Virus record (IMG/VR): IMGVR_UViG_3300041411_000129
Span: 186,001-250,000 of that record
DNA: 64,000 nucleotides
Reading direction: 5' to 3' (one strand)
Shown one piece after another: positions 1 through 64,000 of the stretch. How positions within the stretch are numbered: the stretch's first letter is position 1; the number at the start of each line of letters is the position of its first letter. The notes under the pieces were generated by a model that had not been told where the DNA came from, ran no database searches, and saw nothing but the letters and a program-made list of their open reading frames with translations. Position numbers and translations under genes: made by a program.

Positions 1-1
1 T

Positions 2-196
2 GAAGCTGAACACAAACGTGGCTGCGAACTCAATGGCACTGCGTTCGATCAACGCATGATCCATGAATACGTTCACGTCCCGATCATCGGTCACCGCAAG
101 CACGCTGCTGCGCTGCTCGCAAGCCTGAGCGGTAAGACCAAGATCTTCACCGACTCTCCGCTCGAGCAAACTGAATACAAGCAAGGCGATAAGTAA
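2..196 (+). CDS. 3' end of hypothetical protein (truncated by window)
   Basis: Open frame from window start to TAA at 194-196, followed by a terminator hairpin. Confidence 0.6.
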   Translation, partial: EAEHKRGCELNGTAFDQRMIHEYVHVPIIGHRKHAAALLASLSGKTKIFTDSPLEQTEYKQGDK

Positions 197-213
197 AGTT
201 ATCGCAACACAGT

Positions 214-235
214 GCGCCGGGGCTTTCCCCGGCGT
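214..235 (+). terminator. Intrinsic terminator-like hairpin
   Basis: GCGCCGGGG-CTTT-CCCCGGCGT. Confidence 0.6.
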
Positions 236-292
236 AACTATCAACCTTTTTTGCTAACCTTATAGAACCAATTTCTTATCAGGAGTGTCATC

Positions 293-502
293 ATGTTGCG
301 AGCGTTTCTTTTCTTGGCTATCGGTGTTATTGCAGGCGCAGCTACACAAGTGGTAATCCACAAACACCCCGTTCAACTTAACGGCGCCGCTAAAGCAATG
401 GCCGACTGCGTTGAGAAGGATAGCATCGGTGTAATCAGTCCTGCCGAACTCAACAACGTTTATAAGCTGTGCTGGAATCACGCGACTTTAACTAAGCGAT
501 AA
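293..502 (+). CDS. Small hypothetical protein with signal/TM N-terminus
   Basis: AGGAG SD; hydrophobic N-terminus. Confidence 0.7.
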   Translation: MLRAFLFLAIGVIAGAATQVVIHKHPVQLNGAAKAMADCVEKDSIGVISPAELNNVYKLCWNHATLTKR

Positions 503-512
503 GGATACTTCA

Positions 513-1124
513 ATGCGTTACGGACAAGAGCCACAAGTACTTGGGGAATTCCCTATCGATCTGGTTAAGGCTAAGGTCGAGATGTGTTTCGTGCAGTATC
601 TCCCTATCTTCATCCCAGGTATGCGGAGTATTGAAATCCCCGTTAACCTGGACTGGATTCGCCCACTGGTCAGACAGATCGAATGGGACGCCGCCACTGA
701 ACATGTTTACGTATCGGTGAAGCACCTATTCGTTACTCCAGACAACATGGGTAATCGCCCTGGCTGGCATTCGGATGGCTTCGGTACAGATGACCTCAAT
801 TATATCTGGACTGACCACTTCCCAACCGAGTTCTCTATTCAGGACTTCGAGTTGAGTGAAGATCACCATCTGTCGTTGATCGAACTTGAACAGCAGGTTA
901 AGCCTGAGAGCATCCGCACTTACGGCGAGAACAAACTGGTACGACTGGATAAATACAACATCCATCGTCCGCCAGTGCAGGACAAATCTGGATTCCGTAC
1001 TTTCGTGAAGATCTCGGTCTCCAAAGAACGGTACAACCTGCAAGGCAACGCGCACAATCACCTGATTGATTACGATTGGGAAATGAAACCTCGTGACGCT
1101 GTGCGCAATCCTACTTCGGCATGA
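513..1124 (+). CDS. Putative 2OG-Fe(II) dioxygenase-like protein
   Basis: GWHSDG (HxD) plus distal H (IHRPP) and R (RTFVKIS), as in the DSBH facial triad. Confidence 0.55.
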   Translation: MRYGQEPQVLGEFPIDLVKAKVEMCFVQYLPIFIPGMRSIEIPVNLDWIRPLVRQIEWDAATEHVYVSVKHLFVTPDNMGNRPGWHSDGFGTDDLNYIWTDHFPTEFSIQDFELSEDHHLSLIELEQQVKPESIRTYGENKLVRLDKYNIHRPPVQDKSGFRTFVKISVSKERYNLQGNAHNHLIDYDWEMKPRDAVRNPTSA

Positions 1125-1357
1125 GTAAGACAGCTCAACGAAATCGCCAGCTTTACGCCTACGGATACAGAGTCGGACTCGGTAAAGAGAAGTTCGATTG
1201 GACTAGACGTGCGCGTAAGGTGGGGTGGGAAGCATTCGATCGCGGCAAGGCTGCTGGTAAAGCAGAGAAGCTTCGACGCCAACAGCTTAATGCTAATCCA
1301 TGGCTTGACTTCAAACGGTGGGTTAAACGCGTCTTCCGTAACTTGATAAAACGATAA
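1121..1357 (+). CDS. Basic hypothetical protein
   Basis: ATGA overlap with upstream gene. Confidence 0.65.
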   Translation: MSKTAQRNRQLYAYGYRVGLGKEKFDWTRRARKVGWEAFDRGKAAGKAEKLRRQQLNANPWLDFKRWVKRVFRNLIKR

Positions 1358-1405
1358 CAGCATACAGCCGGGGCAATCCCCGGCTTTGTGTCAGGAGAGT
1401 TCGCA

Positions 1406-1516
1406 ATGACTAAACTGCAAATGGTTCTGGCTGTTCCAGTAGGTATCGCTGTACTGATGGGTATCGGTCATGCTGCTATCTGGATTCATGAAATGATTCG
1501 GGCAGGTTGGCTATGA
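1406..1516 (+). CDS. 36-aa membrane peptide
   Basis: AGGAG SD; MTKLQMVLAVPVGIAVLMGIGHAAIW; not in ORF track (under 60 aa). Confidence 0.55.
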   Translation: MTKLQMVLAVPVGIAVLMGIGHAAIWIHEMIRAGWL

Positions 1517-1788
1517 CAGCTGCTACAGAAATCTGGACTAAACCAGAGGACCTAACGGATGCACACAAGGCGCTTAGAGCAGTCATGCGCTGGCGGTGTC
1601 TTGAAGTGCTTCCGGATGGGTGTATGAAAGCTGTCGATGAGATCACCGGCGTTCTGTCCAACTTCACCCCTGCTGTTATTACTCTGCAAGGGTTGGAGAT
1701 TGGCGATGCTATTGAAGTACGGGAAGGAGCTACCCGTAATCTCGATGTGGTTATTCTTTACAAAAGCGGAGTGAAGTATGAGTCTTGA
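1513..1788 (+). CDS. Hypothetical protein
   Basis: ATGA-coupled ORF. Confidence 0.7.
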   Translation: MTAATEIWTKPEDLTDAHKALRAVMRWRCLEVLPDGCMKAVDEITGVLSNFTPAVITLQGLEIGDAIEVREGATRNLDVVILYKSGVKYES

Positions 1789-2047
1789 CCTAGCGATCTA
1801 TGACGGCAACGATCTGGAACAAGCCTGTATCATCAACTTCACGAACGATGGTTTCCAGGAATTAGTTACTCTCGGTCTTGGGCAGGTTCCTCACTGTACC
1901 GCTAATGATGGCAACCGCGTCATCGACCTCCAGATCTTCCGCCCTAAGGTCGTGAGTATTCTGGAGCAACGTAAGATCCCGAACAATCAAACCCGTGAAA
2001 TGCTCCGGGCTATCGAGCAGTATCGATATCTGGCTATTAACCCGTAG
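1778..2047 (+). CDS. Hypothetical protein
   Basis: GGAG SD; overlaps upstream stop. Confidence 0.7.
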   Translation: MSLDLAIYDGNDLEQACIINFTNDGFQELVTLGLGQVPHCTANDGNRVIDLQIFRPKVVSILEQRKIPNNQTREMLRAIEQYRYLAINP

Positions 2048-2056
2048 GAGGCTGTA

Positions 2057-2854
2057 ATGCCGATTCCAAGAAAGTACGTAATCATCTTCGGTGACGTGGA
2101 TGAGTACATCAAGCACATCAATCGGCCAGTCGACGAGCATGTCGTACTTACCCCACTCATCGACATCGTGCGCAAGAAATATCCACAGATCGTCGAGCGT
2201 TCTGTGGATCTCCTCGACTTCTTTAAGGATATCGAGGAGCCGGTGAGCATCACTCTTCTCGAGTTCTTCAAGGACCGAGCGGAATTGGTCAAGTCTTTGG
2301 AAACTCGTGATGACGAGATGTTCGAAGATGAGGAGGAGTGGGAGAACCATTGGTTCGTTTACTCCGTCGCCAAAGAGTTCATGGTCCTCAACTACGACGT
2401 CGGTTCCATGAATGAAGCGTCGTGCTGTAAGGCTAGCAACTTCCCTGAGAAGTGGGAGAAGGTAGCTGTTCCATTGTTGATGAAGGATGGTTCGATAGCT
2501 GAACTGTCTGAGGGCTTCGCCAACATCTTGGATATGCGTGCCTTCAGTTACAACATGTACCGTGAAGTGGCGAAGCTTGCCGGCGATGAGGGTCGGGTAA
2601 AACTCCCTTACCACTCGATCTTCGAAACCGAAAGCATGAACAACGAGGCTCTCCATAACGATCCCGACGTTAAGTTCTCTATTTACGTCAACCCTAATTG
2701 GGTAGACCCGGTAGAGAAGCTTCGTGAAGAGCGTGAGAAGGAAGAACTCAAACCCGTAGAGCTCAGCGTCGATCGCGTCGATCAGTACCTCGAAGAGCTT
2801 AGCGATGCCTTGCGTGGCATGGACCCAAAGACCACCACGATCACTAAGTTCTAA
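2057..2854 (+). CDS. Acidic hypothetical protein
   Basis: AGGAGG SD; 265 aa; phage-like codon bias. Confidence 0.85.
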   Translation: MPIPRKYVIIFGDVDEYIKHINRPVDEHVVLTPLIDIVRKKYPQIVERSVDLLDFFKDIEEPVSITLLEFFKDRAELVKSLETRDDEMFEDEEEWENHWFVYSVAKEFMVLNYDVGSMNEASCCKASNFPEKWEKVAVPLLMKDGSIAELSEGFANILDMRAFSYNMYREVAKLAGDEGRVKLPYHSIFETESMNNEALHNDPDVKFSIYVNPNWVDPVEKLREEREKEELKPVELSVDRVDQYLEELSDALRGMDPKTTTITKF

Positions 2855-2865
2855 GTAAAAGAAAC

Positions 2866-2880
2866 ATAGACACACATTAC
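2866..2880 (+). promoter_or_regulatory. Putative phage-RNAP promoter, CACACATTAC subtype
   Basis: Intergenic motif also at 9576, 19856, 24192, 25967, 35141, 57622. Confidence 0.55.
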
Positions 2881-2908
2881 AAAAGAGACCAAGCACTTAA
2901 CGCTGTTC

Positions 2909-3349
2909 ATGGGGAAATCCATCATGAGTACATTGATGCCGGAGCGTTTCTACACGCACCGAACTCTTGGCAAGATGTCGCTGTTCATCATGACCAAGTA
3001 TGACGGGAAGAACGCAGATAAGATCGAAGCTATGCTTACGAATCTGTGCCCTCAGTACTCGGGTAATATCAAGAGCGGTTATAACCTGCCTGATCGCCGG
3101 CTGTTCTTGCATACTGGTGATTACCTGACCTTCTCGTACGCGACTGGGTTTCAGGTATTCAGCGAGAAAGAGATCGAACGCAACTTCAACAAAGAACCGA
3201 TCCTCACTCGCCGTGCAACCTACTGGCTGGCTGGCTTCGTAGTCGTACTTGCTATCGCCGCCGCAGTTGTCTGGCAGATGTACGATTACGGTATTGGTTG
3301 CCCAACTCCTGCTGAGGTTAACCAGCAGGTAGGGACTATCTTCAAATGA
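2909..3349 (+). CDS. Hypothetical protein with C-terminal TM helix
   Basis: WLAGFVVVLAIAAAVVW. Confidence 0.75.
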   Translation: MGKSIMSTLMPERFYTHRTLGKMSLFIMTKYDGKNADKIEAMLTNLCPQYSGNIKSGYNLPDRRLFLHTGDYLTFSYATGFQVFSEKEIERNFNKEPILTRRATYWLAGFVVVLAIAAAVVWQMYDYGIGCPTPAEVNQQVGTIFK

Positions 3350-3423
3350 TCGCAATCTTCTAAACACAGCGCTCATCAGCGGAAACGTTGATGGGCGTTC
3401 TTTACTGCCATACGGGAGGATTT

Positions 3424-3789
3424 ATGCCTTACGACATAGTCAAGCAAAACTTGACGAGGTTAGGCACGTTGACCGGAGGTAAGTTAGGCGCCATCGACGT
3501 TATACGCGAATTGAAACAAGGTGGTTTGAGCATCTGGCTTTCTGACGATGCGCTTAACTACACGCGGCATTCGCTGCACGAATATAAGTACGCTGAACAA
3601 GTAACTGACGATCGGATCATTCTGTCCTGGCTGGACCTTCCGCCGTACCAGATTGGCATTCGCAGTCATTTCTATCTACATTCGGCGGCTGGCTTTTTGA
3701 TGTCCGCAATGAGCGATTGGCCTATGGGCTTTCGTGCTTTAATGATTCGCAAAGCTGAACAAGCACTCCAACTTTACGACAACAACTGA
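3424..3789 (+). CDS. Hypothetical protein
   Basis: GGGAGGA SD before ATG 3424. Confidence 0.7.
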   Translation: MPYDIVKQNLTRLGTLTGGKLGAIDVIRELKQGGLSIWLSDDALNYTRHSLHEYKYAEQVTDDRIILSWLDLPPYQIGIRSHFYLHSAAGFLMSAMSDWPMGFRALMIRKAEQALQLYDNN

Positions 3790-3807
3790 TTATTAAGGAA
3801 ATACCGC

Positions 3808-4902
3808 ATGGCTCGTAAAACTGTTCCGACCACATCTCAGGATAACACCAGTTTGAACCTCACCCTTGACCCAAACGATAAGCAGCCGGTCAAGACTGTC
3901 AAGGCCATCGCCAAAGCAGCGACTAAACCAGCAGCGAAGAAGCCTGGACCTAAACCCGGCGCTAAAGCCGCGGCTGCTAAAGCGGCTGTCAAGCCGGTTG
4001 TCGAGAAAGCAACCCGTAACATCGGTGAAGCGGAGGTTGGTCTGAAAACTAGCCTCGATGATCTGCCGAAAGGTTTGACCGACATCCTGCCGGATGCGAT
4101 GTTGGAAATCCTCGATACCACCAAGGGCGATGCCAAGGTCGTCAACTTCGGTGTAGGCACTCTGCCGAATGATCTCGGCTTCGTCCGCGTTTACGCTGAA
4201 GATAAACTGGTGACGATTACCGATCCAGAACATCTACCGCGTGGTTGGGTCACTCTGGAATCGAACAAGACCCTCGGGTCGAAAGTGTTCTACATCCACA
4301 CGACGAAACTGCCAGGTCACCCGCAAGAAGGCGAATACACCACTGCCCTGCGCAATGCGTACGACGTGGCGATCAGCGAAGCTCTGCGCGATGCTGGCTA
4401 CAGTGATTTCATCCCAGCCGCTGTTGCAACTATCGGCGTGGTTGAAGAGTTCAATCCAATGCTGGTAAATATGGAATCTATCCATAGTCGTCTGCGCCGC
4501 CAGCGTCGTCCTGATCAGCAGTACCTCACCCGCCCTATCGGCGAACACTACAACCGCAACACCATGTCGGTATTGACCCGCAATGGTGAAACCGACTACA
4601 TGTTCGTTCTCGATAACCTGATGGAAGTCAACACTTCCCGCGCCGCAGTCAATCAGGCAATCGAACGGGGTCATCAACTGGTGATCGTAACTATCGGCGA
4701 GCGTAGCTTCACTGCCGCTGTGACTTTGGAAAGCTATCCAATCTCACTCAACACGTTGAACCAAACACTGCTGCTCGAATACCTCAACGATGCGGTACGT
4801 GCATTGTTGGTAACGGCATGGTTTGACAAGATGATCACCGATGTGGTTGTCACCGAGTTCAATACCAAGTTCGCCTACGTCACAACCGCACCAGCCGCTT
4901 AA
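3808..4902 (+). CDS. Hypothetical protein with Lys/Ala/Pro-rich N-terminal tail
   Basis: KAATKPAAKKPGPKPGAKAAAAKAAVKP; AAGGA SD. Confidence 0.85.
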   Translation: MARKTVPTTSQDNTSLNLTLDPNDKQPVKTVKAIAKAATKPAAKKPGPKPGAKAAAAKAAVKPVVEKATRNIGEAEVGLKTSLDDLPKGLTDILPDAMLEILDTTKGDAKVVNFGVGTLPNDLGFVRVYAEDKLVTITDPEHLPRGWVTLESNKTLGSKVFYIHTTKLPGHPQEGEYTTALRNAYDVAISEALRDAGYSDFIPAAVATIGVVEEFNPMLVNMESIHSRLRRQRRPDQQYLTRPIGEHYNRNTMSVLTRNGETDYMFVLDNLMEVNTSRAAVNQAIERGHQLVIVTIGERSFTAAVTLESYPISLNTLNQTLLLEYLNDAVRALLVTAWFDKMITDVVVTEFNTKFAYVTTAPAA

Positions 4903-4993
4903 CCGGTATACCCCACGCCAGCAGTTAGGGCGTGGGGCTACATCTACATTTTAATTTTTGTTTGTAGTAACTTTTATTAAGGGGAACTTAACA

Positions 4994-5794
4994 ATGACTC
5001 AGGCTCCACGTCATAGACCGCAGTACATCTTCAGAGTCGTCCACAAGGCCAGTGGGTACTATTTCATGCAGATTGGTTCCATCCAGTCAGTCAACATGGA
5101 CTCTATCGTCAAGCGTGTGCATGACGCGGCTGCGTTGGGACCTAAACGTACTATCGTCAATTACCCGTTGAAAGACTTCGGTGATCGCTGGGCTCCACTG
5201 AGTGTAGGGGACTGGGAAGTCTTCGGTGGGGATATCGCTTATCAGAACTTCGATTCCGCTCTGGAAGCTGCGCGACTTTACGTGACTGAATCTGATACAG
5301 GTAAGTTCCTGCTGAGCAGCAACGTTTTCGAACGCCACGAATGGCCAGCTTACAAACCTGCTAAAGAACGAGTAGTCAGTCGTCATGCTGCTCAGGCTAT
5401 CGCGCATACGGCGTCCACTCCACTGGCTGCCCTGACGTGGTTTGGCGATATCAAACGTTCTTACATTGAAAGTGGGATCGTGACTTGTACGAAAGGTGTG
5501 GATGGCAGCCTGGTAGTCTGGACGATGGGTACATCGCTTACAATGCTAACCCCTGACATCGAAGAGCAGTCCAAGAAATGTGCGGCTGCTGGAAAGATCG
5601 TGATGATTTCGGTATATCTCGATCTGGTGTTCAAGGATACTAGGCGTTTCCATTCAGGTAACGTGATAAAGCCAGTGAAGTTTGCACACTTTGCTCCATC
5701 GATTACGATGGCTATGGCTGAGTTACGCGATCTGGTCAGAGATATCCAACTGACACATACTGGCGACACTGATTATCCAGAATACAAGCATTAA
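4994..5794 (+). CDS. Hypothetical protein
   Basis: AAGGGGAA SD before ATG 4994. Confidence 0.8.
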   Translation: MTQAPRHRPQYIFRVVHKASGYYFMQIGSIQSVNMDSIVKRVHDAAALGPKRTIVNYPLKDFGDRWAPLSVGDWEVFGGDIAYQNFDSALEAARLYVTESDTGKFLLSSNVFERHEWPAYKPAKERVVSRHAAQAIAHTASTPLAALTWFGDIKRSYIESGIVTCTKGVDGSLVVWTMGTSLTMLTPDIEEQSKKCAAAGKIVMISVYLDLVFKDTRRFHSGNVIKPVKFAHFAPSITMAMAELRDLVRDIQLTHTGDTDYPEYKH

Positions 5795-5805
5795 GGTTAA
5801 GCGTC

Positions 5806-6087
5806 ATGGTGAGTAGTTCACTGTTGTTGTTCCGCGCACGTCACTACATGAAGATGCATGGCTTTCACGCTACATCGGTTGACCTCCATTCTACCATCGC
5901 CAGTAATGGCAGAAGGCAGCGGGAGGTCAGTCTGTATACTTCGGAGTTCAGACACTTGGCTTCGGAGAACTTCCAGCTGCGTAATTACGCAGAGGCACTG
6001 GATGGGTTGGTGAAACTTGGCTACACAATCAAACCCTGCCTAGAGCGGGGATTAATAGCAATAAACGCACAGGGGATAGTACAATGA
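5806..6087 (+). CDS. Hypothetical protein
   Basis: Operonic ORF. Confidence 0.65.
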   Translation: MVSSSLLLFRARHYMKMHGFHATSVDLHSTIASNGRRQREVSLYTSEFRHLASENFQLRNYAEALDGLVKLGYTIKPCLERGLIAINAQGIVQ

Positions 6088-6530
6088 GTAAGGTAAGTTT
6101 TCTTCCTCAGCAAGTCGCATCTGGAATGTCTGTTCCGGTAAACATGATCTCACTCAATAGTCCGAACGACTTCACTCGTTTCGCTGTTGAGCATAAGCGT
6201 CTGCTGACGCTGAGCTTCTATCCGAACGACTATCAGGACATGGGTGATAAAGGCCCGACTGAGGAAACCGCCAAAGCAATCGTCGACTTCATCGACAGCT
6301 GTAATGGCGAAGACATCGTGGTTCACTGTGGTGAAGGTCGTATCCGCTCTGCGGCTGTGGCTGAGTTCATCCAGCGTGATTTCGATTACGACATCGACTA
6401 CGATGCTCCTGGTTCTCTCGGCAGCACTGGCGGAATGTCCAAGCATCTGTATCGATTGCTGCGCCGTTACTACGATCCTATCAAGAAGGAACGTAAAGCT
6501 GCTGAACTGGCAAAGGAAGCTGTGGAATGA
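6084..6530 (+). CDS. Cys-dependent (PTP/dual-specificity) phosphatase family protein
   Basis: VVHCGEGRIRS matches the HCxxGxxRS signature. Confidence 0.8.
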   Translation: MSKVSFLPQQVASGMSVPVNMISLNSPNDFTRFAVEHKRLLTLSFYPNDYQDMGDKGPTEETAKAIVDFIDSCNGEDIVVHCGEGRIRSAAVAEFIQRDFDYDIDYDAPGSLGSTGGMSKHLYRLLRRYYDPIKKERKAAELAKEAVE

Positions 6531-6751
6531 TCATGTACTGGGCTACAGCTGCCATCATGGGCGTTCTCTCGGCGCTCATCTACTGGATTCTACATTGGCA
6601 CTTCCATCGCGATAAGCTGGGTAACTGGCGCACGTACATGGGGTTCAAGGGTTGGCTGCGTTGGGGCTGGAGAGCTCGCTGGAACATGGTGGTTCTGTTC
6701 CTCGCCATCATGGTGATGAACTGGGTAACGATGCCGAAAGATTTGATCTGA
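6527..6751 (+). CDS. Two-TM membrane protein
   Basis: Two hydrophobic segments. Confidence 0.7.
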   Translation: MIMYWATAAIMGVLSALIYWILHWHFHRDKLGNWRTYMGFKGWLRWGWRARWNMVVLFLAIMVMNWVTMPKDLI

Positions 6752-6819
6752 CGGCATAAATAGCGGGGGAGTAATCCCTCGCTTTATTTTTTGTTAGTGT
6801 GGTTATCGCAGTAAACTTT

Positions 6820-6836
6820 ATTACAGTCACACATAG
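6820..6836 (+). promoter_or_regulatory. Putative promoter, ATTACAGTCACACATAG subtype
   Basis: 17/17 identical to 47604-47620; variants at 58055-58071 and 46881-46896; directly downstream of a terminator. Confidence 0.6.
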
Positions 6837-6863
6837 TTAGGATACACAAACACTATCATCAAC

Positions 6864-6876
6864 GACCGTGGAGGTC
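6864..6876 (+). promoter_or_regulatory. SD-caging hairpin (copy 1 of 9)
   Basis: GACC-GTGGA-GGTC ending 4 nt before ATG 6881. Confidence 0.75.
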
Positions 6877-6880
6877 TGTA

Positions 6881-7261
6881 ATGAGCATTGAATCTGCATT
6901 CAAAATTGGCCTCGGTGTAATCGGCCTTGGCATCGCTGCCGTAGGTTGTTATAAATCGTACCAATCGTATCAGGAACAAAAGGATAAAACTGATCGCTCG
7001 ATCCGTGAGTCCGAAGAGAAGATCAAAGCCGCGCAAGCTAAAACTGAACGTGCTCGTAAAGACGCTCAAGAAAGCATGCGTAAAACAGATGCATGGCGTA
7101 AGGCTGATCAAGCACGTCACGAAGAAGTGATGGCTGGCTATCGCAAAGACCAAGAAGAACTGGATCGCTACAATGCGTACTATAGCGAACTGCTTGCCGA
7201 TCTGGAAGCTGGTCGCATTACTCCAGATGAACTCGTTAAGAAAATCAAAGCTTATAAATAA
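6881..7261 (+). CDS. N-terminally anchored coiled-coil protein
   Basis: TM helix then K/E/R-rich helix; similar layout at 24672 and 47873. Confidence 0.85.
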   Translation: MSIESAFKIGLGVIGLGIAAVGCYKSYQSYQEQKDKTDRSIRESEEKIKAAQAKTERARKDAQESMRKTDAWRKADQARHEEVMAGYRKDQEELDRYNAYYSELLADLEAGRITPDELVKKIKAYK

Positions 7262-7266
7262 TAATC

Positions 7267-7279
7267 GCCCGAGGAGGGC
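7267..7279 (+). promoter_or_regulatory. SD-caging hairpin (copy 2)
   Basis: GCCC-GAGGA-GGGC before GTG 7289. Confidence 0.7.
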
Positions 7280-7288
7280 ATTGCGTCC

Positions 7289-7972
7289 GTGAAAAAGAAC
7301 GAACTGAAGAAACTATATAACGATTACTTGGTGCGTGAGCATTTGCAAGCACAAGATGCCGTTGTGGGTTTTGGTGGGGCTTTGGTAATGATGGGTCTTC
7401 GTAAGGAGACCAGTGACATGGACCTGGATGTATCGCCGTACTTCTTCGAGATCAATCGTCGTCGGGGTTATCCGATGCACGATGCTCTCGTTGGTAAATG
7501 TATCGACGTTAATGATCGGATCTCGCTTCATGCTGGGTTGCCGATGAAGACAGTGGAGATCGAAGGGGTGTGGTGTTACGCTCCTGAGATCCTACTGATG
7601 CAGAAGCGTCGTATGCTTCGGTACAAAGGTCGTAAGCCTGAGAAGATTCCTCAGGACCTGCTGGACATCGAAGCTCTGGAGAAATATCTGAAGATCGATC
7701 TTCCAGTAGGTGGGCGTCCTTATCCGGGTAGCACTAACGATCTGCTGATGGGGATGGAGTTGACTCCTGAAGAAGAACTCTTCTACGAGCGCCTGCTTCG
7801 CCATCACTGGGCATTCCGGACTGGTCCGAAGTATCAGCACGACTTGAAGGTTGACCGGTTGCTTTCGGTTGATGCGGCAAAGATGAAGGGTAACTACCTC
7901 ATCCTGCTGAATCGCTATCGCTACCGTCATCGCAAAGAACAAGCAAAGCTACAGCTGCAACAATCCGCTTGA
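7289..7972 (+). CDS. Pol-beta-fold nucleotidyltransferase-like protein
   Basis: GFGGALV..G..KETSDMDLDV (hG[GS]..DxD) and distal K..QDLLDI. Confidence 0.6.
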   Translation: MKKNELKKLYNDYLVREHLQAQDAVVGFGGALVMMGLRKETSDMDLDVSPYFFEINRRRGYPMHDALVGKCIDVNDRISLHAGLPMKTVEIEGVWCYAPEILLMQKRRMLRYKGRKPEKIPQDLLDIEALEKYLKIDLPVGGRPYPGSTNDLLMGMELTPEEELFYERLLRHHWAFRTGPKYQHDLKVDRLLSVDAAKMKGNYLILLNRYRYRHRKEQAKLQLQQSA

Positions 7973-8037
7973 GTTATTGGGGAGCTTCGGCTCCCCTTTG
8001 ACTTACCTTTTATTTTGTCCAAAGAAGAAGCCAACGT

Positions 8038-8589
8038 ATGTCTAAGAAAGCAAAGATTGCCATGATTCTGGCCTCCACGATCAATGGTGAGATCGGCTAC
8101 AAGAACACCATCCCGTGGAAGCTCAAAGGCGATCTGCCGCGCTTCAAGGATCTAACCAACGGTAACGTCCTGATCATGGGTCGTAGTAGTTACGAATCGC
8201 TTCCAGGTCCTCTTAAGGGCAGGATCGTTATCGTCCTCACTCGTGATCCAGCCTTCGCATCTGAAGTACACGATCCAGAGAACAACGTCTACAGCGCCAG
8301 CAGCCTCCCTGAGGCTATCGAGAACGCACGTACGTTCAAGACCCAGGTCATCTTCCTTGCAGGTGGCGCTTCGATCTACGAAGAAGGCATGGGCATCGCA
8401 GACGTTGTTTATCTGACGCTTGTCCACAAGCACGCTCCAAAGTACGACACTCGCGTTAAGAACATGCGCTTCCCTGACGACGCGTGGACACAGATCGACT
8501 ACAGACATGTATTCGAACCGGACGCAGAGTTCCCTGAATTCAGCAACCCTTCCCACACCTACCACACTTTCGAACGTATCGAGAAATAA
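8038..8589 (+). CDS. folA: Dihydrofolate reductase
   Basis: IG..NTIPWKLKGDLPRFKDLT, LIMGRSSYESL, LAGGASIYEE. Confidence 0.95.
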   Translation: MSKKAKIAMILASTINGEIGYKNTIPWKLKGDLPRFKDLTNGNVLIMGRSSYESLPGPLKGRIVIVLTRDPAFASEVHDPENNVYSASSLPEAIENARTFKTQVIFLAGGASIYEEGMGIADVVYLTLVHKHAPKYDTRVKNMRFPDDAWTQIDYRHVFEPDAEFPEFSNPSHTYHTFERIEK

Positions 8590-8598
8590 GGATATCCC

Positions 8599-9513
8599 AT
8601 GCTCAGCATTCCTAGTTACCTGATTGACACCTGCTTTGCCTTTACTGATAAAGGCTGGTATCCACTCCACATGCTGGCAATGGAAACCAGCCCTAACCGC
8701 ATCAACGTGATCGTTACAGTTGCTAACGTCAAGATGATGCCTCATCACTTCCCGTTCGATGTGATGAAGTCACAAGAGCTGAAGAAGCGCACTCTGTGGG
8801 AGCGCGTTAAGCAGTTCTTCCTGAAGTTGATCGGTAAGACTGATATCGAATCCCGTCCAGTCGATCCGGCCAAACCTGAGTTCACTGTCGAGTTCATGCC
8901 GCTCGAAGATCTGCTGGACGATCTGGCCAACAGTAAGGCTCGCGCCGTTGAGATCGCCAGCTACGCCGACGTCTCCAGCCAACTCTGGATGGGTAGTCCG
9001 TTTGAAGACGATCCTCGGTTTGCTCAGATGTACGAAGGCTTCCACAATCAACTGATGGCGGCAGCTGCTTTGGGCGTCAACTGGGTCGTGGTTGAAAGCG
9101 AGTACATCAACCAAGCATTCTACCATCGCGACAACTTCCGTAAGCATGTCGAGGCTGTGGTTCGTTCCCGCTACGCCTTCTTCTGCAAGTCGGTCTGCTT
9201 TGACCTGAACCATGCGATCAGTTACCTGCCAGCAAACATGCAGGAACACGCTCGACTGGTATTGGGGTACGAGCCAATCTCTCCAGCGGCTGAAGCTGGT
9301 CTGCTGGCGTATTGCAGTCGTGTGACTGAGAACGGTCCGAAGGATCAACACATCCACACTGAGGGCGTCACTGAGTCGTTCTGGAAGATGCTGAAAGAAT
9401 ATCAGGAACTCCTGAAGCCTGAAGTTACTACAGCGAAAACAATCGTCCAGAACCATTCCGGTAAGGGCGACAATATCGTAAAGCTCGATAATACGTACAA
9501 GGTCAGGAAGTAA
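8599..9513 (+). CDS. Hypothetical protein
   Basis: 304-aa ORF with AAGGA SD. Confidence 0.85.
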   Translation: MLSIPSYLIDTCFAFTDKGWYPLHMLAMETSPNRINVIVTVANVKMMPHHFPFDVMKSQELKKRTLWERVKQFFLKLIGKTDIESRPVDPAKPEFTVEFMPLEDLLDDLANSKARAVEIASYADVSSQLWMGSPFEDDPRFAQMYEGFHNQLMAAAALGVNWVVVESEYINQAFYHRDNFRKHVEAVVRSRYAFFCKSVCFDLNHAISYLPANMQEHARLVLGYEPISPAAEAGLLAYCSRVTENGPKDQHIHTEGVTESFWKMLKEYQELLKPEVTTAKTIVQNHSGKGDNIVKLDNTYKVRK

Positions 9514-9625
9514 CTATCGGCATACAGAGGCGGGAATTCCCGCCTCTTATGTCATGCGCTATAAATAAATTCAGTAACACATTACACACTTGAATCCACA
9601 ACGACATTAGGAGTCTTCAGCAATA

Positions 9626-9733
9626 ATGGATAAGCTACAAAGCTTTGCAAAGGTTGCAGTTACTGTAATAAGCTTGGCCGTCGCATTAGTGGTGGTTAAG
9701 GTTGTAATTGAAATAGCCCGCCGCGGCGTTTAA
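9626..9733 (+). CDS. 35-aa membrane peptide
   Basis: AGGAG SD; MDKLQSFAKVAVTVISLAVALVVVKVVIEIARRGV. Confidence 0.5.
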   Translation: MDKLQSFAKVAVTVISLAVALVVVKVVIEIARRGV

Positions 9734-9755
9734 TATCGCAGATAGGAGTTACCAC

Positions 9756-10304
9756 ATGCTAAGCAAATCCCTTTACAACGAGGCTTGGGAACGAGTCTGT
9801 CGTGAGCAAGTTGATTTAGTTCCAACCGCTTTCTGTAATTACAAAGTCAGTATTGACGATGCGATGACCATCGCCAAAGCTACCACCCATGCCGACGGCA
9901 AGCAGTTCATTGGTCGACGCTTGGCTGGCGAGTGGGAAGAAGGCCGCTACATCCTGTTCCAAGGTAAGTACGGCACCATCGTGGTCTGCTGGAAGACTAC
10001 CGATGACACTGGAGTCTGGTTGGTCAAGTCTCCGGAATACGAATTCGCCGGGTATGCTGACTATAATCAGCACGTCCGTGAACTTGAAGCTATGATCGTC
10101 GAAGCTGTTGCATTCGGGTTCAAGCTTGAAGGGGTAACGTTCTGGTACGACAGCACTTACCGCAAGATCACCAAACGGGAAACTCCGAGCAACTTCGATT
10201 CGCTGCGCGTTATGCAGCGGTTGATGGCTACGATCAAACCCGGCCTTGATGTACTCAAACGTCTACACACACCTTTCGCTGAATCAGTAGGAGAAGCTGC
10301 ATGA
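9756..10304 (+). CDS. Hypothetical protein
   Basis: AGGAG SD. Confidence 0.8.
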   Translation: MLSKSLYNEAWERVCREQVDLVPTAFCNYKVSIDDAMTIAKATTHADGKQFIGRRLAGEWEEGRYILFQGKYGTIVVCWKTTDDTGVWLVKSPEYEFAGYADYNQHVRELEAMIVEAVAFGFKLEGVTFWYDSTYRKITKRETPSNFDSLRVMQRLMATIKPGLDVLKRLHTPFAESVGEAA

Positions 10305-10672
10305 GCATCGTAGAACAAAACCAACAAGCACTAGGCGTCCTGAAGAAGTTGATGGCCGAGAACCCAACGCCAACTCACCAGTACAAACCGGTAATCGAAG
10401 GCGCGATCTACGAAACCACCAAGAACCGTATCACCACCAAGGTATACGTGGACCGGGTGAAGAAGGATCAGGTTATCCTCAAGCGCGATAAAGACGCCAA
10501 GGACAGCTCGACCATCTCTCGTGCCAAGTTCCAGGCGTTCTACCATCTGGATCAGTTGCCAGAAGGTTGGGTGCCGTCGGCCGATATCTGCGCTGCGATG
10601 GAAGGCATCATGAAGTTCGCCACCACTCTGGCGGAAATCAAGAAGCGCGTGTCGGAGTCGTCTAATGTCTAA
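10301..10672 (+). CDS. Hypothetical protein
   Basis: Coupled ORF. Confidence 0.8.
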   Translation: MSIVEQNQQALGVLKKLMAENPTPTHQYKPVIEGAIYETTKNRITTKVYVDRVKKDQVILKRDKDAKDSSTISRAKFQAFYHLDQLPEGWVPSADICAAMEGIMKFATTLAEIKKRVSESSNV

Positions 10673-11168
10673 GCTTATCACCAGCCCTCTTACCACCGGC
10701 GTGGATGATCTGGTACTGCCGTGGGAGACAGCAGTACCGTTATTCCGGATGCATCTGGCTAGCCTAATGCTCAAGCGTGGGATGAGTGTGGTTGAGCTTA
10801 CTGAGAAGCTCAGTGACTTTAAAGACACCACCCTCCTTGAGGAGCTCTTTAAAGAACTGTTCGCCGATGACGCGCCTAAAATAGCAATCTCTATTGCAGA
10901 TAGGCGTTACGAAGCGACTATGTCGTTGAGCATAGCCTGTAACGAAGGTGTCATCCTCAACACAGACCTCACGCCGCGGACTCCAGTCGTTAACGTGGCT
11001 GAGCTTACGATCGATGAAGTTGTGGTCGCTATCGCCGAAGCTTATCCAGATTACACTGTTTGGTGTGACGGAGATGAGCGCGTCTATGTCGACGAAGGTG
11101 ATGATGACCCGAACCTAATGAGCGTTAAAGACGCTTATCAGAAATACATCGTCGAAACCGGTAAGTAA
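10665..11168 (+). CDS. Hypothetical protein (possible HTH-like segment)
   Basis: LMLKRGMSVVELTEKL. Confidence 0.75.
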   Translation: MSKLITSPLTTGVDDLVLPWETAVPLFRMHLASLMLKRGMSVVELTEKLSDFKDTTLLEELFKELFADDAPKIAISIADRRYEATMSLSIACNEGVILNTDLTPRTPVVNVAELTIDEVVVAIAEAYPDYTVWCDGDERVYVDEGDDDPNLMSVKDAYQKYIVETGK

Positions 11169-11231
11169 TAGCGGGGGAACTTCGGTTCCCCTGTTACTAA
11201 TTCTTTCTTCTTTTTTGTTGAGGTAGTTTTT

Positions 11232-11690
11232 ATGGAATTCGACTATAAGCCGGGTAAGTACACGATCACCAAATGCGTCGCTTCTCACTGCGACACCATT
11301 GTGTTCGTCGATCTCGATAACGGCCAGACATTGTCACTCGGCGGTAAGGGTGTTGTGCCGGTTGTTGGTGACTACGTCATGTGTCATCAACTCCCCGATG
11401 GGTTGAAGATGCACATCGAGCCACCGGCTGAGCCACACCTCCGTGTAAAGGACATGCTCGAGGAATGGAACCTAATAGGTGTCCAACGATTACGCCGGCT
11501 CAGTTACGAGCTGGATGGCTTCAATCATTTAGATGACTTGGAGCAGGTGAAGATCTTCACGGGCTTACAAAATGCAACAGCCGTAGGTATGTTCATCGAA
11601 CAATGCAAGTTCAAGAACGCCTACAAGCACGAGAGGAAATTCACTCGGGCAATCAGAGAAGTTGCTCGCGATCTTCACCTACTAGACTAA
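11232..11690 (+). CDS. Hypothetical protein
   Basis: GAGG SD; follows a terminator. Confidence 0.8.
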   Translation: MEFDYKPGKYTITKCVASHCDTIVFVDLDNGQTLSLGGKGVVPVVGDYVMCHQLPDGLKMHIEPPAEPHLRVKDMLEEWNLIGVQRLRRLSYELDGFNHLDDLEQVKIFTGLQNATAVGMFIEQCKFKNAYKHERKFTRAIREVARDLHLLD

Positions 11691-11725
11691 CATCCGTAAA
11701 AAGTTACGGAAGTAGTAAATAAGAT

Positions 11726-11799
11726 GTTCGAACAGCGCCGCGCGTAGCCGCCTCTTCGTAGTGCAGCCGCCCATTGGGCATTTCGCGGCCTGTTCGAAC
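11726..11799 (+). ncRNA. Structured hairpin leader 5' of tRNA-Asn
   Basis: GTTCGAACAG/CTGTTCGAAC (10 bp) plus GCCGCG/CGCGGC. Confidence 0.45.
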
Positions 11800-11804
11800 T
11801 CTGT

Positions 11805-11881
11805 TCCGCGATAGCTCAGTTTGGTAGAGCAAACGGCTGTTAACCGTTGGGTCCCTGGTTCGAGTCCAGGTCGTGGAGCCA
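11805..11881 (+). tRNA. tRNA-Asn(GUU)
   Basis: Canonical cloverleaf, loop CTGTTAA, G73, encoded CCA. Confidence 0.95.
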
Positions 11882-11896
11882 ATTTCTTGTTGTAAT

Positions 11897-11974
11897 GGTG
11901 GGCTTAGCTCAGTTGGTTAGAGCAGCGGCGGGCTTTGCTGTGTGTCCTAGGTTCGAATCCTAGAGTCCACCCCA
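11897..11974 (+). ncRNA. tRNA-His-like RNA (G-1:C73) with non-canonical anticodon loop GGGCTTT
   Basis: Intact acceptor GTGGGCT/AGTCCAC, D and T arms, CCA; no Y32/U33/R37. Confidence 0.8.
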
Positions 11975-11981
11975 TATTCTC

Positions 11982-12070
11982 GAGACTGTAGCACAGTGTT
12001 AGTGCGATCAGCAGGCGTGGTAATTCTCGTCGGCTGGAATGCGTGGGTTCGATTCCCAACGGTCTCACCC
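11982..12070 (+). ncRNA. tRNA-like RNA with expanded anticodon arm
   Basis: GAGACTG/CGGTCTC acceptor, GCAC/GTGC D stem, TTCGATT T loop, 20-nt insert in anticodon arm, ends ACCC. Confidence 0.7.
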
Positions 12071-12106
12071 CATTTCTTTGCAGGGATGCGTAATCGAGTA
12101 TTAAGC

Positions 12107-12781
12107 ATGTCTGTTGATATCAGTAACTATCTGATCGCTACACCACTTCCAGTATCTGAAACCAATCCAGTCGCCTTAGAGCTGCTTGGATCTCTGGCAT
12201 TGATTCAATGTCCTGAGGTTGTTTCTCAGCTGGAAGATGGGTCTGTTCAATTCACCGCACCTACTAAAGGTGCGTCCAGTAAGAGTACTCACCGTACTCG
12301 CACTGAATGGAAAGAACCTGAGTACTGGGCGTTGTCTAGTGCAGCTAAGCACTGGAGTCGCCAGACGATGACTGTTACTAAAGTCAACTCTGCTCAGAAG
12401 GTGGTGGTTGCACAGATTCACGTCAAGGATGCTACAACGCCTCCTTTGAAAGTGTTCTGGAACAAAGGTAAGTTGACGATGGGTTTCCGCGGTAGTTTCG
12501 CCGATCCTACAATCGTTAACTATACCCTCCATACCGACGTACCCTTGGGCGTTCCGTTCAAGATCAGTATCGGTGTGACAGCCAGCGGTTCGGTGTCTGT
12601 CAACGCATCATGTCAAGGGGTTCCTTCCCTAAAGAACGCGTTGAAGTTGAGCAGCACTTGGTTTGACCGCGTACTTCAGTTCCATGGCGGCGTCTACAAC
12701 CAAGTCGACTACACCGATCTTACCTCTGACGAGGATGGTTCGATCTGCATTATCAGTGAGTTGTCTACAACTCACGAATGA
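12107..12781 (+). CDS. Polysaccharide lyase family 7 (alginate lyase-like)
   Basis: RTRTEWKE, QIH and QFHGGVYNQ match the three conserved PL7 strands; upstream part of the ORF-track call overlaps a tRNA-like RNA, so start set at ATG 12107. Confidence 0.85.
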   Translation: MSVDISNYLIATPLPVSETNPVALELLGSLALIQCPEVVSQLEDGSVQFTAPTKGASSKSTHRTRTEWKEPEYWALSSAAKHWSRQTMTVTKVNSAQKVVVAQIHVKDATTPPLKVFWNKGKLTMGFRGSFADPTIVNYTLHTDVPLGVPFKISIGVTASGSVSVNASCQGVPSLKNALKLSSTWFDRVLQFHGGVYNQVDYTDLTSDEDGSICIISELSTTHE

Positions 12782-12787
12782 TTCAAT

Positions 12788-12939
12788 GACTTCTATAGCT
12801 CAGTTGGTAGAGCGTCGTCACTCTCTTTAGGTCGCGGGTTCGAGTCCCGTATCCCCAGCAACGGGGATTAGCTCAGTCGGTAGAGCAGAAGAAAATTACG
12901 AGACGAAGGTCGTAGGTTCAATCCCTGCTAGAAGTCCCA
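12788..12939 (+). ncRNA. Nested double tRNA: outer cloverleaf containing a circularly permuted complete tRNA
   Basis: Acceptor ACTTCTA pairs with TAGAAGT at the end of the second unit; ATCCCC/GGGGAT hairpin; swapped anticodon stems TCGTC/GACGA and GAAGA/TCTTT. Confidence 0.85.
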
Positions 12940-12944
12940 ATTAA

Positions 12945-13020
12945 TGATGCAAGCCTGCGCCCGACACTAAGAGCCCGACGATAGTCATATAGCTCACTAC
13001 GTTGGCCGCAGGCGGCATCA
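12945..13020 (+). ncRNA. Rod-like spacer RNA A
   Basis: TGATGC/GCATCA, GCCTGCG/CGCAGGC, CCGAC/GTTGG, GAGC/GCTC, GAC-GATA-GTC. Confidence 0.6.
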
Positions 13021-13028
13021 CCCTACAC

Positions 13029-13105
13029 GCGTTCATAGTTCAGCTGGTTAGAATACTCGCCTGTCACGCGAGAGGTCGGGGGTTCGAGTCCCCCTGGACG
13101 CGCCA
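13029..13105 (+). tRNA. tRNA-Asp(GUC)
   Basis: Canonical cloverleaf, loop CTGTCAC, G73, CCA. Confidence 0.95.
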
Positions 13106-13121
13106 TATTCAAATGCTTCAT

Positions 13122-13248
13122 GATTCGCATAGCTCAGTGGTAGAGCGCCCCCACAACGGTTCGACTCCGTACGCATCCATCCTTCGGTTTGGGTGTGACC
13201 TGGATAACATGGGGGAGGTCGATGGTTCAAGTCCATCTGTGAATCCCA
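13122..13248 (+). ncRNA. tRNA-like RNA (G-1:C73, CCA) with permuted T-arm/acceptor module in the anticodon loop
   Basis: ATTCGCA/TGTGAAT; CCCCC/GGGGG; inner ACGG-TTCGACT-CCGT plus CGCATCC/GGGTGTG. Confidence 0.8.
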
Positions 13249-13254
13249 ATTCAA

Positions 13255-13322
13255 TGATCCTTGCAGCGGCTGCGCCTGAGTAAATGCTGTCTTAACTTGA
13301 CGTTACGGCGTCAAGAGGATCA
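13255..13322 (+). ncRNA. Spacer RNA B
   Basis: TGATCC/GGATCA closing helix; TTGACG/CGTCAA hairpin. Confidence 0.5.
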
Positions 13323-13332
13323 CCCGTTACAC

Positions 13333-13418
13333 GGAGAGGTTCCCGAGCGGTCAAAGGGATCAGACTGTAAATCTGACGCCTAACAGCTTCGAAGGTTCGA
13401 ATCCTTCTCTCTCCACCA
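13333..13418 (+). tRNA. tRNA-Tyr(GUA)
   Basis: Type II cloverleaf, loop CTGTAAA, A73, CCA. Confidence 0.95.
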
Positions 13419-13439
13419 TTTACCGCTTTACCGGTTTAT

Positions 13440-13572
13440 CCCTTGGTCAGCCGAAAGGGGCTGGGCGGCTATCTGTTCGATACGGTACGTGAGCGCTTTA
13501 GGCAGCTGGCCATAGGCCGCTCACGTTCGTCGTTCAGAAGCGTCGAGAGTTCAACTCTCTCACTCGGGGCCA
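13440..13572 (+). ncRNA. Third nested tRNA-like RNA
   Basis: Outer T arm GAGAG-TTCAACT-CTCTC, ACTCGGG-G-CCA end, TGGGCGG/TCGTTCA stem; inner TTCGATA loop plus CGTGAGC/GCTCACG helix. Confidence 0.65.
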
Positions 13573-13576
13573 TACA

Positions 13577-13714
13577 TGACTCCCTGTGGGACATAGGGGC
13601 TATAGCTTCGTTCGTGTTAGTTGTGTGTAGCGGTCTGCTCTGCGGAGCGCGGCCCAACATGGGAACGAGGGTTTCTGATTATCGCCGGGTGTTCGGTAAT
13701 CAGAGATGGAGTCA
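13577..13714 (+). ncRNA. Multibranched spacer RNA C
   Basis: TGACTCC/GGAGTCA closing helix; CTTCGTTC/GAACGAGG; TCTGATTATCG/CGGTAATCAGA. Confidence 0.6.
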
Positions 13715-13722
13715 ACATACAT

Positions 13723-13834
13723 GGCAAGATGATCTCTGCGAAGATGATCGGAGTACACTCTAGAAGAGTGACTTAACTAGTGCAGTTAAGGACCTAACCG
13801 TTACTGAGGTTCGATTCCTCGTCTTGTCTCACCA
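13723..13834 (+). ncRNA. Atypical type-II (Leu-like) tRNA-like RNA
   Basis: GGCAAGA/TCTTGTC acceptor, TAG in central hairpin, 7-bp variable arm, canonical T arm, TC-ACCA end. Confidence 0.55.
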
Positions 13835-13836
13835 AA

Positions 13837-13867
13837 CATAAAGCCCGGCATTCCGCCGGGCTTTATG
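13837..13867 (+). terminator. Terminator ending the RNA cluster
   Basis: CATAAAGCCCGGC/GCCGGGCTTTATG, 13-bp stem. Confidence 0.8.
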
Positions 13868-13892
13868 CTGTCACTAACTAAACTGAAGAGAA

Positions 13893-14414
13893 ATGCAAAT
13901 GACCACTACCTCACGACCAGCCTACGACTTTAAGGCAATGGTGCAGAGTTTGATCGAACCGTTTACCACTAATGCTGAGTGGTTTGAAGAATGCCGGCTG
14001 ATGATCGGTTGTGATGACGGCCATTACTTGAAGGAATTCAAGACCGTCGGTATCGCAGGTCCTCGGCAATGTGGTAAGACGAAGATGCTAATGGAGCTCT
14101 TCAGTGTAACACCTGATAGTCTTTACGTGGTTCCTAATCTGCCACTGAAGAACGCATTAATTGGCTGGGCTACTAATCCAGTTAGTGAGCGTGGTTATGG
14201 ATTGACGATCCCTGTTGATCGAGTCGTTACCTCGTATGACATTAAACAAGCTATCAACGCCGTCAAGCACGGCGGTGAGGATACCTTGCCCAAGGCTAGC
14301 ACTATCTTCGTTGATAGTCCTTACGGTGTCTTTAGCGAGCTCAGAAAGGCCAAGTTTTATAACTGGCTCGCTGAACGCGGTGGCCACAAACAAATCATCA
14401 TCACAATTGAATAA
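13893..14414 (+). CDS. P-loop NTPase-like protein
   Basis: GIAGPRQCGKT Walker A. Confidence 0.7.
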   Translation: MQMTTTSRPAYDFKAMVQSLIEPFTTNAEWFEECRLMIGCDDGHYLKEFKTVGIAGPRQCGKTKMLMELFSVTPDSLYVVPNLPLKNALIGWATNPVSERGYGLTIPVDRVVTSYDIKQAINAVKHGGEDTLPKASTIFVDSPYGVFSELRKAKFYNWLAERGGHKQIIITIE

Positions 14415-14618
14415 GTGAGTAGCAGCATGTCCCATCGTGAAATCGATGCAGAAGTCGAAGAGTTGTTGAAGTCGGTTACTAACACCGGTATCAAACAACT
14501 CAAGTGCTGCAATGCCACTAACCAGAAAGCTCTCAATGAGCTGGTTAATGACATCAACGCCGCCTTCACTAAGGCTGCGCGCGCCTCTACTAAAACCCCC
14601 GGTAGCACCGTCCTTTAA
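14415..14618 (+). CDS. Hypothetical protein
   Basis: Short ORF; start uncertain. Confidence 0.5.
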   Translation: MSSSMSHREIDAEVEELLKSVTNTGIKQLKCCNATNQKALNELVNDINAAFTKAARASTKTPGSTVL

Positions 14619-14634
14619 GATCTAGGAGTTTCAC

Positions 14635-15045
14635 ATGTCTGAAGTAACTGAAGTAAAGCCAGTTGTACAAATGGCAAACCAACAACGCCTTCTGGAAATG
14701 ATGGGTGAGTTCCACACCCGTGATGAGATCGACGTTCCAGCGTTCTTCGAACGTGTGCGGGAGTGGGTGGCTATCCCTGAAGACGACCGCTATTCGATCG
14801 AGCTGATCGGTCTGAACATCGTCTGGTTTGCTGCGGTGATCGATAAGATCTACCCGAGCGTGGTCGACGAATACGGCGACGACATCAAGAAGTTCGAAGC
14901 GTTCATTACCGAGCGTCTTGGCAAACACGCCAAGTACGTACGTTCCGGCGTCCTGTACCAGAACTCCCTCAAGAACTGGCTGTGTAAGTTCAACTGGGAA
15001 ACTGCGCTCAAGATCCCACTGTCCTTCACTCTGCGTGATCGGTAA
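14635..15045 (+). CDS. Hypothetical protein
   Basis: AGGAG SD. Confidence 0.8.
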   Translation: MSEVTEVKPVVQMANQQRLLEMMGEFHTRDEIDVPAFFERVREWVAIPEDDRYSIELIGLNIVWFAAVIDKIYPSVVDEYGDDIKKFEAFITERLGKHAKYVRSGVLYQNSLKNWLCKFNWETALKIPLSFTLRDR

Positions 15046-15055
15046 GGGGGGGGGG
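15046..15055 (+). repeat. G10 homopolymer at RBS position
   Basis: TAA-G10-TGTA-ATG. Confidence 0.85.
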
Positions 15056-15059
15056 TGTA

Positions 15060-15419
15060 ATGTTCGTACCTTTCAAAGTCCCTGACCTTGAAGGCGCTAC
15101 AGAGGCCACACCAGCTCGAGTATGGGTTGGTCTGGTCGATGTAGTGAAGACCTTCAAATGGGCGCTTGTAGGAGCTGCCAAGCAGAAGCAGCTCAGCTTT
15201 AAGCAAGCCACCGAACTGCTCAACGATCCTACTACGCCAGAAGACTGGCAGGTGGTTCGTGAATTAATCCAGATTATGTTTTCTAAACATCCGGAGGGGT
15301 ACATTCTTAAGCGATCCGTCGGCCTTGGTACTAAAGAGACGTTGAACGTCAGACTCAATCGAGTCGGTAAGTGCAAGGTTAAGCTCAACATCTATTCGGT
15401 TAGGTTAGGGCGCTACTAA
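15060..15419 (+). CDS. Hypothetical protein
   Basis: Operonic ORF. Confidence 0.75.
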   Translation: MFVPFKVPDLEGATEATPARVWVGLVDVVKTFKWALVGAAKQKQLSFKQATELLNDPTTPEDWQVVRELIQIMFSKHPEGYILKRSVGLGTKETLNVRLNRVGKCKVKLNIYSVRLGRY

Positions 15420-15428
15420 GGAGCGGTT

Positions 15429-15665
15429 ATGTTAGGTACAGGAATTATCGGAAGAAGAACGTATTCGTGGCCGGAGTATTATCATCACGAGTATGACCGC
15501 TACGGTACACGACGGAGCGCGATGTATTACTTCCCCCTCAAGGATGAGCAATCCCCGCTTCGGCTGAGTTGGAAAGAGGAAGCGAAACGTCCTTGGCTGA
15601 AGCCTAAACCGAAAGCTAAAGAGATCTCTTCTAATCTCTACAAGCTTCTCGCCCGTTCTAATTAA
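15429..15665 (+). CDS. Hypothetical protein
   Basis: AAGGAG SD. Confidence 0.65.
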   Translation: MLGTGIIGRRTYSWPEYYHHEYDRYGTRRSAMYYFPLKDEQSPLRLSWKEEAKRPWLKPKPKAKEISSNLYKLLARSN

Positions 15666-15679
15666 TCGGAGTGATCGAA

Positions 15680-15895
15680 ATGCATGAACCAAGCAAAACA
15701 CCTATCGCCGATTTGGGCGATGACTTCGAACCGGAGTCGCAAGAGGACTTCGCGGAACGTCAACTGACTGGCGAGTTTGATGGCAAGTCGGAAGATGAAA
15801 TCCGCGACATCTATGTCCGTGAAGAAGCGGACGACAATCACGAGCATGAGCAACGACTCATTGATGAGGAGGAAGCTGCGGATGACGATGACTAA
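15680..15895 (+). CDS. Highly acidic small protein
   Basis: D/E-rich throughout. Confidence 0.7.
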   Translation: MHEPSKTPIADLGDDFEPESQEDFAERQLTGEFDGKSEDEIRDIYVREEADDNHEHEQRLIDEEEAADDDD

Positions 15896-16172
15896 TATCG
15901 ATCTCAAGGCTCACGTCCAAAGAACAATGGATGCTGCCTTACAGTACTTCGTAGGGACTAAGAAGCTTTCGTTCAAGGAGTTTGATTCAGACTTAGGACC
16001 TTTCCTTGAGGCCCACCTGAAACAACTTCCGCGTTATGAGCGACTGAGCTATAAGCTCCATTCGTTCCCTGATGGTGATCACTTTGACATCGGTATCGTA
16101 TTCGATGGCGGCTTTGTAGCCGCGCAGCTGTTCGAGGTTGATCCGATCAAATCATCGACAACCTTTCATTAA
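15888..16172 (+). CDS. Hypothetical protein
   Basis: ATG 15888 after GAGGAGG-containing region. Confidence 0.7.
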   Translation: MTNIDLKAHVQRTMDAALQYFVGTKKLSFKEFDSDLGPFLEAHLKQLPRYERLSYKLHSFPDGDHFDIGIVFDGGFVAAQLFEVDPIKSSTTFH

Positions 16173-16175
16173 CGA

Positions 16176-16208
16176 CATAGATCCCCGGCCAAGTGCCGGG
16201 GATCTATG
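16176..16208. terminator. Bidirectional terminator
   Basis: CATAGATCCCCGGC/GCCGGGGATCTATG between convergent genes. Confidence 0.8.
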
Positions 16209-16221
16209 CTCTTTCTTTTTT

Positions 16222-16452
16222 TTACTTCTTGAAGAGTGCATCATGGCGGGCCTGTAGATCGTTGAGGGCTAAACCACTACCGCACTGACCACAGTTACCA
16301 CGACAGGTATTACAAACAACTTCACCATCTACCGTAATGAAGTCCTGATACTTCATGTCGTTGTGGTATTGAAGCTTAGCCGTAGCCACCTCCGCTGTAT
16401 CACTTGGCGGGAAGAGTGACTTAGCCCACAGTTTGATTTTGTATGGAATCAT
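16222..16452 (-). CDS. Small Cys-cluster protein
   Basis: CNTCRGNCGQC. Confidence 0.65.
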   Translation of the reverse strand: MIPYKIKLWAKSLFPPSDTAEVATAKLQYHNDMKYQDFITVDGEVVCNTCRGNCGQCGSGLALNDLQARHDALFKK

Positions 16453-16652
16453 TTCAAGCACCGTTTGCACAGACAAACATCGCCAGCATCAGCAGCTTCT
16501 GGTTTCGACTCTCGTGTCACGGTCATGCACCAGCAAGTACTAGCAGACTTACCATCTGTCATAGCGCAGTATGCGGGTGCTTTGCACTCAGGGCAGGTGT
16601 GAGTGTTGGTTTGAGCTTTAAGTTGATCCAGAAGCTCCATGTGGACGCTCAT
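16449..16652 (-). CDS. Cysteine-rich CWC-family protein
   Basis: CPECKAPAYC...TCWCM...CLCKRC. Confidence 0.75.
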   Translation of the reverse strand: MSVHMELLDQLKAQTNTHTCPECKAPAYCAMTDGKSASTCWCMTVTRESKPEAADAGDVCLCKRCLK

Positions 16653-16707
16653 GCAGTATTTCTCTGTATAGGGAGTGAAAGGGAGACCCGAAGGTCTCCC
16701 AGTTAGA

Positions 16708-18951
16708 TCACTTGAAGATAACTTCGCAGGTATCGCCGTTGCAGGCGATGGCACCCATGGTGTCAACTTCGGTGTACGTTTGCTTCTTCAGCTCATCGGA
16801 GAAGTCGATAGGCTTCAGTGCGCGGGTGATGTTCTCCCACTTGTGAAGGTTATAGACATCCTTCAGGCAGAAGGTCATCAGCTCGATGTTGCCACCGAAG
16901 TAGTTGTTGGCAAACTTCTTGGCACGACGAACCCAGTCACGAGGCAGCAGGTGTTCGGAATTGTCGTCTTCGAAGGTCATGCCGAAACCTTGAGCAGTGT
17001 CGCACGCAGCCCAGAGGTTGTTGGCGAAAGCCTTCATGCCGTCAACGATCAGACCCGATGCAAACATTGCACCTTCGCCGTACTTGGTCATGATTTCCTG
17101 AGCAGTCAGGACTTCAGTGAACGGAGCCTGAGCGTAAGCCTTGTCACCGGCGCCTGCCATCAGACTGATACCAGCGAAGTACTGACGGTTGTCGAAGATG
17201 TACTGCTCGACCTCGGCCCATTCTTCGTCAGTGTTGCCGACAGAGATGGTATTCGAGATATTGTGGCGGATGCGTTTGTCGACCGACAGCGAATCGTCGC
17301 TACCGTGTTCGATCCAGTGTTGTTGCGCCAGCTTCACGTATTCCAGCTGTTTGACGCCCAGCAGGTCTTTCTTGAAGATAGCGGTTTCACTGGCCACGAT
17401 AGGGAACGATACAACCAGAGACTTGCCGGTTGGGTCCCAAACGGACTTGTCAACCATTTTCGGGTTATGTTCCAGGAACAGCGGCATTACGGTTTCCTGG
17501 TCAGTCATCTGCACGTTGCGGAAGTAGCGTGCGGAGTGAGCGCCGTGGATACCGGAGTCAGTGCCCAGCAGAACAGATGCGTTGCCAGAAGGCTTGGTAG
17601 TAGTCGCACGAGGAGCCGGGTTGATCCCGATCATCTTGGCGATCTTCTTGTTCCAAACCAGAACCAGCTCAGCGCCGGCCTTCATGTTCGCTTTGTCGAA
17701 CAGAACGTCAGGGCTGGTCATCCAGCCAGTGATGGAGCAGCCCAGGAGGGCTTCACGTTCGGTGATCTCACGGGTAGCATCACCGAGGTAGGTGAAGTTC
17801 GTGTAGCCGGCTTGCAGGGTGCCCAGGATGGCGCTGGCCTTGCACATGCGGAACAGGTTTTCTACCGTGGTGATCTGTGCGCCGTTGCCTTCAGTCAGGT
17901 TGCAGAACTGGAAGCCAGAACGACCATCTTTGGTGTAAGCACGCAGACCGATTTCAACGCAAGGGTTGAAGCCTTGTTCGGTGTCTTCAGCGAAGATGAA
18001 ACCAGGCTCGCCGAACTGACGTACCGACTTCATGATCGCAGCCCATTCATCACGGGTCAGATCTTTACGGATCAGCAGAGCGGAGTTGTTCGAACGACCA
18101 CGTTGCGGGTTGGCGTCGAACCAGTTACCGGTCTTGGCAGTCATCATCTCGATGTCATCTTTCGAGAAGATGCAGATGGTGGCAGCGCGACGGATACCGC
18201 CGGACAGAACAGCGTCAGCCATGTGCATGACGAAGTCATACGCGTGGATCGGCTTGAGGTTCAGTTCAAGATCAGGGTGAGCGATACCGTCCAGCAATTC
18301 ACGGCATTTCTCGATGGAGCGTTGCAGGCCGTCTGGACCTGGGGCTTTGAAGCCGCCGGAGATCAGGGCGCCGCGTGGGCGGATCTGCGAGTAGTCGAAG
18401 TGGACTTGCTTGCCCTGGTATTCAGGGAAGGTGCCACCATCGATGAAGTACGAAGACAGCAGCACGCCGAATGCGTCAGCCCAGCCTTCGATCGAATCAG
18501 GAATCTGGAAGACCTTGGCTTCGTCGCCAGAAGGTGCGGTGATCTTCGGCAACTTGGCGATGTGGTGCTTCTGTACAGAGAAGCCTACGCCGCAACCGGC
18601 CAGCAGCAGGTACATGGCGTGTTGGAAGAACTCAGCACGGTCGCAGTAACTGAACGAGCAGTTGTACATGCGAGCTTCGTGTTGGAAGATCTGTGGACCA
18701 CCGAATTGCAGAGCGCGCTGTGCGCCCAGTACTGCCTTGTCCTTGTAAGCCTGTTCAGCGAATGCAATCGCTTCTTCCAGCTCAGGAGTCATCTTGTCCG
18801 CGTATTTCTCGCGGTGCATGTTCATCACACGCTCTACAGCTTCTTCCCAGGTTTCATACCGCCCGTGCTGCTCAGACCAGCGCGAATACCCCATTACGAA
18901 CTTGGAGTCCGACAGCATGGCTTTGGCGATTGGTTGGAAATTGAAATCCAT
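16708..18951 (-). CDS. nrdJ: Class II (adenosylcobalamin-dependent) ribonucleotide reductase, monomeric RTPR type
   Basis: GCGVGFSV, VLSGGIRRAATI, FNPCVEI, FCNLTE, TTKPSGNAS, C-terminal CxxxxC; no nrdB nearby. Confidence 0.88.
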   Translation of the reverse strand: MDFNFQPIAKAMLSDSKFVMGYSRWSEQHGRYETWEEAVERVMNMHREKYADKMTPELEEAIAFAEQAYKDKAVLGAQRALQFGGPQIFQHEARMYNCSFSYCDRAEFFQHAMYLLLAGCGVGFSVQKHHIAKLPKITAPSGDEAKVFQIPDSIEGWADAFGVLLSSYFIDGGTFPEYQGKQVHFDYSQIRPRGALISGGFKAPGPDGLQRSIEKCRELLDGIAHPDLELNLKPIHAYDFVMHMADAVLSGGIRRAATICIFSKDDIEMMTAKTGNWFDANPQRGRSNNSALLIRKDLTRDEWAAIMKSVRQFGEPGFIFAEDTEQGFNPCVEIGLRAYTKDGRSGFQFCNLTEGNGAQITTVENLFRMCKASAILGTLQAGYTNFTYLGDATREITEREALLGCSITGWMTSPDVLFDKANMKAGAELVLVWNKKIAKMIGINPAPRATTTKPSGNASVLLGTDSGIHGAHSARYFRNVQMTDQETVMPLFLEHNPKMVDKSVWDPTGKSLVVSFPIVASETAIFKKDLLGVKQLEYVKLAQQHWIEHGSDDSLSVDKRIRHNISNTISVGNTDEEWAEVEQYIFDNRQYFAGISLMAGAGDKAYAQAPFTEVLTAQEIMTKYGEGAMFASGLIVDGMKAFANNLWAACDTAQGFGMTFEDDNSEHLLPRDWVRRAKKFANNYFGGNIELMTFCLKDVYNLHKWENITRALKPIDFSDELKKQTYTEVDTMGAIACNGDTCEVIFK

Positions 18952-19173
18952 TGTTTAGCTCCGATGCTCAATATGATGACGTGTAGTTAAGGTGAGTTGA
19001 TCCCTAATAGGACCTGTTCTTCGGGTTTATTTTTACGGGTGTTTTTCTTGTTGGCCTATACTATCTTTGACTCGATTTTATACGTTAAAAAGTTACCACG
19101 ATGGATGATTGTTATAGGCCTAAATTCCAATGGCTCTTTATTTCTTTTAATAGATCAGGGAGTATACAGATCC

Positions 19174-19848
19174 ATGAATACCGTAGAGAAACTATTACTC
19201 AAAGCACTGAACGACATCTCAGACTTCGAAGCCAGTACAGGTAACGGAATACCTTTCATCAAGAATATCATCGATAAAGTCACCATCGACTATCATAACG
19301 CTGTAATGGGGCGTAAAGACCCAATTCAATGGAACCCAGCAGAACCCCCTCAGGACGCACGTAACTGCAAGGATCATCCAGCAGTACGTAACACTGACTA
19401 CATGGAAGTTCATCACCTGACGGGTACGTCAGGTTGTTCTCCAAAGTATCCTCACTGGACGTGGCCGGTGCTTGGCGTTATTGAAAGCGGATCAAGCAAA
19501 CAACTGGTAGTTCCTGGCGATTGGATCTTCGAGCCAATAGAAGGTCAGTACGTCATAATCAGCGCGATTCAGTACAGCGCTATCTTCGGCGAACAACCTT
19601 CCCGGCTTCTGAACTGTACAGAACTTCATTGCGCCGCCACATGGCTGCGACACAAACACAATCTCGATAACGATAAGTACAGGTCGCAATTCGCTGAACT
19701 TGTCGAAGAGGTTGGTCTAAAGGGTGGCGATGAGCTCACTCCGAAACAACTGGAGTCCATTCTGATGAGGGGCTTCGCGGTTGATCGCGCTGACCTTATA
19801 GAGGCGTACGACGCTTACCTGAATTGGCCTGAACAGCAACGTAAATAA
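19174..19848 (+). CDS. Hypothetical protein
   Basis: AGGGAG SD before ATG 19174. Confidence 0.75.
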   Translation: MNTVEKLLLKALNDISDFEASTGNGIPFIKNIIDKVTIDYHNAVMGRKDPIQWNPAEPPQDARNCKDHPAVRNTDYMEVHHLTGTSGCSPKYPHWTWPVLGVIESGSSKQLVVPGDWIFEPIEGQYVIISAIQYSAIFGEQPSRLLNCTELHCAATWLRHKHNLDNDKYRSQFAELVEEVGLKGGDELTPKQLESILMRGFAVDRADLIEAYDAYLNWPEQQRK

Positions 19849-19909
19849 ACACAGACCTACATTACTAAATAGAGCAACATCCCTAAACCCCGTAACAAGG
19901 AAGCGTCAC

Positions 19910-20239
19910 ATGTCTAAATCGACAGTAGTTCCAGCAGAAGTATTGGCCAATCTGCAAACCGAAGAAGGTAAAGCAGGTGGTTTCTACGTCATCGCCCACC
20001 AAGGCGAAGATGTGATGACCGTGATCGTGAAAGACAACGTGCTGGTTCAGATTCCTCTCCACACTGGCGAAGAAGTTCAAGGTAATGGTTCCAACGCCTC
20101 TACCCCAACACCTCACCCGATCGGCACCAAAGTCTGGTTCAGCGCCGAAGGTAAACTGCTGGATGTTCAGATCCCTAGGTTCGCTCAGCCGAAAGCTTCG
20201 AAAGCCCAAGGCTGCGACACCCCGCGTAAGCAGGCCTAA
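19910..20239 (+). CDS. Hypothetical protein
   Basis: AAGGAAG SD; flanked by promoter motif and terminator. Confidence 0.8.
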   Translation: MSKSTVVPAEVLANLQTEEGKAGGFYVIAHQGEDVMTVIVKDNVLVQIPLHTGEEVQGNGSNASTPTPHPIGTKVWFSAEGKLLDVQIPRFAQPKASKAQGCDTPRKQA

Positions 20240-20307
20240 GCAATAGTACATGGCAGGGGTCATTCCCTGCCATGTATGCCCTTTATTTTTGACATGAGGA
20301 GGATGTG

Positions 20308-20835
20308 ATGTCCGTAGTAATTTATTCAGATGGTGTCTTAGGCGCCGATCGTCGGTGTGTTATCGCTGGCGGTAGTTGGAACGTTTCTCAGCAACCAATG
20401 CAGAAAGTACACACTCATAGCTCGAAGACTTTCGCTATGGCCTCCGCTGGCCACATCCCTGGTCCTCGTGGCATGAAGATCATCATGGATACGATCCATG
20501 GGATGCTGCTTCGGTTCTTCTTGGAGGAATCCCAAGAGTCGATGGAGATGACGCCAGATATCAAGGCCAAACTCTTCTCGGAAACCCGCACCAGTATCTT
20601 CGTCATGACGAAGACTGATGTCTGGCTCTTCCACAGAGATCAGCCGACGTGGATTGAGATCACTCACCACAATTACTACTCAGGTAATGGTTCTCCTGCG
20701 GCGGCTGTATGTATCGCTGCTGGCCTGACCGTCATCCAAGCGCTTAACGAAATCCCTTACGTCTCTGCTGAAGTTGGGGATGGATACGATACCGTTAAAG
20801 CAACCGCCCTCAAACTGATGCAAGTGGAGAAGTAA
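20308..20835 (+). CDS. Putative Ntn-hydrolase/HslV-like protein
   Basis: N-terminus (M)SVVIYSDGVLGADRR; late GNGS..A motif. Confidence 0.45.
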   Translation: MSVVIYSDGVLGADRRCVIAGGSWNVSQQPMQKVHTHSSKTFAMASAGHIPGPRGMKIIMDTIHGMLLRFFLEESQESMEMTPDIKAKLFSETRTSIFVMTKTDVWLFHRDQPTWIEITHHNYYSGNGSPAAAVCIAAGLTVIQALNEIPYVSAEVGDGYDTVKATALKLMQVEK

Positions 20836-20836
20836 C

Positions 20837-21409
20837 GTGGCTAACGTCTGCGCTATCTACAATGATGAGTTGTACGTTGCCACAACTCTCAAGAAACCAA
20901 ACGGCCTTCTTGCCACCTTCCCGCTTGAAAGTCTGTACTGCCGCTACGGCATGATCCTACCTACCGAGTATCTGTCGCTGAACTTGATCGACGTTCTCAA
21001 CGGTACGACTAGTCATCACTTCAGCGGTGACGTTGCCATCCTCGGCTGCCTGCTCACGCATGAAGGTGTTGTCTACGAGTACTACCTCGGTAACCTCACC
21101 CACAATGACGTCGGTGATAGCAGTATCAGGATGCGCCGTATTCCGACTGGTGAGGGTGTTCGCTTCGTTAAGTCCAACGGTGCGCGTACGGAAGAGCAAG
21201 TGCAGATGTTGATGCGCCTACTCGACATCGGCAAGATCAAGTCAATGCTCCATGGCTTTGAAATCCTCCACAAGGCTTCTCCAGGCCATTCACCTGAAAT
21301 GAATAAGCTGAACGTCAAGGCCGTTATGGCGGAGCTGGTCGCAAAAGGCTTCACTGATCCGATCCCATCCACTATTGTCTTCCACGACATCATGACTCCA
21401 AAGGAATAA
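20837..21409 (+). CDS. Hypothetical protein, possible paralog of the preceding gene
   Basis: Similar N-terminal beta-strand pattern. Confidence 0.65.
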   Translation: MANVCAIYNDELYVATTLKKPNGLLATFPLESLYCRYGMILPTEYLSLNLIDVLNGTTSHHFSGDVAILGCLLTHEGVVYEYYLGNLTHNDVGDSSIRMRRIPTGEGVRFVKSNGARTEEQVQMLMRLLDIGKIKSMLHGFEILHKASPGHSPEMNKLNVKAVMAELVAKGFTDPIPSTIVFHDIMTPKE

Positions 21410-21412
21410 AGC

Positions 21413-22261
21413 ATGCTCTGCTGCTACCACGCCCACTGTGTTGATGGTTTGGTAAGTGCTTGGGTAGTATCCAAGTTCGCTACCAAAGAAAAGATCGAAG
21501 ACATTCGTTACGTGCCATGCGTTTATAACGATGGCGTTGTTCCTGAAGTGATCAAGGGCGAGACTGTCCTGATCGTTGACTTCTCTTTCGATCCTGAAGT
21601 TCTGGTCGAGATGTGTAAGGTTGCCAGGGCTGTGGTTCTGATTGACCATCACGAATCGGCCATCCGGAAGATCTGGGCGTACTTCGACAATCATCCGATC
21701 CCACGTAATCTGGATTTGCGGCTGAACGAGAAACTGTCTGGCGCAGGTGGTACATGGAACTTCCTATTCCCAAGCGCTGCGATGCCGGTCATGGTGGCTG
21801 TTGCTCAGGACTACGATCTGTGGTTGTTCAACTACCCACATACCCGCGCAGTCATGGCCGGTATCAAGGGTAAACCTCAGACCTTCGAAACACTGGATTG
21901 GGTAAGTCACAATCTGGACGACTGTATCGCTCTGGGTCAACCTCTCGTAGATAAAGAAGACGAGATGATTGCGACCCACGTCCGTGATGCGGTCATGGTG
22001 GAGTTCGAGGGTTACACCGTCCCTATGGCCAACGTACCTCGCTACATCCACAGCCTGGCTGGTCACGAGTTGGCTAAGAACAATCCATTCTGCATCACGT
22101 ACTTCGATAACGGTACTGTACGTGAGTTCAGTCTGCGCTCCAATCGCGAAACCGGCCTGATCGTCAATACCCTCGCCGAGAAGTACGGTGGCGGTGGACA
22201 CCCCCACGCTGCTGGCTTCCGTGTACCTCTCCCTAACCCGCTTGAAGGAATTAAAGCATGA
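21413..22261 (+). CDS. DHH/DHHA1 phosphoesterase (NrnA/NrnB-like)
   Basis: YHAHCVDG, IVDFS, IDHH, GGGHPHAAGF. Confidence 0.9.
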   Translation: MLCCYHAHCVDGLVSAWVVSKFATKEKIEDIRYVPCVYNDGVVPEVIKGETVLIVDFSFDPEVLVEMCKVARAVVLIDHHESAIRKIWAYFDNHPIPRNLDLRLNEKLSGAGGTWNFLFPSAAMPVMVAVAQDYDLWLFNYPHTRAVMAGIKGKPQTFETLDWVSHNLDDCIALGQPLVDKEDEMIATHVRDAVMVEFEGYTVPMANVPRYIHSLAGHELAKNNPFCITYFDNGTVREFSLRSNRETGLIVNTLAEKYGGGGHPHAAGFRVPLPNPLEGIKA

Positions 22262-22908
22262 GTGAAGTTACAACCTCCCTGCCAACGAAACTTCCTCGCA
22301 TCGACCTCACTTGCGAGAATAATGAAGACATCCAGTTCGTCGGTAAGATTGCGCGGCATAAAGACGGGTACATCACCCAGACGATGGAAGAACTGATCAG
22401 GGATGTTTACTACGACGTCTATCCGCAGAGTGGTCAGCCGGCAATTCTCGGCGTAATCAGCGTCAGCAGTGACTACATCGATCTCCCAGAAGATCCAATG
22501 ATCGAAGTAGTCATCGAAACCCTGCGTGGTACTGCGCTGGACTACGCGGTTGCTGAAGCGTTGGAATGGATAGCTCCTCGTGCAGAAGGCGGTAAACTCA
22601 CCTTCACCAGCGGTGCGGTGTACGAGGACAAGTCCTACGGTGAGAAGTTTGCCCCATCCTGCTCCGATTCCATCACATCGTACTTCATCAACAAGCATCA
22701 GTTGAGCGTAACGTGGGTGCCTATCGATCGTGGGAATGAGGCTGGTAAAAAGGTTCCTCTCATTGGTGTGCGGGAGCAGTCCACACACCACGGCGCTACC
22801 GGCGATACGTTACCGGAAGCTGTAGCGCGTTACATAGTGAAGTCAGCTACTCCACGTCCATACGTGTCCATCCCGTACTCTCTACTCGGCCACATCGACG
22901 CTGAGTAA
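22258..22908 (+). CDS. NinX/DUF2591-like protein
   Basis: LRGTALDYAVA...FAPS...GDTLPEAVARYIV...VSIP. Confidence 0.6.
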   Translation: MSEVTTSLPTKLPRIDLTCENNEDIQFVGKIARHKDGYITQTMEELIRDVYYDVYPQSGQPAILGVISVSSDYIDLPEDPMIEVVIETLRGTALDYAVAEALEWIAPRAEGGKLTFTSGAVYEDKSYGEKFAPSCSDSITSYFINKHQLSVTWVPIDRGNEAGKKVPLIGVREQSTHHGATGDTLPEAVARYIVKSATPRPYVSIPYSLLGHIDAE

Positions 22909-22973
22909 GTAATAACCCAGGACAGTTATCATGTGCTAACTGTCCTGATTGTCCTCAACATGGGAAAGTAAAT

Positions 22974-24137
22974 ATGTCTTTGGTAATTGCTGACGAAGGT
23001 CCGTTCATCAAGGTTGATCACATCAACTTCAAGAATCGCATCGAGAAGATTCCTGGTGGCGTTTACAAGGTTGGTGTCGTTGACGAAGAGCCGGTCCTGG
23101 TAAAGGATCGCGAGAAGTTCGATCTTCCGAAACGCATCTACGGTAAACACGAAGCTTACAAGAACGCTGTAGTTCGTAAGTTCCGTGAAACCAAAGGTAC
23201 GCTCGGCGTACTGATGGACGGCCTGAAGGGTACTGGTAAGTCGTTGCTGGCTGAAGGTATCTGCAACAAGCTGATCGAAACCGACATGCCGATCCTGCTG
23301 GTATCGGACTCCGTCTCGCCGTCGTTGCTCAAGCACTTCATCGAAGCGATGGGTCCATGCGCGATCTACTTCGACGAGTTCGGCAAGTTCTACAAGGAAG
23401 AAGCTCGTGACAAGATGCTCACGCTCTTTTCCGACTCCAGCCTGAAGCAAGTCATGTTCATCGTGACATCGAACCACACCGGCGAACTGACGGACGCCAT
23501 GGTTCACCGTCCTGGCCGTTTCTTCTACAAGTTCAACTACAAAGGCTTGGAAGAAGAAGAGATCCTCGAGATCATCGAAGACAACAAGATCGAACCCGCG
23601 GTCTTGGCGTACATGCTCGACTACTGCAAGTATCACCAGTGCAGCTTCGACGTGGTGCGTGTCTTGATCGGTTGCGCATTCAACATGCCGACTGTCGAGA
23701 AATACATCGAGGAACTGAAGATCCACAACGTTCCTAACCAGGTATACACGCAGTACCGTGTATCTGAAGTGATGTACAAGGGTGATAAGTTCGAAGGCGA
23801 CATCACTGTCTCCGAAGAGAACGGTATCCTGAAGATCGCTCTGCGTGACAAACTCACGACGGACGTGATCGAAGAATGCACCTTCGAATGGACCAAGGCT
23901 GATAAGGTTCCACTCGGCAAGGGCGGTACTGAATATCGCATCAAGCTGTCCGACACATTGACCGTCAAGATTGATCGTACTGTATCGAGTTGGAAAGCCA
24001 ATGGCGTCGTACTGGATCTGCCGATGAGCTTCGAGAAAGGTGCTGGTCGCGGTTTAAAGCGCCAACGCCGCCGTGGCTTCGGCGAAGGCGATTACCCCCA
24101 GGGTCATCCTCTTCACGATGGTGACGATGACTGCTAA
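22974..24137 (+). CDS. AAA+ ATPase
   Basis: GLKGTGKS, IYFDEFGK, IVTSN, HRPGRF. Confidence 0.9.
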   Translation: MSLVIADEGPFIKVDHINFKNRIEKIPGGVYKVGVVDEEPVLVKDREKFDLPKRIYGKHEAYKNAVVRKFRETKGTLGVLMDGLKGTGKSLLAEGICNKLIETDMPILLVSDSVSPSLLKHFIEAMGPCAIYFDEFGKFYKEEARDKMLTLFSDSSLKQVMFIVTSNHTGELTDAMVHRPGRFFYKFNYKGLEEEEILEIIEDNKIEPAVLAYMLDYCKYHQCSFDVVRVLIGCAFNMPTVEKYIEELKIHNVPNQVYTQYRVSEVMYKGDKFEGDITVSEENGILKIALRDKLTTDVIEECTFEWTKADKVPLGKGGTEYRIKLSDTLTVKIDRTVSSWKANGVVLDLPMSFEKGAGRGLKRQRRRGFGEGDYPQGHPLHDGDDDC

Positions 24138-24240
24138 GTAATAGCCGGGACTTCGGTCCCGGCTATATGCCGCATTGCAATTAATTAAAGCCACACATTG
24201 TAAACTCGCTATACTCCCATCCACCAACGAGGGTCGTAAA

Positions 24241-24648
24241 ATGAGCGGCTCGAGAAACACCAGTATACTGGATAAGGCAGAAGATGCAGTAGTCTATCTT
24301 TACAAGTTGTTCAATTACGCAACCCACCCTCGACGTAAAGTAGTTGTAGTTGTAGAGCAACCTCGGGCGAAACCTGAAGTACGCCCAACGCCACCACCAG
24401 ACGTGGAGCAATCTGAAAATGAACGCAATGGTTCGGATAGTGGCACGCGCCATGAACGCCGAAGGGAGGACATACGACGCCGAAGGGAGAAAAATATCCA
24501 AGAGCATCGTGCGCACATACGCGCACTTCGCGAAGAAAGGGAAGACCTTCTTAAATACGGCGTTGAAATTGACCGCCTTCTGCACGACCAAGAAACAGAA
24601 CTAAAACAAGAGGGTCACGATGTTAACAATCTTGACCTTAAAGATTAA
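24241..24648 (+). CDS. Charged coiled-coil protein
   Basis: R/E-rich C-terminal helix. Confidence 0.7.
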   Translation: MSGSRNTSILDKAEDAVVYLYKLFNYATHPRRKVVVVVEQPRAKPEVRPTPPPDVEQSENERNGSDSGTRHERRREDIRRRREKNIQEHRAHIRALREEREDLLKYGVEIDRLLHDQETELKQEGHDVNNLDLKD

Positions 24649-24671
24649 CCGACGAAGTAAGGGGTAGTTAC

Positions 24672-24998
24672 ATGTCGATCGCAAGCGTCATTACCAAGGT
24701 TGGAGCAATCGCCACTGTAGGAGCTGGTGGCTATTGGCTGTATAAGAAACTTCGTGCGGCTTCATCCGAGATCTCGGCGGAAGAGCGTCTGCGTGAGCTC
24801 AACGAAGAGCTTAACAAAAGCTGGAAGATTTTGAGCAGCTGTGCCAAAGCCGCCTCGAAGGAGTCGGTAAAGGGAGATTGGCTGACGGAATACGACCACC
24901 TTCGCGACCGCATGACCGGCCCACGGGATAACTATCAAGTAGTTGCCCAGCTCCTCAACGACATCAATCTACTCGTAGAGCGTGTCGTTAGCCTGTAA
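24672..24998 (+). CDS. N-terminally anchored coiled-coil protein
   Basis: VGAIATVGAGGYWLYKK TM, then helix. Confidence 0.75.
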   Translation: MSIASVITKVGAIATVGAGGYWLYKKLRAASSEISAEERLRELNEELNKSWKILSSCAKAASKESVKGDWLTEYDHLRDRMTGPRDNYQVVAQLLNDINLLVERVVSL

Positions 24999-25049
24999 AC
25001 AAACATAACGGCGGGGTTTCTCCCCGCCCACTTCTAAGTAAGGATACAC

Positions 25050-25415
25050 ATGAAATACCTAACAGCACTCGCGCTCGTTCTCTTCGCATCCGCAGCAACC
25101 GCAACTGAAAACCCATTCTCCAACGGTGATGAAACCTCCCAACACGAAATCACCGAGAACACCTGCAAAATGCTGGAAGCGATTGGTCGATCTGCTGTTG
25201 ATGCTAAATCCAAAGGGGTTATCGAATCAACGGTAATCGCCGGGCTCATCAAACCAAGACACATGGAGTCCCCGGCATTCCGGGCTATGTTCCCGGAGAT
25301 CATTACGATGGTCCACGAGATCTACGAAATGGATGGTGACGCTAACCCTATCTCAGATGTTCACTTTGCGGACTGTGAGAAAAGTGTTGGCCGATTTCTT
25401 ATTTACTACAACTGA
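25050..25415 (+). CDS. Secreted hypothetical protein
   Basis: Signal peptide MKYLTALALVLFASAATA. Confidence 0.8.
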   Translation: MKYLTALALVLFASAATATENPFSNGDETSQHEITENTCKMLEAIGRSAVDAKSKGVIESTVIAGLIKPRHMESPAFRAMFPEIITMVHEIYEMDGDANPISDVHFADCEKSVGRFLIYYN

Positions 25416-25427
25416 AGGAATACAGTA

Positions 25428-25877
25428 ATGCTCAAAGGTCCTATCGTACAGAAAGAAGTACTTGCCGGTAGCACGGCGTTGAAAGTCTGCTCCAGCGTCG
25501 CTAAGTCTGGTGCTTTGGCCCAGTCCATCTGCGCACTGGATAACTCCAAGATCGGGACGAAGTTCTCTTTCGTCTATGATAAGCCGTTCAAGAAAGGCGA
25601 GACAGGTATCATCATCGCCACAAGTCGTGGATGGATCGCACTCTCAATGCAGCAGGAGATCCTCGGCATTTCCACTAACTGGTCAGGTACAGACCTCTTC
25701 TTGAATGAAGAGTTCACCGATCAGTTCAAAGATGTCATCATGGTCGGCCTCCCATCAATCACAATGGCTAAGCTCATGGACTTGTCCACCGAAGATGCCC
25801 CTAAGGCTATCCGGATCTGGAAGTCCATCGCAATCGCCGTTCACGAAGGCATCACAGCCTTTACGGAAATCGAATGA
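25428..25877 (+). CDS. Hypothetical protein
   Basis: AAGGA SD. Confidence 0.8.
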   Translation: MLKGPIVQKEVLAGSTALKVCSSVAKSGALAQSICALDNSKIGTKFSFVYDKPFKKGETGIIIATSRGWIALSMQQEILGISTNWSGTDLFLNEEFTDQFKDVIMVGLPSITMAKLMDLSTEDAPKAIRIWKSIAIAVHEGITAFTEIE

Positions 25878-26016
25878 TTTATAATACGCTACGGAGGGTA
25901 ACACCTCCGTAGCCCTCATTCTTTTTTTTTGGTTAAAAAGATACAGGCAGTATAAATATTTTAGGCAACACATTACAGACTTGATACACATCCCTTAATC
26001 AATTGGAGTTACATCG

Positions 26017-26322
26017 ATGTCCAAGCCTGAAGTTACTAACGTCTACGAGATCAACAGCATCGAAGAACTGGCTGGTCTGATCACCAAGGTTAATACCGTG
26101 GTACAAGACAAGGGCGGCGTTATCGAAACCACCATCACTATCGGTGGTGAAGAGTTCATGGCCCGTTCCGAGAACTACCAGAAGACCGGCGAAACCGGCG
26201 AAGTTCTTGCACGTATCTGCGAGAACATGAAAGACGCACTGACCGCTGCCCTTGACGCTATCGTCAAAGACGGCGAAGTGTACATCGAAGGCGTGCAGTT
26301 GGTCTTCGTCGGGGAGATGTAA
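26017..26322 (+). CDS. Hypothetical protein
   Basis: GGAG SD; downstream of promoter motif. Confidence 0.8.
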   Translation: MSKPEVTNVYEINSIEELAGLITKVNTVVQDKGGVIETTITIGGEEFMARSENYQKTGETGEVLARICENMKDALTAALDAIVKDGEVYIEGVQLVFVGEM

Positions 26323-26325
26323 GTA

Positions 26326-26505
26326 ATGGGGGAGTTGATAGCCTTTGGTATTATCACCTACCTCCTAGCTCTGGTTCAAGGATTCCTGATTGATCTGCGA
26401 CCTGTTCGCCGCACCTATTACGAGCCCAAGAATCGGAGACCCCTCCCAACCAAAGTTCCGACTGCTCCGCCTCCGATACCGAGGAGATGTAAATGTGCTG
26501 GTTAA
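26326..26505 (+). CDS. 59-aa membrane protein with Pro-rich tail
   Basis: TM N-terminus; not in ORF track. Confidence 0.5.
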   Translation: MGELIAFGIITYLLALVQGFLIDLRPVRRTYYEPKNRRPLPTKVPTAPPPIPRRCKCAG

Positions 26506-26603
26506 CCCCAGAACTTGTAACGGCGTTCAAACCAATTGCCTGGGCGTTCGCACTATCCATCGTCGGTTTCGGCGTGGCTAAGTACGGACACCACTGGCTG
26601 TAA
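26493..26603 (+). CDS. 36-aa membrane peptide
   Basis: GAGGAG SD; IAWAFALSIVGFGVAKY. Confidence 0.5.
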   Translation: MCWLTPELVTAFKPIAWAFALSIVGFGVAKYGHHWL

Positions 26604-26640
26604 ACAATAAACCCCGCAACATCCATTAGTGAGTGTAATA

Positions 26641-27531
26641 ATGAAAAAGATGATTCTCGCTGGTCTGGCCATGATGGCCGTTTCGTTCGGTGCAATGGCC
26701 GATGTTAAGCAATTGAACTTCTGCACTGGTGCCGAGGGTGGTTTCTACGACTCCTTCGGTCACCAGCTTGGTGGCGACATCAAGAAGCAATCCAAAGGCC
26801 TGGCCACCGTCGACTACCTGACCACTGAAGGTTCGGTATCCTCGGCAAGTATGCTGAAGTCCGGCGAATGCAATATCGCCCTGCTGCAAGCAGACGCGGT
26901 GATCTCCCGTCCGATGCCTTCGGACATCGCCCTGTCTGACGCGCACTCCGAAGCGATCTTCTGGTTGCACGGCAAAACCGGGGTCAAAGACTTCGACGAC
27001 ATGAGCGATGACGAGAACAAGAACTACGGTGTTGCCATCGTATCTGGTTCTGGTGCTGAAGTGACCCTGCGTAACTTCGGTAACGTCGACAAGAAGTTCA
27101 AGAACCTTAACATCATCACTTTCGATGATTGGTTCTCCGCCGCCAAAGCTACAGCTGAAGGCAAGATCCGCCGTGCTGGTAATGACATCATTATCGCTGG
27201 CATGATCTACGTCGGCCGTATGGGTAACATCTCTTCTGAAATCACCGGTGACTTCAAGGACGACCTGACCATCGGCGAAATCGACGTCAGCTCTTTCAGC
27301 GACGTGAAGGATGGGAACAATAACCCACTCTACACCAAGTGCAAAGTCGAGAAGACTAACGGCATCAAGACTGATACCTGGGGTGATCCTGTAACTTACT
27401 GCGTCCGCGCGCAAGTGGTTTACAACAACGAGATCTTCACCGACATGCCTGTCAAAGATGCGCGCGAACTGCGTAAGTCGATGGACAAAGCAATCGTGCA
27501 GAACATCCGTCAGCAACAAGCTGCTAAGTAA
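26641..27531 (+). CDS. TAXI-family TRAP solute-binding protein
   Basis: Signal peptide; TGAEGGFYDSFG; TEGSVSSASMLKSGECNIALLQAD. Confidence 0.75.
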   Translation: MKKMILAGLAMMAVSFGAMADVKQLNFCTGAEGGFYDSFGHQLGGDIKKQSKGLATVDYLTTEGSVSSASMLKSGECNIALLQADAVISRPMPSDIALSDAHSEAIFWLHGKTGVKDFDDMSDDENKNYGVAIVSGSGAEVTLRNFGNVDKKFKNLNIITFDDWFSAAKATAEGKIRRAGNDIIIAGMIYVGRMGNISSEITGDFKDDLTIGEIDVSSFSDVKDGNNNPLYTKCKVEKTNGIKTDTWGDPVTYCVRAQVVYNNEIFTDMPVKDARELRKSMDKAIVQNIRQQQAAK

Positions 27532-27608
27532 CACGCGGCCAGCGGGGAAGGGAAACCTCCCCGCTTTTACTTACACTTTATTTTTTCTGTATAGACCAGG
27601 AGTTGTAA

Positions 27609-29252
27609 ATGGAATCTGTATCTAAAGCGGTCGTGGATAAATCCGGCGCTACTTTCTCTGAATTGAATGCCGTCGTCCAGGCTACTTTCAACAAGAACAT
27701 GGCGGCTCACGGCCCTAAGTTGTTCGTCGTTTCTATCCCTAACCCGGAAGAGCTGGCCAAGCCAATGTTCGCTCAGTACCTCGCGGGTTTCCCGGAAGAA
27801 GGTCGTCAACATCACAACTGCCGTTGCTGCTCGCAGTTCATCCATCGCTTCGGTGATCTGGCATTCGTCAGCTCCACCGGTGAGTTGGTATCGGCATTGT
27901 GGGATGCCGCTGCTGTACCTGATGAGTTCAAGGACTCCGTCGCACGCATGCAGCAAGCTGTAGAGCGTAGCGTGGAAATCCTCCACCCGTTCACCGAAGT
28001 CCCAGGCAACATTCTGGGTATCGCTGAAACCAACGGTTGGAACCACTTCCAGATCAAGCACCCAGATCTGAAAGAAGTCGAAAAAGACAAGTACGGCGAA
28101 CTGCGTGGTCAGGGTATCGAGAAGCACGAACAACTGACCAAGGTCCTCGACACGTACCCGGCCGTTGTTATCCGCGATGCAGCTCACCTGCTGCAAGGCG
28201 ATATCCTCAACATGGCGCACAAGTACCGTCACGTTGCTGAGCGTCTGCTGTCCTTCGCAACCATGCTCGAGAACATCAAGAACCTCAAGCACCGCTCCAA
28301 CCTGATCTGGCGCGAATCGGCCAGCGTCGGTGAAACGCAGACTCACACCTGCGGTAACGTGTTGGGTCGTCTGATGGACGATATCGCTAAAGGTTACAGC
28401 ACCGCCAGCGTTATCCGCAATTCCAACGAAATGACTCGGAAGGAAGTGTACCAGCGTGTAGTGGCGGCGCCTACCCAAGGCAACGTGCAAGTGGCTATCA
28501 AGATCATGACCGAGTTGGGTATGACCGAAGATGACCTGATGCGTCGTGCGGCCCGTCTGGAAGAGATCGAAACCTTCTGGAAGCCAACCGAAGCCAAGGA
28601 GCCTGAAGCCAAACCTGCTAGCATGTTCGCTGACCTTGTAACCAAGGAAGCCGAAGCCAAGCCTCAGGACAAGCCTCTGATCGCCCCTGAAGTGAAAGTG
28701 ACTCTGCGTACCTTCATGGAAGAAGTGATCAACAAGGGCAAAGCCCTGTCGATGCAGATGTACATCTCGGCAGCTCCACTCGCCGACATCAACTTCACCG
28801 CTCCAGTGAAAGAAGATGCTGGTCGTCTGTTCTGGTTCGACAACCACGAAGATCGTCGTGTACGTATCTCCTGGTTCACCAAGGACAAGCCACTCGCTCC
28901 ACGCGACCTGGGTCTGAACATTGGTAGCTGGGTGAATATCACGGCTCTGGCCGACGTTCCTCCGATGTGGTTCAGCGCTTCTAACCCGCGCTCGCAAGAG
29001 TTCTCGGTCTGTGCAGCGATTCTCGAAGGCGCACAGATGAAGCTGGACTGCACTATGTGTCTGTTCCCTGAACTGTTGCACCCTGAGCTGGCTGAAATCT
29101 CCCGTGTCATCGAAACGTTCTCCAAGAACCGCAAGTTGATCGACAGCGATAAAGGCACTACCACCGGTACGCCGTTGGGTCGTGGTTCACACCTGATCCG
29201 TGTAACTACGGCGCTGGGTATCAGCACCTACCGTGTTGAAGGCTTGAAGTAA
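27609..29252 (+). CDS. Large hypothetical protein with HNCxCC motif
   Basis: 547 aa; QHHNCRCCSQF. Confidence 0.85.
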   Translation: MESVSKAVVDKSGATFSELNAVVQATFNKNMAAHGPKLFVVSIPNPEELAKPMFAQYLAGFPEEGRQHHNCRCCSQFIHRFGDLAFVSSTGELVSALWDAAAVPDEFKDSVARMQQAVERSVEILHPFTEVPGNILGIAETNGWNHFQIKHPDLKEVEKDKYGELRGQGIEKHEQLTKVLDTYPAVVIRDAAHLLQGDILNMAHKYRHVAERLLSFATMLENIKNLKHRSNLIWRESASVGETQTHTCGNVLGRLMDDIAKGYSTASVIRNSNEMTRKEVYQRVVAAPTQGNVQVAIKIMTELGMTEDDLMRRAARLEEIETFWKPTEAKEPEAKPASMFADLVTKEAEAKPQDKPLIAPEVKVTLRTFMEEVINKGKALSMQMYISAAPLADINFTAPVKEDAGRLFWFDNHEDRRVRISWFTKDKPLAPRDLGLNIGSWVNITALADVPPMWFSASNPRSQEFSVCAAILEGAQMKLDCTMCLFPELLHPELAEISRVIETFSKNRKLIDSDKGTTTGTPLGRGSHLIRVTTALGISTYRVEGLK

Positions 29253-29339
29253 CACTGCGGCACATAGGGCGGGGAGAAATCCCCGCCTTTATGCTGTACA
29301 TTTATATTCTCTACCCTCATTTATTAGAAGGACTTTATA

Positions 29340-29861
29340 ATGATCCAGATATTGCAGATTCGTAAGAAAGACGGCGAGACTTTCAGCGATCTTCGCGAAG
29401 AGTCTCAGATGAAAGCTCTCAAGCTGTTGCTCGAATGTGAGTTCGGTTTCGGCTGCACCGTTGTAAGTATCGGCGATACGGACGTCTCCGTACAGACGGA
29501 ATTGATGGGTTGCGTGGATACCACAGCTCTGACTGGCCCTAAAGAGGAGATGGCGCTGATCGTTAAAGCGACTGCCTACTACTCCCACATTAAGGATCAG
29601 ATGTTCCTGCCAGAATACCGTAAGGACTTGGCTAAACACGTTCTGGAAATGACCGACGGTAATCCGCGGATTATCGCATTGGGTGCCGGGATGTTCGTAG
29701 GTGTCTCGTTCTTACGTGGTACGCTGATTGCGATGTTGTGCGAAGACGATGTTCAGTACTTGCCCCGAATGCAGAAGCTAGACCAGCCTACGTTAATGGC
29801 AATGTTCGAGCTGAAGTTCGGTGACAAGATTCCGATGAATGAGATACTCGAGCTTGTATAA
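29340..29861 (+). CDS. Hypothetical protein
   Basis: AAGGA SD. Confidence 0.8.
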   Translation: MIQILQIRKKDGETFSDLREESQMKALKLLLECEFGFGCTVVSIGDTDVSVQTELMGCVDTTALTGPKEEMALIVKATAYYSHIKDQMFLPEYRKDLAKHVLEMTDGNPRIIALGAGMFVGVSFLRGTLIAMLCEDDVQYLPRMQKLDQPTLMAMFELKFGDKIPMNEILELV

Positions 29862-30212
29862 ATGCATAAACCAGACCCAATCTCAGGGGACTATACGGCG
29901 CAGTGTCATTTCGCAATACTCGAGAACATCAATCTGACTGTACCGTGGTACTTGGCAGTCTCGATAGGGTATTACGAGTACGACACGTCGCTCATCACTG
30001 ATGCGCTGTACGACCAGATGTCCATCATGATGAAGACGTTCTGGGGTGATATAAAACACAGGCATAAACACCTGATAGATTACGATGCATTGAAGGCAGG
30101 TACGGCTTACTACTTAAAGGAAACCGACATGCCGACAATCGTACAAGTAACAACAATTCAAATGGTCCGCGCGTATGACGCCGCATTACAATCGAGGTTG
30201 AGAGGGAAATGA
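29862..30212 (+). CDS. Hypothetical protein
   Basis: Abuts upstream stop. Confidence 0.7.
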   Translation: MHKPDPISGDYTAQCHFAILENINLTVPWYLAVSIGYYEYDTSLITDALYDQMSIMMKTFWGDIKHRHKHLIDYDALKAGTAYYLKETDMPTIVQVTTIQMVRAYDAALQSRLRGK

Positions 30213-30358
30213 ACCTTACACCGCTTATCAAACGTCTCTTCCTGACACTGATCTTTCTCATCGCGCTTGTCGGTGTGGTTGAGATCAGTAAAGGTCCATC
30301 CGCATCAACTCTCGGCACTGCGATCGAGAACCAGGTGAAGCAACTCACCAAGGAATAA
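30209..30358 (+). CDS. 49-aa membrane protein
   Basis: LFLTLIFLIALVGVV. Confidence 0.55.
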   Translation: MNLTPLIKRLFLTLIFLIALVGVVEISKGPSASTLGTAIENQVKQLTKE

Positions 30359-30361
30359 CTC

Positions 30362-30694
30362 ATGCGTCCGAATACCGGAACGTCCGACTACCTCAAGGGG
30401 ATGAATGTCACTACAGCTGTTGATGACATCCTCGGGGAATCAGTCCTCAGGACGTACGGTCTTGTGAAGCGAAACTTCCCCGAGATCTGCGTCCCTAAAT
30501 ATTACTCAGACGCGATCTGCCATGCGACCATGACTCTGGTCGTACGTGAGTGGCGGAGCAAAGGTAGGGTCTTCTACGGAGACCACGATTACGTCTTAGG
30601 TCCTAACGCCATCATCAACATCCACACCGAAGTATTGGAAGTTGGTGGGGAAACTATAATCAGAGCAAGACAAACCCCAAGGAGTAAATCATGA
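30362..30694 (+). CDS. Hypothetical protein
   Basis: AAGGA SD. Confidence 0.7.
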   Translation: MRPNTGTSDYLKGMNVTTAVDDILGESVLRTYGLVKRNFPEICVPKYYSDAICHATMTLVVREWRSKGRVFYGDHDYVLGPNAIINIHTEVLEVGGETIIRARQTPRSKS

Positions 30695-30906
30695 AGAAAG
30701 ATAACTTGCTGGAAGCTGTAGCGATCGCCAAGATGAATAGCACCATCAACATCGGTCGTGGTCTGTCGATCTTCAGTATGTTCCGTAACTCTGACGGTCG
30801 TATGGGACTAGGTCTACATCCCACCCGTAACGATATCGACCGTCATGGGAAACCGGTTAAGAAAAAGAAAGGTAACATGAAGCAAGACAAGAACGTCTAC
30901 AAGTAA
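30691..30906 (+). CDS. Basic hypothetical protein
   Basis: AAGGAG SD. Confidence 0.7.
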   Translation: MKKDNLLEAVAIAKMNSTINIGRGLSIFSMFRNSDGRMGLGLHPTRNDIDRHGKPVKKKKGNMKQDKNVYK

Positions 30907-30954
30907 CAATTTCTCGTACCGAACAGATACTACTTTATTCTTCAGGAGTTTCAC

Positions 30955-31536
30955 ATGAACCGCTTACAGAAACCACAAACCAAACTCGATCCAGTTACAG
31001 TTATCTCTCGCAATCTGGTAGATCTGGAACCTGGTATCCCTAACTTCAGCGGCGATGGTTACGCTCAGTCTGCGTTATCTCATGGCTGGCACGTCATGTT
31101 CAAATCGGCTGAAGGTACTGATCTACTTGATCACATGTTCTTGGTCAACCAGTTTACTGGACAGCAAATCCAACTCAAGCTGTTTAAAGAACGTTCCGAG
31201 TTCCGCTCACTCATCGAAGTGAACGATGAACTGGACATGATGGATGAGATCGGTTACTTCTTCCATCCTCGTCACGATTCGGCGATTACCATTTACTGGC
31301 AGTCGATCGATAAGGTCGGTATCAATCCAGACCACGTTGACGTGCAATACGTTCTGTACGCAGCTCATGAAGGTTCTGTCTTCATCCGCATGGCTGACCT
31401 ACTGTCCCCGCTGCTCGACAAGATGTGGCATGATGAAGGTATCGCGTTCGACGCTCCTCCGGTTGAATGGCGTCACCGTCAGTGGAATGATTACGAACAA
31501 GGTTTCCACGCTCAAGCGCCGAAGGGAGCTGAATGA
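30955..31536 (+). CDS. Hypothetical protein
   Basis: AGGAG SD. Confidence 0.8.
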   Translation: MNRLQKPQTKLDPVTVISRNLVDLEPGIPNFSGDGYAQSALSHGWHVMFKSAEGTDLLDHMFLVNQFTGQQIQLKLFKERSEFRSLIEVNDELDMMDEIGYFFHPRHDSAITIYWQSIDKVGINPDHVDVQYVLYAAHEGSVFIRMADLLSPLLDKMWHDEGIAFDAPPVEWRHRQWNDYEQGFHAQAPKGAE

Positions 31537-32072
31537 TGTCGGTCATGCACGGAGACTCCCCAGATCTTGACATGCAAGTAATAGTCCACCCAGAACGCGA
31601 CGCTGGCGCTGATGCGGCTGATCGTATTCGTACGGTCGGTGCTGCTATCGCTCACAACGCCAAGGTTGCTCTCAAGCGCCTGATCATTACCTGTATCGTT
31701 CTCTTCATCGCAGCTGTTGCTGGCGCGGTATGGTACGGCTATGAAACCCGTGTACTCGGCACTACCACCGATACCCGCACATGCGAGTTTGAAATCGGTA
31801 AGACCAAGATCACGGCAGTTCGCAGCTACACCTATCCGTACCAAGAGTATTACGGATTCCACATCCGCGATAACAGCAAGATCTACGAGAAGACCGTAAT
31901 GGCTCTCGACGGTACACAGCTGACAATCCTCGGTAATGATGCCGGCGCTCTCTGGAGTCAATTCGTTGACGCTGGTGATCGTGGGCAGTTCATTATGAAG
32001 CCTTCCGATGAATACACCTTCATCGTGGGTAAGCAGGCCGGTAAGGTCAACTACAAAACCTTTTGCAAGTAG
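31533..32072 (+). CDS. Single-TM periplasmic-domain protein
   Basis: LIITCIVLFIAAVAGAVWYG. Confidence 0.8.
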   Translation: MMSVMHGDSPDLDMQVIVHPERDAGADAADRIRTVGAAIAHNAKVALKRLIITCIVLFIAAVAGAVWYGYETRVLGTTTDTRTCEFEIGKTKITAVRSYTYPYQEYYGFHIRDNSKIYEKTVMALDGTQLTILGNDAGALWSQFVDAGDRGQFIMKPSDEYTFIVGKQAGKVNYKTFCK

Positions 32073-32081
32073 GAGCCTGTA

Positions 32082-32504
32082 ATGGGTAGCTACCTTTACG
32101 CAACCGTAATCCGTAAACTGGAAAGTGGTGATTACGATCACGACAACCACAGTTGGGATACTGTCCTGACTAAACCCAACGCGGTCAAGCGTCATTTGCT
32201 TTGCGGTGATGGGCGTTACTACAACTTCCCTGAGATCAAGCCCCGCAATGGCGTTCACGAGTCGCTGAGTCTCGATGAGCATACCGGCGGTGCAATGGGG
32301 TGGGATCATTGTCGTTACGTCTGGTACACACCTCAAGAGCTTCTGGCGTTTGACTGGGATCAGGTGATTACCGAATCCCCGCATGACATCGAAGTCATCG
32401 GTAAGACGTATCGCCAATGCGTTCCTGCTGAGTGGTTTGAATACATTCAGGCTCGTGCAAACGAATCGGCCGTGGTGGCTATTCAGTTCTCCGTCGATAA
32501 TTGA
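32082..32504 (+). CDS. Hypothetical protein
   Basis: AGGAG SD. Confidence 0.8.
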   Translation: MGSYLYATVIRKLESGDYDHDNHSWDTVLTKPNAVKRHLLCGDGRYYNFPEIKPRNGVHESLSLDEHTGGAMGWDHCRYVWYTPQELLAFDWDQVITESPHDIEVIGKTYRQCVPAEWFEYIQARANESAVVAIQFSVDN

Positions 32505-32511
32505 GGTTCTT

Positions 32512-32982
32512 GTGGAATACGGTAAAGACGAAGCACTGAAGATCTTGGACACCCTGCTTGAAGATGAACGTATCACTCCTGAGGTGTATGACTTCATTGT
32601 CACCTCAGATCTTCTTCAGAAGCCCGATGCGCTTGGTTGTGTCCGGCCCGTCACCATCGATGGTGAACCTCGTGAAGAGTTCTACCTTTATACCAAGGAT
32701 GAGCACTGTATACCGCAGTCGATCAGGTCTGCACTTAACCGCCGTAGATTCATTGCTCGCGGTAAAAGAGCTATAGTGAAGTTCGTTGGTCAACTACTGA
32801 TCGATCGACGGATTAGTCTCGCGCAGTACGACGGGCTTCTGGCTGCTAAGACCATTAATGAGCCGACGGTTTTCGCTAACATCCTTGTAGTGAATGATCA
32901 TGAAGAAGTGGTCATAATGGCAGACGTTGGTGATGCATTATTCACCGTTCTCAAACCACCTATCCCAGTTAAGGAGTCCTGA
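32512..32982 (+). CDS. Hypothetical protein
   Basis: GAGG SD before GTG 32512. Confidence 0.7.
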   Translation: MEYGKDEALKILDTLLEDERITPEVYDFIVTSDLLQKPDALGCVRPVTIDGEPREEFYLYTKDEHCIPQSIRSALNRRRFIARGKRAIVKFVGQLLIDRRISLAQYDGLLAAKTINEPTVFANILVVNDHEEVVIMADVGDALFTVLKPPIPVKES

Positions 32983-33500
32983 TGGATCTCTTCGTAACCC
33001 TCTCCGGCATGATGACTACAAGTCTGAAAGCCCGCTTCAAAGAACTGGTCGATACCAAGAAGATCGATCTCTCGAACTTCGCCAGTGAAGATAAGTACCA
33101 CATCGCTGCTCGTCAATGCATGGGTGCTTTGAGCAACTCCCTCACCAACGTCGACAAGTCCCACCTCACCTATCTGGACATCTCGGTGTTCAGCTTCCTG
33201 TTGTTCAGTCTCGAATCCGAAACACCGGCCGAAGTAATCGAAACCGGTCTGGGTCTGACGCAGGGTGATGAGTCCACCGAAGCTGCTGCGCCTGCATCCA
33301 ATCCTTTGGGTGGCGGTCAGACTGTCTGTGGTGCATGGGGCGGTACTCCTGTGTCGCTGGCAGATGCTGACCAAGCCCTTCGTGGTGATCAAGCTCATAC
33401 GCCCGATCGCTTCGATGGTCATCGGCAAGAAGATATCGGCATGTACACGGCCGAAGGTATCAAGCCGGTTAAACCAGCTGACCAATTCGATCAGGAGTAA
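32982..33500 (+). CDS. Hypothetical protein
   Basis: TGATG coupling. Confidence 0.8.
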   Translation: MDLFVTLSGMMTTSLKARFKELVDTKKIDLSNFASEDKYHIAARQCMGALSNSLTNVDKSHLTYLDISVFSFLLFSLESETPAEVIETGLGLTQGDESTEAAAPASNPLGGGQTVCGAWGGTPVSLADADQALRGDQAHTPDRFDGHRQEDIGMYTAEGIKPVKPADQFDQE

Positions 33501-33503
33501 TCC

Positions 33504-33824
33504 ATGCAGGTAGTTCGCAACTATGTTCAAAAAGCAGTTCCGGTTGAGATCCTACAGTATGACGGGAAGAACTACTCTGAGCTCCTCGTCTTCTGTAACC
33601 CAGACCCACTTACCGCTAATGCCGTTTACATGCCGGGCCTCAATCAGGTGCGTCTCAGCATGCGTGTGCGGAAAGTGCCAAAGGTACGGGCTGGCATTTC
33701 GATCCCCAATCCTATCGAAGCGCTTGTAAACATCGGCGACGTCATCGTCAAGTATCCTGATGGTACTTTGAAGTTGATGTCCGTTGAAGAAATTCAAACC
33801 GAGTTCGAACAAGTCAAGGAGTAA
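33504..33824 (+). CDS. Hypothetical protein
   Basis: AGGAG SD. Confidence 0.8.
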   Translation: MQVVRNYVQKAVPVEILQYDGKNYSELLVFCNPDPLTANAVYMPGLNQVRLSMRVRKVPKVRAGISIPNPIEALVNIGDVIVKYPDGTLKLMSVEEIQTEFEQVKE

Positions 33825-33828
33825 TCCC

Positions 33829-33924
33829 ATGCTCAGTTTCATTGGTGGTTTGGTTGTGTTCATTCTTGCTGTCCGTGGCATCGTCGGTTTCGTCGAAGAC
33901 TTCAAGAAAGCAGGTAAGTCGTAA
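33829..33924 (+). CDS. 31-aa membrane peptide
   Basis: AAGGAG SD; followed by terminator. Confidence 0.55.
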   Translation: MLSFIGGLVVFILAVRGIVGFVEDFKKAGKS

Positions 33925-33986
33925 GTAAACGATTGGGGGAGCTTCGGCTCCCCTAGTCTCACTCTTTTTTTTGAGATTAAAACGCC

Positions 33987-35080
<1,094 letters not shown>

Positions 35081-35182
35081 ACAGCATACGGGCCGGGGTA
35101 ATTCCCCGGCTTGTGTCCACTTAACTTAAATTTACACAGCCACACATTACGCTATTAGAGTAACCACATCAGAAGGAGTAAC

Positions 35183-35902
35183 GTGATGGGTTTAGTTCAT
35201 CGTTTCGAAAGGAACGAGAAAGGGCGTGACATCGCAGTTGCTGACGTGCATGGACACTTCAAGAAACTTCAGAAAGCATTAGACGCTATTGGCTTTGATC
35301 CTAAAGTTGATCGTCTGTTCATCGCTGGAGATTTGGTGGATCGTGGTCCTGACTGTCTCGATGCGTTGGATTGGTTAAAGCGAGCTCATTGTGTACGTGG
35401 TAACCACGATAACTACGTGGTCCAGTACATCAAGGGCGATTCCGGTAAATGGATTTCTGAAGGCGGCGTTTGGTTCGAACCGTTATCAGAACAACAGAAG
35501 CGACTCTGGCTCTGGCACTTCTACAGGTTGCCGCTGGCAATCGAAGTGAAGACAAGTCGTGGAACAGTTGGGATCATTCATGCCGACTGCGTAATGCCAC
35601 ACTGGCCTGATCTGATGGCTGAGTTGGATGGCTATCAGGATCTCGATTGTAAGCGTAAGAAACTTATTCGTAACTGCTGCATGTGGTCAAGGGGTCGATT
35701 TGAACTTAACGATACTACTTGGGTCACTGGCATCCGGGCTGTAGTGGTTGGACATAACCCAACTAACCTACCGGTAGTTCTTGGAAACGTACACCACATC
35801 GATACGACTGCTGGATATCCGCAGGCTCGTTTCACTTTCATTGATCTGGAAACACTGCAAACATTTACAGCTCCGTTTAATTACGGTTGGATGATGCAGT
35901 AA
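35183..35902 (+). CDS. Ser/Thr protein phosphatase, lambda NinI/PphA-like metallophosphoesterase
   Basis: DVHG, GDLVDRG, RGNHD, VVGH, IDT. Confidence 0.9.
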   Translation: MMGLVHRFERNEKGRDIAVADVHGHFKKLQKALDAIGFDPKVDRLFIAGDLVDRGPDCLDALDWLKRAHCVRGNHDNYVVQYIKGDSGKWISEGGVWFEPLSEQQKRLWLWHFYRLPLAIEVKTSRGTVGIIHADCVMPHWPDLMAELDGYQDLDCKRKKLIRNCCMWSRGRFELNDTTWVTGIRAVVVGHNPTNLPVVLGNVHHIDTTAGYPQARFTFIDLETLQTFTAPFNYGWMMQ

Positions 35903-35913
35903 GGGGATGTTTG

Positions 35914-36174
35914 ATGCGCACTAAGATTGCGTGGCCGGAAACCTATCGTGAGATCCCAGGTATGATGGGGTTTCCAACCGAGTATGTAGATTATACCGCT
36001 GGCTTCTATGAGCAGCGCGTTGTCCCACTCGTGACGGCGGCGATCACCACGCTCGAGAATCAGATCGACGTGTTGAAGCAACAGAACGAAGCGCTTAAGC
36101 AAACGATTGCCGCGAGCAAACCTAAAGTCAAGTACTGCCACGAAACAGGTAACTGGATCGTGATCAAGGAATAA
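35914..36174 (+). CDS. Hypothetical protein
   Basis: AAGGGG SD. Confidence 0.7.
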   Translation: MRTKIAWPETYREIPGMMGFPTEYVDYTAGFYEQRVVPLVTAAITTLENQIDVLKQQNEALKQTIAASKPKVKYCHETGNWIVIKE

Positions 36175-36178
36175 CGAA

Positions 36179-36391
36179 ATGAAGTTAATCGGATTAGATG
36201 TTGAAGACTTTGACGATGTGGATATGGATCGGGTAACTATCTCTACATCGACCGTACCAATGGCTTCACTCCTGGCTAATATGGCTGATGCTAATTGGTT
36301 CATTGAAGTGCAGCCAATCCAGCAGAACGAGAAGTGGATAACCACATTCAAACGCGGTAATTCCGATAACGGCACAATCTTTCCTAAATGA
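36179..36391 (+). CDS. Hypothetical protein
   Basis: AAGGA SD. Confidence 0.7.
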   Translation: MKLIGLDVEDFDDVDMDRVTISTSTVPMASLLANMADANWFIEVQPIQQNEKWITTFKRGNSDNGTIFPK

Positions 36392-36401
36392 GGAGTTCGT
36401 C

Positions 36402-36635
36402 ATGACTTACTTGATTTATGGTTCGATGGTGCTATTGGTCTACCTAGCCATCAGTGCCACGCTGTACTTCCACATGAGGAAGTTAAGGAAGACCCGCAAC
36501 ATTCCACCACAAACCGTTTACGAATGGAATCGCATGTCGGTCATCTGGCCAGGCTATATTGCTTTCATTATTTTCGGTATTGTGTACGGCTGCGTTGCAG
36601 CCATCATTTCTTTTGCTAGGGACAAGTTTCGATGA
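36402..36635 (+). CDS. Two-TM membrane protein
   Basis: GAGGAG SD; two hydrophobic helices. Confidence 0.75.
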   Translation: MTYLIYGSMVLLVYLAISATLYFHMRKLRKTRNIPPQTVYEWNRMSVIWPGYIAFIIFGIVYGCVAAIISFARDKFR

Positions 36636-37432
36636 CACCACGTACCAAACACGCTCTCAGACAAGCTGCGATCTGCATCCCTATAGCGCTCGCGGCTGGC
36701 TGGGGTATCGCCGGCACCATCATACCCCTCATGTTAGATCACTTCTGGACTGGGGCTATGTACGTGATGCTCACGGCCATCTGCTTCGATACATTCCTCA
36801 AGATGGTCTATCCGAAGTTCGCATGGACTAGACCTTACGAGCCACCGGCCTTCGATTTCAACGATCCTAAACGATGTAACTTTACTGGCATCCAGCAAAT
36901 ATCCAGGGCTCATCGACAGGGGGCTTCTTCCGAACACCTCTTTCCGACTATAGTTGTCGGTTATGAAGAGGTCGTTAATCAATCAGCACCAATCCCTAGA
37001 CTCTGGCCGTCCGAAGAAGAGTTGATGAAGTTCTGTGGTGATGATCCAGATCTTCGCGCTAAGTATTACAAGGCATGGCGGGAAGCTAATCTCAAATCAT
37101 GGAACCTGCACAACGACAGAGACTGGATGGTGCGGCACCTAGACTACGCCGCTAATTACGAAGAACAGGAACGCATGCGCAAACTGTTCTTAGGTGTGTG
37201 GGAGCCTAAACATCCACTCTATCGTTACGCCAGTGTCGAGTATCTGGAAAGAGTATTCGAGCAGATCGAACTGATCGGCTACGCCGACGTAGTCTTCAAA
37301 GAACTAGAACAACAGCCCGTTCCGATCGATCCAGATCTGCTGTACGACATTCTGCGTGAATTCATCATCATGGTTAAGGTCAACCCGAATGAGAAAGCGA
37401 TATTTAAGCCCTTCCCGGAAACACACGCCTGA
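36632..37432 (+). CDS. Membrane-anchored hypothetical protein
   Basis: Two N-terminal TM helices. Confidence 0.8.
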   Translation: MTPRTKHALRQAAICIPIALAAGWGIAGTIIPLMLDHFWTGAMYVMLTAICFDTFLKMVYPKFAWTRPYEPPAFDFNDPKRCNFTGIQQISRAHRQGASSEHLFPTIVVGYEEVVNQSAPIPRLWPSEEELMKFCGDDPDLRAKYYKAWREANLKSWNLHNDRDWMVRHLDYAANYEEQERMRKLFLGVWEPKHPLYRYASVEYLERVFEQIELIGYADVVFKELEQQPVPIDPDLLYDILREFIIMVKVNPNEKAIFKPFPETHA

Positions 37433-37622
37433 AGAGAAGCGGCTTATCATTAAGTTGTTTGCTGTAGAGCGTGCAAAGAAGAGTATCGATGTACCCGTAG
37501 TCGAGTTCAACGTAATCCCGTTCTCGTCTGAACCTCGTCTCGATCAGTTACTTGAAAATCTCAGGCGGTCTGTCGTATTGACGATGGGTATGCCTCCACA
37601 TTTAGTAAGGAGTTGGGGATGA
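37389..37622 (+). CDS. Hypothetical protein
   Basis: Fills gap; start uncertain. Confidence 0.45.
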   Translation: MRKRYLSPSRKHTPEEKRLIIKLFAVERAKKSIDVPVVEFNVIPFSSEPRLDQLLENLRRSVVLTMGMPPHLVRSWG

Positions 37623-37894
37623 CTAAAGATGGCGTACGTGAGGTTGTCTTTCATGAACTGGATGAAGAGTTGACGCTTTATCCAACCTTGATCCCGGTCT
37701 GCAAGAAAGAGTTCGAATCCTTCCTTGCTGAGGCACGTATCCCGATTCGTAACCCGCAGGTTCGGATTCGTCTGCCAGAACAACCGTGTGGTCATCAAAT
37801 GAGCTGGGCTGTTGAACTCGAAGTCTTGGGTGATATATTTATCTTCAAGGCTCGTAGAGTTCCATTCAGCGCTGATAAGTTAAGAGGTGAGTAA
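37619..37894 (+). CDS. Hypothetical protein
   Basis: AAGGAG SD. Confidence 0.7.
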   Translation: MTKDGVREVVFHELDEELTLYPTLIPVCKKEFESFLAEARIPIRNPQVRIRLPEQPCGHQMSWAVELEVLGDIFIFKARRVPFSADKLRGE

Positions 37895-38691
37895 TGCAAG
37901 ACCAAGGTTTTAAATGGATTATCGTTTCTGACGTAGCTGAGCTGACTGCGTTTAACAACATCCTCGGCCTCGGCCATCCCCTGTCGCTTGATGATCTGTT
38001 CCAGAAGATCAGCGATGAGGTTGACACTGAGTTCCAAGCCCACTGGGAAGAGAATGCTGCGCGTGGTCTGATCGAAGACGACATGCCGCATAAGGGCGCG
38101 ATGGAGAAGGCTAAACGCCGATCGGCTCTGGTTCAGGAGTTGGCCTTGTCCAGTAATGGCGAGGCTACCTACTACACCCTGATTCCACCGAAGGCTGTGG
38201 TCGAACTAAAGGCAGCGTTGCGTAGCCTGTTGCTTACCCAGACAAGTAAGCTGAAAGCCGTCCAGTCTGCTGGCTATAACGCCAAGGCTCCTGAAGCTAC
38301 ATGGTTCCTTGCCCGCGGTGTCGCCGTTATCATCGAAGGTGATGTAGACATCCTTCGTAAGGCTGAAGGTGTATGGGGACATCTACCTAGGGCTTTCCAG
38401 TTGATGGAACCTAAGGAGTTGGATGACTCCCGCGCCTACGCGTGCCAGTCGGTCGGTCCTACTGGTTTCACTACGTGGATCTCTCAAGACATCGACAGTA
38501 TCCATCTGGTCGTAGAAGAGGGTCCAACCGTTAAGCTGGTTTCCTACAGTCCTACCAATGCTTTCAGTGAAGAAGCTGTGTTGGGTGAAGTTCAGCGGTT
38601 GTACGAAGGTCGTCCTGTCGAGCTGCATGAAGCTTTCGAAGACATTCAGTTCGATGCGTCCAAGTACGACCCAGTCAAGGAAATAGTGTAG
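37894..38691 (+). CDS. Hypothetical protein
   Basis: GAGGTG SD; TAATG coupling. Confidence 0.8.
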   Translation: MQDQGFKWIIVSDVAELTAFNNILGLGHPLSLDDLFQKISDEVDTEFQAHWEENAARGLIEDDMPHKGAMEKAKRRSALVQELALSSNGEATYYTLIPPKAVVELKAALRSLLLTQTSKLKAVQSAGYNAKAPEATWFLARGVAVIIEGDVDILRKAEGVWGHLPRAFQLMEPKELDDSRAYACQSVGPTGFTTWISQDIDSIHLVVEEGPTVKLVSYSPTNAFSEEAVLGEVQRLYEGRPVELHEAFEDIQFDASKYDPVKEIV

Positions 38692-38753
38692 ATTACGTAA
38701 ATAGTTACTGGCATAGTGCTATCTTATGTGAACATTCGCACTAAGGACTTCGA

Positions 38754-39056
38754 TTGGACATTCGTGCCCGACTCGCGGTGGCTCTTTGCGTGGTTCTTGC
38801 TTCGGTAGATACGATGGCAGCGCCTCTCGAGATTCGGGTGCCGCAACCTAAGTACTACTGTTCCTCAGATGAACAACTTACTAAGATGCAAGTCTTCTTG
38901 CAGGCGAAGGAGTTGGAACTCGAGGAGCGCAGATACGACCCGTTCTTAAGTACCACGTTCTTCTGGGGAACGAAAGGGCTGAGCGGGACGTATAAAGAAC
39001 TATACCTCGGCAACCCTGGCGACAACATACTCACCCCACGCCGTTGGAGCATGTAA
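38754..39056 (+). CDS. Possible secreted hypothetical protein
   Basis: TAAGGA SD, TTG start, signal-like N-terminus. Confidence 0.55.
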   Translation: MDIRARLAVALCVVLASVDTMAAPLEIRVPQPKYYCSSDEQLTKMQVFLQAKELELEERRYDPFLSTTFFWGTKGLSGTYKELYLGNPGDNILTPRRWSM

Positions 39057-39099
39057 GGTGATGATAGTGACTCCCTGACGCCTTTGGGTCATACAGAAA

Positions 39100-39314
39100 C
39101 CACCCCACTGATAAGCGTAGATAGTCAACAACCGATTCGGGATAACCGGTCAAAGAGGCTCCTGTGTGGAGCAAATGCCAACCCTGTCCCCGTGCGCATA
39201 CACGGACGCCAGATGGTAGATGTATCCGCCACCCCGCGCATCGAGGGCGTCGCTGTTCCAACTCCCCGGAGCGGGGCTAGGTTGAGTTCAGGATCGTCGG
39301 TAGAGTAGGGGTGG
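39100..39314 (+). ncRNA. Candidate structured ncRNA (about 215 nt)
   Basis: CCACCCC/GGGGTGG closing helix and at least 5 internal stems; T-rich 3' flank. Confidence 0.5.
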
Positions 39315-39361
39315 CCATTTCTTTTCTTTATGCCGCAAACATTTATTAAGGTGCCATCATC

Positions 39362-39874
39362 ATGACTACACCACGCTTAGGTGATCCAATCATCTCGACC
39401 GATAAAGATGGTAAAGAACGCCGCTCGTACGTTACGGTTAACCCTGATCGCCGCACAGCTCCGCATCGCCGTATGAAGAAAGACATCGCCGAGCAAGCCA
39501 AACTCAGGGAAGAACGGGAAGCCCAGGAGTGTTTGGATGAACCAATCCCAGTGTTCGATGGTACAGCAATAGCCGAGGCTTACGCCACCGCTGCGGAGCA
39601 TCTCGGCATTAGCCTCATGGGGACAAACATTCGTGTTCTCGATATGTTGGAATCGTATCAGCTCAATGTCGAGCGTAGTCACGATGGACTTCTCAAGATT
39701 CCGTATTCCAAGGATATCGATGAGTTCCTCCAGAACAGTGACTTCAAGACGTACATCGGTAAGCTGTATAACCACCCAATCGACTATGTCGGCAACGTCG
39801 GCATTGCGCTAATGGAAGCACTACCTAACTCCGGGTTCACTGGATCTGCAACACTAACTTTCGTAGCAATATAA
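39362..39874 (+). CDS. Hypothetical protein
   Basis: AAGGTG SD. Confidence 0.8.
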   Translation: MTTPRLGDPIISTDKDGKERRSYVTVNPDRRTAPHRRMKKDIAEQAKLREEREAQECLDEPIPVFDGTAIAEAYATAAEHLGISLMGTNIRVLDMLESYQLNVERSHDGLLKIPYSKDIDEFLQNSDFKTYIGKLYNHPIDYVGNVGIALMEALPNSGFTGSATLTFVAI

Positions 39875-39886
39875 GGAAACAACGGA

Positions 39887-40648
39887 ATGAATCTGGTAAT
39901 TGAAGATGTAGTAAAGAGCCATGCTATTAAGAAAATGAATAGCTCTCTTGAACTCGCCAAGATGTGGCTGCACATCACCGGAACCAACCCAGGTGGTGAA
40001 AACCCTTACCACAACAACACCCACATGAAGCGCATGGCCGGTATCGCAGGCTTCCTATTGGAGAGTGATCCTTTCTACGCTACTCTGACTCCAGATCAGA
40101 AACGTATCGAAAGTACACTCCTACTCATCGCCTGTCTCTGGCATGACTACGGTCATAGCGCCGGGAAGAAGCCTGATCTCGAGAACATTCAGTTCGCGAC
40201 AGAAGCATTCATGAACTGGTTCAATGGCGCGTGGCCTGAAATGATCATGTACCTTGAAGGGAAAGATCACGCAACCCTCAATAAGGACGATGAAGAAGGT
40301 GCTGTTAAACTGGCGGCTAAGCACGCCAAGGTCATCTCAGAACTCCTCAAGGTCACCGAATTTCCATTCGTCCATCAACCAAGAACTGTCCTCGAGAAAT
40401 GCATCCGCGACGCTGATCTCCTGTATACGTTCGACGTTAACACTGGTCAGATCGTTCATGGTCTTTACCTGGAACTGAAGAGTTCCGGTAAGTTCCCTTT
40501 CTCGTTCATGAGCTTCATGCATCGCCAGTCGGAGTTCCTCGATAGCTGCGAACACTTCACAGACCTTGGCAAACAGATCCACGCGACAATGAAAGACGAC
40601 GTTCTAGCTCGTCAATTCGCTTGGGCTGAATCCCAAGGCTTCGCGTAA
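39887..40648 (+). CDS. HD-domain phosphohydrolase
   Basis: NPYHNNTH, LWHDYGH, IRDADL. Confidence 0.85.
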   Translation: MNLVIEDVVKSHAIKKMNSSLELAKMWLHITGTNPGGENPYHNNTHMKRMAGIAGFLLESDPFYATLTPDQKRIESTLLLIACLWHDYGHSAGKKPDLENIQFATEAFMNWFNGAWPEMIMYLEGKDHATLNKDDEEGAVKLAAKHAKVISELLKVTEFPFVHQPRTVLEKCIRDADLLYTFDVNTGQIVHGLYLELKSSGKFPFSFMSFMHRQSEFLDSCEHFTDLGKQIHATMKDDVLARQFAWAESQGFA

Positions 40649-40710
40649 TAACAAACCAACAATGGAGAGGGTATATACCCTCTCCCACTTATGCCCCTAG
40701 GAGTATCACC

Positions 40711-40986
40711 ATGTCCATTAAGATTAATGAAGTATCCTTCACCGCAGCTGTAGGCGCCGAAGGTCACATCAACGTAACTCAAACTGTCCTCACCCTCATC
40801 CCAAGTCTGAAGGCCGAACAAATCTCCATCGACAAGCGCGTCTATGAAGACAACGACGGTATCATTTACGATGAAGAAGAGGGCATGAATAAGAAGATCA
40901 ATGGCGACATTGTTCTTGATTACAAGGCCTACGGTAACAAAGAACAACAGCAACTCGAAATCACCGCAATCATCACCCACCGATAA
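40711..40986 (+). CDS. Hypothetical protein
   Basis: AGGAG SD. Confidence 0.75.
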   Translation: MSIKINEVSFTAAVGAEGHINVTQTVLTLIPSLKAEQISIDKRVYEDNDGIIYDEEEGMNKKINGDIVLDYKAYGNKEQQQLEITAIITHR

Positions 40987-40996
40987 GGAAGTCGCC

Positions 40997-41392
40997 ATGT
41001 CTGAAGAAGTTAAAGAATACCCAAAGGCTCAAGTACTGGTCAACCAACGTCTGGTGCTGCCGGATGCATTCATTAATCCTGAAGTTCATCTATACCTGCC
41101 AACCGACGCCATCGGCAACATGACCTGTCCTCTCAAGGCCGTTCGTATCGAATGCTGGAAGCGATCTACGGGCGATGTCAAACGCAGCGTACTGGCGGAC
41201 ATCTTCAGTAGCAATCGCTCCGGCCTGGCGTTCAGCCTCCTGAAGCATCAATCAGAGCTGGAGTTCGGCATGCTGACCATGAGTGTGGCCTTCGGTAGCC
41301 TGAAGGTTCTGAACGACTGGTTGTTCACGCTGGAACGTTTCCCAGCAGGCGACCTGAATCGCTTCGACGCCTACTACACTCCAGGCAAGTAA
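40997..41392 (+). CDS. Hypothetical protein
   Basis: AAGGAAG SD before ATG 40997. Confidence 0.75.
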   Translation: MSEEVKEYPKAQVLVNQRLVLPDAFINPEVHLYLPTDAIGNMTCPLKAVRIECWKRSTGDVKRSVLADIFSSNRSGLAFSLLKHQSELEFGMLTMSVAFGSLKVLNDWLFTLERFPAGDLNRFDAYYTPGK

Positions 41393-41439
41393 TTGACACG
41401 GGGGACTGATACTCCCCCGACTTTATTAAGGAATAGATC

Positions 41440-42429
41440 GTGGCTAATAAACGTCCTCTCGTTTTATTTTCTGGTGGTTTGGATTCAACCTTCAACATGC
41501 TTCTCCACACGCTTGAAGGTGAGTCGGTTGATTACGTTTATATCGACGGGGGTCAAGGTAAAGGTAAGGTCAAGGCAGAGGAAGCGACTATCGATCGTAT
41601 TCTGACCGCACTACATGAACATGCTCGACGTAAGGAGAAAGACGTACGACATCGGTTCAGCACGCACCCTCTGTCGGAGGTTAACTTCTGCAATACTCCT
41701 AGCGCTGGCTGGCGTCAACCTATCCCATGGTTGGTATCGGCGTTAGAAGTAGTAGATCCAGAGAAACACTCGGCTGTTGAAGTCTCCTACGTTCAGGGTG
41801 ATGAAATCATCAGCCGACTCCCTGAACTACAAACGGCGTGGGCTGCGATGTGGGCAGTCACTAAAGTCGGTGAGTTGGTTCCACTGAAGTTTCCGCTCAA
41901 GGATGTCAGTAAGCAGGGTATCCTCTGTCAGATGCCTGAAGATTTGTACAAGCTGACGTGGGTTTGTGAAACACCGATCCTGCAAACGTTCGCTTGGCCA
42001 AAGAGTTGTATCGAATACGGCCGTAGTCATAATGCTCGCTGCCGCGCATGTGAAACTCGTCTCGTTGAGCTGTATCGTTTCGAACTCCGTAACGGTAAGA
42101 CTCTCGAACAATACCACACTGAATGCGCTGAGAAGATTGCTCGTGAAGAGCAGGAAGAGAAAGACCGTGTTCGTCGCCGTGAAGAACGTATCGCTGAAGA
42201 TATGGCCGATGGGTATAAGTCAGCGCTACCTGCTGGTGATGAACTCTCATCTACCTTCGATCGACTACCTAATCGCGGTGACTGGAAAGAACCAGATCTC
42301 ATTAAAGAACCGGATGTCTTTGCTGGTACAGACACGTCTACTATTGACGACATGATGCGCTTTGCCCATAACCCGATGATTCTCGGCAACGTAGAAGCCG
42401 TTCAAGAAGTAGAAATGCAGGAAGCTTAA
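41440..42429 (+). CDS. QueC-like PP-loop ATPase
   Basis: LVLFSGGLDST; TWVCE...C...CRAC metal cluster. Confidence 0.75.
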   Translation: MANKRPLVLFSGGLDSTFNMLLHTLEGESVDYVYIDGGQGKGKVKAEEATIDRILTALHEHARRKEKDVRHRFSTHPLSEVNFCNTPSAGWRQPIPWLVSALEVVDPEKHSAVEVSYVQGDEIISRLPELQTAWAAMWAVTKVGELVPLKFPLKDVSKQGILCQMPEDLYKLTWVCETPILQTFAWPKSCIEYGRSHNARCRACETRLVELYRFELRNGKTLEQYHTECAEKIAREEQEEKDRVRRREERIAEDMADGYKSALPAGDELSSTFDRLPNRGDWKEPDLIKEPDVFAGTDTSTIDDMMRFAHNPMILGNVEAVQEVEMQEA

Positions 42430-42526
42430 CGACATAAGGGCCGGGGATCTTCCCCGGCCTGTGTTTGTATCTTGTTACATTTGGGACACTAAGTATGTCC
42501 ACATATTCCCTTTTAGGTCGTTCATT

Positions 42527-43351
42527 ATGTCCGTATTTTCTGATGGCGAGCTGATGGCTCGCAGTATCAAACCAACGTACTTCAAGATCTGCCCAGACGC
42601 AGCTCCAGTACCTGTAATCCCCGGTGTCACCCACAACAGCGCCGAGATGCTCCAGTTGTTGAATCTTAAGGACATCTATCCCGAGATGGTCGTCGAAGCA
42701 ACTGACGAGATGCTCGAGGAGATGAAATGGAAGCCTCTCATCACGCCGTTTGTAGCTGACTCCGTCAAGTACATGTCGACGTCGGCGCCGAAGGAAACAG
42801 CCAAGCCTCAGGGCACCAACTACGAAATGCCCGGCGGTTATATCGCATGGGACCAACGTATCCCAAGCTACGGCGTTTCCAGCTACGGCTATGACATTCG
42901 TCTGGCTGAGAAAGACATCAAGATCTTCAGTAACATCAATTCTCCGATCATTGATCCGATGGATGTGTCTGAAGATTGTTACGTGCAGGCTGAGATCCGC
43001 ACCTGCCCGAAGACTGGTCTGCGTTACTACATGCAGCCGCCTAACAGTCTGGCCCTCGCCCACACTGCTGAGATCTTCAATATCAGCCGTGACATGCTGG
43101 TAGGTTGCTTCGGTAAGTCCACCTACGCCCGTGTAGGTCTGGTTCCAATGATCACGATCCTCGAACCTGAGTGGTCTGGTCAACTGGTACTGGAACTGGC
43201 TAACCAAACCAACTCCCCGGTCAAGGTCTACATCGACTGCGGTATCGCTCAGCTCGTGTTCTGGAAAGCTTCCGAAGTCTGCCGCGTAAGCTACGCAGAT
43301 CGTGGTGGTAAGTACATGCATCAGCGTGGAACTGTTGGCGCGATCATTTAA
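42527..43351 (+). CDS. dcd: dCTP deaminase (with N-terminal insertion)
   Basis: SYGVSSYGYDIRL, GKSTYARVG, ILEPEWSGQLVLE, YADRGGKYMHQRG. Confidence 0.92.
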   Translation: MSVFSDGELMARSIKPTYFKICPDAAPVPVIPGVTHNSAEMLQLLNLKDIYPEMVVEATDEMLEEMKWKPLITPFVADSVKYMSTSAPKETAKPQGTNYEMPGGYIAWDQRIPSYGVSSYGYDIRLAEKDIKIFSNINSPIIDPMDVSEDCYVQAEIRTCPKTGLRYYMQPPNSLALAHTAEIFNISRDMLVGCFGKSTYARVGLVPMITILEPEWSGQLVLELANQTNSPVKVYIDCGIAQLVFWKASEVCRVSYADRGGKYMHQRGTVGAII

Positions 43352-43380
43352 GGCAACCGTAGTTTTAAAAGGAATATGGA

Positions 43381-44712
43381 ATGTTCGAACTATTACTAGG
43401 ACTAATCAAAACCAACCCACAAGTAGCTGGCGCCCTGACGTTAGTCATCGGTGGATCGGTGTCTTATTTCGTACGTGACATTCCTCTGAAACTGTGGGTA
43501 TTCCTCAAGGCTCAGGCTATAGTTGAAGCTGAGTTGGATAACACGTCTGAGTGGAATGGTAAAGATCCTATCTTCATGAGATTCATGAATTGGTATCCTA
43601 ATCATTCCATTCAATGGATGTCACGGAGCTATAAGTACAATTCAGAAGGGAAGATGGTTGCCGGTAAAGGTAATCAGTACTTCATGTTCAAAGGTAGATT
43701 GTTCTGGTTCTTCATTACAGACCTTTCTTCCGATGGAGTCCATTTCCGCAAACAGGTCATTAACATTCGGTGCTTGTCTAGAAGTAAAGCATTGATGAAC
43801 GACATGTTGGACACTGCAACGTTTGTAGAGGCAGGTGCAGCGAAAGCAGCTATCCAAGTCTTCTCATTGCGGGTGACTCAATATGAACAAACGTGGGTTA
43901 GTGTTGGTTCATATCCGATCTTGAAGAATATGGTTCCTTTGGTAAACGCTGATACGTTTGGCGTTATCTCCGAATGCCTTAAACGGTTTGCGGGGACGAA
44001 GGAATGGTTCGATGAGAATCACATCACTTACAAACGAACGTTCCTGTTCTCAGGTCCGCCGGGTACTGGTAAATCTACATTGGCGATGCAGATCGCCATG
44101 ATGACTGGTCGAGATGTTTACTTAGTTGATTTGCAGAACATCCGCGGATCTGACTTCACCAACATCGTTGGGTCTATCCCTTCAGGGTCAGTGATGTTGT
44201 TGGAGGATGTACATGGATGCGATGAGCTCCTGAAGCGCGAACCGCTTGAAGACGGTAATCGGTACGTGAGTTCCCAAGGTCCGGATTTGTCTCAGGTGTT
44301 GAACGTCCTCTGCGGTATCATTCCGTTAGCAGACATCATCACCATCATGACGACCAACTATAAAGAACGATTGGAGCCTGCTCTTTACCGCCCAGGGCGG
44401 GTTGATGTGGATGTCGAGGTTGGGTATCTGAATAACGAAGCTATCCTTGCTTGGGTGTATCGCACCTACGGTCCCGAGGTTAGCTCTCATTACGTCGACC
44501 TGAACTTCCCTCACACTCTCACTGTTGGTGAAGTGTATCGGCTGTACGAACTACACAGAGACGATCATCGTTCTGTGATAAACGGGATGTTGCGTTATGG
44601 GTATAAGGAACTGGGCTATGCAACTTCAGCAGATAGCAGTGAAGGTACGCGGTCTTCTCAAGTTGCCACCACCAGATCAGTCAAACACCTTGGAGAGTTT
44701 GCCAGTAATTGA
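43381..44712 (+). CDS. BCS1-like AAA+ ATPase with N-terminal TM
   Basis: GPPGTGKS, MLLEDVH, MTTN, YRPGRVD. Confidence 0.85.
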   Translation: MFELLLGLIKTNPQVAGALTLVIGGSVSYFVRDIPLKLWVFLKAQAIVEAELDNTSEWNGKDPIFMRFMNWYPNHSIQWMSRSYKYNSEGKMVAGKGNQYFMFKGRLFWFFITDLSSDGVHFRKQVINIRCLSRSKALMNDMLDTATFVEAGAAKAAIQVFSLRVTQYEQTWVSVGSYPILKNMVPLVNADTFGVISECLKRFAGTKEWFDENHITYKRTFLFSGPPGTGKSTLAMQIAMMTGRDVYLVDLQNIRGSDFTNIVGSIPSGSVMLLEDVHGCDELLKREPLEDGNRYVSSQGPDLSQVLNVLCGIIPLADIITIMTTNYKERLEPALYRPGRVDVDVEVGYLNNEAILAWVYRTYGPEVSSHYVDLNFPHTLTVGEVYRLYELHRDDHRSVINGMLRYGYKELGYATSADSSEGTRSSQVATTRSVKHLGEFASN

Positions 44713-45259
44713 AGACAAACTCATTCCACGGCCACCAATTCTTCTACGACTGGAAGATTGTGAGACTGAGAGGGAAACCATCCCACAGTTTTTGGGGTAT
44801 GGGTGGTCCTTCGGTAGTGAGCATTATCTAACCGCATCTATCCACAATTCGGTTCATGCGGCTACTAGAGGTGACCATCCGTTTAATGTCAAGACATCTG
44901 AGATCGAGATCGAGACACTCAGCGAACTCCACGATAGCCTGACTATAAATGTCAAAGCATCTCAGATAGTGAGTAGTGAGTACTACGAGTTCGCAGGTCC
45001 TCTGTTTGCCGCTATGTTCTGTCCTAGCGGTTACACGATCTACGGTGGGTCTATGCTCAACGAGATGGTTGGTGGTCCTTCTGAGGTCTTCCTGAGACTT
45101 ATCCAAAAGATAGCCTTACGCCTCAACTGTAGGATCAACACTATTGAGACAGCGAAGGATGGAGCAACTCTGGTGTTGTTCACCCCATGGGATGCTAACC
45201 AAACCTTCTTTGACCTCATAACCAAAGTGGACGATAGAACTGCTGATGCTGGTGAATAG
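44597..45259 (+). CDS. Hypothetical protein (start probably near 44700)
   Basis: Overlaps upstream gene by 116 nt; start uncertain. Confidence 0.6.
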   Translation: MGIRNWAMQLQQIAVKVRGLLKLPPPDQSNTLESLPVIEDKLIPRPPILLRLEDCETERETIPQFLGYGWSFGSEHYLTASIHNSVHAATRGDHPFNVKTSEIEIETLSELHDSLTINVKASQIVSSEYYEFAGPLFAAMFCPSGYTIYGGSMLNEMVGGPSEVFLRLIQKIALRLNCRINTIETAKDGATLVLFTPWDANQTFFDLITKVDDRTADAGE

Positions 45260-45314
45260 AAATAATCAGAGGCGAGTCTAACAATCGCCGATTGTCGTAA
45301 TTAGGAGTATCACG

Positions 45315-45992
45315 ATGAATAAGAAGCCGGCTGCTAAAAGCAAGAATCTGTCTCTGGGGATTCCCGCTGTTTCCAATGGGGATGGGACGGACATTACAAG
45401 CATTAACGCGACGGTGTTTCACATCCTGCGCAAGAAGAAGACCGCCGATGTTAGCACCTACGGGTTGCCAAACATGAACGACGATGTCTTCAGCCGCAAG
45501 ATTCGTCTGGTCAAGCTTCCGAAGAAAGATGCCCTCGGTCCAATCGAAGACATCCCGGATCTGGAAGATGTGCATCACACTGACCTGCCATGGATCGGTC
45601 AAGCCACCTTCGGTACGGCCAGTCGTCAGTTCCGCTCCAAGAACATCCTGGCATGCGCTGTGGAGGTCGTTCGTGAGATCGACGGCTATCTGTACCGTCT
45701 GTCTGTAGCGATCGATGAGCCGAGCGGTGAACCGCTTCCGCCGACTCTGGTGTATCTAAACAAAGCTACGCCACTGGAACGCGAACACACCCTCGTGGTC
45801 AATCGCGAGGTCACTGAAGCGGAGCGTGAGTTCTACATGGCCGATGCTCCACCTGTTCCAATGGGTCTGCTGAAAGAACTGTCGGCTCTTGGCTACGGCT
45901 GCACCGGCACCACCTTCAAGCTCCTCAATGACGCTCGTATGGGGACATCGATCCACTGCGAACTGTACGGGAAAATCCTATTGGCGTCTTAA
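45315..45992 (+). CDS. Hypothetical protein
   Basis: AGGAG SD. Confidence 0.8.
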   Translation: MNKKPAAKSKNLSLGIPAVSNGDGTDITSINATVFHILRKKKTADVSTYGLPNMNDDVFSRKIRLVKLPKKDALGPIEDIPDLEDVHHTDLPWIGQATFGTASRQFRSKNILACAVEVVREIDGYLYRLSVAIDEPSGEPLPPTLVYLNKATPLEREHTLVVNREVTEAEREFYMADAPPVPMGLLKELSALGYGCTGTTFKLLNDARMGTSIHCELYGKILLAS

Positions 45993-46003
45993 GGGGGGGG
46001 GGG
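45993..46003 (+). repeat. G11 homopolymer at RBS of spanin gene
   Basis: TAA-G11-TAAC-ATG. Confidence 0.85.
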
Positions 46004-46007
46004 TAAC

Positions 46008-46511
46008 ATGTTCGGACTGGATATTAAAGGGTTAGCGAAGACTTACATGCCGTTGATTATCGGTTTGATTGGTCTCGCGCTCTTCATGATGATTCGATCA
46101 GCCTTTATAGGGTACGTTGATAATGAAAAGGCACTCACTGAAGCACAAGCTGCAACAGCGAATGTACTTACAATCAACGCTAGCCTTAATACTGAGATCA
46201 CGCGACTTACGCAAGATGTCAAAGATCGCGCTGATACGAATCAGAACATCAGCCAAGGCCAAGCAGCCTTAGGTGGGGATCTTGATGGACTCAAGTACGA
46301 ACTCGACATTGCAACAGCCGCCCGCGACGAAAGTTACATCGAGTATCAGTCGCAGTGCAAAGCCAAAGTTCCTACTTCGGTTCCGGCACGTAATACCGTT
46401 GCAAATGTCGGGCTACATCAAGACGTGGAAGCGGTAGAGCTGACAATAGCATGGAAGGCTTACTGCAAAGTAACGCCCGATGCTACCCAGTGTCTGGAGA
46501 AAGATAAATGA
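46008..46511 (+). CDS. Inner-membrane spanin (Rz-like)
   Basis: N-terminal TM, coiled coil, C-terminal CKVTPDATQC; followed by a lipoprotein gene. Confidence 0.75.
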   Translation: MFGLDIKGLAKTYMPLIIGLIGLALFMMIRSAFIGYVDNEKALTEAQAATANVLTINASLNTEITRLTQDVKDRADTNQNISQGQAALGGDLDGLKYELDIATAARDESYIEYQSQCKAKVPTSVPARNTVANVGLHQDVEAVELTIAWKAYCKVTPDATQCLEKDK

Positions 46512-46831
46512 TTCGATCACTCATCCTACTCATCGCAGTGCTTGGACTTTCAGGCTGCGGACATCAACAGATTGTGGAGAAGACAGTCACCAAATACGTT
46601 GCACTCGATGAAGGTTGGTTTGCGCCATGTCCAATGGTAGAGCCGCCTAAGATGTTGGATTACAATGCGGTCACTGATCGCAAGAAAGCTGACATGTGGG
46701 CAAGAAAGTATCTGGATCAAGCAGGCGTCAATGGCGACTGTAACATCCGGTTAAAAGAAGCCCTCGAGTACCAACGCAAGAAAGCTGCCGAAACTACGAC
46801 AGTGACATGTGTGGATGGGGTTTGCAAATAA
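46508..46831 (+). CDS. Outer-membrane spanin lipoprotein (Rz1-like)
   Basis: Lipobox LSGC; CP..PP motif. Confidence 0.8.
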   Translation: MIRSLILLIAVLGLSGCGHQQIVEKTVTKYVALDEGWFAPCPMVEPPKMLDYNAVTDRKKADMWARKYLDQAGVNGDCNIRLKEALEYQRKKAAETTTVTCVDGVCK

Positions 46832-46936
46832 CATACAGGCCGGGGAAATCCCCGGCCTTATGTCTGCGTACTCAACTTTTTTATGGTCATACATTGTCGG
46901 GGTACATAAACGCTACGAAAGCAAGGGAGGTTCATC

Positions 46937-47158
46937 ATGCTTAACGAATACGCTACAAATGGCGTTAGTCGTGGTGAACTGCTTAACAGGCACTCCCACG
47001 CTACCGTCATGTTTAAACGCGCTATGCGTCTGCACGGCGTTAACTCTAACGAGGCAAAGCACTGGGATGGTCTCTTGAACGAACTGGAGAAGTATCTCCA
47101 CTCTAAAGGAATCATCCGCATTGACCACAAAAGCTTTTTGATCACCGAGGATAACTAA
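46937..47158 (+). CDS. Hypothetical protein, paralog of 47671
   Basis: FKRAMRLHGVNSNEAKHW vs FERAMRTHGINSEQANHW. Confidence 0.8.
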   Translation: MLNEYATNGVSRGELLNRHSHATVMFKRAMRLHGVNSNEAKHWDGLLNELEKYLHSKGIIRIDHKSFLITEDN

Positions 47159-47233
47159 ACAGTTGTCTTCTGGTACAGAACTGCTACAATGGACTCGTTC
47201 CAAAGTAGTAGTGCAACACCCCGTGTAACTAAC

Positions 47234-47246
47234 GACCGTGGAGGTC
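47234..47246 (+). promoter_or_regulatory. SD-caging hairpin (copy 3)
   Basis: GACC-GTGGA-GGTC before ATG 47250. Confidence 0.75.
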
Positions 47247-47249
47247 AAG

Positions 47250-47543
47250 ATGTCGTATGGAGACAAGTTCAGCTACGACGAAGAATTCGTCGCTCTTTCA
47301 TCTGGCTTAGGTCAGGCGGTACAGGAGCTTCGAGATCGTCGAAACGAACTGAACGAGAGCTATCGGTTGTTAGGAGCGGAGCGCATGACAATGCGCTTGC
47401 AAGGCTTAAGTACTACGGACATTGATGTTAAGATGTCTGAAGTGATGCAGGCAATCCGTGAGATTGGAGCTAAAATTGATTCCACTCAGTCCGCCCACTT
47501 AAGTTACTTGCGAAACTGTCAGGTTGGTTATACTGACAGGTAG
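47250..47543 (+). CDS. Coiled-coil hypothetical protein
   Basis: Heptad-rich. Confidence 0.75.
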   Translation: MSYGDKFSYDEEFVALSSGLGQAVQELRDRRNELNESYRLLGAERMTMRLQGLSTTDIDVKMSEVMQAIREIGAKIDSTQSAHLSYLRNCQVGYTDR

Positions 47544-47603
47544 CTGTAGGAGACGGGGGTAACACCCCGTCTTTTTTTTGTCTGAATAATCGTAATGAAA
47601 AAG

Positions 47604-47620
47604 ATTACAGTCACACATAG
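47604..47620 (+). promoter_or_regulatory. Putative promoter ATTACAGTCACACATAG
   Basis: Identical to 6820-6836. Confidence 0.6.
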
Positions 47621-47670
47621 TCGACGTAGTGAAGCACTTCATTTACCCGACTCTGTAAAGGACTATCGCC

Positions 47671-47856
47671 ATGCTTACATTCTTGAGCAATCTGTTTGAC
47701 GGCAACACCAACGAAACTCGTGAACGCGCTTTGAAAGAACTGCGTATTGCGAAGAACTGCTTTGAACGAGCGATGCGCACTCACGGCATCAACTCGGAAC
47801 AAGCAAACCACTGGTCGGCGAAAGCTGACGAAGCCGAGAAAGCCCTGGGTCTGTAA
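47671..47856 (+). CDS. Hypothetical protein, paralog of 46937
   Basis: Shared RAMRxHGxNS motif. Confidence 0.8.
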   Translation: MLTFLSNLFDGNTNETRERALKELRIAKNCFERAMRTHGINSEQANHWSAKADEAEKALGL

Positions 47857-47872
47857 CCCAGAAGGATGCAAC

Positions 47873-48046
47873 ATGATGAACTTTAAACTGATCGTTACGA
47901 CAGTCTCATTAATAGCCGCTGGTACAGCGGCTAGCTATGCTGCGTACCGAGTAGTGAAGAAGTCCCGTGAAGAAGGTATTCCAGTCTTCACGGTTATCGT
48001 CCAGGCTTATAACACCACCGTTGATGAAATCCGCAATAAGCTGTAA
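47873..48046 (+). CDS. Small TM-anchored protein
   Basis: LIVTTVSLIAAGTAASYAAYRVVKK. Confidence 0.7.
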   Translation: MMNFKLIVTTVSLIAAGTAASYAAYRVVKKSREEGIPVFTVIVQAYNTTVDEIRNKL

Positions 48047-48056
48047 TCATCCAACC

Positions 48057-48069
48057 GACTGAGGAAGTC
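48057..48069 (+). promoter_or_regulatory. SD-caging hairpin (copy 4)
   Basis: GACT-GAGGA-AGTC (compensatory T-A pair) before ATG 48074. Confidence 0.7.
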
Positions 48070-48073
48070 CGCT

Positions 48074-48328
48074 ATGCAAGTACAAGCCTACAAAGAAGCA
48101 ATGCTTAAATTGGCCGCCCGTTACAAGGAGCTGAAGAAGCGCCTCAACGTGATGGGTACAGAACCATGGAACTGGCCGATCGCCGCACATCCGCTGTTTG
48201 TCGCCTACACCACGAAGGTTCTGGATACTGACCCTACTCCGGAAAATCTGGAAGAAGTAATCTCCGGGATCAATCGACTGATCCTGGCTATCGACGGTGA
48301 AATCTCAGTAACCGCATTCCCTGTATAA
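48074..48328 (+). CDS. Hypothetical protein
   Basis: Operonic ORF. Confidence 0.75.
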   Translation: MQVQAYKEAMLKLAARYKELKKRLNVMGTEPWNWPIAAHPLFVAYTTKVLDTDPTPENLEEVISGINRLILAIDGEISVTAFPV

Positions 48329-48343
48329 CACTTTCTTATTATC

Positions 48344-48356
48344 GTCCGAGGAGGAC
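48344..48356 (+). promoter_or_regulatory. SD-caging hairpin (copy 5)
   Basis: GTCC-GAGGA-GGAC before ATG 48361. Confidence 0.75.
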
Positions 48357-48360
48357 TAAC

Positions 48361-48933
48361 ATGCAAAAGCGCAACTTTATCACTAACACCGTTATCAACA
48401 CTAGCCGTCTGGTAGCCGTCTATGACGATCAGATGGGGATGGTCGGCTACACGAATGACCGCCCAATCGGCGATGCATTCGTGTTCATCAAGGAACATGG
48501 TTACTTCGTCAGGATCGGTTTCTTCAACATGGATTACGAGGACTACGTCAACGCAGCTCTGTATCTGGAGCTTCCCGTAATTACTAACTTCACGTACAAC
48601 GAGTATGTGGAGAAACTGAATTACGAACGTGCTGTGTATGGCGCACTTAGCGGCGCAATCACTGAAACCATTCTGGCTCAGTTGATAGAAGGTCTTGCCC
48701 GAATGGATGAAACCTTCCCAGGTCCAACGCTGACGTCGTTCGAAAACTACGACGAGGTAGTTAACAATATCAACTGCCTCAAACGAGTGATAGTCCAGCA
48801 CGGAGGCAAGCCTTTCAATGTAGGCACTGCATTCGAGAAAGATCCAGAAGATTACAGCCGGCCATTACATCATGCGCTGAAAGTGATCGTCGAGGAAAAT
48901 ACCCGTCGAGTACGTGGCAATCGCCACTACTAA
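48361..48933 (+). CDS. Hypothetical protein
   Basis: 190-aa ORF. Confidence 0.8.
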   Translation: MQKRNFITNTVINTSRLVAVYDDQMGMVGYTNDRPIGDAFVFIKEHGYFVRIGFFNMDYEDYVNAALYLELPVITNFTYNEYVEKLNYERAVYGALSGAITETILAQLIEGLARMDETFPGPTLTSFENYDEVVNNINCLKRVIVQHGGKPFNVGTAFEKDPEDYSRPLHHALKVIVEENTRRVRGNRHY

Positions 48934-48994
48934 CCCGCAACAAGAGAGCAGCTAATCCCTGCTCTCTTTTTTTTACCCTAAAAGGAATACCCCG

Positions 48995-49651
48995 ATGTTC
49001 GAACAAACCGAATCACGTCAACTGACTGAAGCTCAGAAGAAAGACATCAAACAGAAGTACGAGCAAGGTCTGAATCAGGACAAGGTCAAGAGCGCACTGC
49101 ACTCGGTCGACATGTCTCTGGGCATCTTCGGCGGCGGTAGCAAGATCTCTCTGATGGAGCGTCCAATCAGCCGCTTCGTTTTCCACACGATCTTCTCCAA
49201 CCCGAAGGTCGAATCATTCTTCCGTCGCTGCCACGAGGCTGAGACGTACATCACCTCTGACGAGTTCGCCGAGTTCGAGAAGATCTGCCAAGAGATCACC
49301 GTCAAGATCTCCAAGACCTCCATCGAACAGATCTTCCTGTCGGCCGCCAAGCTGCCGCACACCAACGTTGATCTGTGGGTGATCGAAGCTGACTGGCGTG
49401 ATCTGACTGCCCGCATCACCTGGACTCCTGAAATGGAAGCCGCGGTTGAGCAACAGATGGCCGGCATCTTTAACCACCTCGAGCGTCTGCGCGCACTGTC
49501 CACCCGTGACGTTCAGTACTACACCCTGGGCGACATCCTGACCGGCGAAGCCGCCTCTGAAGCCCGTGCTAACGAAGCGCTGATGGAAGCATCGTGCGCT
49601 CTGCTGCGCCAGCACCTGCTGTCCATGCCTGTGCAACAGCACGTCGGCTAA
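48995..49651 (+). CDS. Hypothetical protein
   Basis: AAGGA SD; strongly C/G-ending codons. Confidence 0.85.
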   Translation: MFEQTESRQLTEAQKKDIKQKYEQGLNQDKVKSALHSVDMSLGIFGGGSKISLMERPISRFVFHTIFSNPKVESFFRRCHEAETYITSDEFAEFEKICQEITVKISKTSIEQIFLSAAKLPHTNVDLWVIEADWRDLTARITWTPEMEAAVEQQMAGIFNHLERLRALSTRDVQYYTLGDILTGEAASEARANEALMEASCALLRQHLLSMPVQQHVG

Positions 49652-49734
49652 TCGATAGACGCTCCTTCGGGAGCGTCGTTCTATTTCTTTTTTTTATCTG
49701 AATTCGATGCTATGCCCACACTGAGGATAGCATC

Positions 49735-50175
49735 ATGGCATCGAAGACATTTGGTAATTTGGACACGCGTGAATTAGCACGTCGGGACTATCTCTTATTA
49801 GGGAACTTCTGGCGTCAGGACAAAGAGCTGGGTCTCATTGTTGCGAAGAAAGGTTTCCGAACCAACTACGCGAGCATTGACGTCTTGCTGAAAACTGGCT
49901 TGATCTTCTTCTACGCCTTCTTGGCGAGTTACGGGGATCAGTCAGCTACCATCCACGACTGGTTGTACAGCGGTTATGGCATCGAGCGTGCAGACGGTAG
50001 TATCTATTACCCTACACGTAAAGAATGCGATGAAGCGTTCCACAGAGCCTTGTTGGATGAGGGTGTGGGACCTATCAGAGCGATGATGTTCTACATCGGT
50101 GTACGTCTTGGTGGTGCTGCGCATTACTCGAAGGTTCCGGTTAAGTTTGTGCCTCAGGCGGTGCTTGAGGCGTAG
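49735..50175 (+). CDS. DUF1353-family protein
   Basis: GFRTNYASI, ATIHDWLYS, RKECDEAF, YIGVRLGG. Confidence 0.75.
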   Translation: MASKTFGNLDTRELARRDYLLLGNFWRQDKELGLIVAKKGFRTNYASIDVLLKTGLIFFYAFLASYGDQSATIHDWLYSGYGIERADGSIYYPTRKECDEAFHRALLDEGVGPIRAMMFYIGVRLGGAAHYSKVPVKFVPQAVLEA

Positions 50176-50196
50176 TAGATTAATAGAAGGGCGACC

Positions 50197-50487
50197 ATGG
50201 AACGATTTCATCGTAAGAAAGAAGCTGCTGCGAAAGGATTCTTCTTCCTAGATCATGAATGTACCGGTAAGCTATACACCGGTAAGTCCACGAACATCTT
50301 GAAAGAAGTATTGGCCATCAGAGCGGCCTTGAGAGTCGGGAACTGTACTTGCAAGAAGCTCCAGAAGCTCTTCAATTCAGATCCCGAGTTTGATGTGCGG
50401 TTTATAATCACGAAGGCAATACCCGACGCTGCGCTACTCGAGAAAGAGTTCCGTAAAGGTAAGCCCAAACATCTATTGATCAACTGA
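50197..50487 (+). CDS. Degenerate GIY-YIG-like protein
   Basis: FFFLDHECTGKLYTGKS; H-less variant; distal E. Confidence 0.45.
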   Translation: MERFHRKKEAAAKGFFFLDHECTGKLYTGKSTNILKEVLAIRAALRVGNCTCKKLQKLFNSDPEFDVRFIITKAIPDAALLEKEFRKGKPKHLLIN

Positions 50488-50496
50488 GGTAAAGTC

Positions 50497-50970
50497 ATGA
50501 AAGCTCTATGGAATATCATTAAACCCATCATAATGCCGTGGAATCTTCCATGGCTGCTGGTGACTATCCTCCTCGGGTACGCTACGTGTCACTATTACAT
50601 CGAGTATAGCACGTACCGCCAGAAGGAAATCCGTAAGGTTGTTCTTCTCGATACGTGGAGTGAAATGCATGGATCGAAGCACAGCATCCATGAAGAGTTC
50701 ATGGGTTACTTCCGTGACGATCTTAGCGGCACTGGGTTTGAGTATCCGGTGAGTGGTGGCCTACACGAGTCCTTCTCTAAGACCTTGAAAGCAATGCCGC
50801 TCGATGTCAGGCTGTCGCCGCGAGATGTGGGGAATGAAGGTCAGAAAGACTGGATGATGTTTGCATTCCTCCTCTATGGAATTGGGTTCCTCGTATCGAT
50901 AGTTGTCAGGATCGGTGTGTGGGGTGATTCCATTAAACAGAAGTCTTACGAGAAACACTCGAAGAAATAA
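50497..50970 (+). CDS. Two-TM membrane protein
   Basis: N- and C-terminal TM helices. Confidence 0.75.
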   Translation: MKALWNIIKPIIMPWNLPWLLVTILLGYATCHYYIEYSTYRQKEIRKVVLLDTWSEMHGSKHSIHEEFMGYFRDDLSGTGFEYPVSGGLHESFSKTLKAMPLDVRLSPRDVGNEGQKDWMMFAFLLYGIGFLVSIVVRIGVWGDSIKQKSYEKHSKK

Positions 50971-50976
50971 GCGCAG

Positions 50977-51007
50977 CATAAAGCCCGGCACAATGCCGGG
51001 CTTTATG
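50977..51007. terminator. Bidirectional terminator
   Basis: CATAAAGCCCGGCA/TGCCGGGCTTTATG, 14 bp. Confidence 0.85.
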
Positions 51008-51014
51008 TCGTTCG

Positions 51015-54000
51015 TCACTTGATGCTACGTTCCATCCACGTCAGCAGAGCGATGATTGTGTCCTTAGCAATCACGTCTGGATGAGGTAGACCTTCCACGA
51101 AGACTTGACTAACACCCTGGTGATACCACTTATCGTAGAAATCCATGTACAGGGGATTGTCGTAATCGTAGATAGCGTCACTGAACTCAGACCCATCCGA
51201 ATGATCCAGCCAAGTGAACCAGTAGTCCTTCTCATACATCGGAAGGAGCTGCTCGATCAACTTAACTGCCTGTAGAATCTCAGCTTGTGTCAACGCCTTG
51301 ATCGTTTCAGGAGCCTTCACTGGAGTTTCGCGACTGTCAATCCAAATGTCGAATTCACGTTTCTCTACCTTAGTAGTGAATGCCGTGTGTCCGCCGATAG
51401 AATGAGTAGGTTTCAGATCAACGATAGGGGTTGGGATTTTCTTGAAGTCGGCGATAGCCTTCTCCCCCAACTCCTTAACCTTATCCGCATCATCCGCCTT
51501 GATCGCCGCGATAATCTTCGGTACTACACCTTTGTAGATCGATTGAACTGCGTCGTTCATGGCTTTCAATTGACCATGGAACTTATCACACAACCGACTG
51601 GCGTCACCTACAGCGCTACTGACCGCAGGAATGGAGTCCAAGAACTTACCGTTCAGCGAGAGTGCCTGAGCGATACCACCACTCGATACCGTGCTATTGA
51701 AAGTCTGCTCCGACAACCATTTGCTATTGCCGAAGTATTCTTTCAGGTATCTGTCAATACCTGTCGCATCGAGCATGTTGTGTTTTTCTTTAATGACGGC
51801 CTTGTTCCTGGCTTCATCCATCTTCTTCTTTGGATCGCCGACGATCAGATTTTTAATGCTCTTCATCATGTCGGAGAAACCTTCAAAGGAAGGCGGAATG
51901 ACTTTAATCTGCACAGAGTAGCCGTGCAGTGCCTGCCTGACGTCAACAGGTACGCAACGAACGATGTTCTTGCTGACTTCGCCTTGAGTCTTGTACTCAC
52001 CAGACAATCCATTGACTGGGTTGTAGTTTGCCATCCAACCATCTTTGACGTCCGGTTTGATCGTGTACAGGAATACCTGCAACGCATGAACGTCAGTAAT
52101 AGTCAGAGGTTCGTTCGACTCGATCTCGATACGACGGCCAGTGAACTTGTAACGGTTGAGTTTGAACTTCTTCTCGATAGCCGAGGAGATACCCAACATC
52201 ACCGCCGTGTCCTTGTCGTCAGCAGCGTACAGCCATTCATTAGTCTCGCACTTATCCCAACGCACGATCTCACCACTACGTTGGAAGCCAGGCAGAAGCT
52301 CGCCTTGCTTGAACGCAGAGCCGTGGTAGAGGTATTGCGGCAGATCTACTTCAGGTTCTTCCTGTACAGCGTACGGCGCAATGGTGTCGCCAACTTCACG
52401 GGAATAAGCAGCCGATTCCGAGTTCCAGCCTTCACCACCGCCACGATGCATGTCGCCTTGGAAGACGCCCAGCAGATCAGCAACGAACGACCCTAAGTCA
52501 GCCATGAAGTCGAACACTTCCAGAGACAGAGTCTCGGTGTCCACGTTCTTGATGCCGAGGATAGATGCGGTCATTTCAGCCGACCACGTCAGGATGTCGT
52601 TACTGCGGGTGGAGATGTTTGGAGCATCGCCAGTATCCAGCAAGAAGTCGAAGACGAATACTTCACTGTCTTGACCCAACCGGGCAGCACGAGCGATTGT
52701 CTGTGTGCGGATCGCATCACGGAACGGTTGGTTGAGCATCAGGATGGTGTTTGCAACGGTCAGTGGTACGGCCGTAGACAAACTCTGGAATGTAGCGACC
52801 AGAGGATTGAGGTCCTCATCCTTGTAGTACTTGGCCACGATGGTTGGTAAGTCCTTATTGGTCTCACCGTACACCTTCGCTGGAGTATACCCATCGTGGT
52901 ACAGTTTGTCGGCAGCAGCTTCCAGCACTTCAACGTAACTGGTGAAGATCAGCGTCTTCTTCTTAGCCGCATCGATGTACTTCTCGAGATCGATGTGCGC
53001 CAGCATATCCAGGTGGCATGCACTGCGGGCCTTACCAAGCACCCCGCCGAGCGCCTCACCCATGATTTTCAACTTGACATATTTAACTACACTGCGGGCG
53101 CCTTTGAACTCAGCTTTCAGAGAACCATTCAGCCTTGGCATGATGGTCTTCAGCTCGTACCGATTACAGAGCTGAGCCTCAGCCTTCATGGTCATCGGAT
53201 CAAATCCGCCAGATACAGTTGCGAAAGCAGATCGATAAGCGTTGAACTCACGACGATCAAGATCAGTACGAAGAGTCTTCTCAAATTCATTGAGACCTTC
53301 CTTGTACTTATCTTCGTAGAACTTCCGGTTCTTCTCGTAGTAGTCCTTGCGTTCATCAATGAACTTACGCATCCGAGCGCCGATGGCTTCCAACGTATAG
53401 TCGTTACCATTAGGCATCTTCACCATGACCTGTTCCACAGTCACCACTGTGTCTACCACGTCCTGTTTAGGAACGTGATACTTCAGGTGACCGATGCGGT
53501 TACGGAGAATGTCGTTTGCGCGTTTAGCGTCCTTGCCGTAGATCTTACGGAAGGCTTCTTCGCAGTTATCATCAAAGTACGGATCGACACACTTAAGGAA
53601 AGGAATACATTCCGATCCCATCGCTTGGATTGGTGTACCGGACATCCATAGGCAGTAAGCGATAGTCGGCATCTTACACATCTCGACCAATAGCTGGGTG
53701 CGGTCAGCGGCAAGACGGTTGAAGTTGTGCGACTCATCGACGATGATCATGGCGTCTTTGAATTCGCGAGGGTTGGCTTTAACGAAGTCGAAGATCGTTT
53801 GGATCGATTCGTAGTGGCAAACGTAGAAGTGCTCGTCCAGCGTCGGGAGACGACCTTCAGTACTCACCCAGTAACGACGCTTGGTCATCATGATGTCTTG
53901 GATGGTATCCTTCCAAACACGCTCTGCGGCGTTCTTAGGAGTGAAGACGATAACCTTAGGCGCATGTAGTGCCTCGCTCAACACGAGAGCTGTAACAGTC

Positions 54001-54470
54001 TTACCGGTGCCTGCGCCAGCATCGAGCAGATAACCTTTAAGCTTGTAAGCAGGGACCATCCGACCGTACAGTTGAGCGAACTCACGCTGGAAAGGCTTCA
54101 GTGGGAATGGAACCTGATTGTCCACTACAGACATGTCAGTGATCGACTTGACATCACGGTCTACGTCACCGAGCCAAGTCTTCTCACGTAGCTCCTCGAT
54201 GACCTTAGCCAGTACACGCTTCGGCGTACGGGTCTGCTTGTCATCGTACAGCGTTTGACACATGTAAAGGAAGTCGAATCCGAAGAAGTGACGCATCTTG
54301 AATTCGCTACTTCGAACATTCTGGAACATGTACTTGTAGAGAGCGTTGGTTCCCCAGAGACGATACACGTCCTTGAAGAACAGCATCGTACTGATACCTT
54401 CCACTACAATGAAATCACGGGTAGTGGTTACGTCCACTAATCCAAGACGCCGCCTTAATCCTGCTAACAT
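51015..54470 (-). CDS. SNF2/SF2 helicase with about 500-aa C-terminal extension
   Basis: DAGAGTGKT, IVDESHN, MSGTP, QTIARAARLGQ. Confidence 0.88.
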   Translation of the reverse strand: MLAGLRRRLGLVDVTTTRDFIVVEGISTMLFFKDVYRLWGTNALYKYMFQNVRSSEFKMRHFFGFDFLYMCQTLYDDKQTRTPKRVLAKVIEELREKTWLGDVDRDVKSITDMSVVDNQVPFPLKPFQREFAQLYGRMVPAYKLKGYLLDAGAGTGKTVTALVLSEALHAPKVIVFTPKNAAERVWKDTIQDIMMTKRRYWVSTEGRLPTLDEHFYVCHYESIQTIFDFVKANPREFKDAMIIVDESHNFNRLAADRTQLLVEMCKMPTIAYCLWMSGTPIQAMGSECIPFLKCVDPYFDDNCEEAFRKIYGKDAKRANDILRNRIGHLKYHVPKQDVVDTVVTVEQVMVKMPNGNDYTLEAIGARMRKFIDERKDYYEKNRKFYEDKYKEGLNEFEKTLRTDLDRREFNAYRSAFATVSGGFDPMTMKAEAQLCNRYELKTIMPRLNGSLKAEFKGARSVVKYVKLKIMGEALGGVLGKARSACHLDMLAHIDLEKYIDAAKKKTLIFTSYVEVLEAAADKLYHDGYTPAKVYGETNKDLPTIVAKYYKDEDLNPLVATFQSLSTAVPLTVANTILMLNQPFRDAIRTQTIARAARLGQDSEVFVFDFLLDTGDAPNISTRSNDILTWSAEMTASILGIKNVDTETLSLEVFDFMADLGSFVADLLGVFQGDMHRGGGEGWNSESAAYSREVGDTIAPYAVQEEPEVDLPQYLYHGSAFKQGELLPGFQRSGEIVRWDKCETNEWLYAADDKDTAVMLGISSAIEKKFKLNRYKFTGRRIEIESNEPLTITDVHALQVFLYTIKPDVKDGWMANYNPVNGLSGEYKTQGEVSKNIVRCVPVDVRQALHGYSVQIKVIPPSFEGFSDMMKSIKNLIVGDPKKKMDEARNKAVIKEKHNMLDATGIDRYLKEYFGNSKWLSEQTFNSTVSSGGIAQALSLNGKFLDSIPAVSSAVGDASRLCDKFHGQLKAMNDAVQSIYKGVVPKIIAAIKADDADKVKELGEKAIADFKKIPTPIVDLKPTHSIGGHTAFTTKVEKREFDIWIDSRETPVKAPETIKALTQAEILQAVKLIEQLLPMYEKDYWFTWLDHSDGSEFSDAIYDYDNPLYMDFYDKWYHQGVSQVFVEGLPHPDVIAKDTIIALLTWMERSIK

Positions 54471-54575
54471 GGTAATCCCCGTTGTTTCGAAGTAGTGGAG
54501 GTAAATGACATAAAATGTGTCTCTACCTATTCGAGTGATTTACAAGCATACATCATTGAACTAGATAACCCCAAT

Positions 54576-54590
54576 CGACCGAGGAGGTCG
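54576..54590 (+). promoter_or_regulatory. SD-caging hairpin (copy 6)
   Basis: CGACC-GAGGA-GGTCG before ATG 54593. Confidence 0.75.
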
Positions 54591-54592
54591 CG

Positions 54593-55138
54593 ATGTCTGA
54601 GTTAAAAGATCCGTACGTTTTGTTTGAAGCACTGGTAGCAATTTCTAAGGGCTGTACCAACGTAACTCAAGCCAAGAACATCGCAGCACAAGCACTTAAA
54701 GACTATAGCGCTGGTGATGTTCGCCTAGCCGTAAAGTCTGGCGTCGATAAGGTTACTGGCGCTGTCTTCCAGAAGGTCACTCCGGGGATGTATACGAAAC
54801 CCGGTAGCAATCTCACTAGTTACGTTCTGGACATTCCTTATAACGAAGAGTGCGAATATCGCTGCGTGTATGTCAGTTACCGCAACGGTGATTCCACTCG
54901 ATTCATTCTTGAGACTCCTAAAGGCGTTGATACTAACGTCCTCAAGAACGATCTCAAAGATGCTGGTCTCGGCTGGTATCTACGCAATAATCCTGATTTC
55001 AAATACTGGATTCTCGAGGATGTCGCTCGGACCGCAATTGAAGCGGGTTTCAAACCAACCACTCCGGTAATCACTATCCGGGAGTGGAACCATAACAAAC
55101 GTTTCCGTCATGGCTACATTGTAGTGGCCAAACACTAA
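54593..55138 (+). CDS. Hypothetical protein
   Basis: 181-aa ORF. Confidence 0.8.
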   Translation: MSELKDPYVLFEALVAISKGCTNVTQAKNIAAQALKDYSAGDVRLAVKSGVDKVTGAVFQKVTPGMYTKPGSNLTSYVLDIPYNEECEYRCVYVSYRNGDSTRFILETPKGVDTNVLKNDLKDAGLGWYLRNNPDFKYWILEDVARTAIEAGFKPTTPVITIREWNHNKRFRHGYIVVAKH

Positions 55139-55152
55139 TGAGGAACCCATCG

Positions 55153-56481
55153 ATGTCTAGCACTACCTCTATTGCGTTCTCCACAGTTAACCGTTATTCA
55201 CCTCAAGCGGCGTACCCTGTCAGTAACCCAATCAACCTGATGGTGGATAAGACCACCGCTGATAACTGGCCCGAACGTTCCAACTACCGAAAGGATACTG
55301 CTCATGACCGTATCTTCGATGCGGCGCAAGAGAATCGGTTACAGTTCGTTATCACCCACACCGTGAGTCAGACTGCATCCTCGACTGTCGTTCACCACAT
55401 GTTCGGTTATGCCGACCATGATGGTAATCCTGAACTCATGTCCGACGACATACAGCTCTTCTTCAGCCGTGCGATCACAATCCGCTCGGCACAGGTGCGT
55501 GACATCACTGGTATTCGTACCATCTCCAACGTGGTAGAAGACGTGCTGTTAACGCAGGGGTGGATGGAGGGTGCGCGCGTACAACGTCCTGGAGATATCT
55601 TCCAGAATCTTAGTGCCGAGTCAACCTTCAGCGCTTTCTTCACGCCTGGCATGGTGTGCGTTAATCTATCCGGGGCTTTCAAGAAGAACCAAGTGAAGAT
55701 GATGCACACGAGTAACGAGAGTCCTACTCGTTACATCAAGACCGTCTCCGATGCGTTACACGGCGCCATCAAAGACTGCATTGCTGATCCGATAGAGATG
55801 AAAGACGACTATCTGTTCAGTGCTGCGCAGGATCGGACGAGCGAACCCGTACTCACTCACCACTGGTTCTTCCATCAGCTAGCGCTTGAAACCGAATATG
55901 ATCTCGCCGGTTATGTAACTCTCGGTGACTTCAAGCGGATCTTCGAACCTGAGAATGTATCGTTCACGCTTAATGAATCGGCTGATCGTACAGACCTCAC
56001 TCCGTGGACTGGCTCGGTGGAATCTTATCTGGCCAACCTTCTGATCAACTCTGTCAATGCGAGCATGACTGACTACGGCTACATGTCTGTCAGACTCGAC
56101 GGCATCATCGGTAAGGGTAATGTTCACATTACCCAGCACGCTGTCGGGATGCTTGATCGGAATACGTTCGACGATCTCATCCCTGAGTTCGACATCAAGC
56201 GACCGGCGTTTGCTGATGTCGTGAAGAAAGATCTGAAGATGTTCGTGTGGAATAACGATAGTCCGCCGATCCAGTTCAGCATCGTGGTCGATATCGCTGG
56301 CGTGGCTTCAGTCCACCTGAAAGTGGGCGATGAATCACCTCAGAGGTTTGAACGTCCGATGTACATGGTCGGTATGTTGTCTGGTCAATGGGTGGTGACT
56401 GAAAGTACTATCGATAACAATCGTGCGTACTTCAAGGATGCCATCAGCGTTCTTACCAGTCGCGCTGTCGTTCAACAGTAA
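55153..56481 (+). CDS. Large hypothetical protein
   Basis: GAGGA SD before ATG 55153. Confidence 0.8.
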   Translation: MSSTTSIAFSTVNRYSPQAAYPVSNPINLMVDKTTADNWPERSNYRKDTAHDRIFDAAQENRLQFVITHTVSQTASSTVVHHMFGYADHDGNPELMSDDIQLFFSRAITIRSAQVRDITGIRTISNVVEDVLLTQGWMEGARVQRPGDIFQNLSAESTFSAFFTPGMVCVNLSGAFKKNQVKMMHTSNESPTRYIKTVSDALHGAIKDCIADPIEMKDDYLFSAAQDRTSEPVLTHHWFFHQLALETEYDLAGYVTLGDFKRIFEPENVSFTLNESADRTDLTPWTGSVESYLANLLINSVNASMTDYGYMSVRLDGIIGKGNVHITQHAVGMLDRNTFDDLIPEFDIKRPAFADVVKKDLKMFVWNNDSPPIQFSIVVDIAGVASVHLKVGDESPQRFERPMYMVGMLSGQWVVTESTIDNNRAYFKDAISVLTSRAVVQQ

Positions 56482-56531
56482 GCGGCATAAGCACCCACTC
56501 CTTCGGGAGTGGGTGTGGTCGCTTCTTTTTT

Positions 56532-56849
56532 TTAGAGTTCGGACTCAGGGATGTCAACCATCGACACTGTTTGTCCAGCCAGCTCGTGCGTGCAGTCGCT
56601 GAGGAATTCCCACTGCCCGTTACGAATGAAGCTGTGGCAAACAACCGCTTCAGTGCAGAACTTATTGAATTGAACCATGATGCTTGGCGAATACGTCGGC
56701 ATGTTGACGTTACCATCCCACTGCCACTGCTGATTACTATCACTCGGTTTATCTACTGCGATGTGGTGCATCCACTTACAGCCTGGGCAATAAAGTCCAT
56801 GCATGAAGCCTGCGAAGAGTTCGATCTTAGGTGAGAGTAATTCGCTCAT
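56532..56849 (-). CDS. DUF6527-like Cys/His protein
   Basis: CPGC..H...W.WDG....PTYSPSI...CHSFIRNG..EFLSDCTH.LAGQTV. Confidence 0.7.
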   Translation of the reverse strand: MSELLSPKIELFAGFMHGLYCPGCKWMHHIAVDKPSDSNQQWQWDGNVNMPTYSPSIMVQFNKFCTEAVVCHSFIRNGQWEFLSDCTHELAGQTVSMVDIPESEL

Positions 56850-56885
56850 GATTTGTATGTCCTATAGAACCATTGGGGAACTAAC

Positions 56886-57317
56886 ATGTCTGGGCTTTCT
56901 TACGATCTGGAGCGGCTATTAAAGCTAGCGCTACGAGATCCATTTCTTGGTCACGCAGCCTTACAGTCGAACATGGAGAACATCACTCCTATCGTCTATA
57001 AAGGACACACCGTTGGCTTCGCAGTTCCGTTCCGTGAAAAGGATGGCTACTGGCGAACTGGTTCTATCTTCATCGAACCTGCATTCCGTCGTAAAGGAAT
57101 CGCACACGCTTGGATCGAGGAGTTCATGGAAGGTAAGGCTGGGCGTGCATGGATTGATCCACGTAACGCTTCGAGCATCGCAGCTTACACTGCGGCAGGC
57201 TTTACCAAGTCAGGAAGACGTGTCAAATCAGATAAGACTGGTAACTGGTTTGATGAGTATCTGACAGAAGAAGCAGGTATGGAGAGCAAGCTACCTACGA
57301 CGCTGCTGGCTTGGTGA
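56886..57317 (+). CDS. GNAT-family N-acetyltransferase
   Basis: IFIEPAFRRKGIA; NASSIAAYTAAGF. Confidence 0.85.
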   Translation: MSGLSYDLERLLKLALRDPFLGHAALQSNMENITPIVYKGHTVGFAVPFREKDGYWRTGSIFIEPAFRRKGIAHAWIEEFMEGKAGRAWIDPRNASSIAAYTAAGFTKSGRRVKSDKTGNWFDEYLTEEAGMESKLPTTLLAW

Positions 57318-57328
57318 TCACTATTATA

Positions 57329-57599
57329 TATGTACTAGGCTGCTTCGGGCTGATGAAGCCAAGTATCATGCTAGGTGGGCTCACACGCTCCTCCACCTAG
57401 CCACTGAGGTCGGGACGCTCTCCTCGACCTAGGCGTTGATGTTCGCGGGTTCGTCAACGTCTTGTTAGGTACTCAGTACTTAGCCGTTTGAGAATGGTAA
57501 CGTGAGAGCGCGCCTTTCTCAAACGGATAGCTACTGCGCCCCTGTGTGTTATCGGTATTCTCCCCACCTACTGGAGCAATCTGGTAGGTGGGGTTTATG
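57329..57599 (+). ncRNA. Candidate TATG-initiated sRNA with anti-SD loops
   Basis: Five stems plus GCAA-capped terminator; no credible ORF. Confidence 0.6.
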
Positions 57600-57665
57600 C
57601 TGCGTGTTAAGAAACCGCAGCCACACATTACCATTTCGTATAACATCAATCAATGGAGTAACACC

Positions 57666-58055
57666 ATGGCAGAACGTCTCGTAGCAATTGTCCACATGCA
57701 CCAAACCGATTCAGACAAACACATGTTCGACTATAACGGTCGGATGATCCATATTTGCCCACGACCTTACAAAGAGGACTGTGTCCCAGTCGAGGTGGTT
57801 TACGTAAACCTGATTGGAGATCTGGTGATCGAGCGTGGTGATGTCTACATGCACGTCCTGAAACACGGTGATCAGGCCGGCTACTCTAAGGCTATGGCGG
57901 GTCCTTTCCGGATTGGATTCGAAGACCTTAAGAAGCGGTTCTATTTCCACTACCTCAAGAAAGAAGGCATCCATAAATGGCGGTGTCCTACAGACGACAT
58001 CGAACTGGCTTGGGAGCATGCTCAACCAATGCCGTATAAATCACAGTCAAAATAA
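57666..58055 (+). CDS. Hypothetical protein
   Basis: GGAG SD before ATG 57666. Confidence 0.75.
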   Translation: MAERLVAIVHMHQTDSDKHMFDYNGRMIHICPRPYKEDCVPVEVVYVNLIGDLVIERGDVYMHVLKHGDQAGYSKAMAGPFRIGFEDLKKRFYFHYLKKEGIHKWRCPTDDIELAWEHAQPMPYKSQSK

Positions 58056-58116
58056 TTACAGTCATACATTGCGTCAGTACATACACACAACGATATCCAT
58101 TCCGGATACGTTAAAC

Positions 58117-58129
58117 GACCGTGGAGGTC
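58117..58129 (+). promoter_or_regulatory. SD-caging hairpin (copy 7)
   Basis: GACC-GTGGA-GGTC before ATG 58133. Confidence 0.75.
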
Positions 58130-58132
58130 AAC

Positions 58133-58525
58133 ATGTCTGCAATCACTCTCGCTACTATCGAAGCCACCCTGCGCGCAGTACTGACTGCTCCTGAAGGCGA
58201 TCAAGTAATCACCTTCTCTCAAGGTGCTATCGACCAGATGAATGAAATAACTGACATCATCATCACCGCCACAGGCTACGATGAATCCAAGGTGTCTGAA
58301 GACGATCTGATTCTAGCCGCTTCTTTCGCCAGCTATTTCACCAAAGCCGCAGTTAGTGGTGTGGTTGTAGATGGGGTTATTCAGCCAGCCAAGGAAGAAG
58401 AATACCGTGCTGAGCTGGTGAAGGTAAAAGAAGTCTACAGTCAAGGCGCTGGCATGTGCGGCGTAGCTTTACCTGTAGTTCTTCTTTGCAAGCTATTCAA
58501 CGAACTGCCTAGCTTCACCCGTTAA
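58133..58525 (+). CDS. Hypothetical protein, tandem paralog 1
   Basis: ITLATIEATLRAVLTAPEG. Confidence 0.8.
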   Translation: MSAITLATIEATLRAVLTAPEGDQVITFSQGAIDQMNEITDIIITATGYDESKVSEDDLILAASFASYFTKAAVSGVVVDGVIQPAKEEEYRAELVKVKEVYSQGAGMCGVALPVVLLCKLFNELPSFTR

Positions 58526-58535
58526 TCAACCCAAC

Positions 58536-58548
58536 GTCCGTGGAGGAC
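58536..58548 (+). promoter_or_regulatory. SD-caging hairpin (copy 8)
   Basis: GTCC-GTGGA-GGAC before ATG 58555. Confidence 0.75.
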
Positions 58549-58554
58549 CGCAAT

Positions 58555-58947
58555 ATGACTACCGATAACATTACAGTTGAATCCATTGAAGCTCTGCTGC
58601 GCGATGTAATCACTGCGCCTACTGGCGCGCATCTGATCATCATTCCTGAGTCTTCCCTGAAACAACTTCAGGCAGTGAGCGATGCTTTCGTTGAAGCTTC
58701 CAACCTCGATGTTAACAACGTTGGCAAGGACGCTTTACTGGCTGCGAAGTTCGCGGCTGAGATGTACAGCAAAGACCACATCACCGGTGAGATCGTTGCC
58801 GGTGAATTGATCGCTTACGATCAGGAAGCATTGGACAAGAACCTCAAGTCCATTCGTGAACACCCAGACTTCGTCAATGAAGGCTTGGCGCTTACGATCT
58901 ACCTGATCAACAAGATCTTCGCTGAAGTTAAACAATTCCGTCGTTAA
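58555..58947 (+). CDS. Hypothetical protein, tandem paralog 2
   Basis: ITVESIEALLRDVITAPTG. Confidence 0.8.
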   Translation: MTTDNITVESIEALLRDVITAPTGAHLIIIPESSLKQLQAVSDAFVEASNLDVNNVGKDALLAAKFAAEMYSKDHITGEIVAGELIAYDQEALDKNLKSIREHPDFVNEGLALTIYLINKIFAEVKQFRR

Positions 58948-58957
58948 GGAGATTGCG

Positions 58958-59281
58958 ATGCTTGAATGGCTCCATGCACACGGCATAACGATCGTCTGCG
59001 TGCTTAACATCATCGCAGCCTCATCCATAATCTACGGAGTACTTGCCCGAAACTATTGGGCCAATGAAGAATCCCACGAGTACTGGGAAAGGGCTATCAA
59101 GAAGAAGTGTATTCAGATTGATAAGCTCTGTCAAAAGAAGGGGTACAAACTACGTCCAGCTGATGCAGCATTATTAGTCTGGGCTGCTGGACATTCCACT
59201 GTAAGGGAGTATACTCGTAAACAGCTGGAGCCGTATTACATTCAGCTGAATGACGTGCTACAACAGATCGAGAAACACTAG
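58958..59281 (+). CDS. TM-anchored hypothetical protein
   Basis: AAGGAG SD; N-terminal TM. Confidence 0.75.
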   Translation: MLEWLHAHGITIVCVLNIIAASSIIYGVLARNYWANEESHEYWERAIKKKCIQIDKLCQKKGYKLRPADAALLVWAAGHSTVREYTRKQLEPYYIQLNDVLQQIEKH

Positions 59282-59291
59282 ACTACCTATC

Positions 59292-59304
59292 GCCCGAGGA
59301 GGGC
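59292..59304 (+). promoter_or_regulatory. SD-caging hairpin (copy 9)
   Basis: GCCC-GAGGA-GGGC before ATG 59311. Confidence 0.75.
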
Positions 59305-59310
59305 AAATTT

Positions 59311-59757
59311 ATGTTCTGCGCAACCCGTAATGAAGTAGCTGTGACCAAGAAACGCTTCGTCAATCTGACTGAAGATGATTTCAACGTTGGCATGTACACC
59401 ATCGCGACTAAGCTGAACAAGTTCGCCGACTTCGCGATGTTCCAATCTTCGCATGACGAAGATGGCTTGCGGATGACTTTCTTTGTAGAGAATGCCAAAG
59501 GCGAAGAGATCGTTAAAGGGATCTACCGCAAATGGGCTCAGCTGTTGGCTAACACCATGAAGACTGGTGCAGCTAAACGTAAGATGTACGACACGACTCA
59601 GATCGCCGTACGTCAAATACGTCACCCGTATGCGGAAGGTCGAGACATCCCAGTGTGGGTTTGGGAGATCTCTACCAAATACGAACTTCGCACCAACACC
59701 GATGCAGTCTACGATTTACTGAAGACCGCTATCGAATACGTTGAGAAGCATCACTAA
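59311..59757 (+). CDS. Hypothetical protein
   Basis: 148-aa ORF. Confidence 0.8.
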   Translation: MFCATRNEVAVTKKRFVNLTEDDFNVGMYTIATKLNKFADFAMFQSSHDEDGLRMTFFVENAKGEEIVKGIYRKWAQLLANTMKTGAAKRKMYDTTQIAVRQIRHPYAEGRDIPVWVWEISTKYELRTNTDAVYDLLKTAIEYVEKHH

Positions 59758-59812
59758 TCGATTACCGGCGGGGTTTCTCCCCGCCAACACTTTCTTATTT
59801 AGGAGCTACACC

Positions 59813-60514
59813 ATGAACAATATTCAAGATGCTGGTGTTGTACTGGCTGCATTGGCTGAAGCCGGTGGCCGTTATGTTGACGATCACATTGATCGTGAAG
59901 CTACCGTAAAGCACGCTGCAATCTTCCAGCGTGCTAACTCTCGTGACGTATGCGTACCAATCCTCAGCGGGCAGTACTTCTGCCTCAACGGCATGTACAT
60001 CGGCGAAGATTCGAAAGTCCACCTGTCCAAGGAATCTGTTGGCGGCGTGGTTGACGGTCGAACGCTTGGTGTGAAAGAATCGATCGAATACTTCAACAAA
60101 GTTTATCAGCCTTCTCGGTTGATCGACCTGACTGAATTCGAAGCGCGTCCTGCGGCCGCTACCCGATCTGTCTTCAAGAAGCACGAAAGCTTCTACGCTT
60201 ACAACGTCGTCGACACTCACGACGCAGCAGGTACGATCTTCTACCGCAACACTTATTACAACACCATTCGTGAGAAGGATTGTGTTGACTGGCAGATCGC
60301 TCGTGCGGTGCAGCTGAGTCCAACTGACGTGTACGTACGTGAGTACACTGCGGATGGTGCGATCAGTCACTACATCCACATGCCGGTAATGGAGAAGTTG
60401 ATTGAGCACCGCGACTTCTGCAAGAACGCTGGTATTCCGTACGGCGAGATCCACAACGTAGACGCCATCAAAGCAGCTATCGTTGAGTTCTACCAGATCC
60501 GCGCTGGCAAGTAA
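59813..60514 (+). CDS. Hypothetical protein
   Basis: AGGAG SD before ATG 59813. Confidence 0.8.
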   Translation: MNNIQDAGVVLAALAEAGGRYVDDHIDREATVKHAAIFQRANSRDVCVPILSGQYFCLNGMYIGEDSKVHLSKESVGGVVDGRTLGVKESIEYFNKVYQPSRLIDLTEFEARPAAATRSVFKKHESFYAYNVVDTHDAAGTIFYRNTYYNTIREKDCVDWQIARAVQLSPTDVYVREYTADGAISHYIHMPVMEKLIEHRDFCKNAGIPYGEIHNVDAIKAAIVEFYQIRAGK

Positions 60515-60587
60515 GAGGGTGGGGACTTCGGTCCCCATTCTTTTTTTTTGTCGTGATCCGTAATTAATTACTGTGGCGATGTGATAC

Positions 60588-60906
60588 TATGTAGAAACGC
60601 CCTCATTGATTAGTCAATGCACAGTTGATACACCTAGCTCTTTTACAACTTATTAGTCTCCCTCAAGATAGTAAGGACGAACTCATACGTCCAGCTCCCT
60701 CTGATAGACACAAGCATCGCTGGTATAAAGCCCAGCACACCCCTAGCGGTCTTACAGAGTCTGACCGCGTTCCCTTAGAGTTTGGAATAGAACCAGTACA
60801 GTACGGGTCCAATCGCCGCGATTGCTTTAGTACTCGAACAAACGTGCCGGGCCTTTCGGAGCATCCCGTAAGAAATATAAAGCCCGGCCTCGCGCCGGGC
60901 TTTATG
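60588..60906 (+). ncRNA. Candidate TATG-initiated multi-hairpin ncRNA
   Basis: Series of short stems between two terminators; no credible ORF. Confidence 0.4.
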
Positions 60907-60989
60907 CCGCATGTGTAATAAAAGAAAACAGAGTCTTATATTGTACACTTGAATCTATACCGCCCCTAATACCCGCACGGAGCATTAAC

Positions 60990-61787
60990 ATGTCTGCCTA
61001 CCTGTCTCAACAAGATAAAGCTAAAGTCAACATTCTGGAAGGCTACGCTCCTCGCAAGCTTACCAACGTTGAAGTGATCATCAACGAGATTCGTCTATTC
61101 GATTGGACGTATCCTGATAGCGACTGCCCAAAGACCTATAAGGCCGGCGCTGAGCGTAAAGAAGTTCTGCGTAGCGCTATCTCCTACACTCTGGGTGATA
61201 ATCCGTCTCTCGCCACTCTGGCTCGTGCAGCGTTGGAAGGTCAGCAAGCTCGTAACGATCTGTTCGACAAATACCCGTATGTCAAACACTTCGACCTGAT
61301 GAACGCCAAGAGTCATAAAGGTCTACTTGGGTGCCATCTGGCTGGTCACGACACGTATCGAGTCATGGCTTGCATCGACTTCCTTAAAGACCTCTACGAC
61401 ATCGTTGTAGCCCTTCCAGCGAACAAGAGCAACGTGTTCATCTCCACGAATAGAACGCCGATGTACCGTGACCTGAGAGCCATTGCTGTCAACTCCAAGG
61501 TTCCAGCATTGTTCGGTATGGCGATCCCGGCTGCACTTCAGCAACGCGTCTACGACGTCCTGCGTGTAAACACGTATACGCTCGACATCATCCAACAGTT
61601 CGGTCTGCACGGCATTGACCAGATGATGGATTACTACAAGAACCACCCGTCCTCCAAAGAAGCTTTCCGCGTCTTCAATATGTTTGAAGTTGTGGACTGT
61701 CCTTACGTGCGGGATGCGAAGTATCTTCAGGTAATCATGAACGATCGGTACTACTCGTTCTACGTCAAGCGTAATCAGTTCGTGTAA
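60990..61787 (+). CDS. Hypothetical protein
   Basis: GGAG SD. Confidence 0.85.
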   Translation: MSAYLSQQDKAKVNILEGYAPRKLTNVEVIINEIRLFDWTYPDSDCPKTYKAGAERKEVLRSAISYTLGDNPSLATLARAALEGQQARNDLFDKYPYVKHFDLMNAKSHKGLLGCHLAGHDTYRVMACIDFLKDLYDIVVALPANKSNVFISTNRTPMYRDLRAIAVNSKVPALFGMAIPAALQQRVYDVLRVNTYTLDIIQQFGLHGIDQMMDYYKNHPSSKEAFRVFNMFEVVDCPYVRDAKYLQVIMNDRYYSFYVKRNQFV

Positions 61788-61842
61788 CTAGGTGGGAGGC
61801 TTCGGCCTCCCGTCTCCACTTCTTTTTTTTTGAGTAATTTCC

Positions 61843-62214
61843 ATGGATGCGTCTACGACGATTGATGATTTTCTATTAAGAGAAGTCCGACACACTATCC
61901 CCGCTGCACTACTAGGTGTGCTTGGCGATCGAGCTGAACTCATCCGTCTTATTCAGGAACATCTGACTACTGCCAAAGGTACGCTTGGCGATGAGATACG
62001 TCCTTCGATATGGAGGACTGTTAGTCGATACGTCGTCAGTAAAATCAAATTCAACATCTTCGAACTATATCCGAAGCGAGAGAATGACATAACCCTCGAA
62101 CCACGATTACTTGAGTTCTGTTCTGAGTACGATGAAGCCGACGAAAGGGCGGAACTCGTATTGCTTGAAATCAAAGACATTTGTCGTAAGTACGGTTCAA
62201 TTCGGAGATCTTGA
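61843..62214 (+). CDS. Hypothetical protein
   Basis: 123-aa ORF. Confidence 0.65.
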   Translation: MDASTTIDDFLLREVRHTIPAALLGVLGDRAELIRLIQEHLTTAKGTLGDEIRPSIWRTVSRYVVSKIKFNIFELYPKRENDITLEPRLLEFCSEYDEADERAELVLLEIKDICRKYGSIRRS

Positions 62215-62215
62215 A

Positions 62216-62995
62216 ATGATTCAAGTCATGGTTAGCGGTAAAGTTGGCGTTGGCAAGAGCCATGTGTTAGCGGTCATTGAGCGAGCCTTGAATGAGGCTT
62301 ACGGAGAGACCATCCAGATCGTTTGCGAAGATACTGAGGAAGAGCGCCGGTCTATCGGCGAAGACATCCGTGAGTGGCAACAGCCGACGGTTGAGAAGAT
62401 CGTACTGACTCCGTATACGGCTTGGCATCGGGAAGAGATCGTGGATGCCGGTGATGAGCCTGTTCGTGATTACTTCACTGAGTGGACAAGAGGTCGTGAA
62501 GAATCTCCCTTCAAGGCTGGCGCCCTGGCTAGCTTCATCGAAGATAAATATCCTCCGTTCAAACCCCGCTACGAAACATTGAATGGACGGGTAATCAGGA
62601 TTGATGAAGCTCACCCAACTGCTGCTAAAGCGGCGGTTGCTAAATTGGTTGAATCTGCTAACGTACTGCACATCGAAATGTTTATGCCTGGTGATAACCA
62701 TCAGATGATCGGAATGGGTTACCTGAACGATGGCAAGATTGCCGCGCAGTATGCAAACCTTATCAAAGGTATTGTCTTCGATATGGCGTTTGTAGAGCCG
62801 TACTTCGGAGATCAGGAAAAGGTTACTACGTTCCGCAATGTAGAGGTGCAGTCAGCCATGTCCCAAAATAAGGATGGTGCGACTTCAGCATCCATCGGCT
62901 TTAAGGTCGGTAAGATGAATGTCGTCTTGCGGAATAAGCACGATCCTAATCCATTGCAGTTCGGTATTCCTCTTGGAGTTACTGAGGAAGGCTAA
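62216..62995 (+). CDS. Protein with N-terminal P-loop
   Basis: VSGKVGVGKSH. Confidence 0.7.
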   Translation: MIQVMVSGKVGVGKSHVLAVIERALNEAYGETIQIVCEDTEEERRSIGEDIREWQQPTVEKIVLTPYTAWHREEIVDAGDEPVRDYFTEWTRGREESPFKAGALASFIEDKYPPFKPRYETLNGRVIRIDEAHPTAAKAAVAKLVESANVLHIEMFMPGDNHQMIGMGYLNDGKIAAQYANLIKGIVFDMAFVEPYFGDQEKVTTFRNVEVQSAMSQNKDGATSASIGFKVGKMNVVLRNKHDPNPLQFGIPLGVTEEG

Positions 62996-63025
62996 TCCGT
63001 AATTACTTACGGGTGATGGAATCAG

Positions 63026-63218
63026 TATGTGAGAACACCCTTCGGTCATTAAAGTCCTAAGCTTGGTCGCCCAATGTCCTGCGTGGTCGCTGGGTGTTCT
63101 CACTACATTCAATGAGACGTCTTGTACGGTTGCGGTATTTCCTGTGCTTAAACTCTCATTCGCTCGTTGGATGCCTTGCACTCCGTCGGTGGCTTCGGTC
63201 ATCGACGGGGTTATTTTT
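63026..63218 (+). ncRNA. Candidate TATG-initiated structured ncRNA
   Basis: 12-bp GTGAGAACACCC/GGGTGTTCTCAC, 7-bp AATGAGA/TCTCATT, UUCG-capped terminator. Confidence 0.55.
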
Positions 63219-63287
63219 CGTTTTATGTCGTTTGTTGGGGATCGTATGTAGTGAATTGGTTCGCTACGTTTAGCAGGGAACTTCGCC

Positions 63288-63812
63288 ATGAAAGTGAATA
63301 TCGCTATTTCTCCGTTGGCCAACATCTTGGCGGCCATCAACGCGGCTAACACCGCTTCCTCTACCAACATCACCGAAGCCCAGATTACTGCTGCTGCTCC
63401 GGTTGTTGCTGCTGGTACTGGCGGGCGCAATACCACCGTCGAACTGACTGGCGTTGACGGTCAAGGTATCGAAGGTTCTCGTACCTTCGCTTACACCCGT
63501 CAATCTCTGGCTACTGGTGCAGTGGCTTCCACCGCTCCAGCCAGCGTCACCGTTCTGGAAGCAGATGACCAGGCGGCATCTGTCACCAAGGTTGCCACTG
63601 CTCTCGGCCTGCTGGCCAGTGAATTCGATGCCAGTGCTTACACCGCTCCTGTGGATCAAGGCACTCCTGGCACCGTGACCATCACCGCCAAAGCTACCAG
63701 CCTGCTGTACGTTGGCGAACGCGTCGTTCCTCTGAACTTCGCTGACGAAGACGTAGCGTTCGCTACCGTAGCGCCGATCACTGACCTGGATGCTTTCGAA
63801 GCTGAAGCGTAA
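63288..63812 (+). CDS. Probable virion structural protein (Ala/Thr-rich beta domain)
   Basis: Composition; TATG upstream; tandem paralog follows. Confidence 0.6.
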   Translation: MKVNIAISPLANILAAINAANTASSTNITEAQITAAAPVVAAGTGGRNTTVELTGVDGQGIEGSRTFAYTRQSLATGAVASTAPASVTVLEADDQAASVTKVATALGLLASEFDASAYTAPVDQGTPGTVTITAKATSLLYVGERVVPLNFADEDVAFATVAPITDLDAFEAEA

Positions 63813-63822
63813 GTGATGTAAA

Positions 63823-63852
63823 CATAACGCCCGGCTTCGGCCGGGCTTTATG
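63823..63852 (+). terminator. Terminator
   Basis: GCCCGGC-TTCG-GCCGGGC-TTTATG. Confidence 0.8.
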
Positions 63853-63896
63853 CTATGCGAGGGGTGTTTATACTCTTTATTGCTGGAGGAGTCTGT

Positions 63897-64000
63897 ATGC
63901 AAATCAATCTGGGTCTTAGCCCACTATCTAACGTATTGGGTTTGATCAACGCAAAGAATGGATCGAGTATCGTCGAGACACAAGTGACTGTCGATGCGGT
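63897..64000 (+). CDS. 5' end of paralog of 63288 (truncated by window)
   Basis: MQINLGLSPLSNVLGLINAKN vs MKVNIAISPLANILAAINAAN. Confidence 0.75.
   Translation, partial: MQINLGLSPLSNVLGLINAKNGSSIVETQVTVDA

Follow-up and report, generated by a model that had tools for sequence, protein, structure and literature searches.

Why do nine genes of a jumbo phage begin behind small hairpins of one form, each holding the Shine-Dalgarno (SD) sequence, and what, if anything, reads these structures? The 64,000-nucleotide stretch of DNA analysed here (the window) comes from an uncultivated 254-kb jumbo phage, IMG/VR contig 3300041411_000129. An initial annotation had described the nine hairpins as caging the SD and had proposed them as operators for host RsmA/RsmE or for a phage-encoded repressor or activator. 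On the sequence evidence, the hairpin is a real, selected and hitherto undescribed control element, because relatives retain its base pairing through matched double mutations.

Hairpins in the Window

All nine annotated copies were recovered, each on the + strand, which is the strand of the gene that follows. The pattern GNCYGWGGARGNC matched nine times in the window, a count reached by not one of 100 dinucleotide shuffles (0.19 matches expected), and the two N positions of the pattern were complementary in 9/9 copies. A covariance model returned exactly nine hairpins from the window (24.9–32.1 bits), the next match scoring 14 bits; as the nine had been included in the model's training alignment, the informative part of this search is the score gap. 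A relaxed search of the window (at least 3 pairs, G-U allowed) gave no further convincing copy. The annotated set proved incomplete at the scale of the genome, in which at least six additional hairpins lie beyond the window, giving at least 15 sites.

The hairpin at 6864..6876 (stem GACC/GGTC, loop GTGGA) precedes the ATG at 6881 of a 126-residue membrane-like protein and is identical in relative B, and that at 7267..7279 (GCCC/GGGC, GAGGA) precedes a GTG at 7289 (227 residues) and shows a compensatory change in B (GGCC/GGCC, loop GGGGA). Further copies are found at 47234..47246 (GACC/GGTC, GTGGA; ATG 47250, 97 residues), at 48057..48069 (GACT/AGTC, GAGGA, with GGAAG as the SD; ATG 48074, 84 residues), where relatives B and C have GACC/GGTC, and at 48344..48356 (GTCC/GGAC, GAGGA; ATG 48361, 190 residues). 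The stem at 54577..54589 (GACC/GGTC, GAGGA; ATG 54593, 181 residues) can be extended to 5 bp (CGACC/GGTCG) and is GACT/AGTC in B and E. The remaining copies are at 58117..58129 (GACC/GGTC, GTGGA; ATG 58133, 130 residues; GACT/AGTC in C), 58536..58548 (GTCC/GGAC, GTGGA; ATG 58555, 130 residues; GACC/GGTC in B, C and E) and 59292..59304 (GCCC/GGGC, GAGGA; ATG 59311, 148 residues; GACC/GGTC in C and TCCC/GGGA in D). The spacers from hairpin end to start codon are, in the same order, 4, 9, 3, 4, 4, 3, 3, 6 and 6 nt. The nine ORFs (84–227 residues) are mutually unrelated except for those at 58133 and 58555, whose products are paralogs (30% identity). The 59311 protein belongs to a family conserved in jumbo phages, and its AlphaFold model matched uncharacterised jumbo-phage proteins only.

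Anatomy and Covariation

In the consensus, A-N-C is followed by a 4-bp Watson-Crick stem that closes an N-N-G-G-A pentaloop, usually G-W-G-G-A. The SD is split, its GGA standing unpaired in the loop and its remainder (G/A-G-N) forming the 3' arm. The annotated 4-bp stem and GGA loop hold throughout the window, but the loop is not fixed as had been stated, position 2 being any base in relatives; one lineage has a hexaloop in place of the pentaloop. The geometry is a rigid, all-or-none class: near GGA(G/A)G ribosome binding sites (RBSs) four paired positions occurred in 58 cases, the distribution otherwise following a random binomial background, and the arrangement of two loop bases, GGA and then the stem was met in 66 distinct instances, with 1–11 for each of 17 other loop geometries. 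SD function alone accounts for loop positions 3–5 and, in the 3' arm, for the first two bases. Conserved past the needs of either SD or pairing are an unpaired A at −3 (61/65 distinct sites), C at −1 (56/65) and G at loop position 1 (62/65, with A in one); the 5' flank is poor in G. Every one of the 65 distinct copies lies on the coding strand, 0–9 nt upstream of a start codon, with the SD as its asymmetric centre, in agreement with the earlier view of a strand-specific, start-codon-bound, RNA-level element that marks a gene set at its RBSs.

The term "SD-caging" is too strong for such weak stems (−2.5 to −6.6 kcal/mol), which leave the SD's GGA unpaired in the loop. In a ±35-nt context the hairpin is present in the minimum-energy fold for eight of the nine copies, 58536 being the sole exception. 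Of the roughly 12 SDs in the window that are of the strongest type there, GGAGG(U), nine are within hairpins.

Compensatory change maintains the stems, as had been claimed from the window. In four close relatives all four stem pairs are Watson-Crick at each orthologous site, and across 35 distinct sequences all 140 pair cells are Watson-Crick, with no mismatch and no G-U; three of the four stem pairs show double changes, 18 cells being compensatory, and controls with slid partners gave only 16–54% pairing. At the orthologous sites of the five genomes there were at least seven independent stem switches by double substitution and no half-changed intermediates. Several of these switches alter flank, stem and loop at once, and marginal 4-bp stability or copying between sites could explain both the fixed geometry and the lack of G-U pairs. 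In database-scale searches with complementary 16-mers, 13 of 26 and 5 of 9 matches fell at RBSs of the phage family; composition-matched non-complementary 16-mers gave 0 of 4 and 0 of 10.

Promoters and Distribution

A phage-specific promoter-like motif, ATTACAGTCACACATAGT, is located at 6820..6837 on the + strand, as are all those below, 38 nt before the 6864 hairpin and directly after a terminator-like hairpin (6762-6783). The same motif at 47604..47621 heads a unit that contains the 48057 and 48344 hairpins and is closed by a terminator-like hairpin at 48942-48968, and ATTACAGTCATACATTGC at 58055..58072 heads a unit with the 58117, 58536 and 59292 hairpins, closed likewise at 60513-60544. 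ATTACAGTCAYACATWG occurs at 6820, 47604 and 58055, with variants at 46881 and 54542: TTATGGTCATACATTGT (46881..46897) heads the unit 46937-47543, with a terminator-like hairpin at its end (47548-47575), and the weak variant ACAAGCATACATCATTG (54542..54558) lies 19 nt before the 54577 hairpin. Nine of about 15 genes in promoter-A units of the window have the hairpin versus none of about 77 other genes (Fisher p = 6e-9); the link to a promoter subtype made in the initial annotation holds to this extent but is not absolute, as the genomic copy L158:10770 follows a CACATTAC-type promoter. No hairpin precedes folA (8038) or tmk (34319), as annotated, and Pfam confirmed both identities. The TTACAGTCAYACAT promoter resembles phiKZ-type early promoters, the published phiKZ-like consensuses being TATATTAC (phiKZ) and CCTACATTATY (EL) (PMC7058600; PMC7598289), and it is this resemblance that suggests the hairpin genes may be early. 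A search of RNA runs gave none that contains this genome.

The hairpin family extends across a whole clade of uncultivated jumbo phages and occurs in more distant jumbo-phage lineages that have the same promoter; both TTACAGTCAYACAT and hairpin RBSs are found in L038, L055, L088, L103, L131, L134 and L137. Homologs of the 59311 protein in L131 and L137 (20–28% identity) retain promoter and hairpin alike. Three lineages have lost the hairpin before their 59311 homolog and kept the SD, so membership of the hairpin set is not fixed over deep time; relatives also have additional hairpin-headed genes inserted, e.g., L029:338. The motif was absent from the first 50 kb of Pseudomonas phage PaBG, the closest cultured relative found for one protein.

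What May Read the Hairpin

We tentatively favor, with rather less than even confidence, an RNA operator at the RBSs of an early-like gene set that is probably read by a phage factor. The genes concerned are grouped in short units headed by a phage-specific promoter resembling phiKZ-type early promoters, and the hairpin in their mRNA would serve as operator within the translation-initiation region, where a structure- and sequence-specific factor would recognize the stem-loop and with it the unpaired A(−3). Its binding or cleavage would switch off or tune the gene set as a block, and when it is absent the 30S subunit would easily open the weak stem, given that no SD type in the genome is stronger than this one (GGAGGU). 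Such a factor would most probably be phage-encoded, a repressor or endoribonuclease functionally analogous to T4 RegA or RegB, and a phage-encoded repressor or activator, as annotated, would agree with the additional unpaired bases that are conserved; we infer the factor's existence and origin, and likewise the direction of regulation. Among 19 scanned proteins of the hairpin units none gave a Pfam or PHROG match that would suggest a binding protein or nuclease, which weakens the operator reading, as do the weakness of the stem, the ability of the SD to explain loop positions 3–5, and the variable membership of the set.

Nearly as likely is a purely cis-acting structured RBS with no dedicated trans-acting factor, in which the loop GGA would be a toehold for the anti-SD. 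The hairpin would shield a strong SD from long-range structures and make translation context-independent, it may keep RNases from attacking the mRNA or a processed 5' end, and its uniformity would arise as sites are copied onto one another and as selection favors a 4-bp stem of marginal stability. The concentration of the strongest SDs in hairpins that are weak, yet present in most minimum-energy folds, agrees with this possibility, as do the explanation of loop positions 3–5 and the 3' arm by the SD, the stem switches that often accompany flank and loop changes as if one site had been copied onto another, and the lack of a binding partner in the searches of the 19 unit proteins and with the 59311 model. 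G-N-G-G-A presumably fits a G...A-closed, GNRA-like pentaloop, so the loop G would need no protein to explain it. However, A(−3) and C(−1) are kept in deep lineages with no role in pairing or the SD, the GACT/AGTC variant avoids a G-U pair at the cost of an SD base (GGAAG), and the restriction to genes of one promoter class is left unexplained; tuning of strength, moreover, predicts varied stem lengths and loop sizes, not an all-or-none class.

Recognition by a host regulator, or at the level of DNA, appears less probable. A global repressor of the CsrA/RsmA/RsmE type acting on the GGA loop would couple these genes to the Gac/Rsm or Csr state of the host, and the architecture is the classic one, a short stem with a 5–6-nt loop that presents GGA and overlaps the RBS; RsmE has high affinity for A(R)GGA pentaloops set directly on a stem (PMC4005645). 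The consensus for high-affinity Csr/Rsm sites has either a hexaloop, A(N)GGAX, or a pentaloop, AGGGA or AAGGA, and Rsm complexes read the adenines of A(N)GGA specifically (PMC4005645), whereas the phage loop nearly always begins with G, even though A at this position would improve SD pairing. This missing A makes the annotated host reader unlikely. Nor is there a conserved second GGA, the upstream GGA of some leaders not being conserved; the motif tracks phage lineage and its own promoter type, PaBG as a Pseudomonas phage has no copy in the 50 kb covered, and the proposed search for CsrA-family genes gave no match among the 19 unit proteins. A site for a dimeric DNA-binding protein, a cruciform or a homology for cassette shuffling, with the RBS position incidental, we consider very improbable. 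In its favor, the palindrome is perfect and all its pairs are Watson-Crick, the repeat flanks small, variable and uncharacterised genes and heads genes inserted in relatives, and repeated regulatory cassettes (PeSL) drive gene shuffling in T4-type phages. Against this stand the coding-strand, start-proximal position of all 65 copies around an asymmetric SD, and half-sites that covary rather than keep fixed bases, which points to a folded single strand and not to protein-DNA recognition; recombination could be a side effect and would leave the selection for pairing unexplained.

Comparison with Phage Translational Operators

An operator read by a phage factor has several precedents. At the MS2 and PP7 coat-protein and T4 RegA operators a phage protein represses translation by reading a small hairpin, or else a defined sequence, in the initiation region, and recognition combines stem geometry with a few unpaired bases. 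The T4 gp43 operator (PMC3014915) belongs to the same group. Most of these operators serve a single gene, and RegA acts on many genes with no defined hairpin. Unlike all of these, one stereotyped hairpin here serves at least 15 genes and the SD itself forms the loop and 3' arm. T4 RegB cuts early mRNAs at GG*AG within their SDs, and SDs of early-type phage genes would be the putative target here too; the reported optimum for RegB acting alone is an unpaired GGA with the fourth G constrained, exactly the geometry that the hairpin provides (PMC3014915). In contrast to RegB targets, the hairpins lack the A-rich GGAGRAYARAA context and the GGAAG variants lack GGAG; no RegB-family protein was matched among the 19 scanned proteins of the hairpin units.

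The GCCC GAGGA GGGC variant is, we presume, close in form to lambda boxB, with which the hairpin would share a 4–5-bp G+C-rich stem, a G-N-R-N-A pentaloop and a place downstream of early promoters, as far as promoter resemblance suggests early-like genes here. BoxB has no SD overlap and occurs once per operon beside boxA with a role in antitermination, whereas every copy in the window lies 3–9 nt before a start codon.

Hairpins at ribosome-binding sites in the window

All nine hairpins that the initial annotation had proposed ahead of start codons were found exactly where it placed them, at positions 6864, 7267, 47234, 48057, 48344, 54577, 58117, 58536 and 59292; each is a 13-nt element that has a 4-bp stem and an NNGGA pentaloop and contains the Shine-Dalgarno (SD) sequence. 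The control with shuffled sequence also came out in favor of that annotation, as GNCYGWGGARGNC, a degenerate pattern that does not require complementarity of its free positions, gave nine matches, all on the plus strand, where dinucleotide shuffles predict 0.19, and its two free positions were complementary in 9/9 matches. In every case a start codon follows 3–9 nt after the end of the hairpin and opens a plus-strand ORF of 84–227 residues. A covariance model derived from members of the family scored the nine copies at 24.9–32.1 bits and the rest of the 64 kb, on both strands, at ≤14 bits, and a relaxed search of the window (3-bp stems, G-U pairs allowed) yielded no further convincing copy. 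The bare architecture is not rare by chance, e.g., any 4-bp Watson-Crick stem around NNGGA occurs 11 times on the plus and 9 times on the minus strand of the window versus ~4 for each strand of shuffled sequence; the exceptional feature is a G+C-rich subclass positioned on start codons. An A+U-only hairpin of equal geometry (TATT AAGGA AATA, 3791–3803) precedes the gene at 3808; having neither a G+C-rich stem nor the A-N-C flank found 5' of the other stems, it is probably a coincidence.

The repeats are not remnants of gene duplication, since only two of the nine downstream proteins, those starting at 58133 and 58555, are related (30% identity). An Rfam scan of the whole window at the gathering threshold matched five tRNAs and none of the hairpins, and a permissive scan of 58040–59330 gave only chance snoRNA and lncRNA matches. 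No description of the motif emerged from full-text literature searches, searches with the exact motif strings returned only unrelated primers, and SD hairpins are not described in the phiKZ transcriptome papers. None of the RNA runs searched contains the window genome; two candidate wastewater RNA runs compared at 80% likeness gave only pieces of 30–190 nt, without ends.

Compensatory changes in close relatives

We compared the window genome (A) with four close relatives that have 72–91% protein identity to it: B (IMG/VR 3300006051_000001), C (a 255,742-bp Logan contig), and D and E (JGI soil and rhizosphere contigs). For every window hairpin gene the hairpin is kept in each relative that carries the gene, and the stems differ among orthologs: that at 7267 is GCCC in A and GGCC in B; that at 48057 is GACT in A and GACC in B and C; that at 54577 is GACC in A, C and D and GACT in B and E; that at 58117 is GACT in C only; that at 58536 is GTCC in A and D and GACC in B, C and E; and that at 59292 is GCCC in A, B and E, GACC in C and TCCC in D. 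These amount to at least seven independent stem changes, each with a matching change on the other arm. In an alignment of 44 sites (35 distinct) 140/140 pair cells are Watson-Crick, with no G-U pair and no mismatch, so the compensated covariation noted in the initial annotation was borne out; pairing fell to 16–54% in a control in which the 3' partner was slid by 1–3 columns. Double changes occur at three of the four stem pairs in the 35 distinct sequences, and the fourth pair (C-G) is fixed because its G belongs to the GG of the SD. Where stem position 4 is U, the opposite SD base is A (GGAAG) instead of forming a G-U wobble, and in these variants pairing is evidently maintained at the expense of SD strength.

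The same preference was seen at database scale with 16-mers. Matches to the complementary forms AAC-GACC-GTGGA-GGTC and AAC-GTCC-GTGGA-GGAC were ribosome-binding sites (RBSs) of this phage family in 13/26 and 5/9 cases, respectively, whereas the non-complementary combinations GTCC...GGTC and GACC...GGAC had 0/4 and 0/10 matches at such sites. The comparisons provide good support for the element being a selected structure of the initiation-region hairpin kind.

Geometry and sequence constraints

Among 166 distinct GGA(G/A)G sites before candidate start codons in the family loci, 58 have all four flanking pairs, and the remainder are distributed as a random binomial (0, 1, 2 and 3 pairs in 29, 49, 22 and 8 sites, respectively), with no excess of decayed three-pair copies. 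When 18 loop geometries were tested, the arrangement of two bases, GGA and stem accounted for 66 distinct instances and the others for 1–11 each. The only clear geometric variant is a hexaloop, GACC GTAGGA GGTC, found in one more distant lineage (contig loci L038, at 2699 and 6924, and L055, at 2461); its occurrence there alongside the pentaloop shows that loop size is tolerated to a limited extent.

The SD consists of the GGA and the following G/A-G of the hairpin, GGAGGU being the best anti-SD match, and pairing with these SD bases dictates the stem sequence; a GGAGG-type core is present in only ~12 genes of the window. In the flank 5' of the stem, an unpaired A is present at -3 in 61/65 distinct sites and a C at -1 in 56/65, and loop position 1 is G in 62/65, T in 2/65 and A in 1/65. 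These three preferences are explained by neither the SD nor the pairing, and an A at loop position 1 would pair better with the anti-SD than the observed G. The loop G could form a closing G...A pair, as in a GNRA-like pentaloop; for the A at -3 we see no apparent structural role. The ten bases 5' of the element are G-poor. The hairpin is part of the minimum-energy fold of its ±35-nt context in 8/9 copies, with stem energies of only -2.5 to -6.6 kcal/mol. The description of the hairpins as caging the SD is thus not upheld, as stems this weak cannot seriously cage so strong an SD.

Promoter-like motifs and gene units

The promoter-like sequence ATTACAGTCAYACATWG is found at 6820, 47604 and 58055, with variants at 46881 and 54542; each of these sites is preceded by a terminator-like hairpin, and the units that they head end in terminator-like hairpins at 7979, 47548, 48942, 56505 and 60513. 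The association of the SD hairpins with promoter-headed units that the initial annotation described is strong, with hairpins at 9 of the ~15 genes in ATTACAGTCAYACATWG units and 0 of the ~77 other genes in the window (p = 6e-9). The hairpin at 54577 is in a divergent region, beside the start of a minus-strand helicase gene.

A second promoter-like family, CACACATTAC, also written (C)ACACATTAC, has sites at 2871, 35141 and 57622 and variants at 9578, 19858, 24194 and 25969, which follow terminators and head units without hairpin RBSs in the window. The separation of this subtype from the hairpins, proposed in the same annotation, is therefore correct within the window; however, it breaks down in L158, another locus of genome A, where a CACATTAC-type site precedes a hairpin gene. 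ATTAC is common to ATTACAGTCAYACATWG and CACACATTAC. Early promoters have been predicted as TATATTAC in phiKZ and CCTACATTATY in phage EL (Table 2, PMC7058600), and motifs of this kind are described as marking the operons that the virion RNA polymerase transcribes (PMC7598289). Both window families resemble these phiKZ-type early promoters in being AT-rich, in containing ATTAC/ATTAT and in their position upstream of small-gene operons, and (C)ACACATTAC closely resembles the early-promoter consensus published for EL and phiKZ; from this promoter resemblance only, we infer early timing for the hairpin genes.

Genome setting and gene content

The window, about a quarter of the genome, spans bases 186,001–250,000 of IMG/VR contig 3300041411_000129, which is 253,921 bp in length, and a 14-kb megablast search identified no close relatives among 50,697 GenBank phages. 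Tblastn searches with the ribonucleotide reductase and a 547-residue protein gave matches at 25–30% identity only, the best cultured match to the latter being in Pseudomonas phage PaBG. The window encodes a dihydrofolate reductase, a thymidylate kinase, the ribonucleotide reductase (771 residues, 16675–18990, plus strand; identified by tblastn only, with no Pfam match), an SNF2/ResIII helicase (1151 residues, 51015–54470, minus strand) and five clustered plus-strand tRNA genes (Asn, Ser, Leu, Asp and Tyr; 11805–13418). The helicase and a BubE-family protein (104 residues, 56535–56849, minus strand) are the only confident minus-strand genes. A 747-residue open frame opposite the ribonucleotide reductase (16708–18951, minus strand) is favored by a self-trained codon model and is probably a shadow ORF. 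Runs of G10 (15046–15055) and G11 (45993–46003) lie within the RBSs of the genes starting at 15060 (TAAG10TGTAATG) and 46008 (TAAG11TAACATG), and may be either expression switches prone to slippage or artefacts of the assembly.

Pfam and PHROGs searches gave nothing useful on the function of the hairpin-headed genes, and an ESM Atlas search with the protein starting at 54593 gave no lead. The protein starting at 59311 (148 residues, 59311–59757) is a member of a small family, for which 12 representatives were present among 1.8 billion proteins. The AlphaFold model of the protein is confident (pLDDT 86.6); it has no match in the PDB (best TM 0.36), and in BFVD matches only uncharacterised proteins of phiKZ-like phages (TM 0.6–0.8), namely Erwinia phages Simmy50 and Kwan, PhiPA3 (gp356), 201phi2-1 and RaK2. 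Homologs of this protein adjoin phiKZ-type internal head proteins in other contigs; based on this, the model matches and the window gene content taken together, the window phage is among the jumbo phages related to phiKZ.

Distribution beyond the window

Genome A has at least six further copies of the hairpin outside the window (one in locus L005, two in L028 and three in L158), giving at least 15 in total. The hairpin and the promoter TTACAGTCAYACAT occur together in more distant contigs as well (L038, L055 and L103; L088; L131 and L121; L134; and L137), and L088, a 258-kb contig, has seven hairpins within 4.3 kb. L135 likewise has both, its single hairpin being cut at the contig end, and L136 has hairpin sites and no match to the TTACAGTCAYACAT pattern. 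Before homologs of the 59311 protein (20–28% identity), promoter and hairpin are both retained in L131 and L137; the L131 homolog has its start at 5288 and a hairpin of its own (GACC TCGGA GGTC) ahead of it, and another hairpin at 5789 precedes a 47-residue ORF. In L134, L135 and L136 the hairpin has been lost before this gene and the SD retained. The hairpin system is old, and the set of genes carrying it shifts over time. Another group of viral contigs (L047, L058, L089, L104, L117, L122 and L126), in which the few kb that we examined had no detected homology to window proteins, has GACC GAGGA GGTC and TGCC GAGGA GGCA hairpins ahead of start codons; a common CTTGGAAAACTAHC leader precedes them, as in L126 and L117. 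The hairpin design may extend beyond one phage family. Bases 1–50,000 of Pseudomonas phage PaBG contain neither hairpin RBSs nor the promoter.

Possible functions of the hairpin

The reading that we tentatively favor is that the hairpin is an RNA operator through which a trans-acting factor, probably phage-encoded, would control the gene set as a block. We base this preference on the rigid geometry and the all-or-none behavior, on the absence of G-U pairs even where this costs SD strength, on the unpaired bases that are conserved and on the confinement to a single promoter class. Functional precedents are found in T4, in RegA, a repressor of many early mRNAs, and in RegB. RegB cuts GG*AG in early SDs and, alone (without S1), prefers a GGA that is unpaired and a following G that is constrained (PMC3014915). 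The hairpins have this geometry, with GGA in the loop and the next base forming the first pair of the 3' arm. Of the RegB target sequences GGAG and GGAU, GGAG is present in 8/9 window copies, that at 48057 having GGAA, as do 7/35 distinct close-clade sequences. Unlike the sites of S1-assisted cleavage, the hairpins have no A-rich GGAGRAYARAA context, GGAG being followed here by G-N-C and a variable 3–9-nt spacer. Among the 19 proteins of the hairpin units we found no Pfam match to a RegB-family nuclease (E ≤ 0.01–0.05) and no match to the RegA family; neither Pfam and PHROG scans of these proteins nor the structure searches with the 59311 protein provided a candidate for the factor. A self-sufficient structured RBS, acting with no trans factor, is a possibility to which we give nearly as much weight as to an operator, as most of the conserved bases belong to the SD or the stem, the stem is weak, and several of the stem switches resemble one site copied over another.

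A host CsrA/RsmA protein, one of the readers suggested in the initial annotation, is improbable. The hairpins do resemble Csr/Rsm sites in having GGA in the loop of a short hairpin (loop bases 3–5 in the nine window copies and the 65 distinct family copies) and in lying over the SD and initiation region just before the start codon; however, the Csr/Rsm loop consensus is A(N)GGA(X), the first adenine of which is read specifically (PMC4005645), and the hairpin loop lacks this adenine, having G at that position. No CsrA family match was found among the 19 unit proteins. A role of the inverted repeat at the DNA level is very unlikely: the half-sites covary, as noted, and the association with strand and start codon is absolute. 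In form only, the hairpin also resembles the type I-F CRISPR repeat hairpin (the Csy4 substrate) and lambda boxB, and its start-codon position argues against either function. An RNA thermometer was likewise set aside, since Rfam gave no match and the genes that follow the element are many and unrelated.

Returning to the operator, we speculate, with more reserve, on a specific form of it for the phiKZ-related clade: the SD-bearing pentaloop hairpin and the unpaired A three bases upstream might tag at least 15 early mRNAs, and a phage-encoded structure-specific RNA-binding protein or endoribonuclease might read the tag and shut off or license translation of the whole set, as a functional analogue of RegA/RegB that is an unrelated protein. 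Phages of this group use RNA polymerases of their own to control when genes are expressed, and to our knowledge almost nothing is known of their post-transcriptional control. A 13-nt hairpin that selection visibly maintains in all relatives, and that goes with a single promoter type, points to a coordinated step in translation or RNA stability that acts on a block of early-type genes. Should a phage protein read the hairpin, the two would constitute a new pair of operator and regulator and a compact, portable switch for translation, and a switch that reads such a tag would be a layer of temporal control not seen before in jumbo phages; if the hairpin works alone, it would be a natural context-insulating RBS design. 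Either way it provides a sequence handle by which a set of co-regulated genes can be picked out in the genomes of uncultivated jumbo phages.

A second hairpin in related leaders

As regards a second GGA within reach of a CsrA dimer, some leaders contain an upstream GGA (GGATAC), which is replaced in paralogous leaders such as those of L005 and L020; as GGA is frequent by chance, its presence says little. In the window, a second small hairpin, TATCC ATTCC GGATA, is found at 58094–58108 in the leader behind the ATTACAGTCA promoter, with counterparts in L028 (~1785–1800), L005 (~1920–1937) and L020 (~1095–1112). Its stem covaries among the paralogous leaders (ATAGCC/GGTTAT in L005 and TATCA/TGATA in L020), and its loop holds UCC, complementary to the GGA in the loop of the SD hairpin 10–15 nt downstream.

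What the first reader, a model, noticed from the sequence alone, without database searches (positions are those of the whole stretch)
11726..13867. Candidate new system: phage RNA operon of nested 'tRNA-inside-a-tRNA' molecules, anticodon-dead tRNA mimics and conserved spacer RNAs
Seen: only 3 of 9 tRNA-shaped units are canonical (Asn, Asp, Tyr). The other six keep acceptor stems and T loops, and all but one keep an encoded CCA, yet none has a normal anticodon loop. In three (12788, 13122, 13440) the loop is replaced by the same inner architecture: T-arm, then an acceptor stem closed as a hairpin, i.e. a circularly permuted tRNA module. Pairings are maintained across unrelated sequences, which argues against decay. 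Known: permuted tRNA genes occur in some algae and archaea; bacterial YrlA Y RNAs contain a T-arm/acceptor-hairpin/D-arm module; phage tRNAs help counter host anticodon nucleases (PrrC/RloC, PARIS). Inference: these RNAs could be multivalent decoys for tRNA-elbow-binding defence or surveillance proteins, or precursors that are cut and re-ligated into two tRNAs.
Basis: partly seen in the sequence, partly recalled or inferred. Interest (0 to 1): 0.93.

Follow-up and report, generated by a model that had tools for sequence, protein, structure and literature searches.

The report
Phage tRNA-within-tRNA mimic RNA cluster
A jumbo-phage tRNA gene cluster encodes three normal tRNAs plus six conserved tRNA-shaped RNAs that cannot read codons; two carry a second tRNA-like domain where the anticodon should be, a widespread kind of phage RNA for which I found no description and whose job is unknown.

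Summary
Window 11723-13867 (+) is one RNA island with 11 T-loops. It holds three canonical tRNAs (Asn, Asp, Tyr), six tRNA-shaped RNAs without a usable anticodon loop, structured spacers, an embedded alginate-lyase ORF and a terminal hairpin.

Two units (12788-12939 and 13122-13248) really are nested. A complete tRNA body carries, in place of the anticodon loop, a T-arm followed by a closed acceptor-like hairpin, and in the first unit also a D-arm. This is the module known from bacterial YrlA Y RNAs.

The third unit claimed as nested (13440) is not. It is a tRNA-like RNA with one long irregular arm.

Orthologues occur in three close relatives, in two distant relatives (47% protein identity), in a 323-kb contig and in the cultured Xanthomonas phage RTH11. 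Covariation is strong: 25 of 42 pairs changed on both sides, and 97.6% of cells are paired against about 42% in slid controls.

The units fail the tests for YrlA membership (no conserved Ro60-binding motif, no Ro60 gene nearby, below Rfam threshold). They also cannot be re-joined into decoding tRNAs.

Best reading: they are non-decoding tRNA mimics displayed on a natural tRNA scaffold, probably decoys or adaptors for tRNA-binding proteins. That function is inferred, not shown. I rate it a new variant of a known kind.

The parts
11723..11802 (+). Leader hairpin (sp0): a 10-bp basal stem GUUCGAACAG/CUGUUCGAAC enclosing a branched structure, immediately 5' of tRNA-Asn.
   Evidence: MFE fold. Alifold of 4 lineages: nearly invariant, with one internal hairpin swapped, GCCC/GGGC to GGCG/CGCC, in L087.
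11805..11881 (+). Canonical tRNA-Asn (GUU).
   Evidence: ARAGORN; Rfam tRNA 64.8 bits.
11898..11974 (+). u2: tRNA-shaped RNA with C73-CCA and anticodon loop NGGCUUW (G33 and U37 instead of U33 and R37) and a short variable loop. Called 'Ser-GCU' by ARAGORN, but it lacks the long variable arm of type II tRNA-Ser.
   Evidence: The loop core GGCUU is invariant in 4 lineages, while the acceptor (GG/CC to AA/UU) and the anticodon stem change compensatorily.
11982..12072 (+). u3: tRNA-shaped RNA with 22 nt in place of the anticodon loop. It contains AUUCUCGUC and GAAUGC, the two strand motifs of the Y-RNA stems seen in L090/L094. Tail ACCCCA.
   Evidence: Present only in the window and, diverged, in L003; absent from L002 and L087.
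12107..12781 (+). Alginate lyase (PL7) ORF embedded in the RNA island. It starts 38 nt after u3 and its stop codon lies 6 nt before u4.
   Evidence: Pfam Alginate_lyase2, E 2.5e-42. Relatives sit in tRNA islands of many jumbo-phage contigs.
12788..12939 (+). u4: nested tRNA-in-tRNA.
- Outer body: acceptor 12789-12795 with 12929-12935, C73, CCA 12937-12939, D arm 12798-12813, anticodon stem 12815-12819 with 12902-12906, T arm 12912-12928.
- Insert: closing stem 12824-12828 with 12888-12892, T arm 12834-12850, closed acceptor-like hairpin 12851-12868, D arm 12871-12886.
- A 9-nt 3' junction at 12893-12901.
   Evidence: MFE; RNAalifold; pair counts on 4 sequences and on 7 sequences (25/42 pairs changed on both sides, 97.6% of cells paired). 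Rfam YrlA 40.9 bits over 12803-12919.
12943..13023 (+). sp1: long spacer hairpin with conserved base AAUGAUGC...GCAUCACCC, between u4 and tRNA-Asp.
13029..13105 (+). Canonical tRNA-Asp (GUC).
   Evidence: ARAGORN; Rfam 68.1 bits.
13122..13248 (+). u6: second nested type.
- Outer tRNA body: acceptor, C73-CCA, D arm, T arm 13221-13237.
- Its 5-bp anticodon stem (13148-13152 with 13211-13215) directly closes a junction holding the inner T arm 13156-13170 and an 8-bp hairpin 13172-13197.
- A single strand 13198-13210 (CCUGGAUAACAU) stands where an inner D arm would be.
   Evidence: With L185 added: 13/35 pairs changed on both sides, 99.3% of cells paired. CM R1 finds further units in L220, L190 and L278.
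13253..13325 (+). sp2: spacer hairpin with the same conserved base (AAUGAUCC...GGAUCACCC) and a variable interior, between u6 and tRNA-Tyr.
13333..13418 (+). Canonical tRNA-Tyr (GUA). In L003 the orthologue is interrupted by about 650 nt carrying an endonuclease-like ORF.
13440..13572 (+). u8: tRNA-like RNA with an acceptor stem, G73-CCA, T arm 13547-13563, a 5-bp pseudo-D hairpin and one long irregular arm of about 80 nt instead of an anticodon arm. It is not nested.
   Evidence: RNAalifold. Pair counts: 9/41 pairs changed on both sides, 100% of cells paired.
13577..13714 (+).
13723..13834 (+). u9: tRNA-Sec/allo-tRNA-like shape. 8-bp acceptor plus 4-bp T stem (8/4), 7-bp D stem with a 4-nt loop, 7-bp variable arm, and a short anticodon-like hairpin (6 bp with a 3-nt loop, or 4 bp with a 7-nt loop). 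Tail UCACCA, lost in L002.
   Evidence: RNAalifold. Weak Rfam tRNA-Sec hit at 13723-13828, 19.6 bits.
13837..13867 (+). 13-bp GC-rich hairpin followed by UUUAU; likely the transcript end of the island.
   Evidence: Fold, -24.4 kcal/mol; conserved in L002, L003 and L087. Not flagged by the strict terminator scan.

Best explanation
The region is a single + strand RNA island of an uncultivated jumbo phage (contig of 253,921 bp, probably infecting Pseudomonas).

Besides three decoding tRNAs, it encodes non-decoding tRNA mimics. In u4 and u6 a complete tRNA body (7-bp acceptor, N73, CCA, D arm, T arm, all tertiary-contact residues) acts as a natural 'tRNA scaffold'. Its anticodon loop is replaced by a second tRNA-like domain of the YrlA type: T arm, acceptor stem closed as a hairpin, and a D arm (u4) or a GG-containing strand (u6). 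The result is one RNA with two tRNA elbows joined tail to tail through the anticodon stems.

Shown:
- The folds, their conservation with compensatory changes over large evolutionary distance, and the lack of any anticodon loop.
- The failure to meet the YrlA/Ro60 criteria.

Inferred:
- The outer body makes the RNAs substrates of RNase P, 3' trimming, CCA repair and tRNA-modifying enzymes, so they accumulate as stable RNAs of 127-152 nt.
- They act through their tRNA-like surfaces (elbows, acceptor/CCA end), as decoys that titrate proteins recognising tRNA independently of the anticodon, or as adaptors that bridge such proteins. Candidates are host tRNA-directed defence or surveillance factors, or tRNA-handling enzymes.
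- u2, u3, u8 and u9 are further non-decoding members of the same toolbox.
- The spacer hairpins are processing or insulating elements.
For: Structure
- MFE and RNAalifold give the nested folds.
- In u4, U8, A14, G15:C48, G18G19 and U54-U55-C56-A58 can be read directly in both domains.

Selection
- u4-type, 7 orthologues: 25/42 pairs changed on both sides; 97.6% of cells paired against 40-48% when partners are slid; 0/500 shuffles reach the observed values.
- u6-type: 13/35 pairs, 99.3% paired.
- u8: 9/41 pairs, 100% paired.

Distribution
- Orthologues occur in L002, L003 and L087 and in L185/L220, whose AAA protein is only 47% identical to the window's.
- They also occur in the 323-kb contig L190, with four units ending ACCA.
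- Cultured Xanthomonas phage RTH11 has both types between tRNA-Ser and tRNA-Gly, and both end in CCA.
- True orthologues score at least 99.7 bits with model R2. Tandem tRNA pairs score at most 63 bits.

Link to Y RNAs
- The Rfam YrlA model aligns full-length at 40.9 bits.
- The inner hairpin and closing stem of the L003 u4 are nearly the same as in a YrlA-like unit of L090.
- L090 and L094 carry arrays of 6-7 YrlA-like RNAs.
- Psa21, L076 and L092 carry the free-standing module.

Precedent
- T4 species 1 RNA in the T4 tRNA cluster is a T-arm/acceptor RNA with long arms.
- Irregular tRNA polycistrons that are charged but not used in translation are described in PMC5389517.
- M. smegmatis YrlA is cut by RNase P and receives CCA (PMC4201824).
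Against: - There are no expression data for any of these phages. Transcription, processing and stability are inferred only.
- No protein partner is indicated. The neighbouring ORFs gave no RNA-related Pfam or PHROG hit, and there is no Ro60 in the window.
- Alignment depth is small (4-7 sequences), and A11 was fitted to the model, which favours the structure.
- An invariant AC two nucleotides upstream of the 3' strand of the outer anticodon stem, present in all u4- and u6-type units, is not explained by a pure decoy model.
- The scaffold idea rests on analogy with engineered tRNA scaffolds, recalled from memory.
Confidence: 0.55

Rival explanations
1. They are genuine Y RNAs: they bind a Ro60/Rsr ring (host- or phage-encoded) and tether it to partners, as YrlA does.
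For: - Same module order as YrlA, with a full-length Rfam alignment.
- Relatives L090 and L094 have arrays carrying the GNYGAAUGC and CUCGUC stem motifs.
- u3 contains AUUCUCGUC and GAAUGC.
- Phage Ro60 genes sit next to YrlA-signature RNAs in 6 of 10 viral loci tested.
- Some Pseudomonas species have YrlA (PMC4201824).
Against: - u4 and u6 have a tRNA body where the Ro60-binding stem should be.
- The only GNCGAA matches (12902, 13450) are not conserved in the orthologues.
- No TROVE or vWA_Ro60 ORF was found among the window's ORFs of 440 aa or more.
- The score of 40.9 is below the gathering score of 69, and tandem tRNAs reach 34.8.
Confidence: 0.1
2. They are charged tRNA-like RNAs. The outer acceptor/CCA end is aminoacylated or otherwise modified but never used on the ribosome. 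The RNA might then be a sink for toxins that modify CCA ends, or a valine-type identity mimic read through the invariant A-C (A35 and C36 are the main ValRS identity elements; from memory).
For: - Canonical 7-bp acceptor, N73 and CCA.
- The triplet NAC lies in the register of positions 34-36, before the 3' strand of the outer anticodon stem, in all 14 or so u4- and u6-type units: UAC, CAC or AAC.
- Precedent: irregular tRNAs charged by HisRS but not translated (PMC5389517).
Against: - 'Position 37' is U in 3 of 7 u4-type units, and U33 is missing in several. The discriminator varies (C, A, G), whereas tRNA-Val uses A73.
- Four Val-type paralogues in one array (L190) make little sense for charging.
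- The G-1:C73 pair, which would suggest His identity, is unpaired in 3 of 7 sequences.
Confidence: 0.15
3. They are precursors: the insert is an intron-like element, or the two halves are cut and re-ligated (phage RNA ligase, RtcB) to release one or two decoding tRNAs.
For: - Removing everything up to 7 nt before the 3' strand would leave AUUACGA, CUCACGA or AUCACGA, that is U33, a Val anticodon and R37, in the window, L087 and L003.
- Jumbo phages often encode RNA ligases (PMC7824862).
- An element is inserted in the anticodon loop of tRNA-Tyr in L003.
Against: - The register fails in L002, L185, L220 and RTH11.
- Simple excision of the inner domain leaves 11-15 nt loops, and the inner domain has no loop residues.
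- There is no bulge-helix-bulge motif and no group I core. Rfam finds no intron.
- Both domains are under structural selection as a whole.
- No ligase was detected near the island.
Confidence: 0.07
4. They are cis-acting processing and stability elements: tRNA-like punctuation that lets RNase P and RNase E cut out the neighbouring tRNAs and the embedded lyase mRNA, with no trans function.
For: - The lyase ORF is flanked within 6-38 nt by u3 and u4.
- Spacer hairpins with conserved bases always follow nested units and precede canonical tRNAs.
Against: - Punctuation needs only a simple tRNA-like fold, not a second elbow conserved with 25 covarying pairs.
- In L190, L185 and L220 the units form arrays without intervening ORFs.
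- A possibly stand-alone unit with its own terminator exists in L193, although its fold is ambiguous.
Confidence: 0.1
5. They are decaying or recombined tRNA genes: scars of tandem tRNA rearrangement with no function.
For: - The nested order equals the domain-swapped fold of a tandem tRNA dimer, a plausible evolutionary origin.
- Unit content differs between close relatives: u3 is absent in L002 and L087, and Tyr is absent in L002.
Against: - Orthologues persist at 47% protein-identity distance with compensatory changes in every variable helix.
- 97-100% of cells are paired, and the tertiary residues are intact in both domains.
Confidence: 0.03

Closest known systems
YrlA (Y RNA-like, Rfam RF02553; Chen et al. 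2014, PMC4201824)
   Same: - The module T arm / acceptor stem closed as a hairpin / D arm, closed by an 'anticodon-like' stem, with the tRNA tertiary residues kept.
- Found in phages.
- The M. smegmatis version is a substrate for RNase P and for CCA addition.
   Different: - YrlA joins the module to a Ro60-binding stem (GNCGAAN0-1G) and lies within 4 kb of rsr. Here the module sits inside a full tRNA body, there is no conserved motif, and no Ro60 gene is in the window.
- u6-type units have lost the inner D arm.
T4 species 1 / species 2 stable RNAs (rnaC, rnaD) of the T4 tRNA cluster
   Same: - Non-tRNA stable RNAs encoded inside a phage tRNA operon.
- rnaC has a T arm and an acceptor-like closing stem with long arms, much like u8.
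- Their function is still unknown.
   Different: There is no second tRNA-like domain and no sequence similarity. Model R2 finds nothing but tRNAs in the T4 cluster.
Irregular / allo-tRNAs with 8/4 or 9/3 acceptor branches, and 'polycistrons of irregular tRNAs' (Mukai et al. 2017, PMC5389517)
   Same: - u9 has the 8/4 configuration, a long D stem and a long variable arm.
- Clusters of odd tRNAs that may be charged but are not used in translation.
   Different: - Allo-tRNAs keep a 7-nt anticodon loop.
- Their irregular-tRNA polycistrons are described from likely acidobacterial soil sequences linked to toxin-antitoxin loci.
- None is nested.
Circularly permuted tRNA genes (Cyanidioschyzon and other algae, some archaea)
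   Same: In the inner domain the 3' half precedes the 5' half, and the two are joined across the acceptor ends.
   Different: Permuted genes carry both parts of an anticodon loop and mature into normal tRNAs through a circular intermediate. Here no loop exists, and the domain is embedded in another tRNA.
Engineered 'tRNA scaffold' for recombinant RNA expression (Ponchon and Dardel; from memory)
   Same: An RNA of interest replaces the anticodon loop, so that the tRNA body supplies processing, folding and nuclease resistance.
   Different: That is a laboratory design; this would be a natural counterpart. Whether stability is the selective reason has not been tested.
Viral tRNA-like structures (for example the valine-accepting TYMV TLS), tmRNA tRNA-like domain, mascRNA
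   Same: tRNA mimicry without decoding, and use of RNase P and the CCA enzyme.
   Different: These are cis elements of RNA genomes or parts of larger RNAs with a single tRNA-like domain. ARAGORN and Rfam find no tmRNA here.

Membership tests
canonical tRNA (RF00005) | 7-nt anticodon loop with U33 and purine 37, closed by a 5-bp stem. | tested here: not met
   - u2 loop NGGCUUW (G33, U37) in 4 lineages.
- u3: 22 nt in place of the loop.
- u4, u6 and u8: 62-83 nt of structured insert.
- u9: hairpin of 6 bp with a 3-nt loop, or 4 bp with a 7-nt loop.
- Asn, Asp and Tyr meet the feature.
canonical tRNA (RF00005) | 7-bp acceptor, N73-CCA, and D and T arms with the tertiary residues. | tested here: met
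   The outer bodies of u2, u4 and u6 can be read directly. The G-1:C73 pair is not conserved, so the acceptor is 7 bp.
canonical tRNA (RF00005) | Rfam gathering score of 29 bits over the full model. | tested here: not met
   u4 gives only partial matches of 25.5 and 21.8 bits. u6, u8 and u9 give none. u2 (46.8) and u3 (38.6) pass on score only.
YrlA / bacterial Y RNA (RF02553) | tRNA-like domain in the order T arm, closed acceptor hairpin, D arm. | tested here: met
   The u4 insert at 12824-12892 has it. u6 has the T arm and hairpin only.
YrlA / bacterial Y RNA (RF02553) | GNCGAAN0-1G motif on the 5' strand of the Ro60-binding stem. | tested here: not met
   Matches occur at 12902 and 13450 only. 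Neither is in the right place, and neither is conserved in the orthologues. u3 has GAAUGC and AUUCUCGUC, but in reversed order.
YrlA / bacterial Y RNA (RF02553) | Encoded within about 4 kb of a Ro60 (TROVE) gene on the same strand. | tested here: not met
   - No TROVE or vWA_Ro60 among the five window ORFs of 440 aa or more, nor in the ten neighbours scanned.
- The same scan finds Ro60 in 6 of 10 control viral loci.
- The rest of the 254-kb genome was not available.
YrlA / bacterial Y RNA (RF02553) | Rfam gathering score of 69 bits. | tested here: not met
   40.9 bits. A tandem Asn-Asn pair reaches 34.8.
permuted tRNA gene | 3' half upstream of the 5' half, linked across the acceptor ends. | tested here: met
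   Inner domain of u4.
permuted tRNA gene | The two halves carry an anticodon loop that is restored by circularisation. | tested here: not met
   The inner closing stem has no loop residues. Its strands continue into the outer anticodon stem.
tmRNA | tRNA-like domain plus a tag reading frame. | tested here: not met
   ARAGORN finds no tmRNA. The only Rfam tmRNA-family matches are noise, 12.7-19.7 bits.
allo-tRNA / tRNA-Sec-like (applies to u9 only) | 12-bp acceptor branch in an 8/4 configuration, a long D stem and a long variable arm. | tested here: met
   RNAalifold gives an 8-bp acceptor, a 4-bp T stem, a 7-bp D stem with a 4-nt loop and a 7-bp variable arm.
allo-tRNA / tRNA-Sec-like (applies to u9 only) | Functional 7-nt anticodon loop and serine identity. 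| tested here: inconclusive
   The loop can be drawn as CUAGAAG on 4 bp or as AGA on 6 bp. The two inner pairs never vary. CCA is lost in L002.

The most novel reading that the evidence does not exclude
Jumbo phages of several lineages carry a family of 'tRNA-scaffolded' double-elbow RNAs, alongside relatives that display a hairpin-ACCA minihelix or a Y-RNA stem. These RNAs form a dedicated RNA-based counter-measure. They are matured like tRNAs, immune to anticodon nucleases because they have no anticodon loop, and they soak up or redirect host proteins that recognise the tRNA body or CCA end (tRNA-directed immune effectors, surveillance or repair factors). This would be a natural counterpart of the engineered tRNA scaffold and a new class of anti-defence RNA.
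Probability: 0.25. Interest if true: 0.9.

Novelty: new variant of a known kind. Interest (0 to 1): 0.78.

Why it matters
- Phage tRNA clusters are usually read as codon-supply or as spare parts against anticodon nucleases. Here half of the cluster cannot decode, yet it is conserved with compensatory changes across phages that share only about 47% protein identity.
- The architecture (a tRNA body displaying a second tRNA-like domain) is missed by ARAGORN. No Rfam family reaches its gathering score over the nested units. It is not annotated in the GenBank record of a cultured phage (RTH11), and I found no description of it in the searchable literature.
- It links three separate topics: bacterial Y RNAs, the long-unexplained stable RNAs of the T4 tRNA operon, and 'irregular tRNA' polycistrons.
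- Because RTH11 (both nested types) and Psa21 (free-standing modules) are in culture, the function can be tested directly.
- If these RNAs are decoys or adaptors, they would be a new kind of RNA-level phage-host interaction.
- If they only serve stability, they are a natural precedent for the tRNA scaffold used in RNA production.

Tried and rejected
- **His identity (G-1:C73 plus CCA) for u4 and u6.** Rejected: the pair is unpaired in 3 of 7 orthologues, and the outer halves are no closer to the phage tRNA-His genes than to other tRNAs.
- **tRNA-Val with an insertion at position 31/32.** The register with U33 and R37 holds in only 3 of 7 u4-type units. The invariant AC remains unexplained.
- **Cut and re-ligate into two tRNAs.** No loops would result.
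- **tmRNA reading of 13573-13835.** No support.
- **BLAST of the island against cultured phages.**
  - The full island gave only tRNA-sized hits and the lyase.
  - Megablast of 25 kb found nothing.
  - u6 alone found nothing.
  - Only the L185 u4-type query found RTH11.
- **A generic covariance model of the free module from a MAFFT alignment.** Abandoned because the hairpin and the two D-arm types were misaligned.
- **Other searches that added nothing.**
  - An exact search for the L090 Y-RNA array in IMG/VR gave nothing.
  - The downstream protein as a synteny anchor returned only the same contigs.
- **Signals and neighbouring genes.**
  - A sigma-70 promoter scan found none, as expected if the phage uses its own polymerases.
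  - Pfam and PHROG scans of neighbours in the window, L185, L190, L193 and L220 found no RNA-handling enzyme.
- **phiKZ, the Psa21 region and T4 searched with model R2.** No u4-type unit.
- **L193 'perfect double tRNA'.** The MFE fold prefers pairing of its two identical D-arm sequences, so I do not count it.

Full report
**1. What is in the sequence**

ARAGORN finds five tRNAs on the + strand between 11805 and 13418, and Rfam reports the same five at gathering threshold.

The T-loop motif GTTCRANYC occurs 27 times in the 64-kb window, against 10.5 +/- 3.2 in shuffles. Twelve of these lie on the + strand between 11858 and 13817. One is inside an ORF. The other eleven belong to nine tRNA-shaped units, two of which contain a second, inner T arm.

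The island starts with a conserved branched hairpin (11723-11802). It ends with a 13-bp GC-rich hairpin followed by UUUAU (13837-13867). An alginate-lyase ORF (12107-12781; Pfam E 2.5e-42) lies in the middle. It starts 38 nt after unit u3 and ends 6 nt before unit u4.

No sigma-70-like promoter is present. The window has no near match among 50,697 phage records. It is part of IMG/VR contig 3300041411_000129, which is 253,921 bp long.

**2. The nine units**

- **Canonical.** Asn, Asp and Tyr score 64.8, 68.1 and 54.8 bits.
- **u2 (11898-11974).** A perfect tRNA body with C73-CCA. Its loop reads NGGCUUW, with G at position 33 and U at position 37. The GGCUU core is invariant in four lineages, while the acceptor and anticodon stems change compensatorily. 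ARAGORN's 'Ser' label is nominal, because the unit lacks the long variable arm of type II tRNA-Ser.
- **u3 (11982-12072).** It has 22 nt in place of the loop. It contains AUUCUCGUC and GAAUGC, the two stem motifs of the Y-RNA-like arrays of relatives. It is present only in the window and, diverged, in L003.
- **u4 (12788-12939).** It folds, by MFE and by RNAalifold, into an outer tRNA body whose 5-bp anticodon stem continues into a 5-bp closing stem. That stem opens into a T arm, a 6-bp acceptor-like hairpin and a D arm. In both domains the residues that build the tRNA elbow and core can be read directly: U8, A14, G15:C48, G18G19, U54-U55-C56-A58.
- **u6 (13122-13248).** A variant in which the outer anticodon stem itself closes a junction. 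The junction holds an inner T arm, an 8-bp hairpin, and an 11-13 nt strand with a conserved GG where a D arm would be.
- **u8 (13440-13572).** It is tRNA-like (acceptor, G73-CCA, T arm, pseudo-D hairpin), but its insert is one long irregular arm.
- **13577-13714.** A very conserved three-way junction.
- **u9 (13723-13834).** It has an 8-bp acceptor and a 4-bp T stem, a 7-bp D stem with a 4-nt loop and a long variable arm. This is the 8/4 shape described for allo-tRNAs and tRNA-Sec-like RNAs (PMC5389517).

**3. Is it more than chance or decay?**

Searches with the lyase protein retrieved relatives from IMG/VR and from JGI metagenomes. Three contigs (L002 = L086, L003 = L081, L087) carry the same island.

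On these alone, u4 has 7 pairs changed on both sides, with 98.8% of cells paired against about 46% for slid partners. u8 has 9 such pairs, with 100% of cells paired.

A pattern search for a D arm followed too closely by a T loop, together with two covariance models (R1 from u6, R2 from u4), then found orthologues much further away:
- L185 and L220, whose AAA protein is 47% identical to the window's.
- A 323-kb contig (L190), with four u6-type units ending in ACCA.
- The cultured Xanthomonas phage RTH11. Here a u6-type and a u4-type unit sit between tRNA-Ser and tRNA-Gly in a 13-tRNA island that the GenBank record does not annotate.

With seven u4-type sequences, 25 of 42 pairs have changes on both sides. 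97.6% of cells are paired, against 40-48% for slid partners, and no shuffle of 500 reaches the observed values. This alignment was fitted to the model, which favours the structure. With four u6-type sequences, 13 of 35 pairs covary.

True orthologues score at least 99.7 bits with R2. Tandem tRNA pairs score at most 63 bits. The nested fold is therefore not a mis-read tRNA dimer, the artefact that Chen et al. warned about for YrlA.

**4. Relation to Y RNAs**

The Rfam YrlA model aligns over its whole length to the u4 insert at 40.9 bits, with a gathering score of 69. This alone is weak, since a tandem Asn-Asn pair gives 34.8 bits.

Other evidence is stronger. Two more distant relatives (L090, L094; lyase 73-77% identical) carry arrays of six or seven YrlA-like RNAs downstream of their tRNAs. 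These have the 5' motif GNYGAAUGC, the strand ACUACA, a T arm, a closed acceptor hairpin, a D arm and the 3' motif AUUCUCGUC. One of these units has almost the same inner hairpin and closing stem as the L003 u4.

Psa21 (a cultured P. syringae phage), L076 and L092 carry the bare module (GAGAG-AAACA-T arm-hairpin-D arm-CUCUC) just upstream of the lyase. It is not annotated.

The module is thus a mobile building block in this phage group. It is attached to a Ro60-type stem, left free, or inserted in a tRNA.

As a positive control, a YrlA-signature pattern found 39 viral loci. In 6 of the 10 tested, a Ro60 ORF (vWA_Ro60/TROVE) lies within about 4 kb. The window has no such ORF among those of 440 aa or more. 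The only GNCGAA matches in the island are not conserved. u4 and u6 therefore work with a YrlA-type module but are not members of the YrlA family.

**5. Mechanism**

Shown:
- The RNAs have a full tRNA body with CCA.
- They have no anticodon loop.
- They are under structural selection.

Inferred from established tRNA biology:
- RNase P, 3' exonucleases, the CCA enzyme and elbow-specific modification enzymes should treat them as tRNAs.
- They should therefore be released from the polycistron and be stable.

This is the logic of the engineered tRNA scaffold (from memory). M. smegmatis YrlA is cut by RNase P and receives CCA, so the inner hairpin may also be opened where it reaches 7 bp (L002, L003, L190).

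Because they cannot decode, their activity must come from binding. I consider a decoy or adaptor role for proteins that recognise tRNA shape, elbow or CCA end the most likely (about 0.35-0.4 within an overall 0.55 for the whole explanation).

The rivals are:
- true Ro60-binding Y RNAs (0.10);
- charged but untranslated mimics (0.15);
- precursors that are spliced or re-ligated (0.07);
- pure processing punctuation (0.10);
- gene decay (0.03).

The re-ligation idea fails on anatomy. Joining the outer halves gives loops of 11-15 nt, and the inner domain has no loop residues.

One reading treats u4 as a tRNA-Val with an insertion 5' of the loop. It holds in three sequences but not in the other four. 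What remains unexplained is an invariant AC two nucleotides before the 3' strand of the outer anticodon stem, present in every u4- and u6-type unit.

**6. Known or new?**

Searches of the paper library found nothing on nested or scaffolded tRNA-like RNAs in phages. The topics searched were YrlA and phage, permuted tRNA and phage, tRNA-like decoys, tRNA mimics, jumbo-phage tRNAs and RTH11.

The closest described things are:
- YrlA (PMC4201824);
- the T4 species 1 RNA, which I folded and which resembles u8;
- the irregular tRNA polycistrons of Mukai et al..

No Rfam family reaches its gathering score over the nested units in the window or in L190. One simple-hairpin unit in L185 is called a tRNA with an insertion.

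I file this as a new variant of a known kind: tRNA-mimic stable RNAs of phage tRNA operons, built with the YrlA module.

**7. Verdict**

- The function is open but testable in cultured phages.
- Interest: 0.78.

Noticed in passing
L090 2978-3995 and L094 3777-4980 (metagenome contigs Ga0182007_10009180 and Ga0065714_10067732): Tandem arrays of 6-7 YrlA-like Y RNAs lie downstream of the tRNA island. They have the GNYGAAUGC 5' motif, ACUACA, T arm, closed acceptor hairpin, D arm and AUUCUCGUC 3' motif. One 66-nt unit lacks the tRNA-like domain. Rfam YrlA scores are 34-51 bits. The contigs are too short to see whether a Ro60 gene is nearby.
   Followed up: partly
L017 3840-3979 (= Pseudomonas phage Psa21, L166 about 4214-4353); L076 3838-3913; L092 2909-2980: One or two free-standing permuted tRNA-like modules (closing stem, T arm, closed acceptor hairpin, D arm) lie between the last tRNA and the lyase gene. 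They are not annotated in the Psa21 record. The closing stem changes compensatorily, GAGAG/CUCUC to GAGGG/CCCUC.
   Followed up: partly
L278 (Xanthomonas phage RTH11, OQ790161.1, 73354-78488): The record annotates no tRNA in this region, yet ARAGORN finds 13 tRNAs. Models R1 and R2 find two nested units (L278 2346-2484 and 2495-2645), both ending in CCA.
   Followed up: yes
L007 5537-5652, L015 6310-6416, L185 8132-8245, L220 522-632: This is another scaffold type. A tRNA body has its anticodon loop replaced by a long plain hairpin, immediately followed by ACCA. It looks like an internal acceptor minihelix with discriminator and CCA.
   Followed up: no
L173 1565-1626, L206 6684-6745, L179 1985-2046, L236 4509-4570, and about 20 further loci: Genes for 'anticodon-arm-less' tRNA-like RNAs occur in many unrelated viral contigs. 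They have an acceptor stem, a D arm, an 11-13 nt linker and a T arm, about 62 nt in all.
   Followed up: partly
L003 3157-3817: The tRNA-Tyr orthologue is interrupted in its anticodon loop by about 650 nt. The insert carries a 201-aa ORF with a NUMOD3 motif and weak endonuclease I similarity. The non-coding remainder is too short for a group I intron core, so the gene may be split by a free-standing homing endonuclease.
   Followed up: partly
window 12893-12901, 13198-13210, and the orthologous positions in L185, L220, L190, L278: An invariant AC dinucleotide lies exactly 2 nt upstream of the 3' strand of the outer anticodon stem in all u4- and u6-type units (NAC in the register of positions 34-36). 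It is unexplained.
   Followed up: partly
window 11805-13418 and 41440-42429: The three decoding tRNAs (Asn GUU, Asp GUC, Tyr GUA) all belong to the queuosine (GUN) family; relatives add His. An ORF 28 kb downstream has a weak QueC-like match (E 5e-4). A possible link to Q/7-deazaguanine metabolism, or to nucleases that target GUN tRNAs, was not examined.
   Followed up: no
window 12107-12781 and L001-L022, L166: The alginate lyase (PL7) gene is embedded in tRNA islands in many jumbo-phage contigs, flanked within tens of nucleotides by tRNA-like RNAs. Its mRNA ends may be defined by tRNA processing.
   Followed up: no
L279-L317: A simple YrlA-signature pattern finds 39 viral contigs, many of them 100-435 kb long. 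In 6 of 10 loci tested, a Ro60 (vWA_Ro60/TROVE) ORF lies within about 4 kb. Ro60-Y RNA modules therefore seem common in large phages beyond mycobacteriophages.
   Followed up: partly
L008 5079-5133: A 55-nt match to bacterial LSU rRNA (model positions 330-384, 40 bits, E 1e-8) lies inside a phage tRNA island.
   Followed up: no
L193 11350-11467: A possible stand-alone 'double tRNA' (D arm, T arm, hairpin, D arm, T arm within one acceptor stem) is followed by its own terminator, in a contig with no tRNA genes nearby. The MFE fold prefers pairing between the two identical D-arm sequences, so the structure is ambiguous.
   Followed up: partly

Follow-up and report, generated by a model that had tools for sequence, protein, structure and literature searches.

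The RNA gene at positions 11897-11974 of the window derives, judging from its sequence, from a tRNA-His gene, and we tentatively read its product, hereafter the His-like RNA, as a maintained, non-decoding derivative of tRNA-His that may act as a mimic of the acceptor end and body of that tRNA. The window is the whole stretch of DNA analysed, 64,000 nucleotides corresponding to bases 186001-250000 of the source record, which is a complete virus genome of 253,921 bp with direct terminal repeats and therefore that of a jumbo phage. In a metagenome occurrence search, the DNA of this phage was confined to rhizosphere, root and soil metagenomes, and the locus was found in no RNA run.

The Rfam tRNA model returned seven matches in the complete phage genome, all seven inside a single RNA cluster, and no real tRNA-His was found among them. 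The elements of the cluster follow one another on the same strand in the order listed here, with an alginate lyase gene amid them.

11726-11800, + strand: long conserved hairpin (fold -36.7 kcal/mol, z -3.95, 0 of 200 shuffles as good)
11805-11881, + strand: genuine tRNA-Asn(GUU) with encoded CCA (ARAGORN; Rfam 64.8 bits)
11897-11974, + strand: His-like RNA, a cloverleaf derived by its sequence from tRNA-His, with G-1:C73-CCA and a host-type acceptor stem (ARAGORN, Rfam, fold, six distinct homologues)
11930-11936, + strand: non-canonical 7-nt loop GGGCUUU of the His-like RNA (alignment of homologues, positions 33-37, GGCUU, being invariant)
11982-12072, + strand: odd tRNA-like RNA with a 7-bp acceptor and A73, the 11982 RNA (Rfam tRNA 38.6 bits with a 22-nt insert; fold)
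12107-12781, + strand: PL7 alginate lyase gene (Pfam PF08787, E 2.5e-42)
12788-12939, + strand: nested "tRNA in a tRNA" of 152 nt with G-1:C73-CCA, the 12788 RNA (fold, covariation, sub-threshold YrlA match)
13029-13105, + strand: genuine tRNA-Asp(GUC) with encoded CCA (ARAGORN; Rfam 68.1 bits)
13122-13248, + strand: tRNA scaffold of 127 nt with G-1:C73-CCA, the 13122 RNA (Rfam tRNA 48 bits; fold; covariation)
13333-13418, + strand: genuine tRNA-Tyr(GUA) with encoded CCA (ARAGORN; Rfam 54.8 bits)
13430-13835, + strand: conserved structured region of ~400 nt (compensatory hairpin swaps among relatives; fold)

The genuine tRNAs (Asn, Asp and Tyr) account for three of the four members of the GUN-anticodon (queuosine) family, and the His slot is filled only by the anticodon-less RNA. 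As judged from the common strand and cluster, the His-like RNA is probably transcribed together with these three tRNAs. The lyase gene is a clue to the host and stands outside the RNA system. Since its bacterial homologues belong nearly all to Pseudomonas (51-65% identity) and the genuine tRNAs are similar to tRNAs of phiKZ-like Pseudomonas phages, the host of the phage is probably a soil Pseudomonas. A lyase gene in or beside the tRNA cluster was observed in many related jumbo phages (L007, L008, L015, L017, L022, L076). An even more similar lyase occurs in L218 and L219 in an unrelated gene context, and lyase and RNA genes therefore move independently.

The earlier note on this DNA had described the 11897-11974 gene as a perfect cloverleaf with a loop GGGCUUU devoid of U33 and of a purine at position 37, and this description was confirmed by the sequence and by the Rfam tRNA model, which scored 46.8 bits (cut-off 29, E 4e-8) with the loop handled as a local gap, a score far beyond chance. 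G-1 lies at 11897 and the acceptor strand GUGGGCU (11898-11904) pairs with AGUCCAC (11964-11970), followed by C73 at 11971 and an encoded CCA at 11972-74; position -2 is U. The D arm occupies 11907-11923, the anticodon stem pairs GCGGC with GCUGU (11925-29 and 11937-41), the variable loop measures 5 nt and the T arm spans 11947-63. All 22 pairs, G-1:C73 included, are standard. The loop carries G at 33, GCU at 34-36 and U at 37, and is without U33, purine 37 and GUG. Because of G33 and U37 no normal U-turn anticodon loop can be formed, and the inability to decode, which the note had also suggested, follows directly from this loop.

ARAGORN labelled the gene tRNA-Ser(gct) because positions 34-36 read GCU. 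A tRNA-Ser identity was rejected, as the label stems from the triplet alone, the RNA is without a long variable arm and it does not align with the tRNA-Ser(GCU) genes located upstream of the lyase in Psa21 and in another relative. Taken at face value, the annotation of a standard finder would give the phage a serine tRNA that it does not have. Complementarity of GGCUU to a spacer AAGCC or to 3' GCCA ends was likewise discarded, being too short and not conserved (L220 differs).

The kinship with tRNA-His is carried by the acceptor end and the 5' half. Six of the seven acceptor pairs are the same as in the tRNA-His of P. putida and P. fluorescens, the G5.U68 wobble included; the host tRNA-His shows G-1, GUGGGCG ... 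CGUCCAC, C73, CCA and U at -2, and the G-1:C73 pair, U-2 and the 3' flank are common to the His-like RNA and Pseudomonas tRNA-His. Full-length matches in two Pseudomonas genomes were tRNA-His genes only. In addition, a related jumbo phage whose lyase is 69% identical encodes a normal tRNA-His(GUG), clustered with tRNAs for Asp, Pro, Asn (two copies) and Trp, and the first 26 bases of this tRNA differ from those of the His-like RNA at 2 positions. The nearest relative of the T arm is a phage tRNA-Asn, the anticodon arm has no particular likeness, and four of the five central loop bases (33-37) differ from the His loop. The description of the whole as a "tRNA-His body" thus holds for the acceptor end and 5' half, by comparison with the host stem and the relative's tRNA-His; the anticodon stem and the T arm have other sequences.

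The lyase gene served to trace homologues in contigs from IMG/VR, JGI, ENA and Logan, and ten contigs yielded six distinct sequences of the His-like RNA with 90-99% identity. Fifteen alignment columns vary among the six; seven of these lie in stems and all seven keep pairing, so that the 22 pairs are kept throughout (100% of pair cells paired). Two double compensatory changes occur, G-C to A-U at 4:69 and G.U to U-A at 27:43. The covariation test is borderline: in five distinct sequences, two double and three single compensatory changes were counted, and 28 of 500 shuffles were as good. The G-1:C73-CCA end is invariant across nine homologous copies, and the Rfam tRNA scores of all copies range from 44 to 49 bits.

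Conservation of the loop in relatives had been proposed as a check, and the GGCUU core was indeed constant in the six distinct sequences, variation being limited to the flanking positions 32 (G/A/U) and 38 (U/A), with the variants GGGCUUU, AGGCUUA and UGGCUUU. The invariance of GGCUU alone is not significant (chance ~0.25, estimated from the 24% variable rate of unpaired columns), because the sequences are few and ~1-10% diverged and the neighbouring spacers are conserved as well in the same phages. Unconstrained loops of neighbouring RNAs are strongly diverged in these phages. Moreover, the region is a recombination mosaic, in which acceptor, loop-flank and T-stem variants are variously combined, all with GGCUU; a rate comparison with the spacers is uninformative because of this mosaic and of the spacer conservation. 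Random degeneration across all arms, which would mark a pseudogene, was not seen, as each stem change keeps its pair; neither uncompensated stem changes nor falling scores were found in this small and young sample. When IMG/VR was scanned with patterns representing the GGCUU loop within a tRNA frame, or the 5' ends or cores of the 12788 and 13122 RNAs, only the record's two relatives were matched. A metagenome scan added, among the matches listed, only copies of one known variant, and no homologue of the three RNAs was found in cultured phages. In these IMG/VR pattern scans and cultured-phage searches, the three G-1:C73 RNAs were found in this narrow lineage only.

The G-1:C73-CCA end had also been noticed on the 12788 and 13122 RNAs, and it is present there (12788/12936-12939 and 13122/13245-13248), in each case again with U at -2. 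The end is invariant in seven of seven homologues of the 12788 RNA and in seven of seven of the 13122 RNA. The notion of three RNAs with this shared end thus stands; the two longer ones, however, are no ordinary tRNAs, since they measure 152 and 127 nt and a structured module replaces the anticodon loop. The outer scaffold of the 12788 RNA consists of an acceptor of 8 bp, one of them G-1:C73, together with a D arm, an anticodon stem and a T arm; in place of the anticodon loop, a stem leads into a permuted tRNA-like module with a T arm (12834-12850), an acceptor-like 6-bp hairpin (12851-12868) and a D arm (12871-12886). The fold has an energy of -50.3 kcal/mol (z -2.4), six pairs show a double compensatory change among seven homologues, with compensatory changes in the hairpin, and some homologues carry a 21-nt expansion of the hairpin loop. 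The 13122 RNA is built on the same outer scaffold, and its insert comprises a 4-bp T-arm-like hairpin (ACGG/CCGU), a covarying 8-bp hairpin and a conserved single strand with GG, and double compensatory changes occur at four pairs (seven homologues).

Since the 12788 RNA holds a permuted module of T arm, hairpin and D arm, it gave a sub-threshold match to the Rfam YrlA family (RF02553), with 40.9 bits against a cut-off of 69, and 36-43 bits in its homologues. A tandem tRNA-Asn pair in a relative scored 34.8 bits with the same model, and dimeric tRNAs are false positives for YrlA according to the YrlA authors (PMC4201824). The Ro-binding motif GNCGAAN0-1G (PMC4201824) is absent by eye from the 5' strand of the 12788 RNA; on its 3' strand, GACGAAG occurs in the window and GACGGAG in L002. 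No Ro/TROVE gene was found in the complete phage, and only marginal partial matches were obtained in 8 of 151 Pseudomonas species. We thus rejected the 12788 RNA as a true YrlA or Y RNA on the grounds of the score below the cut-off, the lack of a phage Ro, the marginal hits in the host genus and the false positives given by tandem tRNAs. It is plausible that the nested form arose from a tandem pair of like tRNAs, in which outer-with-outer and inner-with-inner pairing would be available and later become fixed by covariation.

Intron-containing tRNAs were also discarded, as the inserts of 22-110 nt are too small for group I introns and the phage is without RNA ligase or RtcB, leaving no evident splicing route; no phage-encoded Rnl1 or Rnl2 was found, the Rnl1 search having been run without a positive control. 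Just ahead of the outer anticodon stem's 3' strand (12893-12904 and 13197-13209), 7 bases resemble the 3' part of an anticodon loop with a NAC (valine-type) triplet, U33 and purine 37, U33 being lost in L002; they read AUUACGA, AUCACGA or CUCACGA in the 12788 RNA and AUAACAU in the 13122 RNA. Other jumbo phages also contain tRNA scaffolds with inserts in the anticodon arm, but without a His-type end. Jumbo-phage tRNA-like genes with an 8-nt anticodon loop or an anticodon-arm insert of ~65 nt were observed at L015 5149-5226 and L001 3250-3369; L001 is Erwinia phage Stratton, whose 3250-3369 gene is annotated in GenBank as an ordinary tRNA, tRNA-Ile(aat).

In bacteria, the pairing of G-1 with C73 causes RNase P to retain G-1 on tRNA-His, and the anticodon-binding domain of bacterial HisRS contributes to selection in vivo. 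Because the cloverleaf, the D/T elbow, the CCA, the acceptor, G-1:C73 and U-2 are all kept, the His-like RNA is predicted to be cut by RNase P at -1 as in the host tRNA-His, with retention of G-1, and to bind to the host HisRS, which would probably histidylate it. Given the role of the anticodon-binding domain, the predicted charging would be less efficient than that of a real tRNA-His. The same tRNA-His-like maturation is predicted for the 12788 and 13122 RNAs, which would be ligands, and probably substrates, of the host HisRS. The identity of bacterial tRNA-His resides mainly in G-1 and C73: transplanting the pair confers His acceptance, mini- and microhelices that bear G-1:C73 are histidylated on the strength of this pair, and HisRS also accepts as substrates those plant-virus tRNA-like structures that have a N-1:N73 pair (PMC9976931). 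The note's suggestion that the RNAs may be charged with His agrees with these rules. No phage-encoded HisRS, Thg1, CCA enzyme, TGT, RtcB or TROVE protein was found in the complete phage.

The His-like RNA would read no His codon, nor would it serve as a substrate for enzymes that read U33-G34-U35. A mimic of this kind would instead occupy or titrate a host factor that recognises the tRNA by its body and not by its anticodon, candidates being HisRS, RNase P, EF-Tu or a tRNA-targeting defence enzyme that reads the body. The last is a reasonable candidate because some defences cut tRNAs outside the anticodon and phage tRNA clusters are anti-defence loci, a decoy-or-supplement role having been proposed for a phage tRNA-Tyr (PMC13096335). 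A wider reading is unlikely in our estimate: the one cloverleaf and the two double-elbow RNAs would form a family of anticodon-less, His-accepting mimics that keep G-1, are charged by HisRS and play a role outside decoding, either by tying up HisRS, EF-Tu or a body-reading defence enzyme, or by a charging that protects 3' ends.

Among the alternatives, a young pseudogene is somewhat unlikely: a phage tRNA-His would have lost its anticodon loop by a few mutations or a small conversion and decay would not yet have set in, given the recent divergence of the known copies and the block-wise recombination of the region. Only six distinct sequences with 90-99% identity are at hand, the neighbouring spacers are equally conserved, the conservation of the loop core does not reach statistical significance, and elements of the cluster come and go, all of which fit such an origin. 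An internal copying accident is hinted at by the window copy, in which the anticodon arm agrees with the 5' end at 11 of 13 bases (GGUGGGCUUAGCU versus GGCGGGCUUUGCU), a score reached by 79 of 2000 shuffles (p ~0.04); the repeat is not significant in the relatives, and internal duplication was rejected as the origin of the loop. A decaying gene is also hard to reconcile with the pairing kept in seven of seven variable stem columns, two of them involving double changes, with the two variable loop positions that flank an invariant core, and with a change in four of five central loop bases while the rest stays at the quality of a host tRNA-His. The special end is, furthermore, kept independently by two other RNAs.

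The hairpin at 11726-11800 lies directly upstream of tRNA-Asn, has 93-99% identity in the four relatives that hold the whole element and is possibly a leader or processing element. Similar stem-closed spacers were observed before tRNA-Asp (12941-13028) and tRNA-Tyr (13251-13332), and the hairpin and these spacers may be processing or promoter elements. The 11982 RNA, in which a 22-nt hairpin replaces the anticodon loop, has no G-1:C73 and ends in a CCCCA tail. This RNA is missing from L002, L220 and L221, as well as from a variant among the DNA contigs of run X4, and L312 has it upstream of the His-like RNA instead of downstream (75-159). Its behaviour is that of a movable cassette, and in L003 (1750-1846) its position is occupied by a degenerate, unrelated tRNA-like sequence. 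The structured region at 13430-13835 matched no Rfam family at E<=1 apart from noise and ends in a fifth tRNA-like fold, one of five arms (13723-13833), with the acceptor GGCAAGA/UCUUGUC, a T arm, a 3-nt "anticodon" loop and an ACCA tail; past this fold, a GC hairpin followed by UUUAU at ~13846-13870 was not passed by the terminator scan. A 106-aa ORF listed in the 13430-13870 region is probably spurious.

Two further observations were made in relatives. In L003 (IMGVR_UViG_3300048924_000090, 3157-3806), tRNA-Tyr is split in the anticodon loop by ~650 bp holding a 201-aa ORF; owing to its NUMOD3 motif and endonuclease-I-like region the insert looks like a homing endonuclease, and since there is no room for a group I ribozyme the tRNA-Tyr is probably disrupted. 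A ~155-nt element bounded by the inverted repeat GAGCTTATC ... GATAAGCTC, with an internal T-arm-like hairpin and no Rfam match, is found at a place that differs from phage to phage (L002 ~4283-4440, L224 ~1189-1345, L225 ~1475-1632) and replaces tRNA-Asp in one of them; it may be a small mobile RNA gene.

As a second alternative, the cloverleaf might be a processing or scaffold element, a punctuation mark for RNase P and the 3' enzymes with no role for the mature RNA, an explanation that we regard as quite unlikely. T4 tRNA precursors are known to be processed interdependently, and tRNA-shaped units with arbitrary inserts are common in the tRNA clusters of related jumbo phages. Space around the 11897-11974 gene is tight, since it starts 15 nt past tRNA-Asn and is followed closely by the next RNA or by the lyase gene, and a promoter scan found no sigma-70-like promoter anywhere across the cluster. 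However, punctuation needs neither a His-type acceptor nor a CCA nor a loop core, as any tRNA or hairpin would suffice, and relatives manage without the neighbouring odd RNA.

The earlier note had also suggested an uncleavable decoy for anticodon nucleases, and for this claim no positive evidence emerged. In its specific form, the RNA would lure a nuclease aimed at tRNA-His or the queuosine family, such as a colicin-E5-type tRNase, and we consider it very unlikely. The three genuine tRNAs make up precisely the remainder of the GUN family cleaved by colicin E5, E5-type domains exist in Pseudomonas, and phage tRNAs are known counter-measures to tRNA-cleaving defences. Nevertheless, at four of the five central positions the loop departs from that of tRNA-His, which gives a nuclease that reads the anticodon little to bind: of the U33-G34-U35 read by E5 only G34 remains, making binding doubtful. 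The phage's own tRNAs for Asn, Asp and Tyr have ordinary loops that would be open to cleavage, and a non-decoding decoy restores no translation. Moreover, a search across 151 Pseudomonas species detected the E5 domain in only 4, in three of the four cases inside large polymorphic proteins of toxin type (294-3193 aa) and in none in a known defence context. That the RNA still decodes, reading AGY (GCU) or another codon and inserting His or Ser, is highly improbable, for despite the GCU anticodon assigned by ARAGORN and an otherwise good tRNA body, G33 and U37 are incompatible with a canonical anticodon-loop fold, the long variable arm for SerRS and any alignment with the relatives' tRNA-Ser(GCU) are missing, and His at Ser codons would be harmful.

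We return to the mimic of the tRNA-His acceptor end as the preferred, if tentative, reading. Phage tRNA genes are now seen as weapons in the contest over the host tRNA pool, and the worked-out cases still decode; here, tRNA-shaped RNAs that do not decode reproduce the identity end of a single host tRNA, and two of the RNAs present a second elbow as well. If these RNAs are expressed and charged, aminoacylatable tRNA mimicry, so far known from plant RNA viruses, would also be used by DNA phages, as a bacteriophage counterpart of the His-accepting tRNA-like structures (TLS-His) of plant viruses, and a tRNA module of the Y-RNA type would be able to work independently of Ro.

As for known systems, the His-like RNA is like bacterial tRNA-His in its encoded G-1:C73 and CCA, U-2, six of seven acceptor pairs, D arm and similar variable loop, and differs from it in being without GUG, U33 and purine 37 and in the sequences of the anticodon stem and T arm. 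Phage T4 encodes among its tRNA genes the "species 1 and 2" RNAs, which are stable, have tRNA-like ends and are not adaptors, and Bacillus cereus carries on its chromosome tRNA-Other, which is aminoacylated and is not a normal adaptor. Neither the T4 species nor tRNA-Other is known to have a His-type G-1:C73 or a nested tRNA-like module. The His-like RNA would fit the T4-type stable RNAs by location and shape, as a non-adaptor among tRNA genes, sequence homology apart.

With YrlA (RF02553; Chen et al. 2014, PMC4201824), the 12788 RNA shares the permuted module closed by a stem, and the 13122 RNA represents a reduced version of that module; in place of the Ro-binding stem of YrlA, a complete tRNA scaffold with a His-type end is found here. 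Nuclease-evading phage tRNAs have anticodon- or variable-loop bases altered with respect to the host (van den Berg et al. 2023, PMC10264068), and loop bases are likewise altered in T5 tRNA-Lys and tRNA-Tyr (PMC11464382, PMC11555353). Such tRNAs keep their anticodon and decode, whereas the His-like RNA has lost its anticodon and so falls outside this class. The His-accepting tRNA-like structures at the 3' end of plant RNA viruses are pseudoknotted parts of eukaryotic-virus RNA genomes (PMC8127992; PMC9976931), and the phage RNA is a free-standing cloverleaf gene in a DNA phage. Both would be viral non-decoding tRNA mimics, and the -1:73 pair is what makes the plant-virus structures HisRS substrates; by analogy, TLS-His is thus the nearest functional precedent for a viral His identity put to use outside translation.
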